Source of the DNA: Azolla caroliniana
Taxonomy: Eukaryota > Plantae > Polypodiophyta
Reading direction: 5' to 3'
Assembly: GCA_043228905.1 (NCBI GenBank)
Contig: JBHGNT010000003.1
Span: 13,206,001-13,270,000, forward strand
Length of the DNA: 64,000 bases
A program made the position numbers and the translations under genes. The notes beneath the pieces were generated by a model. It was given only the letters and a program-made list of their open reading frames with translations. It was not told the DNA's origin and ran no database searches. This document shows, in pieces, positions 1 through 64,000 of this stretch. The stretch's first letter is position 1. Each line of letters opens with the position of its first letter.

Positions 1-270
1 GGGAGTTGAAGAAACTTAACTTTTAATAAGTCTTGTATGGTGATGATAGAATGGTTAAGGATAGTAAGACGAAGAGTTACGAGTAATGTGTGTGTGAGAG
101 AGAGATGAGAATAGATAGAAGATAGAGACAATATATGATTCAAGAAGCAAGATAGAGACAAAGTATGATTTAAGACAAAAAAATATATGATATGAACATG
201 ATGTATATTATGAATACAAGATTTTAACAACTTTACAATGTTTGGTAGCAAGATGAACCCTTTCTCTACC

Positions 271-333
271 GACCCTTGATTCGAACTCTTGACTCCAACT
301 TGGAAACACGAGCCTCTTCACCAACAAGCTAAC
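271..333 (-). promoter_or_regulatory. tRNA-like A/B-box cassette, sense to the LTR
   Basis: Minus strand reads TAGCTTGTTGG ... GAGTTCGAATC with tRNA-like spacing. Confidence 0.45.
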
Positions 334-586
334 TTGTTTGTTTCTTTGATTATCTTATTTATCTAACTTTCTCTTTTTCCCTTTGTTTTCCCTTTCCCCT
401 CTTTATATAAGTGTTACCATGCATATGGTAATGTATGGGAGCATGGCATGCATGCAATGCATGAGTTACATGTAATGCATGATCGCCATTTGGCGCACAT
501 GCATTGCATGTGATGAATGATGGCTATGTATGAAAATAGATATGGGATAAGTATAATGATGAAAATGCATTCTAAAATAACTAACC

Positions 587-643
587 TAGCTTAGTGGTGT
601 ATACTTGGTGCTTGGTATACAAGGTTGAGGGTTCAAGTCCCTC
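587..643 (+). promoter_or_regulatory. tRNA-derived Pol III A/B-box cassette inside the LTR
   Basis: A-box TAGCTTAGTGG at 587. Perfect T-arm GAGGG-TTCAAGT-CCCTC at 627-643, followed by a T4 run. Confidence 0.7.
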
Positions 644-722
644 AATTTTACTTAATACAATATATAGCTTCATTCTTATATCATGAAGCACATTTATTAC
701 ACACTTTTACAAATAAATAGCC

Positions 723-778
723 TAGCCTAGTGGTATGTACATTGTATATCGTTTATAAGGATGTGGGTTCAAGTCTCT
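723..778 (+). promoter_or_regulatory. Second, duplicated tRNA-derived A/B-box cassette
   Basis: TAGCCTAGTGG at 723 and GGTTCAAGTCT at about 766, with tRNA-like spacing. Confidence 0.6.
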
Positions 779-841
779 CAAATATTATTAAATACAACAT
801 TTAAGCTCATTTTTATATCGTGAAGCACATTCTTCACGACA

Positions 842-2825
842 GCGGTATTGTCACGTAGTGCCTTGGCTTCCACCCATTTTGTATAGTAATATGTGGCGAC
901 AATTATGTACTTGTTGCCGATGGCTTGAATGGTCCAACGATGTCCAGCCCCCATTTTTGGAATGGCTCTAGAGGTAGTACCAGATGGTGCTGCATGCGGG
1001 CTTGTTCCGTTGGCTGGCCCATTCTTTGACATAGATCACATTCCTTCGTATATCGAACCAAGTCCTTTAGTGTCGTTGGCCACCATAAGCCATTGCACCA
1101 TATTTTCCTTGCCATGGCTTCACCAGCCTAATGTCCTCCGGTGACCCCACAATGCGGTTCCTATAAAATGGTGTCTTTTTCATCACTCCGAACTGCTCAC
1201 CGCCATATGCCGTCCGCTCCTTTATGATACAGTGTATCCTGCAATAGACAAAAGTGTCGGCTTTGCACCACCAACTGTTTACGTTCATCCCGGTTCATCT
1301 CCTTTGGGGGTAGTTTGGTGCTTAAGAACTGGTGCATATTCGTTAGCCATTTGTCCTCGTCCGCGACTGTCCCAACTACCATGGTTTCCGCTATAATTTT
1401 AAAGAACGTGGCATCCGGAAATTCATCTTGAATGTCGTCACCGGTCTCTCCTTATTCTTACTGGCTCAAATAATCGGCAACTGCATGTTGTATACCCGGT
1501 TGGTGATAGATCTCAAATTCAAATTCTTGTAATAATAATGTCCACTGGGCCAGCTTTCCGGTGAGTGATGCCTTCGAGACCAAGTATAAAGGCATTAAAT
1601 GGTCTACATGGAATGAAAACTTGCGGCCCAACAAATAATGTTGGTATTTGGTGATACTGTATATCTTTCCGTAGTGGAATAATTTTGTTCTACCTTTGAC
1701 AGCTTCCGGCTAACGTAGTACACCGGCCGGTACCACTTCGGTTCGTAAGTTGCATGAGTACGCCGTTGATTGCAATATCCGACGCGTCCACGAAGACATG
1801 GAACTCTTTTGACCAGTCCGGGGGTTTTACCATTGGTGCTTGTGATAGCATTACCTTGAGTGCGCGGTAAGCCCTGTCCTCTTCATCCGTCCAATGAAAC
1901 AGTGTCCAGTGTACAACTGCGTGTAGTGGCGTGGCGTGGTCTGCCAAGTACCGGAGCATCCGGCTATGCCACCAAATCTGTCCTGAAAACCGGCTTAAAG
2001 ACTTGGCGGTCGTCGGTGCCGGTACCTGCAAAATATCCTTGACCTTATCCAGGTCCACGGCAATCCCTTCCTTGCTAACAATATGACCCAGCAATGTGCC
2101 GCTGATCACACGGAAGACACATTTTTCTTGGTTTAAGCTTAACCGGTGTCCTCTGCACTTTTCCATGCACGACCTGAGATGGTCGAGGTGTTCCCCTTTC
2201 CGGCTATATACCGCAAAGTCATCTAGGAATACCTGCATAAACGCCGGTATGAATTCTTCAAATGCTTCCATAATAATCCTTTGAAAGGTTGCCGGTGTCG
2301 TCTTCAATCCGAACGTCATTACAGTTGCTACAAAGACTCCCCATTCTATCACGAACGTCATCTTTTCTTGATTGTCCGGGTGCATCCTTATTTGGTTATA
2401 TCCATTGAATCCATCATGAAAGCTATAAACCTCGTGCTCAGCTACCGCATCTAAAACTCCATCTGTAAATGGAAGCGGAAATGTGTCGGTAACCGTTGCC
2501 ACATTCAATTTCCGGTAATCCACGCAGACACGGATCTTGCCGTTCTTCTTCGGTACTACGACGATTGGACTTAGCCAAGTGGCTTTCTTTACCAGTTGGA
2601 TAAAGCCGACCCAGAGTAGCTTGTCAATTTCCTCTTTTACTCTTGTTGCGTAGTTTGGGTTCATCCGATAGCGTCGGTGTGCCACCGTCTTAGCGTCCTT
2701 GCTGAGCTGAATCTAGTGTTGATAGAGTTGGGGGTCAAGTCCCCGCATATCTTCGTAAGACTAGGTGAATACGTTCCAGAATTCTTTTAATAATGTTATC
2801 ATTGTTGATTTGTCTTCCCGTGACA
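842..2825 (-). pseudogene. pol: Ty3/gypsy pol relic: RT, RNase H, integrase zinc finger and start of the core
   Basis: ORF 1690-2685 has WLSPIVVVPKKNGKIRVCVDYRKLN, VFLDD and FHVFVDAS. ORFs 778-1115 have [17 protein letters not shown] and YTKWVEA. Domain order RT-RH-IN. Frameshifts and stops are present. Confidence 0.9.
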
Positions 2826-2892
2826 TCTCCCTGAGCTAGAATGGGCATCCGGAGCTAGAATGGGCATGGTTTCCACCCCTGAATTCCCAAAG

Positions 2893-3441
2893 TGTCGCAC
2901 GCATAAGATTAATTATATTAAGCATAGGACGGTAACCAGATAGACACTAAACATACGTAAACAACAACACTTCTATTAATTATCGGTCGTCGATTACATT
3001 CTTGCCGAGTCCTTTTATAGGTCTCCGACTAAGTTACAAACTGTAAAAGCAAAGGTGTGGAAGCGTTAGACAACTGGCTTAGCCGGATAGCAACACAGAG
3101 AGAGAGAGATTAATACACAAAAGGTACACAAGAGAGATAGAGAAGGAGCAGAACAACTTAAATCTATTATCAAAACAATAATAGTTCTCTGTTACATACA
3201 ACGTGCTCAACATCACTATTTATACAAGTCCTAAGAGGACTTATAGAGGTACAATGTACTTCAATGATCACATGAGCGTCTAACACCAACTACGAGACAT
3301 TAACTACCTAGTAGTCTAGGTTGATACTCGGCTTCCAGTTACTGCTTGATCCGGCGAACCGGCTCCCCACCTCACCGGCTCACCGATCCGTCTCATCCTT
3401 TCGGATGTCGATCCGGATCCGGTTGAGCTTGTCACTCAACA
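2893..3441 (-). repeat. 3' LTR of a copia family A copy
   Basis: Minus strand reads TGTTGAGTGACAAGCTCAAC ... TGCGACA. The PPT (TTGAGGGGGAG on the minus strand) is adjacent at 3442-3452. Confidence 0.8.
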
Positions 3442-6014
3442 CTCCCCCTCAAGCTCAACTTGAGGTCGGATCATAGTGTCACTCTCCATGGCAGCTGGTC
3501 CTTCTACCCAGCTCCTTCTAGCATCACTCCACCTCGCTCGCACTCCTCGTCCGGTCTGGTCCCATTTTCCGCGACCCTTCTGATTTTGCGCATCTCGACC
3601 TCCTCGGTCGGCTTGTCTGCTCAACAGGCCCAATTCAGCTCCCTCGTTGTTGTGACTATGGCGCTTGCCGATTCGCCGAGTCCTTCATGTTGCCGTCGAC
3701 TTTTACTGCCTTCTCGTCCTCTTGGCCTAGAATTGATTTGGTTCTTCCGAATCCGTCTATTGAACCGAATCGGTTGTCTCCAATTCTTTCCAGCTCTTGT
3801 CCAAATCCGTCGCACATGATTCGTCTTCCGGTTCCAGGCCCTTCATCACATCGGACCATGTTCGGGTTTTGGCCTTCTTCTTCCGGTCGGCTTTGCCCTT
3901 TCTGACTCTGTTGCCGCTGCCGCTTGTTCCGACTTGTTCGGATGTGTCGACTTCCTTTGTCGACTCAGATCCTTTCTTCTTCTTGTCTCTCCCTTTGTAC
4001 GTTCTTCCCTCACCGGCGTAACCGGCAGTTTCTTTGCCTTTGCCCGTTCTCCCCCTCAAGTGTGGCACGTCGAGATGCTGAACACCAAGCATTTCGGTGA
4101 AGTGCAACACCTTGTCTGATCTGAGTGGTTTGGTGAAGATGTCGGCAACTTGCTGATCCATGTGAACATACTGAAGTTCGACTTCACCGCTCAGGTCACA
4201 CGCACGCATGAAGTGGTAGTGCACTTCTATGTGCTTTTTGTGAGCATGGAATACAGGGTTCTTGGCGAGTTGCATGTTGCTTATGTTGTCACAATAGATT
4301 AGGATCGGGGTCGGCACCTCGATCCGCAGGTCGTGCAGCAGTTGCCGAAGCCAAATGGCTTCACATGTGGCAACTGTTGGCTGCTCCATGCAACAACCGC
4401 GCTACCAAGGGAAAACATATAGCTAGAGGTGGATCGGCGATCCGATGCATCGTCGGCCAAGTCGCCATCGGTGTAGCTGACTAGCTCTTCGGTTATACCA
4501 TGCCGGTATAACAGTCCCCAGTTCTTCGCGCCGCTCATATATCGCAAAATTCGATGCGCGCATAGAAGGTGCTCCACGGTCGGCTTGTGCATATATTGGT
4601 TGATCGTGCCGACCAGATAACTGATGTCGGATCGAGTGATTGTCAAATATATAAGGGTTCCGACGATTTGTCGGAACCGCTTCTCAACGCAAGCCGGTCT
4701 GGGGTTGGGACATAGCTTTTGGTTCCGGTCCAGGGGTGTGGAGATCGGTTGGCATTCCGTCATGCCGAACTTGTATAGCATATTCAACACATAGTGTCTT
4801 TGTGAGAGCAATATGCCGTCGGGGGTCCGGATCACCTCGATCCCAAGGAAATAGTGAAGGTCCCCCAAGTCCTTCATTTCAAATGCTTCTGACAACTAGG
4901 ACTTGACTCGGCTAATTTCGTCGAGTCCGGGTTCGGTGATGATTAGATCATCAACATATAGCAAGATGCAAACTGGACCATTCAAACCTTGCCGGATGAA
5001 CAACGAAGAGTCAGACTTGGAGGCTGCAAACCCCATCTTACACAACCGATGCGTGATCTTCGCATTCCGAGTTCGGGGGGCTTACTTCAGGCCATAAAGT
5101 GACTTCTTCAGCCGGCATACCGCTGACTTGTTCATCTCCGATTCGAAACCAGGGGGTTGGGTCAGAAAGACCTCTTCTTCAAGATCGCCTTGTAGAAATG
5201 CATTCTTCACTTCCATCTGGTGAATATGCCACCCCCTTGCCGCAGCAACCGCCAACACCACACGAACCGTCGTCATCTTCGCTACTCGAGCGAAGATCTC
5301 ATCGTAGTTGATTCTGTGGGTCTACGTGTATCCCTTCGCCACTAACTGGGCCTTGTACCGGTTAACCGAACCGTCGGCATTGTACTTTATCTTGTACAAC
5401 CACTTACATCCGATCGGTTTACAATGTTGAGGAGGGTCAACTAGGTCCCATGTGTCGGGCATTTCTTCCTCCATAGAGGGACGCCAATTTCCGTCCTTTG
5501 CCGTTTCTGCGTAGCTCTCCGACTCACGCACTTCCTCCACCTCGGTCATGTACGCATAATGATGTGCCATGTACTCATTGTACCTGTACCGCGTAACGGG
5601 GTTCTTCAGGCGAGAAGACAAGCGTAACTTGGTATTACTCGGTTTGGGGCCCTTCTTGGCTAGGTCAAACTTCATTCCCGAAGATCCGCCTTCATCCTTT
5701 CCGGAGTCAGATTCACTCCGATCCAACTCAACGTTGCTGGTTCTGTATCCCGACATCTTCTTCTTCCCCTTCTCTTTGCGCACGAACCATCTCCTTGGTT
5801 CCTTGCGCGGGCATAACACGGCAGAGTCTCCACTACTCACCAGTTCATTTTCCGACTGGTCTGTCTTCGGCTTACTCCTAAAATACAGCTCATGCGCGGA
5901 CACCTTGGCACCGATCCGGATTTGGATGTAGACGGCTGTCCGAACCGCCTTAGCCCAGTAGAAATAGGGCATGATCTTCTCCTCTAGCATTGCCCTTGCC
6001 GCGCTGACAATCAA
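3442..6014 (-). pseudogene. pol: Ty1/copia family A pol relic (IN tail, RT, RNase H, 3' extension), 5'-truncated
   Basis: [56 protein letters not shown] and KNPVFHA.KKHIEVHYHF. Confidence 0.9.
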
Positions 6015-6061
6015 CGTGCTCTTTGTCTGATGCCATCACCTGTTTTCCCAGTGTTGGTTCC

Positions 6062-7642
6062 GGTTTTGGTTCTCCCCTTATAAGTATCGGTTCTCCCCCT
6101 CAAGTGCAGCATGTCGAGATGCTGAAGACCAAGCATCTCCAAAAGATGTTGCAACTTATCTAGGCTGAGAGGTTTTGTGAAGATGTTGGCAACCTGTCGA
6201 TCCGTCTAGACATACCGGAATTCTACTTCACCACTGAGGACCCGCTCATGCACGAAGTGATAATGCACCTCTATGTGCTTTGTCCGAGCATGAAACAAAG
6301 GGTTGATGGCACGCTACATGCTACTCATATTGTGGTAGTAGATCAAGATTGGAGTCGAGACTTCGATCCCGAGGTCTTGCAGCAACCGCCGAAGCCAAAT
6401 GGCTTCACAGGTGGCAATGGTAGCACCCCATTACTTAGCCGCAGTGCCCGATAAAACCACAATTGGCTGCTTTTTGCTGCTCCACACAACATCCACGCTA
6501 CCCTAATAAAACATGAATCCAGAAGTGGGCCGTCAATCCGACACATCTTCGGCCTAGTCGGCGTCTGTATATCCGACTAGTTTCTTGGTTATACCATGCC
6601 GGTATAACAGTCCTAGGTCCTTAGTACCACTAACATACCTCAGTATTCAGTGCGCGCATTGAAGGTGCTCCATAGTCGGCTTATGCATGAACTGACTTAT
6701 CACTCCAACTGGATAGCTAATGTCGGGTTGGGTGATTGTCAAATAAATGAGGCTTCCGACAATTTGTCAGAACCATTTCTCATCGCATGCCGGTTCAGAG
6801 TCGGGACGAAGCTTCACATTTTGGTCTAGGTGTGTGGAGACTGGTCGGCAATCCGTTATGCCGAACTTGTAAAACATATTCAGCACATAATGTTGCTAAG
6901 ATAACAATATGTCGTTGGGGCTATGGATCACTTTGATCCCGAGGAAGTAATGAAGGTCCCCCAAGTCCTTCATTTTGATTGCATCCGACAACTAGGACTT
7001 CAATTGACCGATTTCAACAAGGCCGGGTTTGGTGATGACTAGATCATCCACGTATAACAAGATACATACCCGACCTTGCAGACCTTTTTGGACGAGCAAT
7101 GAAGTGTCCGACATTGAGGCCGCAAACCCCATCTTACGTAACCGGTGAGTGATCTTCGAATTCCAAGCGCGGGGGGCTTGTTTCAAGTCGTAAAGCAATT
7201 CTTGAGTCAGCACACTACTGATTTGTTCATCTCCAACTAAAAACTGGGGGATGTGATCATGTAGACCTGTTCTTCAAGATCGCCGTGAAGAAACGCATTC
7301 TTCACGTCCATGTGGTGAAGATGCCATCCCCTTGCCGTAGCAACCGCTAGCACCACACAAACCATCGTCATCTTCGCTACCGGAGCGAAGGTCTCGTTGA
7401 AATTGATTCTGTGGGTTTGCGCGTACCCTTTGGCCACTAACTGGGCCTTATATCGGTTGACCGAACCATCAACATTATACTTTACCTCTAACGGCCAACC
7501 GGTTACAATCCAATCCGTCTCTCCAATCCGGCTCCTGGTTCTGGATACCATCCGGACACTGATCCGGTTCTCCATTCTTGACACTAATCCGGCTCTGGCT
7601 TATTCAACCGATCCGGATATGGTTGAGCTTGTTTGCCCAACA
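6062..7642 (-). mobile_element. Copia family A deletion derivative: LTR 5' piece (about 7485-7642) joined to RT-RNase H
   Basis: Minus-strand LTR start TGTTGGGCAAACAAGCTCAACC at 7642. RT motifs FAPVAKMT, MDVKNAFLHGDLEE and LLYVDD in ORFs 7237-7584 and 6992-7213. Confidence 0.8.
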
Positions 7643-9254
7643 ATCAACTATCTAGTCAGGATGATAAGTCAGTTTATGCAAAAGTCGACTGTGAAGCACC
7701 TTTAATGCACGCACCGAATACTCAAGTATGTTAGTGGCACTGTTATACTGACAAGGTATTTAACTGAAAAGCTAGTCGGATATATACATGCCGACTGGGC
7801 TGGTGATGCATCAGATCACCGGTCCAGTTCCGGATTTATGTTTTCTCTTGGTAGCGTGGTGGTTGCATGGAGCAGTAAGAAGCAACCGACAATGGCTCTA
7901 TCAGGCACTAAGGCTGAGTATCGGGGCGCTACTGTTGCCACTATGAAGCCATATGGCTTCGGCTGTTGCCGCAAGACCTCTAGATTGAAGTACCAACTCT
8001 GATTCTGATCTAGTACGACAACATGAGTAGCATGTAGCTAGCCAAGAACCCCATGTTCCATGCTCAGACGAAGCACATAGAAGTGCATTATCACTTTGTG
8101 CGTGAGCGGGTCCTCAGCGGTTAAGTCGAACTTTGGTACGTTTGAACATATTGGCAGGTTGCCGAAATCTTCATGAAGGAACTCATAACCGACAAGTTGC
8201 AACATTTTTCGGAGATGCTTCGGCTACAACATCTCAACATGCTGCACTTGAGGGGGAGAACCAGTACTGATAAGGGGAGAACCAAAATGGAAACCGAGAA
8301 AACATACAAAGGCACCGGATAAGTAGTCGGAGAGAAGGAAACTGAAACATGGGGAGACAAGAAGAAAAAGGGAGCCGAGCCGACTCAAGAAGTTGGCACA
8401 TCTGAACAAGTTGGAACAAGTGGCAACAACGGCAGAGTGAAGGACAGAGCTTACTTGAAGAAGATGGCCAAGACTCAGACGTGGTCCGATGTTGTGAAGG
8501 GCTTGAAGATTGAGGGCGAATTGGAGACAGTCGATTCGGACAAGAGCAGGAACGAATCAGAGGCACCCGATTTAGAAGAGGTGTTTGATTCTGAGGAGAT
8601 GGATCAACGAAAGGACAAACGGACTAGAAGGCAACGGAAATATATGCTGACACGGAGGAACCGACGGGTCAAGAAGCGCCAAAGTCAAAGAAGCAAAGGA
8701 GCTGAGATGGCCCTTTTGAGTAGACAAGCTGACCGAGAAGGTCGAGGTGCACGGAACCGGACGGTTCGTTGAAAGTGGGACCGGACGGGTCGAGGAGCAC
8801 GAGCAAGGGGGGAAGACGCCAAGAGGAGCCGGAGGAAAGGACTGGCAGCCACTCATACTATGATGCATCCTCAAGTTAAGCTCGAGGGGGATTGTTGAGG
8901 GGACAAACTCAACCGGATCCAGATCGGTATTCGAAACCAAGAGCTCGATCAGATTGTAATCGGTAGGCCATTAGAGGCCTACGGTCCTAGCTTAGTACGT
9001 AGGTATATTTCTTGGAGTAGTGTCAGTTACTCGTATGAACATTGAAGTACTGACGACTTGTATAAAATTGCTCTCTTAGCAAATTGTATGTACAAAGTGT
9101 TATTTTTTTAATTGAGTTTATGTTGTTCTGCCTTCTCTGCCTCTCCCGTGTATTCTCTATGTGTTTTGAAACTTCCATCAAACCTATGTATATTTTCTAT
9201 TAACAACCGGTGAAGTTGGTTATGCCTTCAAGCTTCCGCATGCAATTCTTCACA
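7643..9254 (+). mobile_element. Copia family A 3' portion: RT end, RNase H, 3' extension, PPT and 3' LTR (8893-9254)
   Basis: Degenerate AWSSKKQPT and KNPMFHAQTKHIEVHYHFVRE. PPT-like GAGGGGGAT is followed by TGTTGAGGGGACAAACTCAACC ... CACA. Confidence 0.8.
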
Positions 9255-11471
9255 CAATTCTACATGAAGATATGAAAATGTGAGTTCTTCAAGAAATCAA
9301 TTACTTATCTTGCACATCTCATAACCGAATGAGTAGTTGAAATTCATCCTTCTCGCATCGAGAATGTCAAACTTTGGCCCACTCTTCGGAATATTCAAGA
9401 AGTTTGATCATTCCTTGGCTTTGTTGGGTTTTTACGAAAATCTCTTCACAATTATTCCCAATTGATGACATCGTTTACTAATCTTCTAAAAGGTTCAATG
9501 TGTAAGTCTACAAAACCTATGGTATGGAATGCTACACTAGACCTCGCCTTTAAGGAACTCAAGGACCTGGTGTGCAAGGCTCCTTCGCTTCTTTCACCAG
9601 ATCCTTCAAAACCTTTTCAAGTTGAAACCGATGGAAGCAATTATGCTATAGGTGTTGTCTTATATCAATGATAAACAAATAGCATTCGAGAGTAAGAAAC
9701 TTAGTTTTGCTCAATGTCAGTATACTATTCAAGAAAAGGAATTATTTGCAGTTATTCATGCGCTAATGTCATGGTGCCATTATCTTTATGGAAATCGTTT
9801 TGTGGTAAATACAAACCACGAGTACTAGAATTTTTTTTGTGACCAACAAGACCTCAAAGGCCGTAAGGCAAGATGGGTAGATCTTATCTAGGACTATGAT
9901 TTTTCCGTACGATATCGTAAAGGTTCCATGAACACTGTCGTTGATGCACTATGTCCCATCCGTGAAGTTAACATGTTTAGCTTCACTAAAATAACATTAC
10001 ATCTTTATGATCACCTTCGAGGAAAGTATCCTAATGACATTTATTTTGCAAAATACTAGAAAAGAGTTGAGTCTGGAACATACACCACTACATCCTTGAA
10101 GGAATCGTTCCACATTCCAAACGGTCTGCTCTACCATAATGCGAAAGTCAGTCTTCCAGATTTGCTTGAGGTCAAAAAGAGAATTCGTTTTGAATGCCAT
10201 GATGCACCCTTAGAAGGGCATCCTTGAATACATCGCACACTCTTTCTCATCTCCACTCAATTCTATTGGCCTAAGATACGTCCAGACATACATAGGTATG
10301 TGACAAAATGTCACCAATGTCAAGTTAACAAAGTCGGGCGACTTAAAGCCGTTGAACTTTTACATCCCTTGGAAATTCCCAACAATAAATGGGAAAGTAT
10401 ATCCATGGATTTTATTGTTACCCTTCCCCACACCCAAAAAGGCCAGTATGCCATCTGCGTTGTGGTTGATCGATTAACTAAAATGGCCGGATTTATTGCT
10501 ACTAAAACTATGGTAACAGCTCCTGAATTGGCTTACCAATTCATTGATGCGTTATTTCAATTTTATGGGTTACCAATAGATATCGTGAGTGATCGAGATC
10601 CAAAGTTTACTAGTGACTTCTGGACACAAGTCTTTAAGAAGTTAGAAACTACATTGAGCATGAGCTCCACGAATCATCCTCAATCCGATGGACAAACAAA
10701 ATGAGTAAATCAAATTATTGAGGACGTGCTTCGAGTATACGTTGGTACAAAACCAACCAAATGGGAACGTTATCTCCCAATTTTGGAGTTTTCTTATAAC
10801 AACTCCAAGCATACATCGACGGGATATAGTCCTTTTATGTTGATGTATGGTTTTCAGCCACAAGCCCTAATTGATGTTAATATACATCATGATGAGTTGC
10901 GAAGTACGCAAAACTTTCTTCGGGATATGCAAGATATGTTGCATATTGCACGAGATAATATAAAAACAGCTCAAGATAGAGCACGTTTTTATGTCGATCA
11001 TCATAAGCAACCTCGTGTATTCAACCCTGGACAGAAGGTATTTTTACGTGTACCTCACAATTCTAAGATATTGTCTAAGGGTAAGTGCGCTAAGTTAGCC
11101 CATGGTTTTGTGGACCTTTTACAGTCCTCAAACGCATTGGGCCATCAACCTATCATCTTGCTCTTCCCGATGGTGTTGAAATTCATTCAGTTTTTCATGT
11201 GAGTCGTCTAAAAGAACTTCTAGGTTCTGGCGACAATACAGTTACAACTGAAACTCTAATTACTTCTGAAGAATTATCTTCTAAACAACATGTACGAGAA
11301 AGAATTCTCGATGTTAAAATAAAACATTTACATTCTAAAATAATCAGAGAATTAAAAATAAAATGGATGGATAAGTCTTTCAAAGATGCCACATGGGAAC
11401 ACAAAAATACTCTTAGAACTAACATCCCTAACTTTCCATTGCAAGATTGCAATGTTTTAAAGAGGGGATTA
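9255..11471 (+). pseudogene. pol: Ty3/gypsy chromovirus pol relic (RT end, RNase H, integrase, chromodomain) with PPT
   Basis: FQVETDGSNYAIG, CHQCQ, WESISMDF, IVSDRDPKFTS, HPQSDGQT, and chromodomain-like ERILD..IKW..DATWE. PPT AAGAGGGGA near 11460. Confidence 0.9.
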
Positions 11472-11594
11472 TGTTACGGGCATGAGCATATAATATCCCG
11501 TGTTAAGTTTTACCGTAGTATTCTATACACGTGGAAGGTTAAATAAGATTGTAAAGAACGGAAGGATTACTTTTGATCTGTGGGATTGAGACAA
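11472..11594 (+). repeat. Truncated 3' LTR of the chromovirus
   Basis: Starts TGTTACGGGCATGAGCATATAATATCCC. Homologous to the LTR at 46394-46824 (minus) up to GGGATTGAGACAA, where the similarity stops. Confidence 0.75.
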
Positions 11595-11924
11595 GGGTGA
11601 AAGCATGTGAGTGGAAACAATTATCTATATCCTTGACATAGCTAATTAGCTATGGAAAAAGCTACCAGTGATAAATAGTCATTGTTGCACCATGAACGAA
11701 AACATTAGAATGTTTTAATTATATATATGAGTACCATAAATGTGCACCATAAATTATATACCGAATTCCTAGGTCCATTATGTATGATCCATTGCCACAT
11801 CACGTTGGCCATCACTTTGTGACTATTTAGGCTTAATTTACCGCGACTGTTCCTAAACACTATTGAGTTCACTCCTCCATTTCTGCCATTCTACACTAAG
11901 TTGCTGCCATTGTTTGGTCCAAGC

Positions 11925-14900
11925 TGTTGGAAATATGTCCCTCCAGTGGGAGGAGGAACCGATTGTCCAGAAGTTGCTAACAGTCGATGATTACGAGGAG
12001 CTGACTGATCGGACCAAGGAGTGCCAATAGTCGAAGACAGGGAAAATTGGACTGTTCGGAAAACCGATAGTCGAAGAGTCAAAAACAGTGAGTCAAAAGT
12101 TTGATGGTTCGACTATTATTATTATAGCAATAATAATAATGATACGTAGTAGAGGCTACATTTGTAAATAGCCCACACAGTGTATAAGTATAAATACACT
12201 TAGGGCAAAACATGAGAAAAAAAAAACTGACAGCAGAACAGAAGTAGCGCAAGAGGGTGTGAGACAGAGAGTGAGTGAGAGCGGCGTTATAGCTGTGTGT
12301 GTATAAGTATAAATACACTTAGAGCAAAACGTGAGATATTGGATTTTTTGTAGAACAAAAGTAGCGCGAGAGCGTGAAAGACAGAGAGAGAGAGTGTGAG
12401 CGATGCCATAGCAGTGTGCATAACATCAGACGTCAAGTGCCTTGCGTGGCTGATACACTCGAAGGAGTGTTGTAACATTCTGTGTTGTATATCCACTATA
12501 TATAGTGAAGTTCTGTTCCTATGGTTTTCTCCCATTTTAGGGTTTCCACGTTAAATCTCTGTGCACCATTGTTTGTCTTTCCATTTTGGCATATCTTTGA
12601 TTCGTATTTCAGCAGAGTTCGTTCATTGTGATTTGACCGAATGATTTCTCAACAAACTGGTATCAGCATGGAAGGAGGTGTGAGCAGTTTCCTAGGTATG
12701 ATAGTTCTAAACTCATAGAGATATGCAGACTAGAAGATAAAGATGGAAGACCTCCTCATCGTGAAAAACCTGTACGAGCTAGTCGATAGGGAAGACTATC
12801 CCAGGGGGGTATTGGAGTCGGATTGGAAACTTCTAGACAGAAAGGTAGTGGCCACCATCCGACAGTGCGTCGACATAAATGTCCTTCAGCATGTGGCCAA
12901 CGACACAAATGCCCACGAAATGTGGCAAAAGCTGTCGGGTCTGTATGAGAGGAACAACGCGCTCAATAAAACCTCACTGATGAGAAAAATCGTACGGCTG
13001 AAATACAGAGACGGTGAGAGCATCATCGAACACATTAGCACATTCATGGGGTATGTAAATCAACTTGTTGCGACCAAGTTTCCCTTGGATGATGCAATGT
13101 AGGCCATCCTGCTGATGTGCACACTACCGGATAGCTGGGAGAACCTGGTGGTTACTCTCAACACCTCTTGTCAAGAAGAGAACTCGTCTTTACCGATGGT
13201 GAAGACAATGATCCTAAATGAGGCAAGGAGGAAAGACAAAGGAGTCCTTTCCCAATCAGAGTCGAATCTGACTCAACATATGGAAAGAGGACGAGACCGG
13301 CGACGAAGAAGTCCGCAACGAATCGACAAATCCCATGCCAGATCGAAGTCTAGAGGTAAGCCCGTGTACTTTTATTGTGGAAAGCCTGGACACTTCCAGA
13401 AGGACTGTCGACACTTAAAGAAAGATAAGAGTGTCGGAAATAATGTCGAACCCAGGAATATTCAGGCTGATGAGATGAACACTTCGGCCATTGCTACAAG
13501 CAATGAAGAACTCCTGTTCATTTGTGAACAGACGAGTGCAAATCTTGCAAATGAAGATTGCATGTGGGTGATTGATTCCGGGGCATCGTTCCACATAACT
13601 CCGTCGAGAGAGTATTTCTCGACTTACATAGCTCCATTGAGTGCAGGGTAACTGGAGTCGGAAGTGTTTGCTTAATGACGTCGACAGGGTGTTCGACACG
13701 TCCCCGATATCAGATTGAATCTGATATCGACTGGAAGGTTAGATGACGAAGGCTATAGTTGTAGCTTTCGAAATGACAACTGGAAGTTCTGTCGAGGAAA
13801 TCTTATAGTGGCTCGAGCACAGAAAGAAGGCACATTATATATGATGCATGCCCGACTCTGCAAATCGGAAGTAAATGTGGCAGCCGACTTGGCAGGAGAA
13901 ATATGGCATAAGAGGCTAGGCCACTTGAGTGAGAAGGGAATGCACTTGCTAGCAGACAAGAAACTTCTACCAGAAGTCAAGGGAGTGCACCTGGAGAAGT
14001 GCGTCAACCACTTAGTCAGAAAGTAGAATAGAGCAGCATTCCACACAAGACCACCGAGGAGAAGAGAAGTGCCACTGGAATTGGTACACACGGACGTGTG
14101 CTATGTGGATGCTCCATCGCATCGAGGTGGACAATACATTGTGACGTTCATTGACGACTATAGTTGGAAGACATGGGCCTTCGTACTGAAGTCGAAGGAT
14201 CAAGTACTATCGGTTTTCAAGGAATTCCAGGCAAGAGCCAAAAGAGAGTCGGGTCGGAAGTTGAAGGTTGTCTGAACCGACAACGGTGATGAGTACAAAG
14301 GGCAGTTCGAGGAATACTACAAGAGCCAAGGTATTCGGATCGAATACACAGTGCCAAAGACCCTAGAGTTGAACGGGCTTGCAGAGAGGATGAGAGTAAA
14401 GAGTATGCTCTCTCATGCGAAACTGCCGAAATCCTGACGGGAACTGGTCGTTCCTTATGCGCAACGCTCGGCCACAACCGAGCTTAGAATGATACACAGA
14501 AAACGGGAAATAAAACGCGACACAAAGAAGAGACGAGGTACACAGGAGGTTTACGTGGAAAACCCCAAACTAGGGGAAAAACCACGGCAGCCCACAGGCT
14601 GCAAACTATCACTATGATGGAGTGTACAACAATGAGTTCACTGAGGCACCGACCTCGTGCTCAAAGATCTTCGCCACAGGCGGCGGTTACAATAGAGGCA
14701 ACGACCTCTCTCTCTCTCTCTCTCTGTGTGTACAGTTACGCACACTCTCAATTCTTGCACCAACAAGAATGACAACAACTTACACATATTTGCCCTAAGT
14801 CATATTTATACTAATATGACTTTTCAGCTATTTACAAATATAGCCACGATGGGCTCTCAGAAACATATTTACAAATATGTCTCTTCCTCCGGTTCTCACC

Positions 14901-17900
14901 GGGTCTGCGTCATCCGGCTCTCCGTAGCCGGGTGCTCCTCATTCGGTTCACACCGGGTCTGCGTCATCCGGCTCTCCGTAGCCGGGTGCTCCTCATTCAG
15001 TTCACACCGGGTCTGCACCATCCGGCTCTCCGTAGTCGGGTACTCCTCATCCGGTTCACACCGGGTCTGCATCATCCGGCTCTCCGTAGCCGGGTACTCC
15101 TCATCCGGTTCACACCGGGTCTGCACCATCCGGCTCTCCGTAGTCGGGTACTCCTCATCCGGTTCACACCGGGTCTGCATCATCCGGCTCTCCGTAGCCG
15201 GATACTCCTCATCCGGTTCACACTGACCGGGTCTGCACCATCCGGCTCTCCGTAGCCGGGTACTTCTCTTCCGGTTTCGGCCGAGGCCTATCGGCCTCGG
15301 CCGCGATTGTTCGTTGGCACTGTTCTTCTCCCTTCCCATCCGGAGGGACCTGTCTCCCAACACGAAATCCTATTGGGCTGAGGCGATGTACACAGTTGTT
15401 TATCTGATCAATAGGTCTCCCTCAATACCATTGAAGGGTGATGTCCCACAAAGGGTGTGGACAGGGAAGGATGTCTCCTACCGGCATCTGAGGGTGTTCA
15501 GATATCGGGTGTACATGCATGTACCGAAAGATCAGAGGTAAAAGCTCGACAACAAGTTGAAAGCATGCATATTCATGGGATACTCGGAAGATGAATTCGT
15601 CTATAGGCTATGGGACCTAGTTGACAAGAAGGTAGTGAGAAGTCGGGATGTAGTCTTTCTGGAAGACAAGAAGTTTAAAGACTGGAAGCAACAGAAGTCG
15701 AAATCAACTCCCCAGTCAACCCCGACTACAATCGACTTAAGGCCAAGTGAGTCGTCACCAATAGCTGTAAGGAGGTAGATGGCCGACAGAGCCGAATCCG
15801 AGTCGGTCGACTCGGAGAGACCGGTTGACTATGAGTCAGAGTTGGCAGAGCTGCAAAGGTCAATTGATGAATATCAGTTGGAATTACCCAACCAGGAGAG
15901 GCCGATTGGCGAGCAGAATCCTGACCAGAGAGAAGAGTTGGCAGAGACATCCGAAAGAGAGACAACAACGAGTGGAAGAAGATAACCACTCAGGGAGAGG
16001 AAAGCACCGACTACATATGCCAGCCAATACATCATCTTCACTAATGAAGGTGAACCGGAGTGTTATGAAGAAGCCATTGCCGACAAGCACAGAGCGAAAT
16101 GGTTGAATGCGATGCAAGATGAGTTGGAATCCTTGCACGAGAATTACACCTACGACCTCGTAGAGCTACCAAAAGGTAAGAGAGCACTTACGAATAAATG
16201 GGTCTACAAAGTGAAGACTGGAGAAGCCGACAATGAACCCAGGTATAAAGCCCGCATAGTGGTAAAGGGTTTTCAATAGAAAGAGGGCGTCGACTTTGAC
16301 GAAATATTCGCACTAGTCGTGAAGATGACATCCATTCAAACTGTTCTGAGCATAGCAGCCAGTATGGATTTGGAGATCGAACAGTTGGATGTCAAAACCG
16401 CATTTCTGCATGGGGAGCTAGAAGAAGAAATCTATATGCAGCAACCTGAAGGCTTTGAGGAGAAAGGGAAAGAGAATCTGGTGTGTCTACTGAAGAAAAG
16501 CTTGGACAGTCTAAAACAAGCTCCACGCCAATGGTACAAGAAGTTCGAGTCCTTCATGATGGAACACCGGATCCAGAAAACATAGGCCGACCACTATGTG
16601 TTCGTCAAAAGGTACGAAGAAGGAGACTTCTTGATTCTCTTGCTATATGTCGATGACATGTTGATAGTCGGTCAAGATACAAGGAAGATTGGAAGCTTGA
16701 AGAAAGCTCTCGGCAAATCATTTGCCATGAAAGACCTTGGACCGGCTAAACAGATCTTAGGAATGCACATAGTTCGAGACAGAACTCAAAAGGTGCTATG
16801 GTTGTCATAGCAGAAGTATGTGACGAAGATCCTAGAGAGATTTAACATGTTCGATGCAAAGCTGATCGGCTTAGTGTTGCCGACAAATTGTAGATTGAAG
16901 GCGAAGCAGTGCCCAAAAGGGGAGAAGGAAAAGGCTGAGATGAGGAAGGTACCATATGCCTCGGCCGTTGGCAGTCTAATGTATGCTATGGTCTGTACAA
17001 GATCAAACATAGCATTCGTTGTAGGAGCAGTAAGCCGATACATGAGTAATCCAGGGAGAGAACATTGGGCAGTAGTAAAGTGGATACTCAAGTACTTAAA
17101 GGGCACCTCGGGGGTATGCCTAGGGTATGGTGTCGGAAAACCTGTGCTGGAAGGTTTTACCGACTCGGACATGTCGAGAGATGTCGACTCGAGCCGATCC
17201 ACGTCAGGATACGTGATGACCTATGTAGGGGGAGCAGTGTCGTGGCAGCCCTGACTGCAGAAGTCTGTAGTTTTGTCGACTACAAAAGCAGAGTATATGG
17301 CAACGGTAGAGGCCGACAAAGAGATAAGATTTTTTCTCACCGAATTAGGGATGAAGCAAAAGGAGCTCTTGCTTCACTGTGATAGCCAAAGTGCCATACA
17401 TCTTGCCAAGAATGCTGCATACCACTCCCGGACCAAGCATATACAGAGAAGGTATCACTGGTTGCGGGAGAGAGTCAAAGAAGGAGAGTTTTCCTTGGTG
17501 AAGATCCATACTGACGACAATGGATCCGACATGCTAACGAAGAACCTACCTATGGACAGACTCAAAGTCCGTCGATAGAAGACAGGATTGACTGACTTCC
17601 TCCCATAGGAATGAAGGGGAGTTTGTTGGGAATATGTCCCTCCAGTGGGAGGAGGAACAGACTGTCCAGAAGTTGCTGACAGTCGATGACTATGAGGAGC
17701 CGACTGACCGGACCAGGGAGTGCTGACAGTCAAAGGCAGGGAAAGTCCGACTATTCGGAAAGCCGACAGTCGAAGAGTCGAAAACAGTGAGTCGACTGTT
17801 TGTTAGTTCAACTATTATTATTATAGCAATAATAATAACGATATGTAGTAGAGGCTACATTTGTAAATAGCCCATACAGTGTATAAGTATAAATACACTT

Positions 17901-18235
17901 AGGGCAAAGCGTGAGATATTCGTTTTTTTGTAGAACAGAAGTAGCGCGAGAGCGTGAGAGACAGAGAGAGTGACTGTGAGCGGTGCCATAGCGGTGTGCG
18001 TAACAGTAGATGTCAAGAGCCCTGCGTGGCTGATACACTCGAAGGAGTGTTGTAACATTCTGTGTTATATATCCACTATACATAGTGAAGTTTTGTTCTC
18101 GTGGTTTTCTCCCGTTTTAGGGTTTCCACGTTAAATCTCTGTGCACCATTGTTTGTCCTTTCCTTTCTGGCATATCTGTGATTCGTATTTCAGCACAGGT
18201 CGTTCATTGTGATTTGACTGAATGATTTCTGAACA
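11925..18235 (+). mobile_element. Complete but decayed Ty1/copia element (family C) with a 5-bp TSD
   Basis: TSD CAAGC at 11920-11924 and 18236-18240. LTRs 11925-12654 and 17624-18235 (TG..CA). PBS-Met TGGTATCAG at 12658. PPT GAAGGGGAG near 17613. Gag knuckle CGKPGHFQKDC, protease WVIDSGAS, IN, RT YVDD and RNase H, with many stops. Confidence 0.95.
14435..15362 (-). mobile_element. Solo LTR (copia family D) containing about 7 copies of a 54-bp repeat, inserted in the integrase
   Basis: Minus-strand termini TGTTGGGAG...CCCGTCA. Flanking direct repeat CGAAATCC. The host reading frame KLPKS|YWAEAM resumes after it. Homologous to 31134-31992. Confidence 0.9.
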
Positions 18236-18240
18236 CAAGC

Positions 18241-18935
18241 ATCATCTGCCATTGTTCGCTCCTATTGAGTTCACTCCTCCATTGCTGCCATTCTACACTG
18301 AGTTGCCGCTATTGTTCGATCGTGGATTGCTGCCACTTTTCGATCCGACGGAGTTCACTCCTCCGTAACTACCACCATTCTACACTCAGTTGTCACCAGT
18401 GTGTGTTCCAAGCATCATTTGTCACTATTTGATCTGACAGAGTTCACTCCTCCATTGCCACCATTCTACACTTAGTTGTCACCATTGTTCAGTCCTGGAT
18501 TGCAATAATTGTTTGATCCGACGGAGTTCACTCCTCCATTGCCACCATTCTACACTTAGTTGTCACTATTGTTCAGTCCTGGATTGCAATAATTGTTTGA
18601 TCCAACGGAGTTCACTCCTCCATTGCTGCCATTCTACACTCAGTTGCCACCACTATTTGGTTCAAGCATCATCTGCCACTGTTCGCTCCTATTGAGTTCA
18701 CTCCTCCATTGCCGCCATTCTACACTGAGTTGCTGCTACTATTCGGTCTTGGATTGCTGCCACTGTTCGATCTGACGGAGCTCACTCCTCCATTGTCGCC
18801 ATTCTACACTCAATTGCCACCATTGTGCATTCCAAGCATCATCTGCCACTTTTCGATCTGACGGAGTTCACTCCATTTACACCATTCTACACTCAATTAC
18901 CACCATTGTTCATTCTTGGATTGCAATAACTGTTC
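18241..18935 (+). repeat. Tandem repeat array with a unit of about 85 bp (core GAGTTCACTCCTCCATTGCYGCCATTCTACACT); first unit at about 11860-11924, before the copia insertion
   Basis: About 8 cores spaced 82-89 bp apart. The array is split by the copia element at 11925-18235. Confidence 0.85.
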
Positions 18936-19223
18936 CGTCTGTTGATTATCTTGTGTATTGTTGTGTATAATATTGTGTATTGCAGAATAATTTTGTGTAT
19001 TGTTGTTGCCCATAGTCATCTTAGCTCGTTCTTGACGGTGGTTGAGAAGCTTTCACTCCACTGCAACAAACATAAACTTACCAATGGTGGGATCGCTCTT
19101 GTGAATAACCAGTTTGCATATGGTTTAGTAACTAGATACGTGTCTTTTTTTGTGGAATTTTACAAATGAATATGTCAAGCCAAATGGAAGGGGAAGGAGG
19201 GTGTTTACCAATAAATACCCCTC

Positions 19224-22200
19224 ATGGATCATCAGGATAGGGATGATGCTATCAAGACACAACAAGCGATACGAAAGTATTGGGCAAAAAAAGAAAGGGA
19301 ACATCGTCAATTGTTGAAGGATATGAAAGCCAAATTCACTAAAGGTAAGGATAATATTGGTTGCGATATAGGTCTAAATACCAGTCAAAATGGAAATAAT
19401 GTGACTACTATCATAGAGAGAAAGGTTGTAGACTATTTTAATTTTCAGACCAACCACATCAGCAATGAAGACAAGAAGATAGTACTTTATGGAATATTAA
19501 ACAATCCATTGATAAAGGAATTTGTTGATTGTGATGGTCTTAATGCAAACATAACATTTGTACTAGTAAATAATCTCCGTAATAGTTTTGTATCCATGAG
19601 CAGGATAGAAGATGATCTTGTCTTAAAAAGGTCTAGTCTAATAATGTTACTTAATAGTGATGTTGACAATCATAACATTAGTGTGCTATCTAAGGTAATT
19701 TGTGTTAGTAGAAAAACTGTGTAAAATACAATGAAGCAAATTGTTTCAAGTGGTGAAGGAACTAGTCTACGAAAGCTAACAACAAGATGTAAGCCAATGA
19801 CACCCATAACATCAGAAATGAAGGATATAATCACCATATTTTGGACAAATGAGAGTAGGGTTTCACCCAACAAGAAGGATTTATGCAGGAAATGTTTTGG
19901 AAGGAGTTAATACAAGGACCATCCCATTCATCTTCTTGATGTACCTCACGTATTTACAATTATCTCAACTTTTCTTTTGATTTTTGAGCTTCGTTAGTTA
20001 GCTAACTAGCTACTAGTAATAGCGAAATAGCTATTGCCAATACTAAACTTAGCTATTATCAGCTAATTAGTTATCTCAGAATATGACCATAGCTAACTAG
20101 CTATTGGTAATAGCTAAATAGCGATTGCCAATAACTAATTTAGCTATTATCCGTTAATTAGCTAACACAATAGCTAATTAGCTACCTCAGAATATGACCA
20201 TAGCTAACTAACTACTGGTAATAGCTAAATAGTTATTGCCAATAGTAAACATAGCTATTATTAGCTAATTAGCTACCACAATAGCTAATTAGTTATCTCA
20301 GAATATGAACATAGCTCACTAGCTACTAGTACTAGCTAAATAGCGATTGCCAATAGCTAATTTAGCTATTATCAGCTAATTACCTAGCACAATAACTAAT
20401 TAGCTATCTCAGAATATGATTATAGCTAACTAGCTACTCTTAATAGCTAAATAACTATTGTCAATAGTAAACTTAGGTATTATTAGCTAATTAGCTATCT
20501 CAAAATATGACCATACCTAACTGGCTACTCGTAATAGCTAAATAGTGATTGCCAATAGCTAATTTCGCTAATTAGCTACCACAATAGCTAATTAGCTACA
20601 TTAGAATATAACCATAGCTAACTAGCTACTTGTAATAGCTAAATAGCTATTGCCATAGTTAGTTAGCTATTATCAGCTAATTAGCTACCACAAGCTATCT
20701 TAGAATATGACCATAGCTAACTAGCTACTGGTAATAGCTAAATAGCGATTGCCAATAGCTAATTTAGCTATTATTAGCTAATTACCTACCACCATAGCTA
20801 ATTAGCTACCTCAGAATATGTTCGTAGCTACTCTTAATAACTAATTATGTAATTAGTTACACTTAATAGATAATTAGCTACATGTAACACATAATAGCTA
20901 ATAAGGTACTCTTAATAGCTAATTAGCTACTCTTAATAGCTAACTAGCTATTATTAGTTAATTAGCCATAATTGTCGCTAATTAGCATCAGAATATGAAC
21001 ATAGCTAACTAGCTACTTGGAATAGCTAATTAGCTATTGCCATAGTAAACTTAGCTATTATCAACTAATTAGCTACCACAATAGCTAATTAGCTATCTTA
21101 GAATATGACCATGGCTAACTATCTACTGGTAATAGCTAAATAGTGATTGCCAAAAGCTAATTTAGTTGTTATCAGCTAATTAACTACCATAATAGCTACT
21201 TAGATACCTTAGAGTATGACCATAGCTACTCTTAATAGTTAATTAGCTAAATAACTACTTTGTATAACTAATTTAATAGGTAATTAGCTACTCTTACTAG
21301 GTAATTAGCTACTCTTACTCGGTAATTAGCTACTCTGAATAACAAACTAGCTATTATTAGCTAATTAGCTATAACCGTCGCTAATTAGCTAGAGAATATG
21401 AGCATATCGAACAAGCTACTAGTAATAGCTAATTAACTACATCAGAATATGTTCATAGCTAATTAGCTATACATAATAGCTAATTAGCTACTCTTAATAG
21501 CTAACTAGCCATTAACAGCTAATTATCTATAACCTTCGCTAATTAGCATTAGAATATGACCATAGCTAGCTAGCTACTTGTAATAGCTAAATAGTTATTG
21601 CCATAGTAAACTTAGTTATTGTCAGCTAATTAGCTATCTTAGAATATGACCATAGTTAACTAGCTACTGCTAAGAGCTAAATAGTGATTGCCAATAGCTA
21701 ATTTAGGTATTATCAACTAATTAGCTACCAAATAGCTAATTAGCTATCTTAGAATATGACCATAGCTACTCTTAATAGCTAATTAGCTAATTAGCTACAC
21801 TTAATAACTAATTAGGTAATTAGTTACACATAATAGGTAATTAGCTACTCTTAATAGGTAATTAACTACTCTTAATAACTAGGTAGCTATTATACGCTAA
21901 TTAGCTATAACCGTCGCTAATCAGCTAGAAAATATGACCATAGCTAACAAGCTACTAGTAATAGCTAATTAGTGACATCAGAATATGATCATAGCTAAAT
22001 CGTTATTGGAAATAGGTAGTTAGCTATGTCAAGAGCTCATTAGCTATTAAGGTAGCTTATTAGCTACTGACCATAGATAATTAGCTTCTCTTAATAGCTA
22101 ATTAGGTATTGTGAATAGCTGACATAAGGGCGCATCAGAATACTTAGTGGACTCCCTTTTTATTACGTAGGTCAATTTATTTATTAGGTTCAGACGAATG

Positions 22201-23247
22201 CATCCAAATATCAAAGTTCAACTACAAACATTCGAGTCTCTTAGGCCACACTTTGTGAGATGCTTAAAGGATCGATACACGTTCAGATGTTTCATTTACC
22301 ATGTACAAATGGGTTTTCTCAAGGAATCTGTTAATCTACTACATCACCATAGCTCATCCCTAGAGGATGTAGTCTGCACTTGTGAGTGCCCAATTTGTCA
22401 ATCTAGCCCGCAAGAGCACTGTAAATCATCAGAGCATGTTATCTCTTCCATGAGTGGTCTTTTAGATTCGGTATTGTGTCCGAGAATCTAAGTCTATATT
22501 CCACAGTCATAAATGTGTCATGGGTTTATGTCAAGCTTGTGGCGCTAGTAGATTTAGGTGGTGTCCAAAAGAGTTGAGTAGTGAAATATTAATCTCTATC
22601 AAGTTATTTGAGTCTATGGACACCAATTTCGAAGGAAAAGTATTTAAAAGAAAGGATGTCATTAGGAAATCGCGTAAACCAAGGGATTTGGTGTCTCTAT
22701 TTGTAGTATCTCTAGGAAAGTTCATTAAACACAACTTCATTTATTCATGGCAGACCCATTAATTTAAGACTAGCATATCTGATTTTCCAAATGATGTAAT
22801 AGTCTTAGTAGTGGATTTCATATAGAATTATACTTTCAAGCAACAAAATGAAATTCAATTCATGCATTGGTGTTTAGTGCAATTAACCATTTTTGTACAC
22901 ATAACATATTTTCAAGTTTCAGGTGATGTTAAGAAAGTAATGCATTTTTTTATTTCTGATGATAAGAAGCATGATACAATTGTGTTTGTCCAACACTGTT
23001 TTAAGTTACATTGGCAATGGTTATGATGTCAACGTTTGGTGCTTACTCAACATTGGGTCTGGTCTGACGGAGCTGCGTCAAAATTCAAGGCTAGAGGTCC
23101 ATTTTATTTTGTTGGGATGTATCCTTCTATAACAAGTTTGGAGATGAGATGGAAATTTTTTGGATCTGGCCATGGTAAAGGTGAATATGATGGAGAAGGT
23201 GCAGTTATAAAGCGGGCACTTACCCATGAACATCTAAAGGCAAATGG
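19224..23247 (+). pseudogene. Sola2-like DDD DNA transposase relic with a predicted intron at 19950-22170
   Basis: Motifs HPNIK...FESLRPHFVR, Cys-rich CTCECPIC..VLCP..C.MGLCQAC, DF..NY.F..QNEIQ.MHW, FISDDKKHD, WSDGAASKFK and FFGSGHGKGEYDGEGAVIKR. These match my recollection of Sola2-type transposases. Confidence 0.7.
19995..22120. repeat. AT-rich satellite built from the palindromic hexamer TAGCTA with a recurring higher-order anchor AGAATATGACCATAGCTA
   Basis: About 2.1 kb of TAGCTA/TAATTAGCTA units. The anchor motif recurs roughly every 90-120 bp. Confidence 0.9.
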
Positions 23248-24232
23248 TGTATGGATCATGAAAATCCGTCACTATGTGCGGATTGTGAGGCGAAACCGCC
23301 GGGGTTCTGGACTGGAAGGATTTAGTGCAACACGTACAACACAAGCCATTCACATATTAGACGAGTAGATGAGAGAAAACATAGTTTATTGCATAAGAAA
23401 ATAGACTCTTTTATAATTCAAGAATCTTGTTACAACGGGTTGGAGATGAAAATGACAGATAAAAATTTTAAAGAAAGGAGCGAACAACCATATAAGGAGT
23501 GGTCAAATATGAATATGAGAGATAATTTTTGACAAGAAAGATTGAGCAAGCCAAGCCAAGAGTTTCATATCAATATGAGAGATAATTGGTTTTGGAATCC
23601 CTAGAGAGAAGAAGAAGGGAAAAAAAAAAGTAGAGGGAAAAGAAATGGAACATATATCGACCTCTCTCTTGATCCTCCTTCCCAATGTTACTTTGCATGT
23701 CCACTTTTAGTTGCATGGCTTTTATTTTTAGTTGTATGCTTCCATTTTTAGTTGCATGCCTTTTACTTTTAGTTGCATGGCCTTGGCTTTTAGTTGCATG
23801 CGACCGTCCGCATAATTCGGCCAAATGACCCAATCATCCATAATGTTTAGCCTGTGCGCAATCCGTGCGTGCGTCGCAACCAAACCATAGACGCGTCTAC
23901 GCGCAAAAGTCCCGACCGCGCAGTGTACGCATCCACGCACGCGTGTGTCCCAACCGCAACATGTACGCATCCACACACACGCGCATGCTGACCGCGTTGT
24001 GTACGCATCCGCGCGCTCGTCCACACACACGCGTCCCACAAGGCCGTGCACGCGTACGTCCGAAACGTCTAGGCGGCACGCACACACGCGTCCCACGAGG
24101 CCGTGCACGCCGCCCAAAACTTGCACACGTGCATACGTTCGAAAACGTCCCCGCAACCGTGCACACGTGTGTACGCCCGAAGCGTCCACATGGTCGTGCA
24201 CACACACGTTCATCCAAAACGTGCACACCACC
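23248..24232 (-). mobile_element. Probable LTR (uncertain family) truncating the transposase; contains a CACGCG/GTGCAC-rich segment and TTTTAGTTGCATG repeats
   Basis: Transposase homology ends abruptly at TGTATGGATC (23248). Four TTTTAGTTG(C/T)ATG units at 23705-23800. Low-complexity purine-pyrimidine alternation at 23860-24232. No TSD confirmed. Confidence 0.45.
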
Positions 24233-24588
24233 CAGTGTAGCCCAAGTCACCTTGAACATTCTGTGCTCCACACATTGATATAACTTGATACTTCATAGTG
24301 TAGCCCAAGTCACCTATAACATTCTGTGTAGCCCAATGTTGTCCTATCTATGTGGGATATACCACAGTTTTGTCTTTTCTTTTTTTCTTCAAACTTCACA
24401 CTCACATAACTTGATACTTGTTTATCCATTTAATGCGAAGTAAAATACACTGTGAAGCTCTTAAAGAAATCTATCTATATGAATACATTAAGGTAATCTT
24501 AAATAATTGTTTTACTTGTTTTCATATCGTGTGTGAAAAACCACACGACAGTGTGCATATGAATTGTGTAGCACATGTAGTCGAATTT

Positions 24589-25480
24589 TGTTCAGTGGCA
24601 AGCTCAACCGGATCCGGATCGGTTGAATAAGCCGGAGCCGGATCGGTGAGCTAGTGAGCTGGGGAGCCGGTTAGCTGGATCAAGCAGTAACTGAAAGCGA
24701 AGTAGTAGTTAGTCTACTAGGGAGTCAATATCTCGTAGTTAGTGTCAGACGCTTGTGTGAGCATTGAAGTACACCGTACTTCTGTCAGTCCGGATGGACT
24801 TGTATAAAAGTGTTCACTGAACATAACAATGTATAGATTGAGTAGTAATTTTGAATTGAGTTTCTGTGTGCTCTCTCTCTTTGTCTCTCCCGCGTACTGT
24901 TAAGCTCTCCATTAAACCTGTTCTCAGTTTGCACGCTATTTGTTTCCACATGGTATCAGAGCGCGAAGGTTGAGAACCTCTACAGCCGACATTCGCTTTC
25001 GCAAGAAGAAAACCTAACATTTGTAAAGAACAGAAAAAAAAATACAAATGGATAGAGGAATGGCTAGCTCGCTCCCGGTGGAGAAGCTCGACAGATCCAA
25101 CTACGCATCTTGGTCATACAAGGTGCACCAATACCTGCTTGGGCATGGTTACTGGAACTATGTCGACGGAGCTAACGACACAGCACCTGATGTGGCACAC
25201 AAGGACTTCCCGGTGTGGGAACAATCGACAGGCAGAGTGATGTACTGCTTTGCGTCCAGTGTCGGAGACCAGCTGCTGAGCCACATCAGAGATGCCAAGA
25301 GGCCGAAAGAGGCTTGGGGAATCCTGAAGAAGGTCTTCGCTGCAAGCACTACAGCCCGGAAGCTGCAACTCCGACAAGAGTTGAGCAATATCCGACAGAA
25401 GGACATGTCGGTGGCTGATTACATGGCCCGAATCAAAGAGATCTCTGACTCGCTTGCCTCTATCAACGTCACAGTAGACG
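24589..25480 (+). mobile_element. gag: Copia family A 5' fragment: LTR 24589-24950, PBS-Met 24951-24962 and gag N-terminus
   Basis: TGTTCAGTGGCAAGCTCAACC...CCACA then TGGTATCAGAGC. ORF 25048 reads MDRGMASSLPVEKLDRSNYASWSYK (UBN2-type gag). Confidence 0.9.
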
Positions 25481-26197
25481 TGGTGGGTCGAATGGATCCA
25501 ACGGATCGAGGTCAGTAGGAGCCGGCAAGGCGGTTGGGTGCCGGGACAACGGAGGATCCGGTTGATCACCGTAGCCGAAATCTCTCACCCTTCTCCTCTT
25601 GCCACATACCGATGGTTGTGCAGTTTGGTGGGGGTGGATGTCGTGAAGATTTCCGGCTACGGTGTGAAACTGAGATGGAATGGGCAAGTCGGCGGTATGC
25701 AACATGTGCACATTTACAATGTAAAAGGGTGTATAGAATAAAGAGGGGAAATTTATCCCACATTGTAAGGCCCCTCCCTCCTTGGGCTATAAAAGGAAGG
25801 GAGGGGTCACTTGTGAAGGGGTTGTCTATTTTGAGTGAGAGAGGTATACCACTTAGGTCGAGGGGTTCTATTCAGTTTTAGGGTTTCTTCTAGGGTTTTC
25901 TCCTTGGATTTCTTTTAGGGTTTCTATGCTTCTTACTTTACTTATCTAATTAGGGTTTTCTTGCCGACATTTGGTGCGGCCTATGTGGCCTTGGTTGTAA
26001 TCATTTTTGTGGACTCTTAATATAGCATGTTGATGTTTCTTGTCTTGTTGGTGTATCTTACCTCCATCCATTCTATGTTTATGTGCTATTCTTCCCTCTC
26101 TCCTCGCTAAGCTTCCATTTCCCCTCTACTCCCTAGTCCAAGATCCCAGTAGTCCCGCCTTGGATCCTACACATAGTCACGGAATACCACGACACCA
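25481..26197 (+). repeat. Probable LTR of an unrelated family with non-matching flanks
   Basis: Termini TGGTG...CACCA and TATA-like GGCTATAAAAGG near 25786. The left flank is family A gag and the right flank is family B integrase. No TSD. Confidence 0.5.
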
Positions 26198-28584
26198 TGA
26201 AGAAGCCATCTTTTGGAAAGCAGGTATATTTTGTTACCTTCATTGATGATGCTACTCGCCATACATGGGTGTATCCTATGAAATCAAAGAATGAGGTATT
26301 TTCTTGCTTCAAATCATTTTTAGCTATGACTGAAATTTTTTCTGGAAATAAGCTCTTGACTCTACGCAAGGATTGTGGTGGCAAATACATGTTACATGAG
26401 TTTAATGCTTTTCTTTGAAAAAAGTTATTTCACATCAATGTATGGTGCCATATACACCTCAACAAAATGGTGTTGCGGAGCGCAAAAATAGAACACTCTT
26501 AGAGATGGCACGATGTACGGTTAAAGGAAAGCATCTTCCTAACAAGTTTTGGATGGAAGCGGTTATGTGTGCAAATTATGTGTTGAATCGTTGCCCTGCA
26601 AAAACATTGAGATTCATTACTCTATATGAGGCTTGGAATGGACATAAACCTATGGTTAGTCATATGCGTGTGTTTGGTTATTTGACATATGATCTTGTGC
26701 CATCACAACAACGTCACAAACTTGATGACCAGGCAAAAAATGCATATTTGTTGGTTATAGCACTGAAAGTAAGGGATATCGTTTGTCATCCATTGACGGA
26801 TACAATTATTGTGAGTCGAGATGTGGTATTTGCTGAAAATTCAGCCTTCCCTTTTCTTGAATGCAAAAAACAGCCAACAGTTAGCTCACAAGATGTGTTT
26901 GATACACTCATGCCTTTGTTCCAAAGTGGTGCACTTGCATACGGACATGTAGACCAGCCAAGTGAGCTTCAAAGGGCTGAAAAATTTCATGAAAATTAGT
27001 GCTGAAAATGCACGAAATGTCCAGCCAAACATGGTTGAACATTTGCAACAAAATATGGTTGAAAATGAGCATGAGATTCAGCCCACGCATGATGTACATA
27101 TTGAAGATCTATTACATAATGAGTGCATGTCTATCAAGACTGCACAAACTATGCCAAAGTGGCTGAGACAAACTTTGCAAGATAGCAAATTGAGTGCACC
27201 TTTACTTGATAGAACAAGATCAAGCTCTCGCCATGCATCAAGTAATTTTGTGGATTATTCTATTGTTGCAATAGCATGGAATGAGGAGTCACTTACCTTT
27301 GAAGATGCATGTGATGATCCACATTGGATGAGTGTTATGCAATAAGAAATGGATTCCATACATAAGAATGGTACTTGGGAGTTATGTGAATTGCCAAAAG
27401 GAAAGAATGGCATTGGTACTAAGTGGGTTTACAAGATTAAACGAAAGTTTGATGGTAGCATTGATCGCTACAAAGCCAGATTGGCTGCCAAAGGATATGC
27501 ACAACAATATGCCATTGATTATGAGGAAAATTTTGCACCTACTTCACGCATGACTACCATTCGTACCGTGGTTGCATTGGCTGCCCAAAGAGGTTGGAAA
27601 GTGCATCAGCTGGACATAAAACCAGCTTTCTTAAACGGTAATTTGCAAGAAGAGGTTTATATGAAGCAACCTCCTAGATTTGCTATGAAAGAGAAAGAGC
27701 ATATGGTTTGTCGCTTGGATAAAGCCTTGTCTGCTCTCAAGCAAGCTCCACGTGCATGGTATGAAAAAATCCATAAGCACTTGATTGCTCTTGGCTTCAC
27801 ATGTAGTCTGATTGAAAGCACACTTTATGTATGCAAAAATGGGGCTGATCTTATTGTGCTTGTTCTTTATGTTCATGATATACTCTTGACTGGGTCATGT
27901 GATGCAAAACTTGACATTCTTATGGCTGATTTGCAACATATGTTTGATGTCACTTATCTTGGTCTTTGGAGTTCTATCTTGGCATCCAATTTGTATCCGT
28001 TGAGGGGGGAATGGTTATGCATCAAGGAAAGTATGTTGAAAAACTACTTTAACGTTTTGAATTTGAGGATTGCAAGCCGGTTTCGACACCTGTGGGGACA
28101 GGATTGAGGTTCTCAGTTGAGGATTCTCTTGATGCATTTGATACTTCTCTTTATCAGCAAGCTATGGGATGTCTTATATATGTATGCAATACAAGGCCGG
28201 ATATACAGTATGTAGTTTCCCAACTAAGTCGATTCATGCATAGCGCTGGCACTAAGCAATGGCAAGCAATGAAACGTGTGTTTAGATATCTCAAAGGCAC
28301 TTTGAGCTTGGGTCTCTTTTATGGTTGAGATACTCAGCCATGCTTGCATGCTTTTACCGATAGTGATTGGGCTGGTTGTTATGATACTCATGTGTCCACT
28401 AGTGGTAATTGTTTTTTCCTTGGAAACTCATGTGTATCTTGGTTGAGTAAAGAGCAACCTACAATGGCGACATCAAGTTGTGAAGCGAAGTACAGGGCAA
28501 TTTTCATAGCTATAGGGGAGTGTATATGGTTGAGACGCCTTTTGATGGATCTTTGCATGGAGATTGATGTTGGTACACATGTTC

Positions 28585-31500
28585 TGTTGAGAGACAAGCT
28601 CAACATCGGCCGGATCGGCTGAAGAAGCCGAGGACCGGATCGGTTGGGACCGATCGGTTAGGCCGAGTGTGTAAACCGGGAGGTCGTTAGGAAAGATATT
28701 CCGTGAGGAATATATTTGGGAGTTAGTGTAGGAGCTCTTGATGAGCATTGAAGTACTGTCAGTACTTCGATCAGTCCTTCTAGGACTTGTATAAAAATGT
28801 TCACTGAGCACGTCTTATGTACAGACTGAGTATTATTGTTGAATATAATTTTTTGTGTTTCTCTCTCTGTCTCTCCCGTGTATACCGTGTAAGCCCAAGC
28901 TCTCCATTGAACCTGAGTTTCCTTCCTCTGTTCTGTCTTCATACTTGCTTCCGCACGCTACTTTTTACATGGTATCAGAGCGCGAGGGTTGAGAACCTCT
29001 CTGCAGCCGACAGAGCTTAATGAAGAAGAACAAGAAGAACGATGGATAGAGGCATGGCGAGCTCGCTTCCAACAGAGAAGCTCGATAGAACCAACTACGC
29101 GTCTTGGTCCTACAAGATGCACCTGTACCTGCTCGGGCACGGCTACTGGAGTTACGTCGAAGGAGCTAATGACGCGGCACCCAAATCGACACACAGAGAC
29201 TTCCCGTCGTGGGAGCAATCGGCGAGCAGGGTACTATACGGCTTCGCATCGTGTGTGGGCAAACAACTATTGAGCTATGTTCGGGATGCAAAGATGCCGA
29301 AGGGTGCGTGGGAAAATCTGAAGAAGATTTTCGCCGCGAGCACCACAGCTAGGAAGCTCCAGCTCCGACAGGAGTTGAGCAACCTACGACAACGCGACTT
29401 GTCGGTGGTGGACTATACCTCGAAGATCAAGGATATCTGTGACTCCCTCGCCTCCATAGAGGTGAACATTGAGGAGAGCGAGATGGTCCAGATCTGTCTC
29501 GGAGGTTTGGCGTCGAAGTTCGGAGCATTCCGAACGGTTGTGTGTACCCGGGAGAATACGCCGTCCTTTTTCGACTTACAGTCGATGCTCCTAGTAGAGG
29601 AGAACCACGCGGGTGCGTCTACAAGCACGCACACCGACAACAGAATGTTGTACACGGAGGGAGATAGGCCCCGTGGACGTGGAGGACGAGGCGAGTCGGC
29701 GCGCAATGGAGGCAGCCCGACGAGATCAAGGAAGAAGGCACCGAAGTGATGCCGACAGCAACTCCGGACCCTCCGGAAATAGGGGGAGTCGAAGCGATGA
29801 GAACTGGCAAGGGAAGGCCATCGCAGAGTGTTGGTACTGTGGCAAGAAAGGCCACAGGGAAAGTGAGTGCTGGAAGAAGCGCGCCGACTCGGAGAGAACC
29901 GGTTCTGGAAATGGCTCCGGACATACCAACAAGGGAAATCGGCAGCGATCGCAATACGCCAAAGACTCCGGGAGAGCCGGAGAAGGGTCTGTCTTCGTGA
30001 CGAGACACGAAGCAAACTCAATGAAACAGAGCACCCCGAGATCGGACGAGGTGTGGTATGTAGACTCTGGCGCGTCAAACCACATGACGAGCCATAAGGA
30101 GTGGTTCTCGTACCTTGAAAAACTGATGCAACCTGGAGTAGTCGCAACTGGAGACGACACTCCGCATCCGATCACGAATGTCGGAGAAGTTCCCCTTAGC
30201 CATGTCGAGCAGAAAGGGAAACTCATGAACGTGCTGCACGTTCCGACAATCACGAAGAACTTGGTCTCGGTCGGACAGATCGTTGACCAGGGATGGAGGT
30301 TCGGTTTACACACCTCGGGTGCTTCATTGAGGAAGAAGGCCGTGTGATTGCGCAAGGGCGCAGAGACGGGAGGATGTTCATCCTCGACTCCACTGACGGC
30401 GGCACCGCAATGTTCGCAAAGGGACAAAAATCCGAGTCGGACATCGACTTGTGGCACAAGCAGATAGGCCACGTCAACCACCAACGGCTTCAATATCTGC
30501 AATCGAAACAAGTAGTATTCGGATTGCCAAATTTAGTGGCCGAAAGGCACAAATTTGTGAAGCCTGCCAGCTCGGGAAGCAACACCGACTTCCCTTCCCA
30601 AATGAGTGAAACCGGAGCCGGAATAAGCTCGACCTTATACACTCCGATGTATGGGGGCCGGCACAAAACGTTAGTCTTGGCGGGAGCCGATATTTCGTCT
30701 CCTTCATTGACGATCACACGCGGCACACGTGGATCTACCTCATTGAGAGGAAGAGCGAAGTCTTCGACTGTTTCCGTGACCTCAAAGGGTTCGTGGAAAC
30801 GGAAACAGGACGGAAGATCAAGTGCCTGCGGTCGCATGGCGGGAAAGAGTACTTTTCCGGTCAATTCAACGCTTATCTACAACAAATGGGAATTCGCCGC
30901 GAATTCAGTTGTAGATACACGCCGGAGCAGAACGGCGTGGCCGAGAGAAAGAATCGGTCAGTTGTGGAAGCGGCACGGGCAATGCTGGAGGAGAATAGCT
31001 TGCCCAAGTTCTACTGGGCCGAGGTGGTATGGACCGCGGTATACATCCAGAACCGGATCGGAGACAAAGTGTCGGCGCACGAGCTATATTTCGGAACGAA
31101 GCCGAACTTGCGACACTTGAGGGTGTTCGGTAGTGTTGGGTGAAAGGTCCCTCCAGATGGGAAAGGAGAAGAACAGTGCCAATGAACAAACCCGGCCGAG
31201 GCCGAAACCGTCTGAGGTGTACCCGGCTACGGAGAGCCGGATGATGCAGACCCGGTGAAGACCGGATGAGGAGTACCCGGCTACGGAGAGCCGGATGATG
31301 CAGACCCGGTGAAGACCGAATCAGGAGTACCCGGCTACGGAGAGCCAGATGGTGCAGACCCAGTGAAGACCGGATGAGGAGTACCCGGCTACGGAGAGCC
31401 GGATGATGCAGACCCGGTGAAGACCGGATGAGGAGTACCCGGCTACGGAGAGCCGGATGATGCAGACCCGGTGAAGACCGGATCAGGAGTACTCGGCTAC

Positions 31501-34500
31501 GGAGAGCCGGATGGTGCAGACCCGGTATGAACCGGATGAAGAGACATATTCGTAAATATGTTTCTGAGAGTCCATCGAGGCTATACTTGTAAATAGCTGA
31601 AAAGTCATATTAGTATAAATATGACTTAGGGCAAACTTTTAGTTGTGTGTTGTTGTTTTTTTTCATTATTCTTGTTGGTGCAAGAATAGAGAGTGTGCGT
31701 AACTGTACAGAGAGAGAGAGAGAGAGAGAAAGAGGTTGTTGCCTCTGTTGTAACCGCCGCCTGTGGCGAAGACCTGTGAGCACGAGGTCGTTGCCTTAGT
31801 GAACTCACTGTTGTACATTCTTACATAGTGACAGTTTGCAGCCTGTGGGCTGCCGTGGTTTTTCCCCTAGTTTGGGGTTTTCCACGTAAACCTCCTGTGT
31901 ACCTTTCCTCTTCTTTGTGTCGCGTTTTCTGTGTATCATTCTAAACTCGGTTGTGGCCGAGTGTTGCGCATAAGGAGCCTTGAGTTCCGTCAGGTAGCAT
32001 TGCGTATGTGCATATACTGAAGGAGAAAAGGAGGAAGCTGGACGCAGAGGCTGAGAAATGCATCTTGGTCGGTTACTCGAACAGCAGAAGGGTTATAAGT
32101 GCTATAACCCTCGCACCAAACAAGCGCGTGTCAGCCGCAACGTTGTGTTTGACGAGTCCGCGTCCTGGTACCTGCCCTCGACTACGAACCCCGACTCCAA
32201 TCCGAGCTCTGACGATGAGGTCAGCGAGGCCGAGATGCCTCCGAATGAGCCCGAAATCGAGACCCGCGACGAGAGTCCGATTCACTCTGGTTAAGTGGAC
32301 CGATTGGACGACTGAGTCGGTACGACCAGTCCGATGAAGAGCCGGCGAGTAGTGGAGACTCGGCCGTGCATTCCCCACGCAGGAAGCCGAGGAGACGGCT
32401 TACGCGCAAAGAGAAAGGGAAGAAGAAGGTGTCGGATTCCGGCACGGAAAGGAACGAGTCAGACTGACGCGAGTCCGACTCCGAGGGAACCGGTGACGGG
32501 TCTTTAAAGGTGAAGACCGCGTCGACCGAGAAGGCCTCGACATCGGCTAATGTGAGATTATGCCGATCTACCCGCCAGAAGAATCCTGTTTTGCGGTTCG
32601 GATACAACGAGTACATGGCGCATCATTATGCGTACATGACCCGTGTAGCGGAAGTGCGTGAGCCGGAGACCTACGCAGAAGCGGCGAAGGACGCGAATTG
32701 GCGTGCTGCGATGGAGGAAGAGATGCACGCATTGGCAGAGAACTAGACCTGGGACCTGGTTGACACACAGAGAGGGGTAAAACCGATCGGGTGTAGGTGG
32801 GTGTACAAGGTCAAGTACAACACCGATGGCTCGGTCAACCGGTACAAGGCTTGGCTAGTGGCAAAGGGCTACGCGCAAAAACACGGCATCGACTACGATG
32901 AGACGTTTGCGTCGGTCGCGAAAATGACGACCGTCCGTGTTTTGCTCACAATAGCCGCGGCCAAGGGGTGGCACTTACATCAGATGGATGTAAAGAATGC
33001 GTTCCTGCAAGGTGACCTTGAGGAACAAGTGTACATGGTACAGCCCCCCGGATTTCACTCCGGAACGAACTCCTCGGTAGTATGCCGACTGAAGAAGTCC
33101 CTTTACGGACTGAAGCAAGCCCCGCGTGCCTGGAACGCGAAGATCACGCAACAACTGCGTCGGATGGGCTTCGTCACGTCAAAATCAGACTCTTCCCTGT
33201 TCATCCGGATAGGTCAACTTGGACCGGTTAGTATTCTACTATATGTTGATGACTTGGTCATCACCGGCGCCAACCTCGGTGAAATCGACCGCGTGAAGCT
33301 CCAGCTTGCGGCATCGTTCGACATGAAGGATCTGGGGGACCTTCATTACTTCCTCGGGATCGAAGTGATCCGTACCCCCGAAGGCATATTGATTAGCCAA
33401 CGTCATTACGTGCTGAGTATGCACTTCAAGCTCGGGATGGCCGACTGTATGTCCGTCTCGACTCCTCTGGATAGAACCGTCAAGCTTCGTCCCGATACGG
33501 GAAAGGAATGCGACCCGACGAGGTTCCGACAAATTGTCGGAAGCCTCATATACTTGACCATCACCCGACCCGACCTCAGTTATCCGGTTGGGGTGATCAG
33601 TCAGTTCATGGCGCGACCTACCAAGGAGCACCTTCAGTGTGCGCAACGCGTACTTCGGCACTAAGGACCGCAGACTGCTATATCGGACCGGTGCAGCCGC
33701 GCAGTTAGTCGGCTACACCAATGCTGATTGGGCTGGCAACGCCGCCGAGTCTGGATACGCATTCTCCCTCGGGAGTGCCACGATCGCGTGGAGCAGTAAG
33801 AAGCAGCCGACAGTTGCACTGTCGAGCACCGAAGCCGAGTACCGAGGAGCGGCTGTCGCGACATGCGAAGCCATATGGTTGAAGCGGCTACTTAAGGACT
33901 TGCAAGAGGAGGTGACCGATCCAACGACGATCTACTGCGACAACCTCAGCAGCATCCAACTCGGGAAGAACCCCGTCTTCCACGCACGGACCAAGCACAT
34001 TGAGGTGCCGAGTCGGTTCGGATGTTTGATTCAGATATGCTGAATCAACCGAGGCCCAAGCGGAAGAAAAGGCTGCAGGAGAAGCGTCAACACCGCAACA
34101 GCAGAAGAGCTGATAAAGGCCGCATGAGCAGACAAGCCGATTGGAAGGGTCAAAGCGCGCGGAGTCGAACAAGTCGAGGAGCGCGAGCGAGGCGAGAAGC
34201 CAGGAGGAACCGGTGCTGTGAAGATCCCGAAGAGCCTGAAGTTGAGCTTGAGGGGGAGTGTTGAGAGACAAGCTCAACATCGGCCGGATCGGCTGAAGAA
34301 GCCGAGGACCGGATCGGTTGGGACTGATCGGTTAGGCCGAGTGCGTAAACCGGGAGGTCGTTAGGAAAGATATTCCATGAGGAATATATTTGGGAGTTAG
34401 TGTAGGAGCTCTTGATGAGCATTGAAGTACTGTCAGTACTTCGGTCAGTCCTTCTAGGACTTGTATAAAAGTGTTCACTGAGCACATCTTATGTACAGAC

Positions 34501-34643
34501 TGAGTATTATTGTTGAATATAGTTTTTTGTGTTTCTCTCTCTATCTCTCCCGTGTATACCGTGTAAGCCCAAGCTCTCCATTGAACCTGAGTTTCCTTCC
34601 TCTGTTTTGTCTTCATACTTGCTTCCGCACGCTACTTTTTACA
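28585..34643 (+). mobile_element. Complete Ty1/copia family A element with a 5-bp TSD (frameshifted, small 3' deletion)
   Basis: TSD TGTTC on both sides. 385-bp LTRs at 28585-28969 and 34259-34643, with about 9 mismatches counted by eye, all transitions. PBS-Met 28970-28981. Gag knuckle CWYCGKKGHRESEC, protease WYVDSGAS, IN, RT YVDD. PPT TTGAGGGGGAG. Confidence 0.95.
31134..31992 (+). mobile_element. Solo LTR (copia family D) with about 6 copies of a 54-bp repeat, inserted in the integrase
   Basis: TGTTGGG...CCGTCA with TSD GGTAG at 31129-31133 and 31993-31997. Repeat unit GGCTACGGAGAGCCGGATGATGCAGACCCGGTGAAGACCGGATGAGGAGTACCC. Confidence 0.92.
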
Positions 34644-35188
34644 TGTTCTCACAAATAGTCAAAGTGCATTGGCTATTGCACGAAATCCTGTATTTCATGC
34701 ATAGACCAAACATATTGAGGTGCATTATCACTATGTGAGAGAGTGCCTTCATGCAGGAGATATTGATTTGGTATATGTCACTACACAAGATAATGTGGCA
34801 AACATATTCACCAAAGCTCTTCCACGAGAAAATTTTGAAGCTTATTTCCTTCTAGGGGCTGATCTGTCTCTCCTTGTATGTGTTCACATCATTCGCTCTA
34901 GGGGGGTTTATTACACTTACGTGTTCCTCGAATCGCTTTGATGTGAACCTTTTCCCTATGCATGGGCACTTTTTACTCTAGTGTTGGCTAGAGGTTTTTT
35001 CCCCATGTTACCACATACATGACTCACTCATATGTGGTGGTACTTAGTACTTAGGGATATATATTTCAGCTCTTACTAGTTTTTGAGATTTAATCAATAG
35101 AGAGAGCTATTCCAGCCATTGTCTTCTCTGTGTGAGTGCATCTTTGAGCTTCTTGTGTGTGCTGCTTGTGTGTCTCCCACTCTTACAT

Positions 35189-37195
35189 ATGTCCCAACAA
35201 AAAGGACTCATCATGCATAACATACATTATATCTAACCTACTCCATGTTTCCTTATATTGCATGGACTGAAATGTAAACCCAACCTCATCTTGATGCAAC
35301 CATTTCCATACATCCAACTTCAAAACTTTTAATGCCAATTTGTCCCAAACTGCTTGCTTAGGAGAATCCATCAATGAGAATCGTGAAGTACATTTTGAAG
35401 CATCAATAAACATATTAAAATCACCCATTAACAAACCAACACGACCCATTAATAACCAGCATGGCCCACTCAATTCGTTGATTAGCATTATTGGGTGCAT
35501 AGATTCCTACCAACCATATCAAATCCTCAAAATACTTGACTTCCATCACCAAAAAACATCCATATGGGTCATTATAGACTATTTTTTGACAAAACAAATC
35601 CCTAATAATCATGACTATCTCTGAGTACCGATGCAATAATTGTCTTGCATAATATGCAGAATATCGACGCAAATATAACACAGATCCTACTAAATCATGA
35701 CACTTATGTTCATCTGCACATAAAATATCCCATTCTTTATCAAATAAGGTTTTTTATGATATATATTTCTTATGAGGAGAAAATGCCCCTCGCACATTCC
35801 ATGACACCACTTTTATTTAACACCTTTAGTAATAACTTGCTCTTTATGAGCAAGTGTATTCATGAATGTACTAACTCCCTTTTCAAGAGCTACATAAGGA
35901 TTTGTGTGTACTACATCCCCTCCACCAGTAATAGGGTTTTCTTGTCTAGCTCCACGAGAACAAAGTCCTTGATTTAGTTGAGGTCATACCACCCTTCCTA
36001 AAGAATTGAATTGTGGTTGGTTGGACACTCTCTAATTTCGCACTTGTTTTTGCCAATGATTTTTCTTAAAGCCCTCATTCAATCTCAAATTATCTTTTGG
36101 TAATGCCTTACCATTAGTATTTTTTGTGTTCCTCTGTATGACAACACCCTTCCCTTTTATCATATGCTTCACTTGATGCCACTCTCCATCTATCTGAGTC
36201 ATCATTAATACATACTCCATTCTCCTCCACAACACCTCTGACATGACCATGAACTTTTGGATCTCGCTCTAACCCATGAGATGTTCTCTCATCCATGACC
36301 ATATAAACTATTGAGACATTATCCTTCTCAACATCTTCCTTATTTTTCCCTTTGACATTATTTCCCAGGGATAGTTCACCATGATATTGGCATTCAGCCA
36401 TAAAATGCCCCAATTTACCACATTTAAAACAATGCCTCGCAAAAGTCTCCCATTGAAGCTTAAAGCGAAATCAACCAAATCGAGATGTATCTATACTCAA
36501 CCATCCTGGAAGTTTACAAATTGTATCCCATAACATGCAAAATCTACATTTGTTCAAAGAATTAACATGAGGTGTAACCAAAACTTTACCAATTTGACAC
36601 ATCAATCTTGGTAGTAAATCCCAAAAGAATGAGTTACTACAATCAATGGTCACCCAAATTGGACGTTATTGTTTTAATAAATCTTTATAATCCACCAGCG
36701 GAACCCATTCCATCACATTCACTAATCTTCTATCAAAAAAGATTGGTACCTATGCCATCAAAACCGTACGGTGTTCTGACGATTGAAAAACCACATCATA
36801 GAAACATCTTGGACCCACATACACATCCTCAACACAATTAGGCATTGTGAACAAATTTAACCTCTGCTTAATCCATGATAATAAAGGAAGTTTGCTAGTG
36901 AAATACAAAATAACACCACGATCATAGAACCTGTCAAAAGTTGCTAACATAGACTTGGTCTCCATCACCACCTCTACAACATCCTCCTCCACACAATCTT
37001 TAGCATCTTTCTCATTTTTTTCCCATAAAATCAGAAATCAAAGCCTTAACAAAATCACCATGACTATGAATATCACAATCATCTTCAATAACATCTTTCC
37101 CACCAAGAATAGCAGCATATGATGTTTTCTCATGTTCTGTAGAATCGATACATTTTTACCTCTTGAAATTTTCACAACCATCATTACTACCACAT
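35189..37195 (-). pseudogene. L1-type LINE relic: ORF1 (zinc knuckle) and AP-endonuclease of ORF2, truncated on both sides
   Basis: ORF2 fragments IYAPN, LMGDFN, GFTF and SRLD. ORF1 knuckle CFKCGKLGHFMAEC at about 36390-36435. Confidence 0.75.
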
Positions 37196-38340
37196 TGTTG
37201 AGCGGACAAGATCAACATGATCCGAATCGGCTAAACAAGTCAAGAGCCGGATCAATGTCTAGTAAGTTGAGCTGGTTCGGTGTCCGGTAAGTTGAGCTAG
37301 TTTGATGAACCGGATCAGAGAGCCGGACCCATCTACGAACTGTAGGCCTCTAACGGCCTACGCTCCTAGTCTACTAGATAGTTATGGTTTTGGGAGTTAG
37401 TGTCAGTCACTCAGTATGAGCATTGAAGTACATGTAAGTACTTTTGCCAGTCCTTTTAAGGACTTAGAGCTCACTGAGCACATTGTATGTACAGAGTTTT
37501 CATTATGTTTTAATATAGAGTTTTACTGTTCTGCTCTCTCTATCTCTCCCGTGTACTCTATGTGTGTGATTCAAGCTTTCCATTAAACCTTAGTTCTATC
37601 TTCTATTGACATTCAGTTAAGCTGGTTGTGTCTACGAGCTTTCACACTTAGCTCTTTGCATGGTATCAGAGTGTGAGGGTTGAGAATCCTCTACTGCTGA
37701 GAAAAAAACTGTAGACATGCCAAAACCTAGCCTCCGGTAAAGAGCAGAAAGAAAGACAGAAAGAATGGACAGAAGCATGGCAAGCTCGCTTCCGACATAG
37801 AAGCTTGACATAAACAACTATGTGTCTTTGTCTTACAAGATGCACCAATACTTGCTAGGCCATGTTTACTAGAGTTATGTCGAAGGAGCGAACGAGAAAG
37901 TGCAGGATTCAGCACACAAGGACATCCTGGCTTGGGAACAAGGAGCAAGCAAAGTGTTCTACTGCCTCACATCATGTGTGCACGACTAGATGGTGGACTA
38001 CATTAGAGACACGAAAATGTCGAGGTATGTGCCAATCCAAACGGCGATTGTCCTTCTTCGAGTTGCAATCGATGCTGATGGTCGAAGAAAACCACGTGAG
38101 TGGGTCAAGGACCAGACAATCAAACAGCCATATGCTATACACAGAGGTGGATCGACGAGCAATAGTGACGGTCGACAAGAGCAAGAAAGAAGGCACATAG
38201 GTGGTGCCGACTGTTACCGATATGGAACACTGTCTATCTTCAGTTCTTCGAGATAGACCTCAAGGTGATTGCGTGGCAAGGTATGACACCACACGAGACA
38301 TGAGCCATAATCTGTTAGTTGCGTAATAATGCATATCTAG
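37196..38340 (+). mobile_element. Copia family A-related 5' fragment: LTR 37196-37660, PBS-Met 37661-37672 and decayed, deleted gag
   Basis: TGTTGAGCGGACAAGATCAAC...TTTGCA then TGGTATCAGAG. Gag relic MDRSMASSLPT..SFFELQSMLMVEENH. Confidence 0.8.
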
Positions 38341-38344
38341 GAGC

Positions 38345-41300
38345 CCACATTGTTGTCTCAGGTAATCTCCCAAGCTGTCCAGTGTGACAATCGTCTTTTC
38401 GAACTTCGTCAAGAAGAACGGGGAACTAGCGGGTCTCAGGCTTCTTCTCGGAACGTAGCAATCATCAGGCCCTACTTGTCGCCCACACCAACCTTACCAT
38501 CAGCCAGTGAAACCCATACCAGAATGGAGGTCGATTCCCATACCCCGATGGAGATCGACCATGCTCGGTTCCAACCACTAACTTAAGTCCAATGCCAACA
38601 TCGTTGGGACAATAGACTCTGTCTCTTTTGTGGCAACCCCGGCGATGTCATCCGCCACTGCCCTATACGAGGCCCTCGACACCAATTCCATCGTGAACGT
38701 CTTGCGGAGGTTCCTCGACAACAGGAAAACGACCAAGTTTGGCTATAGTAGGAGCCATGCTGCTGGACGCTTCCCGTTACTCACCTTCTCCATGCTCCTA
38801 CAAGTCCGAACCACCATTAGGAGGGTTTTCTTTGCAAGTAAGTCTTTGTTTTGGTTCAACTTAAATACATTCTCATGCCTTGCTCGACTCCAGAGCATCT
38901 ACTTGCTTTATTGATAAATCGTTTGTATGAGCACATAATATCCCCACCGTCCGCACATCACAACCATATCCGTTGAAGCAATCGACGATCAGGTTCTCTC
39001 ATCGGGGGCGGTTACCGAAGCCACTATCCCGTTGGTACTTCAAATCGGGGCACACCAAGAGGAACTGACGTTCTACCTCATCGCGACCCCCCGACATCCG
39101 ATTGTGTTGTAGCTATCTTGGTTGGAGACACACAATCCGACAGTGGATTGGTGTAGCCGCTCCATCACTTTTCCAACAACGCCAATTCATGCCCGGTCAC
39201 GACACTCTCTTGATTCTGTTGCGGTTTAGTTGGGTTTGGTCGCTACACTGGCCGTTGTGTCGGGGAACGTCACCGTTCCTGTCACCAATTTACCCATCCG
39301 ATATAGCGACTTTTCCGACATCTTCGAAAAGCGGAATGCCGATCAATTACCGGCTCATCGCCCCTACGATTGCCCAATAGAACTCCAAGCTAGCGAGCAT
39401 CTCCCATTCGGTTCTATCTATGGGTTATCCGAACCCAAACTTGAGGCTCTCCGCACATATTTGGCTGAGAATCTCGCGAAGGGCTTCATTCAACCCTCCA
39501 AATCATCGGCCGGGGCACCAATATTATTTGTCAAAAAGAAGGACGGCTCCTTACGCTTATGTGTCGATTATCGGGGTCTCAACAAAGTTACAGTACATAA
39601 TCATTACCCCCTGCCCTTAATTCCAGCGCTCCTCGATTGACTCCGAACGGGGTATATCTTCTCCAAAATCGACCTTCGGGGCGCCTACAATTTGGTGCGC
39701 ATCAAGCCTGGGGACGTGTGGAAAACAACTTTTCGGACGCGCTATGGACATTTCGAGTACAAAGTGATGCCTTTCAGGCTTACCAACGCTCCGGTCGTCT
39801 TCCAGCACATGATGAACGATATTTTTCGAGAGTATCTCAATCATTTCGTGGTCATCTACCTTGACGAGATACTAGTTTTTTCTTCCAACTGGGAGGAGCA
39901 CACACACCATGTCCGGCTAGTTCTCACCAAACTCTGAGAATATGGGCTCTTTGCCAAAAGTGAGAAATGTGAATTCGATCGGACTGCTGTGGAATTCCTG
40001 GGTTACATGATCTCACCTATCGGGATCACAATGGATGAACGCGAGGTCACCGCAATCATTGATTGGCCTCTCCCGACTCGGCTGAAAGAGGTACAATCAT
40101 TTCTTGATTTTGCAAATTTTTATAGACGATTTATAGACGGGTTCTCATCCCTAGTCCAACCTCTCATCCAACTTACCCGGAAAGATACTCCATTTCTTTG
40201 GACCCCCGCAACACATATAATGCTTTTAATGCCCTCAAAGCAGCTTTTCTCTCTGTCCCCCTGTTAGTCCACCTGGACCCCACCCGCCCTTTACAAGTTG
40301 AAAACGATGCCTCCGACTTTGCAATAGGTGCGGTCTTGTCCCAACCTGATGACGATGGTACCCTACATCCGGTTGCCTTCTACTCTCAGAAGTTTACAAC
40401 CCCGGAAATCAATTATCCGGTCTACGACAAGGAGCTTGCAGCTATCATCTCGACCTTCGCTGAATGGCAACCCTATCTAGCTGGGGCACAACATCTTATT
40501 TAGGTGGTGACCGACCACAAGAATCTCATCTACTTCACCACCACTCGTACGTTGAATCGGAGACAGGCTCGTTGGTCATCTTTTCTTGCCGACTACGACT
40601 TCGAAATCTTGTTCCAACCCGGCGTTCAACATGGGAAAGCGAATGCTCTCTCTTGGCGACCCGATTTTGCATTGCGCCTAGGCGACGACACTTATTCTCA
40701 GCAATCACATTGTTTATGGCGGCCCGATGAACTCCACATATTCGCAACCTATCTATTACACGATGATTCCCTGCTCAACGAGATTGCCCAAGCAACCACG
40801 TCGAACCCTTTCACTACTAGCATCATGGCGCACCTCAACAACCCATCCCAGGAACGGCAAAGCTCGGATCTCAGTCACTTTAGAGTTCCCGATGGGCTAG
40901 TCTATCGTAATCACCTCCTTTACGTACCAAATGGCCCATGTTGCCTCCGAGTTCTACAAACTTGCCATGATGATCCTCTTGTCGGACACTTTGGGGTTGC
41001 CAAAACGTTGGCATTGCTTTCTCGGGGGTTTTGGTGGCCTCAACCTTGGAAATTGGTCAAAGATTTTATCAAACCTTCTGACGTCTGTGCTCGCTCCAAA
41101 GTGGCTCACCATCTTCCATATGGCCTTCTACACCCACTTCCAATCCCCAGTCAACCTTGAGCATCCCTCTCCATGGACTTTATCACCGACCTTCCTCGAG
41201 TCGGTGACCATGACATGGTGCTAGTGGTCGTCGATCGGTTTTCGAAAATAGCTCACTTTGTCCCATGTTCGAAAACCATTTCGGAAGAGGAGACAACTAC

Positions 41301-42613
41301 CCTTTTTCTGAAAAATGTCATCTGCTTACACGGTTTGCCTGAGGATGTCACTTCTGATCGAGGTCCTCAATTTATCTCCCACTTTTGGCGCCGACTGCTC
41401 CAGACATTCGGGACTTCTATGAACTTGTCAACCGCGCACCGCACTCAAACTGATGGCCAAACCGAAAGAGTCAACCAAATCCTCAAACAATACCTCCATT
41501 GTTCAATTAGCTACCAACAAGACGATTGTGTGGACCTCCTTGCCATGGCGGAATTTGCCTACAATAACAGTATCCATGCCTCAACTAAAGTTTCCCCATT
41601 CTTTGCAAATTACGGTTTCCACCCTCATTTCAGCATTTCCATTCCGGAGATATCCATCAATCTGCCGGCCGAGAAACGTGCCCACACCTTACAAGATGTC
41701 CACCGTGACCTCTCCCTCGAGCTCAATGCCGTATAAAGCTCACGTTGACCGACATCGCTTAGTCGTGCCGACCTTCGCAATCGATGACATGGTTTGGTTG
41801 CTACGTCGGCATATCGCAACCACCCATCCCTGCATGAAGCTCGACTACAAAAAGCTAGGCCCCTTCCATATCCTCGAGCACGTTAACCCAGTCGCCTTTC
41901 GGTTAGCGCTTCCCCCCACATTTCGGCTTCACAATGTTTTCCACGTCTCTCTCCTCGAACTCTGTCATCCTTCTCGCATTCCAGGACGCCAACCTCCTCC
42001 GCCGTCGCCCATGGAATTATCGACAGGTGAGGAGTATGAGGTTGACCGGATCCTCGACTCTCGCTTGCGTCGACGGCGACTTCAATACTTGGGTCTTATG
42101 GAAAGGTTACCCTCTTTTGGATGCCACATGGAAACTAGTTACACACTTACAAAATGCACCGGAGGCAATTCGTGCTTTTCACCAACGATAACCCCATAAA
42201 CCGGCCTCGGGTGTTAGGAGGCGGCCTTAGAGGGAGGATAATGTCATAGACATATGCCACAAAGGAAGGTAGGGATTGAACCCAAGACCTCATGGTCTCT
42301 ATTGGGCAAACCCTACCACTTTAGCTACATATGAATCCTTGTATTTAATTCAACTTCATATAGTATAGATTGAACATTGGAAGTTCCTAGCTTACATGCA
42401 TTTTCATTCTCTAGCTTGCATGCATCCTCATGCACTCTATTTCTAGTTGGCTTACATAGCCCTACCCTCTTGTATAAATACTCATGTGCACCTTGATTCT
42501 AATCAAGGTGAACAACACAAGTTACGGAATCTATAAGTTGAGTTCTTGTTCTTTTCCTCTCTCTTGTTCTCCAGCCTTATCTTCGTTCTACTCTATTATA
42601 CTTGTTCGTGACA
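38345..42613 (+). mobile_element. Tcn1/Tf-like gypsy chromovirus, 5'-truncated: gag knuckle, PR, RT, RH, IN, chromodomain, PPT and 3' LTR (42242-42613)
   Basis: [65 protein letters not shown] and EYEVDRILDSR. PPT AGAGGGAGGA. LTR TGTCATAG...CGTGACA. Confidence 0.92.
42268..42328 (-). promoter_or_regulatory. tRNA-derived A/B-box cassette in U3 of the chromovirus LTR
   Basis: Minus strand reads TAGCTAAAGTGGTAGGG...GAGGTCTTGGGTTCAATCCC. Confidence 0.7.
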
Positions 42614-43214
42614 CTTGGATATTGATGGAGAGAAAACAATCGAAAGAGATTGTTTTTTAACACATTGAATAAAATGAGTACAATTGTTCAGTACAAAAGT
42701 AATCGAATGTTGAACCCAATCAAGAGATAAAGAAGAGTTTTTATTAAAAAACCAGGAATGACCTAATATTGCATCAGTTGTACAAAGATTCATTACATGG
42801 AAGTCTACTTCCTCAATATAAGTATCAATAGAAATTCCTAATGAATGAATCTCCTTGTTGATGTATTGTACTCTTCCATCAGCCAAGTGCAACTTACATG
42901 TGTGATCACGTATGGTGGGTTGGATTCCCCAGACTTGAACCAAACAATCATTCACAAAGTTGTGTAAGCTTCCCGAATCAAACAGAAATTGTATGAGAGA
43001 CCCATTGTTATACCCGTTTGCACGTAGTAAATCATTTGGTCCCAATACGTAGTGAGGGAAAGAACATTGACAATTACTTAAATGATGGTGTAGACCTCAA
43101 GGGCATTAGGAATCCGACCTTTATGGTTTGCACCTTTTGTTTTGTTGCCGTTCTCTTTTCGTTGGAGCTTTCAACATTGCTCTTTTGTATAACCCTTCTT
43201 TCTACAAAATACGT
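42614..43214 (-). pseudogene. Gypsy gag-knuckle and aspartic protease fragment
   Basis: FLFDSGSLHNFV and DAILGHSW. A degenerate knuckle (FCRKKG.TKEQC) is cut at 43214. Confidence 0.75.
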
Positions 43215-45295
43215 TGTCGTGATGTGGCATGTCTAGTGTGAGAAAAAATCAAAAATTGAGGATCCACACACATTTCACGAATACTCGTAAAAATGAAAAT
43301 AAATTAGTAATAAATAAACCTAGGTCACAATGGCATTGAGTGCATATAGAGGGCTGCAAGTAGGATTTAAACCTTGCACCTCTAAGATAAGAGACAATTA
43401 CCTTACCACTAAAGCTACTACTAAGTGCATTAAATTTTCTATATTTCTTTCTCATATTCAGTATTTAGTAGGAAACAAACGTGTACACAAAACCATGGTT
43501 TAAAGCCCATGGTTTTCTGCATGTCACGAAAACCATGGCTCAAAGCCCATGTTTTTGTGCATGGACAAATCTATAAAACCCCTAGTATGGCTTGTGTATG
43601 TGATATCACCATCAATATAAAATTCTTCTTATAAATATACTTCTTCTTTTACCGTCGATCAATATTATTATACTTCTTATAATTGTCAATCTTTGGATCT
43701 TTTCAAAATTGGAAATTGGTTTCCTCGACTCCTATCCACATCATCAAATCTTTTCGACAAGTTCGCAAACGTCCTCTCTGGTCCGAGACCCCGGTGGTTC
43801 CGCTCAAGCTAACGCACACACGCACATCTTCGCGACATCATTTGGTGAACCCGATGTGAAGAGCGGTAGGGGAGGATGAAGATGGACGAGGAATATCTCA
43901 TGAAGGCAGTGTCAAAAATGATGATGGAATTTTCGAGAGAAGGTAAAAGACGAGACGCGGCCCAACAAGCCGTCGAAAGCGTGGTCGAGCAAGCCGACTA
44001 TTTCGACGGGGGCATAGTCCAAAGTTTTCTAGAGACCTACAATGCCGAGATGGATTTGAGAGGTGTGAATGAAGCTACGAGGCTGGAGTACTTTTGTCGG
44101 GTGGTGGCTAAACCGATCTACACAGAGGTAAAAGAGCTTCGAGAAGCTCATGATTTGTGGGTGACTTTCACGGAGTCTCTATTGAAGGCATATGGCTACG
44201 AGAGACCAAAGGGACGAGGTCGGCTTGAATTCGACCAGTGGGTGAAGACCCACCAAGGTGCGACACAAGCATTCCTAGACTTTGAGTGTCGTTTTTCTCA
44301 ACTGTCAGAGTAGGAACAAAGATTGGTGGGGGTGGATAAGGTCTTGTTGTTCATGATGTCGATTGATTGAAGGGAAAGGATGGCCATTGGACTCAAACTT
44401 GAAGAAGATTATGGTGCAAATGGCCTCACTGAGGATTGGAGAAAAGTGGAAAGAGTATGCCGACTGCATGATAAGAGGAAGACAAGATTCTCTTCGGCAA
44501 CAACACAACCCACGAGGGATGGTGAAAGGAGGACGGGATGTGACTACACACAACCACCTAAAGAAGAAAGCTTGAAGATGGAAGGTTCGACGGTACTCGA
44601 CATAGAGGCCTTTGTAAAGGAGGCATATGAGAGTTTAAAGGTGCAAGTCAAGGCCAAAGAGAAGCCTAGAATGGAGCCAAAACCGAGACAATTGGTGATC
44701 GAGGAAGAGAAGATCTCCCGGGAAATGTAGACTAATGATGCGGCCAATACGAAGGCCCAAGTTCGGTACGACAATACCATGGGAGAAGGTGTAGAACAAG
44801 CCAACTTCTCAACTTATGGAGGAACGATGGTTAAGAGAAATACCGAAGCCTCGAGAGCAGGAAATGCCTCTCTAAGAGTGGACAAGCATTTCGGAACACA
44901 CATTGTGTCCGAAATATCAAGTGATGAAGCTGCAAGTGTGAGAAAAGCTTGCATGATTGAGGTAGATAAAGAGTGCGAGGTCGACATGATTGAGGAGGTA
45001 GCCACAAGAAACAACATCAAGATAGAGATGGCTATGGACAAGTCGATGGCGGATGGTCGTGTCGAGACTTTCCTAACACTTGATCTAGAGACTTGGGTAG
45101 TTGCATCTGAGAGCCAACATGAGACCCAAGAGACGGAAAGTGGTGGGGAAGCAAAGATTGAAGCCAATGTGAATAACAACGTTGAAAGAAAGATGGCTAT
45201 GGATGAGAAGACGGTGACCAATGGTGCCAAGGTTCTCCCCACAATTGTTCCTGAGACTTCGGCAGTTGTGCCTGAGAGCCAACATAAGAAACATT
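43215..45295 (+). mobile_element. LTR element with a tRNA-Trp PBS: LTR 43215-43837, PBS 43843-43860, gag-like ORF from 43876 and an acidic repetitive tail; 3'-truncated
   Basis: LTR termini TGTCGTGA...TCGCGACA. TGGTGAACCCGATGTGAA matches the complement of the plant tRNA-Trp 3' end (TGGTGAACCCGACGTGAA) with 1 mismatch. The downstream ORF is gag-like by position. Confidence 0.7.
43355..43418 (-). promoter_or_regulatory. tRNA-derived A/B-box cassette in the LTR
   Basis: Minus strand reads TAGCTTTAGTGGTAAGG...AGAGGTGCAAGGTTTAAATCC. Confidence 0.6.
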
Positions 45296-46824
45296 TATTT
45301 TCCCCTCGTTTACCACAAACTATGTTGGTAAGTTACCTAACCTCAAGTCTCATAATTACAATAGCTTACGCCAAAGTGCAACGTAATGGTCAAGCCAAAT
45401 GAGCCCTCTCTTCGTACTAGGCCCACATGGCCCATCACATGGTTACGTCATTACGAATGTCTTTCGTAAGAAGGATCTCATGGTGGCATCGTATCCATGT
45501 AATGAGGGAGTGATGATGGATATGTGTGTCATAGGAGCGACCTCACATGAAGTGGGTCAAACCCTATGTTCTCAATGTCATTGTGGCTATCATTGTTTCA
45601 ATACGTAACGAAATCGAAGGGACCAATGGGGATGTCAACAAAAAAATTGTTGAAAAAAGGATGGTGACTATGCCATTCTCAAAAAAATGTGAGGACGGCC
45701 ACCAAGATCCTTTCCCTGAAAAGGAAAACATTCGATATAGAAATCACGTAATAACTAATATACACATATGTGTATTTATTACATATATACGATCAAATAC
45801 GTATACACGTGACCACATGCATATATTTAAAAAATCGTAACATCAAATAGCCAATAATGATGTAATCGAGATACATAATCGAGGCATATAGCCTCTACAC
45901 ACACGAAACATCCAAAAATAAGGGTGGTCAATCGTAATACGCAATAGAGGTATTGACCTCTTAATCATACGGCACCAAACGCATATCATTTAAATAGAAG
46001 TAGAGGTGTTGACCTCACATACTTCACATGCATATGTAACATATGTCAGTGAATGTAATACGCAATTGAGGTATTAACCTCATATGCATACGACACAAAT
46101 CACATATCAAATATATGTCAAATAAGGTATTGATCTCATACACATATGAATACGTTTTATAAAACCAATCCATTACCACTACAACATCATTAAATCAAAA
46201 AAGAAAAAACATACTAACTATACATGATTAGATTGGAAGAAGAAAGAATAAAAAAACAACAAAGAGTTACTAAATTTCCTTTGTTGATCGTTATCTAGAT
46301 CCAAGTCAACCGCATGTCGATCGATCATCATCCATCAAGAAGACAACAAAAACCAACAAAAGAAACATTAGAAACATAAGCTCTGATACCAACTGTTCGA
46401 GCGATGATCTAATGTAAGCATATGGTAAGGATTTATATATGAAATAAGAAAGGAGAGAAAGAAAGAAGCGATCAGTGACGGGATCGACACGGACTCGAGC
46501 CTCGATCAGCATCCCATACTACCGTTGTGGCATCGAGTCGTCCCTGGTGTTGACGCGCTCGGTACAAGAGTTGACCCACCACGAAACAGAGTCTCGACGT
46601 AGTCAAGAGATGATGAACTCAGGGTAGCTAGGCCTCATATTTATAGCGAGACCCAAGGCCCCTAGGCAAGTTCACACTTGTCCTAATGGGTTGTCTCAAT
46701 CCCGAGGATTAAAAGTAATCCTCCCCTTTATTTACACTCTTGTTTAACCCTCACACTTATTCAGGTGTATAGAATACTACGGTAAATTCTCACCATGGGA
46801 TATTATATGGTCATTCCCGTAACA
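45296..46824 (-). mobile_element. Gypsy 5' LTR (46394-46824) with PBS-Met (46380-46391) and a repetitive leader; same LTR family as 11472
   Basis: Minus strand reads TGTTACGGGAATGACCATATAATATCCC...CGAACA then TGGTATCAGAGC. Repeats of about 60 bp (GAGGTATTGACCTC) at 45880-46150. The left boundary is approximate. Confidence 0.7.
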
Positions 46825-47592
46825 CGACTCTTTTAGGCCCGAACAGTTGGCTCCTCCCACTGGAGGGACATATTCCCAACAAACTCCCCCGTCAGTCCAG
46901 TGGGTGCGAGTCGGTTAGTCCTGTCTTCTATCCACTGACTCTAAGTCTGTCCATTCGTAGGTTCTTCGTGAGCATGTCAGATCCATTGTCGTGGGTATGG
47001 ATTTTCACGAGGGAAAACTCTCCTTCATCTACATTCTCTCGCAACCAGTGATACCTCCTTTGTATATGCTTGGTCCAAGAGTAGTATACAATGTTCTTTG
47101 CAATATGTATGGCCCTCTTATTATCACATTGGAGCAATAATTCTTCTTCCTTCGTCCCAAGTTCACTGAGGAAACTCTTCATCCAAATCAGCTCCTTGCT
47201 AGCCTCTACCACTGCCATATACTCTGCCTCTGTGGTCGACAATGCCATAGACTTCTGTAGTCCTGATTGCCACAACATTACTCCCCCCTGCATAGGTCAT
47301 CATGTACCCTGACGTGGATCGGCTCGAGTCTGCATCCCATCACATGTCTAAATTGGTAAACCCTTCGAGCATGGGCTTGCTGAAACCATACCTTAGGCAT
47401 ACCCCTGAGGTGCCTTTTAAGTACTTGAGTATCCATTTCACTGTTGCCTAGTGTTCTCGTCCTAGATTACTCATGTATCGGCTTACTATTCTCACAACAA
47501 AAGCTATGTCTGGTCTCATGCAGACCATAGCATACATTAGGTTGCCTATGGCTGAGGCATATGGTACTTTCTTCATCTAAGCCTTTTCTTTC

Positions 47593-48009
47593 TGTCAGGA
47601 ATAGTACTGAAACAGAGAGGGAATTGGTACTAAGAGATTGATGATTAGTACTAAGAGGAAAAGAGGGTGTAGAACAATCGAGAAAAAGGAGAGAGAGAGA
47701 ATGATGATAACAAAAGGATATATTATGTGTGAAAAGAATATACAAGGATAGCTAGGAGGCTTAAGACTGGTGTTGAACCGATTTGGTTTTCGATAATACC
47801 ATGTGCCTCTTTTTATAGTGGCTTTAGGAATACTCTTGACATTTCTAGAATGTTCTAGAGAAATCTAGAATATACATGGATTTCCTAAGTGAAATAATAT
47901 TCTTTGTATTACAATGTATAGCTTAAGTGTATTACAATAATATTCGCCCATGTGCCACAAGGTCATGGGCTCAAATCTTTTTGAAGCCATACCATGCTAA
48001 ATCATGACA
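47593..48009 (-). mobile_element. Solo LTR (gypsy-type, TGTCATGA...CCTGACA) in the copia RT, with a degenerate tRNA-like cassette at about 47918-47980 (+)
   Basis: TSD CTTTC at 47588-47592 and 48010-48014. TATA on the minus strand near 47815. Cassette reads TAGCTTAAGTG...AAGGTCATGGGCTCAAATC. Confidence 0.85.
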
Positions 48010-50701
48010 CTTTCTCCCCTCTCGAGCATTGTTTTCCATTTAATCTGCAATTAGTTGGCAACACCGAGCCAACTGACTTTGCTTCCAACATGTTGAATCT
48101 TTCTAGGATCTTCGTCACATATTTCTCTTGTCACACCACAAAACTTTCTTAGTTCTACCCTGAACTATGTGTATCCCTACGATCTGCTTTCCCGGTTCAA
48201 GATCTTTCATAGCAAAAGATTTGCCTAGAGCTTTTTTCAAGCTTTCGATCTTCCTTGTATCTTGATCGACTATCAACATGTCATCTACATAAAGCAAGAG
48301 AATCAAGAAATCACCTTCTTTGTACCTTTTGACAAACACACAGTGATCAGCCTGTGTTTTCTGGAACCGATGTTCCGTCATGAAGGATTTGAACTTCTTG
48401 TACCATTGGCGTGGAGATTGTTTCAATCCATACAAGTTTTTCTTTAGTCAAAACACCAAGTTCTCTTTTCCTTTCTCCACAAAGCCTTCGGGCTGCTGCA
48501 TGTAGATCTCTTCCTCTAGCTCCCTGTGCAAGAATGTTGTCTTGACATCCAACTGTTCGATCTCCAGATCCATGCTCGCAACAATGCTCAGAACAGTTCA
48601 GATGGATGTCATCTTGACGACTGACGTGAATATTTCGTAGAAGTCAACACCCCTTTTCTGTTGGAATCCCTTCACCACAATGCAAGCTTTATACATGGGT
48701 GCACTGTCGACTTCTCCAGTCTTCACCTTGTAGAACCATTTATTCATGAGTGCTCTCTTATCTTTCGGTAGTTCTATTAGGTCATAGGTGTAGTTTTCAT
48801 GCAAGGAGTCCATCTTGTCTTACATTGCACTCAACCATCTTTCTCTGTGCTTGTCACCAATGGCTTCGTCATAGCACTCTGGTTCACCTTCATCAGTCAA
48901 GAGGATGTATTGACTAACATACGTCGTCGGGGCTCTCCTTTCTCTGAGTGGGTATCTCCTTCCACTGATTTTCGGCTCCAAATCGTATGTCTCTGCCGAC
49001 TCTACTCTCCACTCAGGTTCATTCATGTTGATTGGTTGTCGGATGTACACTAACTCTGATTCGTATTCTTTGATTGACTTCTATAGGTCTGTCAACTCTA
49101 ACTCATAGTCGGTCGGTCTCTCCGAGTCGACTAACTCGAATTCAGCTGTGCTGATTGGCTATCTCTAAACAACTGTCTGTTTTGGTTCACTTGGCCTTAA
49201 GCCGACTGTAGTTGTGGTTAATTGGCAAGTTGATTCCAATATCTGTTGCTTCCAGTCCACTATCGTCTTGTCTTCTAAAAAGACTACGTCCAGACTTCTC
49301 ACTACCTTCTTGTCGACTAAGTCCCACAGCTTGTAGTGAACTCATATTTCGAGTATCCCATGAATATGCATGGTTTCGACTTACTGTTGAGCTTCGACCT
49401 CTGTTCCTTAGCCACATGCATATACACTAAGCATCCAAACACCCTCAAGTGTCGATAGGAGACATCATTTCCTGTCCACACCCTTTGTGGGACATCACCC
49501 TTCAATGGCATTGAGGGAGACCTATTGATAAGATAAACAACTTTATACATCGCCTCAGCCCAATAGGCTTTCGGTAGTTTAGCATAAGAGAGCATGCTCC
49601 TTACTCTCTCCATGATTGTTCGATTCATCCCCTCTACAAGCATGTTCAACTCAAGGGTCTTCGGTACTGTGTATTTGATTCGAATACCTTGTGCTTTGCA
49701 GTATTCCTCGAACTACCCTCTATATTTGCCACCATTGTCGGTTCGAACAACCTTCAACTTCCGACCCGAATCTCATTTAGTTCTTTCTTGGAACTCCTTA
49801 AACATTGACAATACTTGATCCTTCAACTTCAGTACAAAGACCCATGTCTTCTGACTATGGTCATCAATAAATGTTACAAAGTACTGTCCACCATGATGTG
49901 ATGGAGCATCCACATAGCACACATCTGTGTGTACTAGTTCAAGTGGAACTTCTCTTCTTCTTGGTGGTTTTGAGTGGAATGTTGCTTTATTCTGCTTTCT
50001 AACTAAGTAGTCAACGCATTTCTCCAGGTGCACTCCCTTTACCTCTGGTAGAAGTTTCTGGTCAGCCAACAGATGCAAACCCTTCTTATGCCATATCTGT
50101 CCTGTCGAGTCGGCTGCCACATTCACTTCTAACTTGCATAGCTGGGCTTGCATCATATACATTGTGCCTTCTTTTTGTGCTCCGGCCACTATAAGATTTC
50201 CTCGGCAGAACTTCCACTTGCCATTCCGAAAACTACCGTTGTAGCCTTCATCGTCCAATCTTCCAGTCGATATCAGATTCAATCTGATATAGGGGACATG
50301 TCGAACATCCTTCAGCATTAGTCGACGTCGTCAAGTAGACACTTCCGACTCCGGCTATCTTGCACTCTCCATTGTCACCCATCTTTACAAAGCCATGATC
50401 CTCGGTATGTAAGTCGAGAAATACTCTCTGGACGGAGTTATATGGAATGATGCACCAAAGTTGATCACCCAAGTGCATTCTTCGCTTGCAAGATTTGCAC
50501 TTGCATGTTAACAAATGAGCGTGAGTTCTTCTTCATTGCTCGTAGCAATGGCTGAAGTGTTCTTTTCATCAAGAATCTTCCTGGGTTCAACATTATTACT
50601 CACACTCTTTTCCTTCTTAAGATGTCGGTAGTCCTTTTGGAAATGTCCAGGCTTTCCACAATAAAAGCATGTTAATTTACCTCTGAACTTCGATCTGGCG
50701 T

Positions 50702-51552
50702 CAAAGTTGTTAGGTACGTTAGGTACGTTAGGTACAATACGGATACCATACGTATTTAACGTATTAATACTCGTATAGTACCTCCCAATTTAAAAGTACG
50801 TTAAATACTTTTTCTTAATATGTTAAATACTTATAAAATATGTATTTTACGTATAGTACGTTAAATACTTCTAGAATTTGAAAATGATTTACCTTTCTAA
50901 AAAATATCTATAATATTGTAAAAAACATCTATGTTTACACAATTTTGTGATGTACAATATAGTTCTACATCCTAAAATGCATATAAGACATTTGAACATT
51001 TCACATCCTAAAATACTTGTAGTAATATGGATGTCGACATTTCCTTATTCTATAAATCAGTGTAAGTGTGTATCTCGATGTTCTACTTCAAATTGTAATT
51101 ATTTACAATTATGCCTTCATAGATTGAGGAATCGTCTACAATTATCACACTCATGATAGGTTTCTCTTTTCTTTGTTTTCTTCTTCTTCTTCTTCCATCT
51201 TCTGCGATTATCACACTCAAGACAGGTTTATGTCTTCTTTTCTCTCTTCTTCTTCTTCTTCTTCTTCTTCTTCTTCATCTTCTTCATCGTCGTCTCATCT
51301 ATTCTTCTTTCTTCCTTCCTTTGGCTTCTTCTTCACTAAAATCTTTTATTTCTTTTGCTTTTTGTTAGGGTTTTACTTACATTTTCTTTATAAATAAGTA
51401 TTATACCTGTTTTTTTATAAATACATTAAATACTTTATTGGACAAATGTACATGATATTTGACTGAACAACATTGAGGTATAGTATGTACTATACAAATG
51501 ATGAGGTACTATACGTATTTAAACGTTAAATACAAGTACGTAAACAACCATG
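50702..51552. mobile_element. Non-autonomous hAT-type DNA transposon (MITE-like)
   Basis: Imperfect TIRs CAAAGTTGTT / AACAACCATG. 8-bp TSD TCTGGCGT / TCTAGCGT. AT-rich, GTACG subterminal motifs, internal (CTT)n. Confidence 0.85.
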
Positions 51553-52985
51553 TCTAGCGTGGGACTTTTCTATCATTGGTGTCTACTAGTGTGTTGACTC
51601 AAATTTGACTCCAACTGGACTAGGACACCCTCTTCCTCTCTCGCTTCCTCATTTAGGATGCTTGTCTTCACCGCTTGTAAAGACAAGTTCTCTTCTTGAC
51701 ATGAGCTGCTGAGAGTAACCACCAGGTTCTCCCAACTGTCCGGCAGTATGCACATCAGTAGGATGGCCTGGATAGCATCATTAAGGGGAAACCTGGTTGC
51801 AACAAGTTGATTTACATACCCCATGAATGTCATGATGTGTTCGACGATACTCTCACCGTCTCTGTGTTTCAGCCATACGATCTTTCTCATTAGTAAGGTT
51901 TTATTTAGGGCATTCTTCCTCTCGTATAGACCTCATAGCTTCTACCACATCTCGTGGGCATTTGTGTCATTCGCCACAGGCTGAAGGACACTTAGATCAA
52001 CACACTATCTGATGGTGGCCACCACCTTTCTGTTAAGAAGTTCCCAATCTGACTCTAATACCCCCTTGGGTATTTCTGCTCTACCAATCGGCTCATCCAG
52101 GTCTTTGACTATGAGAAGGTCCTCCATCTTTATCTTCCAGTCTACATAGTTCTATGGGTTTAGAACTATCATACTTGGGAAGCCACTCACACCTCCTTGC
52201 ATGCTTGCACCTCAAGCTCTCATACTAGTTTGTAGAGAAACTAATCGTCACTACGCAAGAAAAGGAATACGCTGAAATACACAACTTGGAAATACAGAAA
52301 ACAATATACACAGATTTAACGTGGAAACCCTGAAACGGGAGAAAACCACAGACAACAAAACTTCCCTATATAATGGATATACAATGGAGAAGATTACAAC
52401 ACTTTGTGTGTGGAGTGTATCAGACTCACAGGGCTCTTGGCATTTGTTGTTACAGAACACAGCTATGCCACCGCTCTCTCTCTCTCTCTCATTTTACTCC
52501 GGCCATCATTGTTTACATTCTATAGCTCAAGGGAAAGCTCTTTCAGGGAGCTTTCTAAGGAATGTTCATTTACTGAATTCCGTTACCGTGGCAAGAAGCT
52601 ATGAGCATTTTCGTCTGCATCCATCTTCGCCCCACGGTTCCTCAAATGCAAGGTGGAGTTTGAAACCCTAAACCAAGTGAAAGGTACATTCTCTCTCTCT
52701 CTCTCCCTCTCTCTCTCTTTTCAAAGCTCTCTGTAAGTTCACTCCGTCTATCGTTTTCTACGTTCTATAGCTCGTTGGAAAGCTCTTTGAGAGAGCTTTC
52801 TAAAGAACGTTCATTTATTGAATTCCGTTACCGTGGCAAGAAGTTATGAGCATTTTCATCCGCAGCCATCTTTGCCCCATGGTTCCTCAAACGGAAGGTA
52901 GATTTTGAAGCCCTAAATCGAGTGAAAGGTACATTCTCTCTCCTTCCCTCTCTGTCTCTCTTTTCCCATAGGGTTTGTCCCTACA

Positions 52986-53855
52986 ATGGCAAATACTCGT
53001 AAAACCGCCGCAAAGTTCGGGGGTATGATTGATAATGAGCCGAGATCACTAACAAATCTCGATTCTAATGCAATGGACAAAATGCTTATGAGTCACTTGA
53101 TTCCACTTCAAGAAACCACAAACAAGCAAGGTGAAGAGATTAGGATGTTAATGAAAGAGAAAACTAAGCTCCAAAGTGTTATCATTGAGAATGAAAGGCT
53201 TAAACAAGTGGTTGCAAAACTTCAAGAAGAGATTCAAGAATGTAAACGAGCTTCTTTTAAAACAAATGAGCGCCTTAACAAGATTGAGTTAAAGGAAGCA
53301 TTAAAGGAAGAAAAATTGGACACGATGAGGCGGGATGTAAGTAAGATGAAAAATGTATGTACAACGAAGTCATGGGCCGATGTATGTGGTGGGGATGTGC
53401 TATCAAACTCATCTAATATGCATGTGATGCATCAAGAGAACAATATAGAAAGCATAGATGTCTGAGAATTGAAAGAACATGAACGACGATCAAAGAACAT
53501 TGTCGTCCGTGGGATTAAAGAAGAGAGTATGGAAACACCGGCATCCCTTGGAAAGGCCATTGGTCAAATTCGTAGCATGCATTATGGGATGTCAGATGTG
53601 AATGTATATGGGGCACATCGAGTTGGGAAACATGGTGTTACTCGCTCCGGAGAAAGGCCTATTGTATGCACAATGACAAATGATACAAAGCGGCGGATCA
53701 TACTCAAAAATAGTTCAATATACCTCAAAGGTACACAATGCTTTGTGAGTGAAGATCATACTATCTCACAACAAAATGCTCTTCGTAAAGCATATGAAGA
53801 AAGATTGAAAAACAAGGTTAAGGATGTGCCTAAAGATGGAAATGTAGGCAAATAG
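52986..53855 (+). pseudogene. LINE ORF1 (copy 1) with one in-frame stop
   Basis: TGA at 53463 corresponds to CGA in copy 2 (near 62998). Confidence 0.85.
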
Positions 53856-54142
53856 GGACACGTGATCTATGAGACTAACCCACGCCTTCTACGACTATGC
53901 TTTTGGAATTGCAATGCATACCCATGGAATGCAGGATTTGGCATAGAGCAGTTCACCGATGACTTGGATATCACACTTCTTGTTGAAACATGGGAGCATG
54001 ATACTCAAAGGATTGATGGTTTAGGAAACTATAATGTACACTCTTTGATATGGAAGAAAAATCCAAGACAAAGAAGAGGACAAGGAGGGGTGGCATGTTT
54101 GATTAAGAAGGAAATAGAGAAATATGTGTCAATCATAAAAAC

Positions 54143-57100
54143 TGTTGGGATTACGGTCCCTCCGGATGGGATGGTCAGATGTCCGGGAATCGGGAATGAA
54201 GACCCGAATGAGGAGTACCCGGTATCGGAACCGGATGATGAAGACCCGGTTTCGGATCCGGATGATGAAGACCCCGGCTACGGAGCCGGATGACGAATGT
54301 ACCCGGAGAGAGATCCGGATGCGGGGACATATTTGTGAATATGTTTGCCAAGGGCCCTCTAGGCTATATTTGTAAATAGCCCGAAAGTCATATGTGTATA
54401 AATATGACTTAGGGCAAACAGTTTTGTGGTTGTTGCTCATTTTTCTGTTTTTTCCACTTAGAGGGAGCGAAGTGAGAGCAGCCGAGAGAGAGAGTGAGAG
54501 AGAGAGAGAGAAAGGAAGAGGTCGACGCCTCTGTGTAATACCGCCGCCTGTGGCGAGGACAGCGAGCTCAAGGTCGTCGCCTTGCAGCTCGCCATTCTAC
54601 ATTCCCTACGTATAGTGATAGTTGGAGTCTTGCACTCCCGTGGTTTTTCCCGTCTAGGGTTTTCCACGCTAAACCCTGTGCATTCGAGTCTCTCTCTGTG
54701 TTTTTCGATTTACTGCTGCATTGACTCGTGTGTCCTCGGTTGTGGCCGAGAGGTGAAGGTTTTGAAAGCGTCAATTTCTAACAATCTGGTATCAGAGCGA
54801 CTACAGTGCAGAAAATGGAAGGCGGCAGCAGCGGGCAGCCGGGGATGATGGTGCTGAATGCGCAGAACTACGCCGACTGGAAGATAAAGATGGAGGATCT
54901 GCTCATTGTTCGGGACCTGTATGAACCGATCGACAAGTCGGAAATACCCAAGGGGGTACTTGAGACGGAATGGAGGCTTCTGAACCGGAAAGCCGTTGCA
55001 ACCATTCGGCAATACGTCGACGTGAGCGTTCTACAACATGTGGCGAACGACACCAACGCATATGAGATGTGGCAGAAGCTGTCGGACCTCTACGAGAGGA
55101 AGAATGCGTTGAACCGGACCTCCCTGATGAGGAAGATAGTGAACCTCAAGTACCGGGACGGCGAGAGTATGGTGGAACACGTAAGCACGTTCATGGGATT
55201 CGTGAACCAGCTTGCGGCGATCAAGTTCCCGTTGGAGGATGCAATGCAAGTCATCATGCTGATGTGTACATTGCCGGAAAGCTGGGAGAACTTGGTGGTG
55301 ACTCTCAGCACCTCCTGCACCGAAGATAACTTGTCCCTACAAACGGTAAAGACAAGCATTTTGAACGAAGAAGCGCGTCGGAGAGATAAAGAACCGGCCT
55401 CCGATCCGAAGATGCTGCTTACCGAATCGGATCGGGGAAGACAACGGAACCGGAGTCCGCAAAGACGGGAGAAGTCGGGGACCCGGTCGCAGTCAAGAGG
55501 AAGGCCCACATGCTTCCACTGTGGGAAGCCGGGGCACTTCCGAAAGAATTGTCGGCATTACCGAAAAGACAACGGAGCCGACGACACCGATTCGAAGAAG
55601 TCTTCGGAACGGAACGGTGCTTACCGGGGAGCCACGGACCGGAATGGTTCGGATCGGCGAGGGCAGGACCGGAAAGGAACGACGGCACTCGCGGCAAGTG
55701 AAGAGGAGATCATGCTCATCACCGAAGAAGGTGAACTAAACATTGCCGGTGATGAGACTACCTGGGTGGTCGATTCCGGAGCGTCGTTCCACCTGACCCC
55801 GGAAAGAAGATACTTCTCATCCTACACAGCCGGTGAGCATGGCTGTGTTCGGATGGGAAATGAAGGTACGTGCCGGATTGCCGGCATAGGAGACGTGTGG
55901 TTGACAACCTCGACCGGATGCAAAATGTTGCTAAAGGATGTCTGACACGTTCCGGAGGTTCGATTGAACCTGATTTCGGCCGGGAGGCTAGACGATGAAG
56001 GTTACACAGGTAGCATCCGGAACTGCGTAATGAAGTTCAGCAAGGGGAGCCTGATAGTGGCTCGGGCCCGGAAAGTCAACACACTGTACCTTATGAATGC
56101 CTGGTTGTGTCCGGAGGAGTTGAACGTGGCAGCCGACACTGCCGGTGAGCTATGGCACAAGAGACTGTGCCACATGAGTGAGAAGGGGATGAAGAGGCTT
56201 GCAGAAGACAACCTTATTCCAGTGAAGCATGTGCACCTGGAGAAGTGCACCGATTGCCTGGCCGGTAAGCAGAACCGAACCTCCTTCCACTCAAGGCCAC
56301 CGACGAGACGTAGCGCACCATTGGAGTTGGTGCACACTGACGTGTGTCAAGTAGAAACGAAGTCACATGGCGGAGCCCAGTACTTCGTGACATTCATTGA
56401 TGACCACAGCCGGAAGCTGTGGACGGCACCGTTGAAGACAAAGGACCAAGTGTTGTGCGTCTTCAAAGAACTCCACGCGAGAGTGGAAAGGGAATCCGGC
56501 AAGAAGCTGAAAGCGATACGAGCGGATAACGGAGGGGAATACCGGGGGCAGTTCAAGGAGTACTGTCGCTCGAAGGGAATCCGGCTCGAGTTTACTGTGC
56601 CGAAGACGCCGGAACTGAACGGGCTGGCCGAGAGGATGAACCGGACCATAATGGAGAGGGTCCGGAGTATACTGGCGCATGCGAAATTACCCCAGGGGTT
56701 TTGGGCTGAGGCAATGTCGACGGCGACATACGTGATAAACAGATCACCCTCAGTACCTTTGGACGGAGACACGCCGCAGAGAGTGTGGACCGGTAGGGAA
56801 GTATCCTACTGGCATCTGAAGGTGTTCGGGTGTCTCGCATATGTGCATGTGGCAAAGGACCGGAGAGGAAAGTTAGATCCAAAGACCCGGCCATGCATAT
56901 TCCTCGGTTACGGCGATGACGAGTTCGGCTACCGAGTATGGGACCCGGTCGACAAAAAGATATTCCGGAGTCGTGATATCATCTTCATGGAGGACAAGAC
57001 ACTCGCCGACTGGGAGTCGGAGAAGAAGATGAAGAGCTCCAAGTCGACCGGTGAGGATCAACTCTACGAGGAGCAGTATCGACCGGCAAGGGACCAGTTA

Positions 57101-59537
57101 GCACTCGAGGATCCGGCCGAAGACGGTGAAGAAACAGAACCGGCCGAGGAAGATGAAACTGATACCGGAACCGGCCCCGATCCCGAAATGGATTCGGATG
57201 AAGAGGAAACGGAGGAGCCGGTTACCGAAGCTCCGGAACGGAGATATCCTCTAAGAGAGAGAAGGGCCCCCCGGAGATTTCCGGAACCAGAGCACGTGCT
57301 GCTAACCGACGAGGGGGAGCCGGAGAGTTTTGAAGAAGCAAAGCTTGACACCCATAGCCGCAGGTGGTTAAGTGCCATGCAGGAGGAGATGGATTCCCTG
57401 CATGAGAACCACACATATGAACTTGTGGAGTTGCCGAAAGGAAAGCGGGCACTTCGAAACAAGTGGGTGTTCAAGCTGAAACCGGGAGATGCCGGAAACC
57501 CCCCGAGATACAAAGCCAGGATCGTGGTGAAGGGGTTCCAGCAGAAGAAGGGCGTCGACTTCGACGAGATATTTGCCCCGGTAGTGAAGATGACCTCCAT
57601 CCGGACGGTGCTGAGCATAGCGGCAAGCATGGACCTCGAGGTAGAACAGATGGACGTGAAGACGGCATTCCTTCACGGTGACCTCGAAGAAGAGATCTAC
57701 ATGCAGCAACCGGAAGGATTCGAGAAGAAAGGGAAGGAGCACCTGGTATGCCGGTTGAAGAAGAGCCTTTACGGACTGAAGCAGGCTCCCCGGCAATGGT
57801 ACCGGAAGTTCGACTCTTTCATGACCGACAAAGGGTACCACAAAACGCAGTCCGATCACTGCGTGTTTGTGAAGAAGTTCGAAGGAGGAGACTTTCTAAT
57901 ACTCCTCCTGTACGTGGACGACATGTTGATCGTCGGACGGGACCAGGTCAAGATACGGATGCTGAAGAAAGCGCTTCACCGAACCTTCTCAATGAAGGAC
58001 CTGGGTCCGGCGAGGCAAATACTAGGGATGCACATCATCCGGGACCGGAAGAAGAAGCAGTTGTGGCTGTCACAGGAGAAGTACGTGACAAAGGTGCTTC
58101 ACCGGTTCAACATGTCGGAAGCAAGACCGGTCGGGTCAACCCTCCCGGCAAACTGCAAGTTGTCCAGCAAGCAAAGCCCCAAGACAAAGGCTGAGAAGGA
58201 GGACATGATGAAAGTACCATATGCCTCTGCCGTCGGAAGCTTGATGTACGCAATGGTGTGTACAAGACCGGACATAGGATATGCAGTCGGAGTGGTGAGC
58301 CGGTACATGAGCAATCCCGGCAAAGAGCACTGGAACGCGGCCAAGTGGATACTCCGATACCTGAAGGGCACGGCAAACGTGTGCCTCCGATTCGGCTCCG
58401 GTAAGCCCGAACTCGACGGCTTTACCGATTCGGATATGTCGGCTGATGCAGATACCAGCCGGTCCACATCAGGGTATGTGATGACGTATGCAGGGGGAGC
58501 TGTTTCGTGGCAGTCGAGGCTGCAGAAGACGGTTGCGTTGTCAACCACGGAGGCGGAGTACATGGCGGCTGTTGAAGCCGGCAAGGAAATAATATGGATG
58601 AAGGACTTCATTAGAGAGCTCGGTATCCGGCAGGAGGAGTACCGACTCTACTGCGACAGTCAGAGTGCCATCCACCTTGCGAAGAATGCGGCCTATCACT
58701 CCCGGACGAAGCACATCCAGCGAAGATATCACTGGATCCGGGAAAGGATAGAAGACCAGGAGTTCGTGCTGACGAAGATCCACACGGACGAGAACGGGTC
58801 AGATATGCTGACCAAAGTGCTCACACCCGACAAGCTGGAAGCGTGCCGGAAGAGGGTCGGACTGGAAAGACATCCCATGCCGAAGTGAAGGGGGATCTTG
58901 TTGGGATTACGGTCCCTCCGGATGGGATGGTCAGATGTCCGGGAATCGGGAATGAAGACCCGAATGAGGAGTACCCGGTATCGGAACCGGATGATGAAGA
59001 CCCGGTTTCGGATCCGGATGATGAAGACCCCGGCTACGGAGCCGGATGACGAATGTACCCGGAGAGAGATCCGGATGCGGGGACATATTTGTGAATATGT
59101 TTGCCAAGGGCCCTCTAGGCTATATTTGTAAATAGCCCGAAAGTCATATGTGTATAAATATGACTTAGGGCAAACAGTTTTGTGGTTGTTGCTCATTTTT
59201 CTGTTTTCCACTTAGAGGGAGCGAAGTGAGAGCAGCCGAGAGAGAGAGTGAGAGAGAGAGAGAGAAAGGAAGAGGTCGACGCCTCTGTGTAATACCGCCG
59301 CCTGTGGCGAGGACAGCGAGCTCAAGGTCGTCGCCTTGCAGCTCGCCATTCTACATTCCCTGCGTATAGTGATAGTTGGAGTCTTGCACTCCCGTGGTTT
59401 TTCCCGTCTAGGGTTTTCCACGCTAAACCCTGTGCATTCGAGTCTCTCTCTGTGTTTTTCGATTTACTGTTGCATTGACTCGTGTGTCCTCGGTTGTGGC
59501 CGAGAGGTGAAGGTTTTGAAAGCGTCAATTTCTAACA
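54143..59537 (+). mobile_element. Very young, near-intact Ty1/copia element
   Basis: TSD AAAAC at 54138-54142 and 59538-59542. LTRs 54143-54783 and 58899-59537 differ by 2 substitutions and a 2-nt indel (counted by eye). PBS-Met 54787-54798. PPT GAAGGGGGA near 58887. Confidence 0.97.
54815..58888 (+). CDS. gag-pol: Copia gag-pol polyprotein (gag, PR, IN, RT, RNase H) with a single in-frame TGA at 55943-55945
   Basis: ORFs 54806-55945 and 55964-58888 are in the same frame. Motifs CFHCGKPGHFRKNC, WVVDSGAS, HKRLCH..CTDC, YVDD and TKHIQ. Confidence 0.93.
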
Positions 59538-59542
59538 AAAAC

Positions 59543-62408
59543 TGATGAAAATAAATGCTACATATGACTCAAAATAGAAACACCTAATGATTTGCCCACT
59601 TTTGTAGTTGGATGTTACATTCCTCATCAAGATTCTAACTTTTATGCTTGTTTGGATAAAGATCAACTGTTTGGCAATCTAGAAGATGATATTGCTTATT
59701 TCCCATCCAAAGGGGAAGTTATTGTCTTTGGTGACATGAATGCTCATCCAAGAAGTTTCCAACTTGATTCACAAGAATCTTTCATGCCACATATCTCAAG
59801 GATGCAAGAGGATATGCAAATGTATAACCGCTCTTCTAGCGATGAAAAAGATCCGGACCAATTTGGGAAGTTACTCCTACAAATGTGCAATAGTACCGGA
59901 TTGCTTATTGCAAATGGTATTTCCTTATGGCCCAACACTAATGGTTTTACATGTAGAAAACACAACGGACATAGTGTGATTGACTATGTGCTACTTTCCA
60001 AAGGTATTTTGGATCGTATACATAAATTCTCACTTGGTGAATGGACACAGGAATCCGATCATAGGCCTTTATGTATTGATCTCAAATTTATGCATAGGTT
60101 TGATTGTGAGAAGGCTATTGAAGATAATAAACAACCGCACTTGAGCATGAACCTTAAGCGAGCACCCATGTATTCCAAGATGGTTGAGGATATGTTACAA
60201 ATGACAAAGATACAACATGGTGCCACACTAGAATGCAAATGGGAAGCTTTCAAGAATGTCATTCTCTCATGTACAAACAAATGTTTTTCGACCAACCGCA
60301 CATCTTGGAAGTGCACCAAGAAACTTAGAAAAATTTGGTTTGATAAAGAATGTCATGAAGCTCGAAAGTGCCTTATGGTTTTGGATGTAGTTAAGGATAA
60401 AGAAAATTACCAAAAGCATTTGCATGAGTATAAAAGGTTTATTCAAAGAAAGAGACGAATATGGGAAGTTACTCAACAATTTATCCAAACGCAAGAGAAA
60501 GCACATGCATGTGCTAAATTTTGGGGAAATCTAAAGGGAAAACGTGTTGAGAGTTATGGTGACTTAACTCTTCACGACTTGTCTATGCATGGTAAGAATT
60601 TATATGAGTTATCTCGTGCCGGAAAGATGATGTGTTATGGTTCTCTTTCCCATATGCCTCCCTTCTTTACAATTGAAGATATATGCATAGGACTTAAGAA
60701 ATTGGCCTCTCGAAAGGCAAGCGATCTTCAATGTATAAAGGCTGAAACGCTCAAATGAACGAGAAAGGAAGCACATATATGGATAAGCGATATGTTTAAT
60801 GATGCAGTGCAACATGGTATGCCGTACGATTGGACTACAAATTGGATCAAACCTTTACATAAAGGTGGAGATATAAATAATGTGAACAACTATCGAACCA
60901 TCATGGTTGACTCATTAATGGCAAAACTATTTGGATGTATAATGGAATCAAAGATAAGTGTATGGGCTGAAAAAAGTGGTAAGAGAGCTTATGGACAAGC
61001 TGGCTTTCGGAAATACCATAGCACCATTGATCACCTTATCACCCTTCGAGTATTAATGGAGGAAAGTTGCCTTAGAGGTAAAGGTTTATATTGTTGCATT
61101 GTAGACTTGAAGAAAGCTTTTGATATGGTACCTCGTGAGCATCTTTGGAGGCGAATGGAAGAACTTGAGGTGCCAACTGAATATATGCTTACAATTTCCC
61201 GAATTTATGAGCAGGTTATATGTTGTGTGCGCACGAGAGATAAACTTTCAGATTTTTTCAAAAGGACTATTGGTGTTAAGCAAGGATGCCCACTCTCACC
61301 AACACTATTTGGTCTATGCATTGATGAATTGGAAGAAATGGTTACCAAGTTTGCAAAGGAAGAATGTGTTGAAGAAGTTGCCATTGGGAATGTAGTAATT
61401 ATGCTTTTGCTATATGCAGATGATGTAGTGCTTCTTGCAAATACTTTAGGAGATGCACAAAAGCTTATGAAGGCATTAGAAAACTTTTGCATGCATACTA
61501 AATTAAGTGTCAATAGCTCTAAAACAAAGATTATGCTTGTGAAGAGCCAAAAAAGAGATAAACCATGCATTATGTACAGCAATGAGCCACTTGAATGTGT
61601 GGAAAGCTTCAAATATCTTGGCCTTGAAGTTCCTTCAAATCATAGATGGAATGAATGTGCTACACGCCGCTTAGAGGCGGGCAAGCGAGCATACTATGCA
61701 TTTGAGAACACATGTAATCTTGGAGATATTAAGTGTTGAATACATGCTTAAGGTTCAAAAAGTCCCTCACATCGACTTCCTAGAATTGCGTGGGAAGCAA
61801 GCAAAAAGATCCAAAAGACGCATAAAAGAAAAAATTTGTGTTCCGGTTGGATGCAAGATATAGAAAAATTGTTTGGTAGATGGGATGCGAGACACTTGCT
61901 TCATGATGCATCATTAGATTCCTCTGTAAATGAGGCATTTTTGCAATGCCAATGTATCATGACATGGGACAAATGTGGAGGCTCACGCTTCACATATTAT
62001 ACTACACATGTTGCACCTAACTACAAAACCATATTCTTTGCGGAACGGCGAAATCGTACACATCCATACATGTTAGAGGCCATACCGTTATCTGCCATTC
62101 GAACCATTGCTTCCATGCGACTTAGCTCACATGCATTGCGATGTGAAATAGGGCGTTGGGGTACAAGTGATGAGAGTGGTTGGCTATGCACACTTTGCCC
62201 TAAACAAGTTCGCGAGTCTGAGTATCACACTTTGATACAATGCTCTGCCTTTGATCATATTTGACCATGCTTTCCATATCTCTTCGATCGAGCCCAATCC
62301 TTGCATGAATTCCTCTCACAACCACAATGTGCACTCTCCATTGCAACATTCATTGGTAAAGTTCTTGAACATCAAGAGTCACTACTCACTGTCACACGTA
62401 TCACGTGA
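59543..62408 (+). pseudogene. LINE ORF2 (endonuclease-RT), continuation after the copia insertion
   Basis: ORFs 59592-60758, 60792-61739 and 61836-62264 carry EN, RT and C-terminal Cys/His motifs, separated by stops and an apparent deletion. Confidence 0.88.
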
Positions 62409-62490
62409 AATGTAATATTTTTGGTCTCATAGGTCATATTTGACCTCCGAAGACGATAATATAATCTATCTCTCTCTCTCTCTCTCTCTT

Positions 62491-64000
62491 CTCGTAGGGT
62501 TTGGTCCTACAATCACACACACTCGTAAGCCCACCTCAAAGTTCAGGAGTATGATTGATAATGAGCCGAAATCACCAACAAATGTTGATTCCAATGCAAT
62601 AAACACAATGGACAAAATGCTTATGAGTCACTTCATTTCTCTTCAAGAAACTATAAACAAGCAAGGTGAAGAGATTAGGATGTTAATGAAAGAGAATGCT
62701 AAGCTCCAAATTATTGCCATTGAGAATGAAAGTCTTAAGAAAGTGGTTGCAAAACTTGAAGAAGAGATTCAAGAATGTAAAAGAGCTTCTTTCCAAACAA
62801 ATAAGCGCCTTAACAATATTGAGTTCAAGGAAGCATTAAAAGAAGAAAAATTAGATACAATGAGGCAGGATGTAAGTGAGATGAAAAATGTATGTACAAC
62901 AAGATCATGGGCCGATGTATGTGGTGGGGATGGGGTATCAAACTCATCTAATATGCATGTGATGCATCAAGAGAAGAATATCAAAAGCATAGATGCCCGA
63001 GAATTGAAAGAACATGAACGAAGATCAAAGAACATTGTCATCCGTGGGATTAGAGAGGAGAGTATGGAAACACCCGCTTCCCTAGGAAAGTCCATTGGTG
63101 AATTTTTTAGCATGCATTATGGGATGTCGGATGTGAATGTATATGGGGCACACCGAGTTGGGAAACATGGTGTTACTCGCTCCGGAGAAAGGCCTATTGT
63201 ATGCACAATGACAAATGATACAAAGCGGCGGATCATACTCAAAAATAGTTCGGTATACCTCAAAGGTACACAATGCTTTGTGAGTGAAGATCGTACTATC
63301 TCACAACAAAATGCTCGTCGTAAAGCATATGAAGAAAGATTGAAAAACAAGGTTAAGGATGTGCTTAAAGATGGAAATGTAGGCAAATAGGGACACGTGA
63401 CCTATCAGACTAAACCACGTCTTTTACGACTATGCTTTTGGAATTGCAATGGATACCCATAGAATGCGAGATTCGGCATAGAGGAGTTCATCCATGACTC
63501 GGATATCACACTTCTTGTTGAAACATGGGAGCATGATACTCAAAGGATTCAAGGTTTAGGAAACTATAATGTACACTCTTTGATATGGAAGAAAAATTCA
63601 AGACAAAGAAGAGGACAAGGAGGGGTGGCATGTTTGATTAAGAAGGAAATAGAGAAATATGTGTCAATCGTAAAAAATGATGAACATAAATGCTACATAT
63701 GGCTCAAAATAAAAACACCCAATGATTTGCCCACTTTTGTCGCTAGATGTTACATTCCTCATCAAGATTCTAACTTTTATGCTTGTTTGGATAAAGATCA
63801 ACCTTTTGCAAATCTAGAAGATGATATTTCTTATTTCCCATCCAAAGAGGAAATTATTGTCTTTGGTGACATGAATGCTCATACAAAAATTTTCCAGCTT
63901 GATTCACAAGAATCTTTCATGTCACATATCTCAAGGATGCAAGAGGATAAGCAAATGTATAGCCACTCTTGTAGCAATGAAAAAGATCTGAACCAATTTG
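62491..64000 (+). mobile_element. RTE-X-like LINE, copy 2 (ORF1 and start of the ORF2 endonuclease); its 5'UTR start is probably 52491-52719
   Basis: Closely similar to 52965-54142 plus 59543 onward, without the copia insertion. ORF1 is open to 63390. Runs off the window end. Confidence 0.9.

Follow-up and report, generated by a model that had tools for sequence, protein, structure and literature searches.

In a 64-kb stretch of Azolla caroliniana DNA, which we analyzed at its full length and refer to as the window, LTRs from two distant Ty3/gypsy lineages carry cassettes of paired A and B boxes in antisense orientation. Judging from sequence, we see about an even chance that this cassette, which lies antisense at the outer edge of U3, is what remains of a tRNA gene, that selection has conserved its A and B boxes, and that it would bind TFIIIC and Pol III to keep the predicted Pol II promoter of the element open.

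A first-pass annotation of this DNA had placed five A/B-box pairs in four gypsy-type LTRs. Re-scanning confirmed all five, at 587–640 (0 mismatches), 723–776 (1), 42272–42327 (0), 43363–43417 (1), and 47919–47978 (3). On both strands of the whole 64 kb, no pairs beyond the first four come within one mismatch, or even within two; these four lie in the U3 regions of three LTRs (two in LTR1, one each in LTR2 and LTR3), all antisense. Dinucleotide shuffles of the window in 500-bp blocks (n = 200) contained on average 0.02 pairs with at most one mismatch, and four such pairs were reached in 0/200 shuffled windows. At a threshold of two mismatches, four pairs were reached in 2/200. When single LTRs were shuffled, the observed cassette was matched in 0/1000 cases for each of LTR1, LTR2, and LTR3, and in 9/1000 for LTR4. 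A chance origin of the window cassettes is excluded, and the claim of four carriers holds strongly for LTR1 to LTR3; the LTR4 cassette is weaker and, taken alone, provides only modest evidence. In all five cassettes, the B box ends 30–201 nt from the LTR 5′ end, and each is antisense to its own LTR and upstream of the predicted TATA, as had been proposed. The 12 copia-type LTR stretches in the window (approximate bounds) contain no A/B pair better than 4 mismatches, in agreement with the earlier impression that copia LTRs lack the cassette. Three gypsy-type LTRs in the window (11472–11924, 46394–46824, and about 23250–24550) are also cassette-free, so the cassette is dispensable for some elements.

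LTR1 (1–841, minus strand) is cut by the window start and interrupts, as a nested insertion, the integrase of another gypsy element, to which it does not belong as an LTR. It starts with TGTCGTG, has an NCGN junction (GCGG), and is not flanked by a polypurine tract at 842 and beyond. Cassette 1a (587–640, plus strand), antisense to LTR1, comprises an A box (587–597), a variable-loop motif (622–626), and a B box (630–640), with a T4 run 5 nt past the B box. Cassette 1b (723–776, plus strand; A box 723–733, B box 766–776) is a tandem duplicate of 1a with 78% identity over 121 nt. The predicted Pol II TATA of LTR1 (402–409, minus strand) is based on a motif match only. LTR2 (42242–42613, plus strand) is preceded by a frameshifted region coding for the integrase C-terminus and chromodomain of its element (41423–42199, plus strand) and by a polypurine tract (42229–42241, plus strand). 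Cassette 2 (42272–42327, minus strand; A box 42316–42327, B box 42272–42282) has a CAA upstream and no T4 within LTR2. The same LTR contains, at 42473–42515 (plus strand), a predicted Pol II TATA (42473) and, 32 nt downstream, a self-priming motif (42505–42515). LTR3 (43215–43837, plus strand) is a 5′ LTR and holds cassette 3 (43363–43417, minus strand; A box 43406–43417, B box 43363–43373), with a T4 63 nt beyond, still within the LTR. Downstream follow a tRNA-type primer binding site (PBS; 43843–43860, plus strand), possibly of isotype Trp, and a Ty3-type gag in the form of a broken gag-like frame (43876–45402, plus strand). LTR4 (47593–48009, minus strand) is a solo LTR with a 5-bp target site duplication (TSD) inside a copia element; its cassette 4 (47919–47978, plus strand) is degenerate and directly followed by a T run.

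By its domain order and pol affinity, LTR2 is the 3′ LTR of a Tcn1 chromovirus: the chromodomain follows the integrase, and the pol is close to other Tcn1-type pol proteins, with the label Tcn1 resting on the features in PMC6317226 in a tree that held no named Tcn1 reference. A self-priming PBS was found in 8/9 LTR2 relatives, where the PBS complement lies 32 nt after the TATA, and the motif spacing in LTR2 is identical. LTR4 is probably also of the chromovirus type, Tcn1, given its 5-bp TSD and a 40–50 nt U3 block common to five Tcn1 LTRs. LTR3 shows the marks of a Phygy non-chromovirus, and LTR1 is probably of the same type. NCGN target sites are visible on one side only in each case: ACGT by LTR3, GCGG by LTR1, and ACGA and ACGT by two related ends in locus L048. 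The PBS of LTR1 falls outside the window. No pol linked to LTR1 or LTR3 was found in the window, and searches for linked loci were empty; viral and prokaryote collections yielded no Phygy-type or Tcn1 loci. These assignments follow accounts, in the available portions, of Tcn1 elements with a chromodomain and self-priming PBS and of Phygy elements with an NCGN target and a tRNA-type PBS (Neumann 2019, PMC6317226; Novikova 2010, PMC2864245), a tRNA-Trp PBS being given there for 81% of Phygy elements. The carriers are autonomous, with gag and 1200-aa pol frames open in 8/9 long loci, and form high-copy families in four runs.

Several observations show that the cassette is not a tRNA gene. ARAGORN detected no tRNA in the window or in any of the 60/60 loci scanned, and Rfam returned no tRNA match. 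The outer T-stem pairs are broken in 21 and 20 of 27 cassettes, and no cloverleaf can be formed, consistent with the earlier statement that acceptor and anticodon arms are not conserved. For 10 family-I cassettes, RNAalifold predicted a helix that is not a cloverleaf and contains no compensatory pair. An acceptor-like stem spotted by eye in one subfamily fails across the family. The proposal that the promoter boxes and the T arm are conserved must consequently be narrowed: the boxes are, and of the T arm only the T loop and the inner 3 stem pairs are kept. An insertion of a tRNA-derived SINE was rejected, because the cassette occupies a fixed place in 10/10 LTRs of the LTR2 family, with no tail before the LTR end and no TSD of its own; independent SINE insertions are likewise ruled out across families by the fixed place and orientation. 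An ancient SINE head may still be the source of the cassette. A pattern search for a source tRNA found nothing. Compared with annotated phage tRNAs, one cassette aligned over 66 nt at about 71–73% identity (E 0.7–8, not significant alone), and phage BLAST returned mixed tRNA isotypes at E 0.2–10, while the best matches of cassette 1a were non-tRNA genes. We also discarded the idea of a reverse-transcription primer, since Tcn1 elements prime themselves at their PBS and LTR3 is followed by a tRNA PBS.

The selected product could instead be an antisense Pol III RNA, which from the 3′ LTR would run across the U3 start and the polypurine tract into the end of pol. It might modulate the element's RNA or its reverse transcription, or supply the siRNA pathway. 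The invariant orientation fits this idea, the upstream CAA motifs suggest real initiation, and the T4 runs within the LTR, seen for the 4 Phygy-type cassettes and for LTR4, would yield short RNAs with defined ends. However, the fold is not conserved, neither the spacer nor the downstream sequence evolves more slowly than the flanks, and only 4/22 Tcn1 cassettes have a T4 within the LTR. From the remaining 18/22, transcripts of the 5′ LTR would enter arbitrary host DNA. We consider such an RNA unlikely to be the selected product. The lost tRNA fold, together with the missing terminator in most Tcn1 copies, points to selection on the DNA promoter.

The cassette extends to relatives of the LTR2 element. 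In one clade of Tcn1 proteins (local support 0.962), an antisense B box plus AGGT is present in 22/28 LTRs (5/8 LTR clusters), and 16/28 (3/8 clusters) additionally contain a D-loop TGG at 31–33 nt. The full motif in sense orientation occurs in 0/28 clade LTRs, and outside the clade 0/26 LTRs contain the cassette motif. The corresponding shuffle rates are 0.0044 (B box plus AGGT) and 0.00012 (with D-loop TGG). The B core alone is uninformative, as sense copies occur in 9/26 LTRs outside the clade and in ~6% of shuffles. These counts of 28 and 26 leave out 21/78 loci in which no LTR start was found and 4 with doubtful starts (L042, L066, L072, and L075); the starts of L001, L005, and L026 were placed by hand. 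B box plus AGGT is absent from 6/28 clade LTRs, including 3 entire clusters, and families II and III have a degenerate A box. In two loci (L020 and L022), the LTR belongs to family I but the proteins cluster next to a family-II carrier, a mismatch that hints at LTR swapping.

The distance between A and B boxes is 31–33 nt in 20/27 cassettes, and the A box lies 100–210 nt from the predicted TATA. Among the Tcn1 cassettes scored (n = 22), the B box is 23–64 nt from the terminus in 16 and 5–11 nt in 5, with ≤33 nt in most. A TFIIIC footprint at this distance would reach the att site. By analogy with the use of Pol III factors by Ty3 and Ty1, TFIIIC at the U3 end of the cDNA might therefore help to position the integration complex in the nucleus or to select its target, as a cis version of that strategy. 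Yet the B box of Phygy-type LTRs is 65–201 nt from the LTR end, Tcn1 already has a chromodomain, and the CAA motif and A-box conservation indicate transcription initiation, so that a role in integration appears very improbable.

The boxes are more conserved than the neighboring U3 in three families. In family I (10 LTRs), substitutions per column amount to 0.58 in the A box, 0.20 in the variable loop, and 0.36 in the B box, compared to 1.13 in the spacer and 0.92 in the flanks. The difference between boxes and the rest is significant in family I (p = 0.002; p = 0.017 with G/C columns only), family II (p = 0.009), and family III (p = 1.5 × 10−5), in tests where columns and sequences are non-independent and the box columns are defined from the motif itself. 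The tandem pair 1a/1b differs at 3/27 box sites and 11/27 other sites (p = 0.014), and contig variants at 4/54 and 12/54 (among 40 of 68 variants). The effect is about two-fold, the boxes evolving at roughly half the rate of spacer and flanks; conservation is just as high in the Pol II TATA-R block (0.88). CAA within ≤10 nt upstream accompanies 10/19 cassettes but only 46/335 background windows, and plant tRNA genes are described, in the available source text, as carrying CAA upstream. CpG and CHG counts do not clearly indicate local hypomethylation: CpG near the cassette is slightly less depleted after removal of the B-box CpG (0.38 vs 0.22), and CHG is the same.

These rates bear on the possibility that the cassette is a neutral passenger, which began with a single capture of a tRNA gene or SINE head, spread by LTR exchange, and is now decaying. 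Its loss or wear in the six clade LTRs and in one Phygy-type LTR of the window would be expected from such a history, as would the swapping suggested by L020 and L022. When spacers were compared between types, 10/66 pairs came out at ≤25/500 shuffles, and the clear cases among them joined members of a single type. Three weak similarities between Tcn1 and L048 (3, 4, and 18 of 500 shuffles) are compatible with one origin or several. A passenger is nevertheless quite unlikely, since slower change of the boxes recurs in three families, in the tandem pair, and among contig variants, and the boxes were retained while new LTR ends were added, with spacers of different types not clearly alike.

How might a conserved outward-facing promoter act as a DNA element? 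TFIIIC would bind the boxes and load TFIIIB inward of them, in the interval from the A box to the TATA. The resulting nucleosome-poor patch could serve the Pol II promoter as a barrier or as a helper. Because the cassette is reversed, any Pol III transcript would head away from that promoter, and the transcript itself would be of little importance. Genomic RNA of Tcn1 would come from the separate Pol II TATA promoter, with the start predicted 32 nt downstream and self-priming. The available text of PMC11346459 describes tRNA genes as nucleosome-poor DNA with reported insulator activity. The barrier evidence considered here comes from yeasts and mouse, not from plants.

The same anatomy and conservation pattern would be expected if the Pol III unit dampened the adjacent Pol II promoter, limiting activity so that the element stays tolerated. 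tRNA gene-mediated silencing occurs in yeast, and the A box is close enough to the TATA for this analogy. The carriers, however, are high-copy families, and the moss chromovirus RLG1 of Physcomitrium, which may or may not carry the cassette, is highly expressed according to the available text; dampening is rather improbable. In favor of an open Pol II promoter, RLG1 is proposed there to target heterochromatic TE islands and yet is transcribed. We tentatively propose, as a possibility that falls short of an even chance, that two deeply separated autonomous Ty3/gypsy lineages each fixed an outward-facing tRNA-gene promoter as a chromatin barrier, so that copies in heterochromatic TE islands would stay transcribed. 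Such cis-acting Pol III sequence, multiplied into thousands of copies across the genome, would then counteract silencing of the transposon.

A conserved Pol III module beside a Pol II promoter offers a precise handle on the question of how heterochromatin-targeting retrotransposons stay transcribed. If the proposal is true, promoters of small-RNA genes in LTRs extend from miniature non-autonomous to full elements, and their role shifts from driving RNA to shaping chromatin. Mobile TFIIIC sites and outward-facing Pol III promoters would be numerous at the LTR edges of host genomes, with a bearing on the boundaries of TE islands and on false tRNA or SINE calls.

Chromatin boundaries formed by tRNA genes and TFIIIC are reportedly the subject of work by Simms in 2008 and Scott in 2007. 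tRNA genes, TFIIIC sites, and the B2 SINE resemble our cassettes in that DNA with A and B boxes borders a chromatin domain (PMC11346459; PMC8136502, as far as their available text goes); there it belongs to genes of the host, or to free SINEs, of yeasts and mouse, whereas here the boxes are fixed in an LTR and the boundary role is putative. Descriptions of Tcn1 and Phygy elements of mosses list TATA and CAAT boxes, PBS, and TSD, and mention no tRNA-like U3 segment in the available portions (PMC6317226; PMC2864245). The Cassandra and Ajax TRIMs also contain a Pol III promoter from a small-RNA gene in both LTRs (PMC10886601, available text). They are 5S-derived and non-autonomous, and the Cassandra promoter drives the element's own RNA, whereas the cassette described here faces away from its element, whose genomic RNA cannot come from it. 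The three outcomes that the first-pass annotation had named as refuting its idea (independent SINE insertion, boxes no better conserved than the adjoining U3, and equal rates in shuffled DNA) were all contradicted. Position, orientation, and box conservation support the divergent Pol III-type promoter of the first-pass annotation; its supposition that nothing similar had been described must be tempered because tRNA-derived boxes in LTRs are known, though in another form, from the Helenus TRIMs (TRIMp3; Kojima 2024, PMC10886601), which are non-autonomous and 311–1263 bp long. The same paper, in its available parts, has no moss entry, notes, within an analysis limited to TRIMs, that "not a few" of the LTRs in Repbase look like a portion of a tRNA, and reasons that autonomous partners have to rely on Pol II and would hardly have an LTR sequence of this kind in common with the TRIMs. 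Helenus LTRs and those of the window and its Tcn1 relatives have in common tRNA-derived A/B boxes, conservation centered on these boxes, no functional tRNA, and solo LTRs with TSDs. Unlike Helenus elements, which are under ~1.3 kb and have no coding capacity, the carriers here include gag-pol elements. The Helenus boxes are in sense orientation in the supplement LTRs compared, including the sole plant family (Selaginella), whereas here they are antisense, with a predicted Pol II TATA promoter separate from the cassette and, in the case of LTR2, an integrase and chromodomain ahead of the LTR.

Scanning both strands of the whole window for A/B-box pairs spaced 25–65 nt apart, with the textbook type-2 Pol III promoter as consensus, returned four pairs with at most one mismatch. 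These are the tandem cassettes 1a (587-640) and 1b (723-776) in LTR1, cassette 2 (42272-42327) in LTR2 and cassette 3 (43363-43417) in LTR3. Raising the cut-off to two mismatches gave no additional match on either strand, and cassette 4 (47919-47978, in LTR4) emerges only at three. Against these four pairs, block-shuffled windows contained a mean of 0.02 and reached four in 0/200 shuffles, so the pairs survive the shuffling check; when LTRs were shuffled singly, a cassette-grade match arose in 0/1000 shuffles for each of LTR1-3 and in 9/1000 for LTR4. A second, independent query combining the variable-loop AGGTY with the B core matched 11 window sites at up to two mismatches. Cassettes 1a, 1b, 2 and 4 score best (0-1 mismatch); cassette 3 is one of those that match with two. 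As the first-pass annotation claimed for the U3 of gypsy LTRs, all five cassettes are antisense to their own LTR and upstream of its TATA. It had noticed no such cassettes in the copia LTRs, and the 12 copia-type LTR stretches scanned yielded no A/B pair below four mismatches. Three further gypsy-type LTRs in the window lack a cassette: 11472-11924 and 46394-46824, from another chromovirus family, and ~23250-24550, which is Phygy-type with a U5 similar to that of LTR3. A weak sense-strand A/B-like pair in R/U5 of LTR1 (277-323, four mismatches) is indistinguishable from chance.

The window consists of nested Ty1/copia, Ty3/gypsy and LINE fragments, and its LTR families are common to DNA runs of at least three organisms. 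It also holds a 2.1-kb AT-rich array of ~111-nt units with many short palindromes (19999-22126), an array of ~85-nt units (18202-18934; extra copy at 11860-11924) and a young copia element (54143-59538, LTRs 99.4% identical) within a LINE-like element (52945-64000). The 54-nt tandem repeats of one copia element match the inverted U3 of another copia family's LTR (14827-15275, 31153-31584, 54197-54324).

LTR2 follows an integrase, a chromodomain and a PPT; the ten best matches for the proteins of its element are full pol proteins that include a chromodomain, at 60-82%. LTR3 has an ACGT flank, and downstream of it come a tRNA-type PBS and a gag-like frame (43876-45402). By language-model features, relatives of this frame look like retrotransposon gag (score 0.94, with few features in common), a lead to their gag identity. 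The relatives P0024-P0036 each form one frame of 268-719 aa that has a long acidic tail and carries neither a Pfam domain nor pol; they may be gag-only elements or represent a gag ORF of its own. Phygy elements are described as inserting at 4-bp NCGN sites and priming mostly from tRNA-Trp, and, among plants, as restricted to Physcomitrella, with Tcn1 restricted to mosses and club-mosses (PMC6317226); these plant ranges would point to a moss host. LTR1 is probably Phygy-type, although no pol is linked to it: it is inserted in another element's integrase, its start resembles that of LTR3, and its junction is GCGG. LTR4, a solo LTR flanked by a 5-bp TSD, has a 40-50 nt U3 block in common with five Tcn1 LTRs. 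From these Tcn1 and Phygy features we therefore place the cassette in two lineages, one of chromoviruses and one of non-chromoviruses; the assignment is firm for LTR2, well supported for LTR3 and inferred for LTR1 and LTR4. At metagenome locus L048 a further Phygy-type cassette, the fourth, lies 110 nt from an LTR end that has an NCGN junction.

Related loci were collected from metagenomes by integrase-chromodomain alignment regardless of LTR content (78 loci, from the best 80 among 400 relatives). Of these, 53 had a usable LTR start; in 21 no start was found, and 4 with doubtful starts were excluded. In the protein tree, 27 of the 53 usable loci form one clade with LTR2 (local support 0.962). 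Within the first 130 nt, 23/28 clade LTRs contain an antisense B core; in 22/28 (5/8 LTR clusters) AGGT precedes it by 8 nt, and 16/28 (3/8 clusters) add a D-loop TGG 31-33 nt upstream. The full motif occurs on the sense strand in 0/28. Outside the clade, 0/26 LTRs (10 clusters) contain B core plus AGGT. Shuffle rates are 0.0044 for B plus AGGT and 0.00012 for the full motif. Because gag and pol frames are open in 8/9 long loci, the carriers include autonomous elements. Compared with the window copy, many LTR2-family copies on loose contig ends of two runs are nearer the A-box consensus. Locus L006 (1-10678) shows two tandem Tcn1 units with one common LTR and open gag and pol in each, an arrangement that could be an assembly collapse; an antisense A/B-like pair also lies within each pol (2464-2527 and 7479-7542).

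The boxes are indeed more conserved than the rest of U3. In the LTR2 family (10 LTRs), mean pairwise identity is 0.92 for the B box, 0.96 for the variable-loop motif and 0.87 for the A box, versus 0.64 for the spacer and 0.59-0.72 for remaining U3; the TATA-R block reaches 0.88. By parsimony, the boxes of three families took fewer substitutions than the other columns (p=0.002, 0.009, 1.5e-5; on G/C columns alone 0.017, 0.001, 5e-5), values that are optimistic since the sequences are related and the motif was used to choose box columns. Cassettes 1a and 1b differ at 3/27 box sites versus 11/27 other sites, and the contig variants listed (40 of 68) fall on 4/54 box sites versus 12/54 spacer sites. 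In 20/27 cassettes, 31-33 nt separate the A box from the B box. These data confirm and extend the cassette as a clade-wide, selectively conserved feature of two lineages. Loci L020 and L022 carry an LTR2-family LTR on proteins grouping with L015, a carrier of LTR family II, a possible LTR swap, suggesting that protein lineages can exchange LTRs. That the cassette is a passenger spread through such exchange has to be set beside the conservation of its boxes, and we consider it improbable. tRNA position 57 is A in all five window cassettes and in family I (the LTR2 family), which removes the B-box CpG; families II and III retain it, and deamination or escape from methylation are alternatives.

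In 10/19 cassettes a CAA sits no more than 10 nt before the position equivalent to the tRNA start, versus 46/335 background windows, and an upstream CAA is reported at the same place in plant tRNA genes (PMC13578239, PMC3082873). The CAA points to a gene taken up together with its flank, or to selection for initiation, and away from a copied mature tRNA. Neither ARAGORN (window and 60/60 loci scanned) nor Rfam detected a tRNA, and RNAalifold found neither a cloverleaf nor compensatory change. The proposal that the T-arm is conserved and the acceptor and anticodon arms are not stands for the inner T-stem pairs (51:63 formed in 25/27 cassettes, 52:62 in 19/27; 53:61 in 27/27, partly by ascertainment) and for the missing cloverleaf; it fails for the outer pairs, broken in 21/27 (49:65) and 20/27 (50:64). 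Judged from sequence, conservation of the cassette is that of DNA, not of an RNA fold. A T4 terminator lies within the LTR for 4/4 Phygy-type cassettes and for LTR4, but for only 4/22 Tcn1 cassettes. A functional antisense RNA is an unlikely product.

A PBS-complementary motif lies exactly 32 nt after TATA in 8/9 Tcn1 relatives, with identical spacing in LTR2. This 11-nt motif (window 42505-42515; also L001, L006, L012-L015, L017 and L029) forms a hairpin in R. Novikova 2010 reported no priming signal for SM-Tcn1 (PMC2864245), and Neumann 2019 predicted self-priming for Tcn1 (PMC6317226); the position of the motif fits self-priming and puts the predicted Pol II start at this point. Upstream of TATA by 100-210 nt, the cassette faces away from it; on this predicted layout, it does not make the genomic RNA. 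That it dampens the adjacent Pol II promoter seems to us decidedly improbable, and a role at the cDNA end very improbable. At L002, L003, L018 and L019 an older LTR end lies 35-40 nt inward of the current 5' end, so U3 termini were extended and the cassette retained. The first 30 nt of U3 fold better than at least 99% of shuffles in 8/21 LTR ends tested, giving short terminal hairpins (window 818-839 and 24527-24548; 5' ends of the L001, L011, L013, L014, L067 and L048 LTRs); the ends of LTR2, LTR3 and LTR4 show none above shuffles.

We give about an even chance to the candidate function of an open-chromatin or barrier module next to the Pol II promoter. TFIIIC would recognise the cassette as a DNA element, and TFIIIB would load on the side toward the Pol II promoter. 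tRNA genes are described as nucleosome-poor and as insulators (PMC11346459), and mouse B2 SINEs as forming chromatin boundaries (PMC8136502). The moss chromovirus RLG1 has been proposed to target heterochromatic islands, yet is transcribed (PMC7466625). Counting against a barrier, methylation is reported to impair TFIIIC binding (PMC11346459), and some families lost the cassette.

The suggestion that the cassette is undescribed holds in part. In the openly accessible full-text literature, no report turned up of autonomous moss gypsy elements whose LTRs carry a tRNA-derived promoter in antisense; tRNA-derived LTR boxes as such are known from Helenus, the non-autonomous TRIMs of Kojima 2024 (PMC10886601). 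In that account the plant record of Helenus is one family, from Selaginella, with none from moss, and further Repbase LTRs that resemble tRNA parts are left unanalysed. The building block is the same, but our carriers include autonomous elements whereas Helenus is non-autonomous, and the cassette is antisense whereas Helenus boxes are sense in the LTRs compared. Membership in Helenus fails by autonomy and orientation. The cassettes extend the known tRNA-derived LTR boxes, with a function that we infer.

Follow-up and report, generated by a model that had tools for sequence, protein, structure and literature searches.

An Azolla LINE that prefers (CT)n tracts and creates new ones at its own 5′ end

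A high-copy, recently active LINE family of Azolla caroliniana both prefers (CT)n microsatellites as insertion sites and creates them, since full-length copies carry de novo (CT)n at their 5′ ends at sites that are tract-free in paralogous host repeats. The presence of 5′ (CT)n on full-length copies, together with its gain at tract-free sites, means that the element brings its target repeat with it and thereby gives rise to microsatellites. The family is represented in the window, by which is meant the whole 64,000-nucleotide stretch analysed (GCA_043228905.1 JBHGNT010000003.1:13206001-13270000), by two nested copies, from which a sequence-only reading had proposed a LINE that carries its own (CT)n target. 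That proposal holds, mainly through the (CT)n brought to the 5′ junction by full-length copies; the route then envisaged, through a tract within the 5′ untranslated region (UTR), is rare.

Young full-length copies are 4.57 kb long, with two open reading frames (ORFs), APE endonuclease and reverse transcriptase (RT) domains and a (CTAT)n tail. Their nearest-sister identity has a median of 99.6% (38 young full-length copies) and many retain both ORFs open. Candidate 3′ ends numbered 2845 in a genome search and candidate 5′ ends 405; the exact tail motif occurs 838 times. Truncation points are variable, the 3′ end is fixed with (CTAT)n and LTRs are absent. ORF1, of ~290 aa from its ATG, is predicted to form a coiled coil and an RRM (pLDDT 81, in an alignment-based model that replaced a poor single-sequence model of pLDDT 58), and human L1 ORF1p provides the top eight Foldseek hits (best E 6e-5). 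The ORF2 frame of 1126 codons contains PF03372, PF14529 and PF00078, matches R2 and L1 ORF2 in the PDB and has a C-terminal Cys/His motif. With an APE and RT ORF2, 5′ truncation, a fixed 3′ end and a nucleic-acid-binding ORF1, the family is an APE-type non-LTR retrotransposon. Among named homologues the closest are those of Adiantum, a fern, whose ORF1 reaches ~60% across most of the length, followed by those of a liverwort and a yew. Relatives are also present in four contig runs aligned with the 5′ part of the element. ORF1 homologues of 58-64% labelled Enterobacter (P0094 and P0100) lie on short contigs and are likely to be plant contamination of those assemblies.

In 47 of 48 junctions ORF1 and ORF2 share one frame across a single TAG, and there is no ORF2 ATG upstream of the endonuclease motifs, so that ORF2 could be expressed past the TAG by readthrough or by a GTG restart. 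Some 17-18 bases after the stop are complementary to the 3′UTR (53862-53879 versus 62420-62437). The energy of this duplex (-29.4) does not surpass the best value among 432 control windows (-30.0) and therefore does not, by itself, mark out the pairing.

The strongest evidence that the element creates repeats comes from the 5′ ends of its full-length copies. Tracts of 14 nt or more adjoin the 5′ end of 38/42 full-length copies but of only 16/39 truncated ones (Fisher p=3e-6), a contrast that is inflated because the truncated class includes boundaries produced by later LTR insertions, which lower its 5′ CT rate. Among copies with no more than 6 nt of 3′ CT, the figures are 11/14 and 9/24 respectively (p=0.02). 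Dropped before these counts were L189 (the L177 flank), five loci with internal breaks (L175, L181, L183, L193 and L217), six loci already counted, and tails with a copy of more than 1.5 kb or no matching body. Paralogous host repeats served as empty sites, and six full-length copies were thereby resolved with tract-free hosts, a small set in which four sites were chosen for their short 3′ CT; of 26 further copies, 14 had no paralogue among the loci compared. Five of the six filled copies have acquired a 5′ (CT)n of 22-70 nt, and none of the six has acquired a 3′ tract (0-3 nt). The clearest case is L113, which gained 53 nt and whose nine paralogues, 98-100% alike, all lack the tract; they read CTATCT at the site, and CTATCT stands at both ends of the filled copy. 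L119 gained 33 nt (tract absent from 9/9 paralogues), L116 gained 34 nt with the loss of ~8 nt of target (absent from 7/7 paralogues among the matches listed) and L101 gained 70 nt, its empty paralogues being four repeat units (80-84%). No 5′ tract was gained at L097, which has one paralogue.

The remaining case, L100, gained 22 nt where 9/9 paralogues are tract-free. This copy is full-length, with all but its last 300 bp inverted, and its (CT)11 lies at the internal joint, away from target DNA. The arrangement is twin-priming-like, and a later inversion is also possible; the empty site is tract-free either way. Twin priming is given as a source of 5′ poly(T) in the available part of PMC2837659. 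Among truncated copies, those tested for the origin of a long 5′ tract (L182, L225 and L204) sit in native tracts.

Preference for existing (CT)n is evident at the junctions. Among the first 30 tails in genome-position order, at least 10 nt of CT follow the tail in seven, versus 0.07% of background positions, and at least 6 nt in 11, versus 0.14%. The targeting is not strict, as 13/30 tails have 3 nt or less of downstream CT. The earlier claim of (CT)n targeting thus survives as a strong preference, accompanied by a relaxed tail of micro-homology sites, but not as strict specificity. The 3′ count understates repeat use because an insertion can fall at the downstream edge of a tract, as at L182, where 7/7 empty paralogues have the native tract 5′ of the insertion. 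When either side is considered, at least 14 nt of CT touch 23/39 truncated copies, and many resolved hosts are native CT tracts, mostly in LTRs. In the accessible portion of PMC4494074, a LINE is counted as microsatellite-specific when one target type makes up more than 20% of its flanks; both the 7/30 on the 3′ side and the 23/39 on either side exceed this value.

The nested pair in the window is laid out in Table 1. As first described, the LINE sequence starts at a (CT)n tract within a minus-strand copia LTR; this host tract is uninterrupted at 12383 and 17964. The UTR unit is indeed present twice with a 245-bp period (52482-52965, 84% matches), both units terminating in AAAGGTACATT(CT)n, and the LINE body from 52945 is repeated from 62471 with 91% identity. 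The 3′ end of copy 1 runs through (CT)10 at 62470-62489 into TCTCGTAGGGTTTGGTCCTACAAT. This (CT)n, which does lead into the sequence that follows the UTR tract, had been taken for the tail of copy 1, but it belongs to the target; the tail proper is (CTAT)n. Ten diagnostic columns in the UTR separate two subfamilies, represented by 29 and 15 sequences. Unit A agrees with the older subfamily, that of copy 2, at 9/10 columns and unit B with the younger, that of copy 1, at 10/10; as the body of copy 2 also falls in the older subfamily, copy 1 must have entered the UTR of copy 2 at the CT tract and divided it. The proposed order, in which copy 2 entered the LTR tract and copy 1 then entered the (CT)n of copy 2's UTR, is upheld by these columns and by the host LTR, half of which resumes beyond copy 2, ~2.9 kb past the window end, and ends at 67176. 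Copy 2 itself ends at ~66835, ~2.8 kb outside the window, and just 55 bp of the host copia's other LTR can be aligned. The earlier reading omitted a 5.4-kb young copia that splits copy 1 (LTRs 99.4% alike) and the 222 bp that copy 1 lacks near 61736. The history of the locus would therefore run from the entry of copy 2 into the LTR tract, through that of copy 1 into the UTR tract, to that of the young copia into copy 1.

Table 1. Features of the nested LINE locus, in window coordinates
Feature	Position	Strand	Remarks
Host copia: gag start and 3′ half of its 5′ LTR	51592..52490	-	ends in (CT)8 target tract, 52474-52489
Unit A: 5′UTR of copy 2, older subfamily, severed from its body	52491..52690	+	subfamily 2 at 9/10 diagnostic columns
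(CT)n junction: left part of copy 2 UTR tract and 5′ (CT)n tag of copy 1	52691..52721	+	
Copy 1 5′ end and 5′UTR (unit B)	52722..52986	+	internal impure CT tract 52935-52968
Copy 1 ORF1: predicted coiled coil and RRM, L1-ORF1p-like fold	52987..53855	+	one premature stop; final TAG 53853-53855
Copy 1 ORF2 start: APE endonuclease N-terminus	53856..54142	+	ORF1 frame, past single TAG
Young copia LTR retrotransposon, later insertion into copy 1	54143..59537	+	TSD AAAAC
Remainder of copy 1 ORF2: APE, RT, C-terminal Cys/His motif	59538..62408	+	several stops, 222-bp deletion
Copy 1 3′UTR and single CTAT tail unit	62409..62469	+	
(CT)10: right part of copy 2 UTR tract, target site of copy 1	62470..62495	+	
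Copy 2 body: ORF1 and ORF2 start	62496..64000	+	runs on to ~66835

Two other origins of the doubled UTR were rejected. A two-monomer 5′UTR is not the family norm, as a second unit occurs in 0/29 other young-subfamily copies, in agreement with the check, proposed with the original reading, that solitary copies carry a single unit. A segmental or tandem duplication is at odds with copies that are 91-92% alike, belong to different subfamilies and have LTR halves on both flanks.

Several other features of the region were recorded. At 52719-52738 the head of the young subfamily has ~17 bases absent from the older one; these may be captured upstream flank, which would fit a transcription start further upstream. 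The gag-pol frame of the young copia is broken by one stop (55943-55945), and its LTRs contain tandem repeats of 27 bp as well as an (AG)n tract that is a target of the LINE elsewhere (L104 and L123). A small contig, C1067 (L034/L065), repeats the window locus with 99.85% identity over 3.4 kb and is likely to be a haplotype or assembly duplicate. The window also holds a complex TAGCTA-rich tandem array at 19999-22120 (periods 21, 111, 222 and 424), and 54-bp tandem repeats in related LTR-like segments together with an 84-bp repeat array (14881-15276, 31213-31543 and 18246-18924). The LINE family recurs ~20 kb past the window end (L032-L033) as another 3′ fragment, 500 bp long and 91% alike; the same stretch also holds a degenerate tandem region of 2.2 kb.

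The nested pair is real but rare, and incidental to the biology of the family. Genome-wide, the exact tail-to-UTR junction pattern was found only at this locus and on its duplicate contig, versus 838 exact tails. One further case of nesting in the family's UTR tract involves a distant sister LINE (L269 300-2300, minus strand, ORF2 ~25% alike). Head-to-tail joints at the outer tract also occur, with 12/95 5′ junctions following a LINE tail, five of the same family and seven of sister families; a tail-to-head pattern gave three matches, a lower bound, since known cases in which the gap is longer or a base differs escaped it. No array of more than two copies was seen at the six head-to-tail sites examined or at the window locus. 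The idea that arrays grow by way of the 5′UTR tract is right about the junction seen here but weakly supported as a general route, with one such locus within the family and two copies at most. As a few hundred UTR tracts would make up less than 1% of CT targets, with ~70,000 CT tracts per genome by rough extrapolation (11 in 78.5 kb), no special preference for self is needed. At least two sister LINE families, ending in (TTCT)n(CT)n or similar, are stacked on the same tracts (L269, L047, L063, L188, L196, L197 and L199).

The gained tracts are probably copies of a transcribed (CU)k leader, which RT would copy and which would then anneal to a few CT bases of the target to allow second-strand synthesis, the site being chosen by tail pairing and perhaps by a bias of the endonuclease. 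In such a scheme the RNA would begin inside the upstream repeat, carrying part of it as a 5′ leader. ORF2 would nick the AG strand, where the CUAU/CU tail of the RNA would pair and prime reverse transcription, a pairing that would favour (CT)n yet tolerate short CTAT or CTC sites. On a full-length RNA, RT would copy through the leader, and the (AG)k end of the cDNA would anneal to a few upstream CT bases on the target strand and prime the second strand, writing (CT)k into the genome. The new tract would be the next region of transcription start as well as a target for the LINE and its sisters. Endonuclease specificity and tail pairing would leave the same sequence. Given the 22-70 nt spread of gained tracts, a leader would need slippage or varied start sites, and the truncated copy L215, with 17 nt of 5′ CT and short 3′ CT, may count against it. 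More tentatively, and with the balance slightly against it, the family may follow a self-renewing cycle outside Tx1/R1, in which it is transcribed from its own (CT)n, carries the repeat as a 5′ leader and, by integration, sets promoter-like tracts and landing sites across the genome.

The pure and variable gained tracts could also be produced without a long leader, if RT, on reaching the RNA 5′ end or on joining the target, slipped repeatedly in a telomerase-like manner on a short template of CTCT. The CT-rich head of the element suits this alternative, which also accounts for L100. However, no tract has been added at the CT-poor junctions of truncated L202, L186, L213 and L219, so slippage would have to act at the true 5′ end alone, and the precedent of R1A, as set out in the available part of PMC2718515, favours a transcribed tag; we therefore consider repeated slippage unlikely. 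A further proposal is that a short CT seed at the junction was lengthened by replication slippage once the copy was in place, giving the long tracts. Expansion and contraction of microsatellites beside retrotransposons are known (PMC3812793, in the text accessible), and at L182 and L225 the filled tract is somewhat longer than its native counterpart. Nevertheless, growth of this kind is very improbable, as 5/6 copies less than 0.7% diverged from their sisters would have gone from ~1-3 to 11-35 units, whilst equal seeds on the 3′ side of the same copies stayed short; the 99.4-99.8% sister identity of the six resolved copies likewise argues against later growth.

If the endonuclease simply sought out (CT)n, as has been proposed for Kibi, every flanking repeat would be native and arrays would be built by self-nesting in the UTR, as the sequence-only reading had it. 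Such pure targeting would explain the many native host tracts, the nesting in UTR tracts of the window pair and of the one sister-family case, and the LINE tails that precede 12/95 5′ junctions. It fails where five young copies have gained (CT)n at sites with tract-free paralogues, and UTR nesting at one locus against 838 tails, without arrays beyond two copies, also speaks against it. As a complete account it is largely refuted by L113, L119 and L100, and we regard it as very improbable. A transcribed leader remains our preferred explanation.

The lineage is probably RTEX, judged on general features of that clade, namely the presence of ORF1, a C-terminal zinc-finger-like motif and a short-repeat tail. 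These correspond in the element to its ORF1, Cys/His motif and (CTAT)n tail. A quick RT tree, from which labelled RTEX sequences were absent, places the element among unnamed, fern and liverwort proteins that share the C-terminal motif. The RTE clade proper lacks a C-terminal Cys/His finger and has a W-x-G-H motif at its C-terminus. It was rejected, as the element possesses the Cys/His motif and no DUF6451, and five WxGH rows occupy a separate branch of the same quick tree (SH-aLRT 97); the RTE-type LINEs to which the sequence-only reading pointed for their short terminal repeats have a C-terminal motif that the element lacks. The plant L1 clade is characterized by a DUF4283 ORF1, zf-RVT and a poly(A) tail. 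This too was rejected, neither DUF4283 nor zf-RVT being found and the tail being (CTAT)n. Membership of the clade of Kibi or of R1A is not supported; human L1 ORF2 scores ~74 bits, similar to R2, and the tree is one without a Tx1 reference.

A plant family that prefers (CT)n and creates it at its 5′ end is a testable source of long CT/GA repeats. In plants, such repeats are common near transcription starts. The family also gives natural access to the second-strand step, a poorly understood part of LINE insertion, and it counsels caution, as a repeat at the 5′ flank of a LINE is not in itself proof of targeting. The routes of microsatellite birth reviewed in the accessible text of PMC3812793 are 3′ tails and internal proto-repeats; if the cycle outlined above is true, it would represent a 5′-end route for dinucleotide microsatellites.

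By analogy with known systems, the element appears to function as Kibi does with respect to its target and as R1A does with respect to the 5′ tag. SVA elements carry a 5′ CCCTCT hexamer, an element-borne pyrimidine repeat, and HeT-A has 5′ tags gained from upstream transcription; the Azolla LINE resembles the former in its 5′ pyrimidine repeat and the latter in the tags that upstream transcription would supply. Its likeness to RTEX lies in occurrence in ferns and liverworts, two ORFs, APE-RT, the C-terminal Cys/His motif and a short-repeat tail. RTE-X is listed for Marchantia (10.1101/827881) and Ceratopteris (PMC6890710), as regards abundance and centromere enrichment, and the available parts of these records differ in describing neither (CT)n targeting nor 5′ tags. 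Excerpts of PMC13295347 report that RTE-clade tails correlate with TSD bases and, in this 2026 paper, that site-specific APE LINEs are confined to Tx1 and R1. In the literature searched, which largely excluded subscription papers, Repbase reports and supplements, no plant LINE was found to be described as targeting or seeding (CT)n, so that an earlier description is possible. Zepp of Chlorella, known here from a title cited in PMC1635262, forms nested clusters and is likewise a self-nesting LINE, but nesting in Azolla is occasional and microsatellite-mediated. The existence of microsatellite-specific LINEs in animals, invoked in the sequence-only reading, is confirmed by the available portions of PMC4494074 and PMC3812793, which describe Kibi in (TC)n and Koshi in (TTC)n, both of the Tx1 clade of fishes, as well as Waldo, Mino and Dong, as interrupters of microsatellites that are sequence-specific through their endonuclease. 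Like Kibi, the Azolla element is inserted in a microsatellite, and in the same TC repeat; unlike all of these animal elements, so far as those portions describe them, it is a plant element with relaxed specificity, a (CTAT)n tail and a repeat created at its own 5′ end. For melanogaster-type R1A, the accessible part of PMC2718515 states that full-length copies found outside 28S bring with them 7-28 bp of 28S upstream sequence, a tag proposed to anneal to the target for second-strand priming, and that truncated copies behave differently. Both are APE-type LINEs whose full-length copies bear upstream target sequence as a 5′ tag and leave it at off-target sites. The R1A tag, on that description, is a fixed 28S sequence tied to one rDNA site, whereas that of the Azolla LINE is a variable microsatellite of 22-70 nt with dispersed targets, and here, unlike in R1A, off-target events create new targets.
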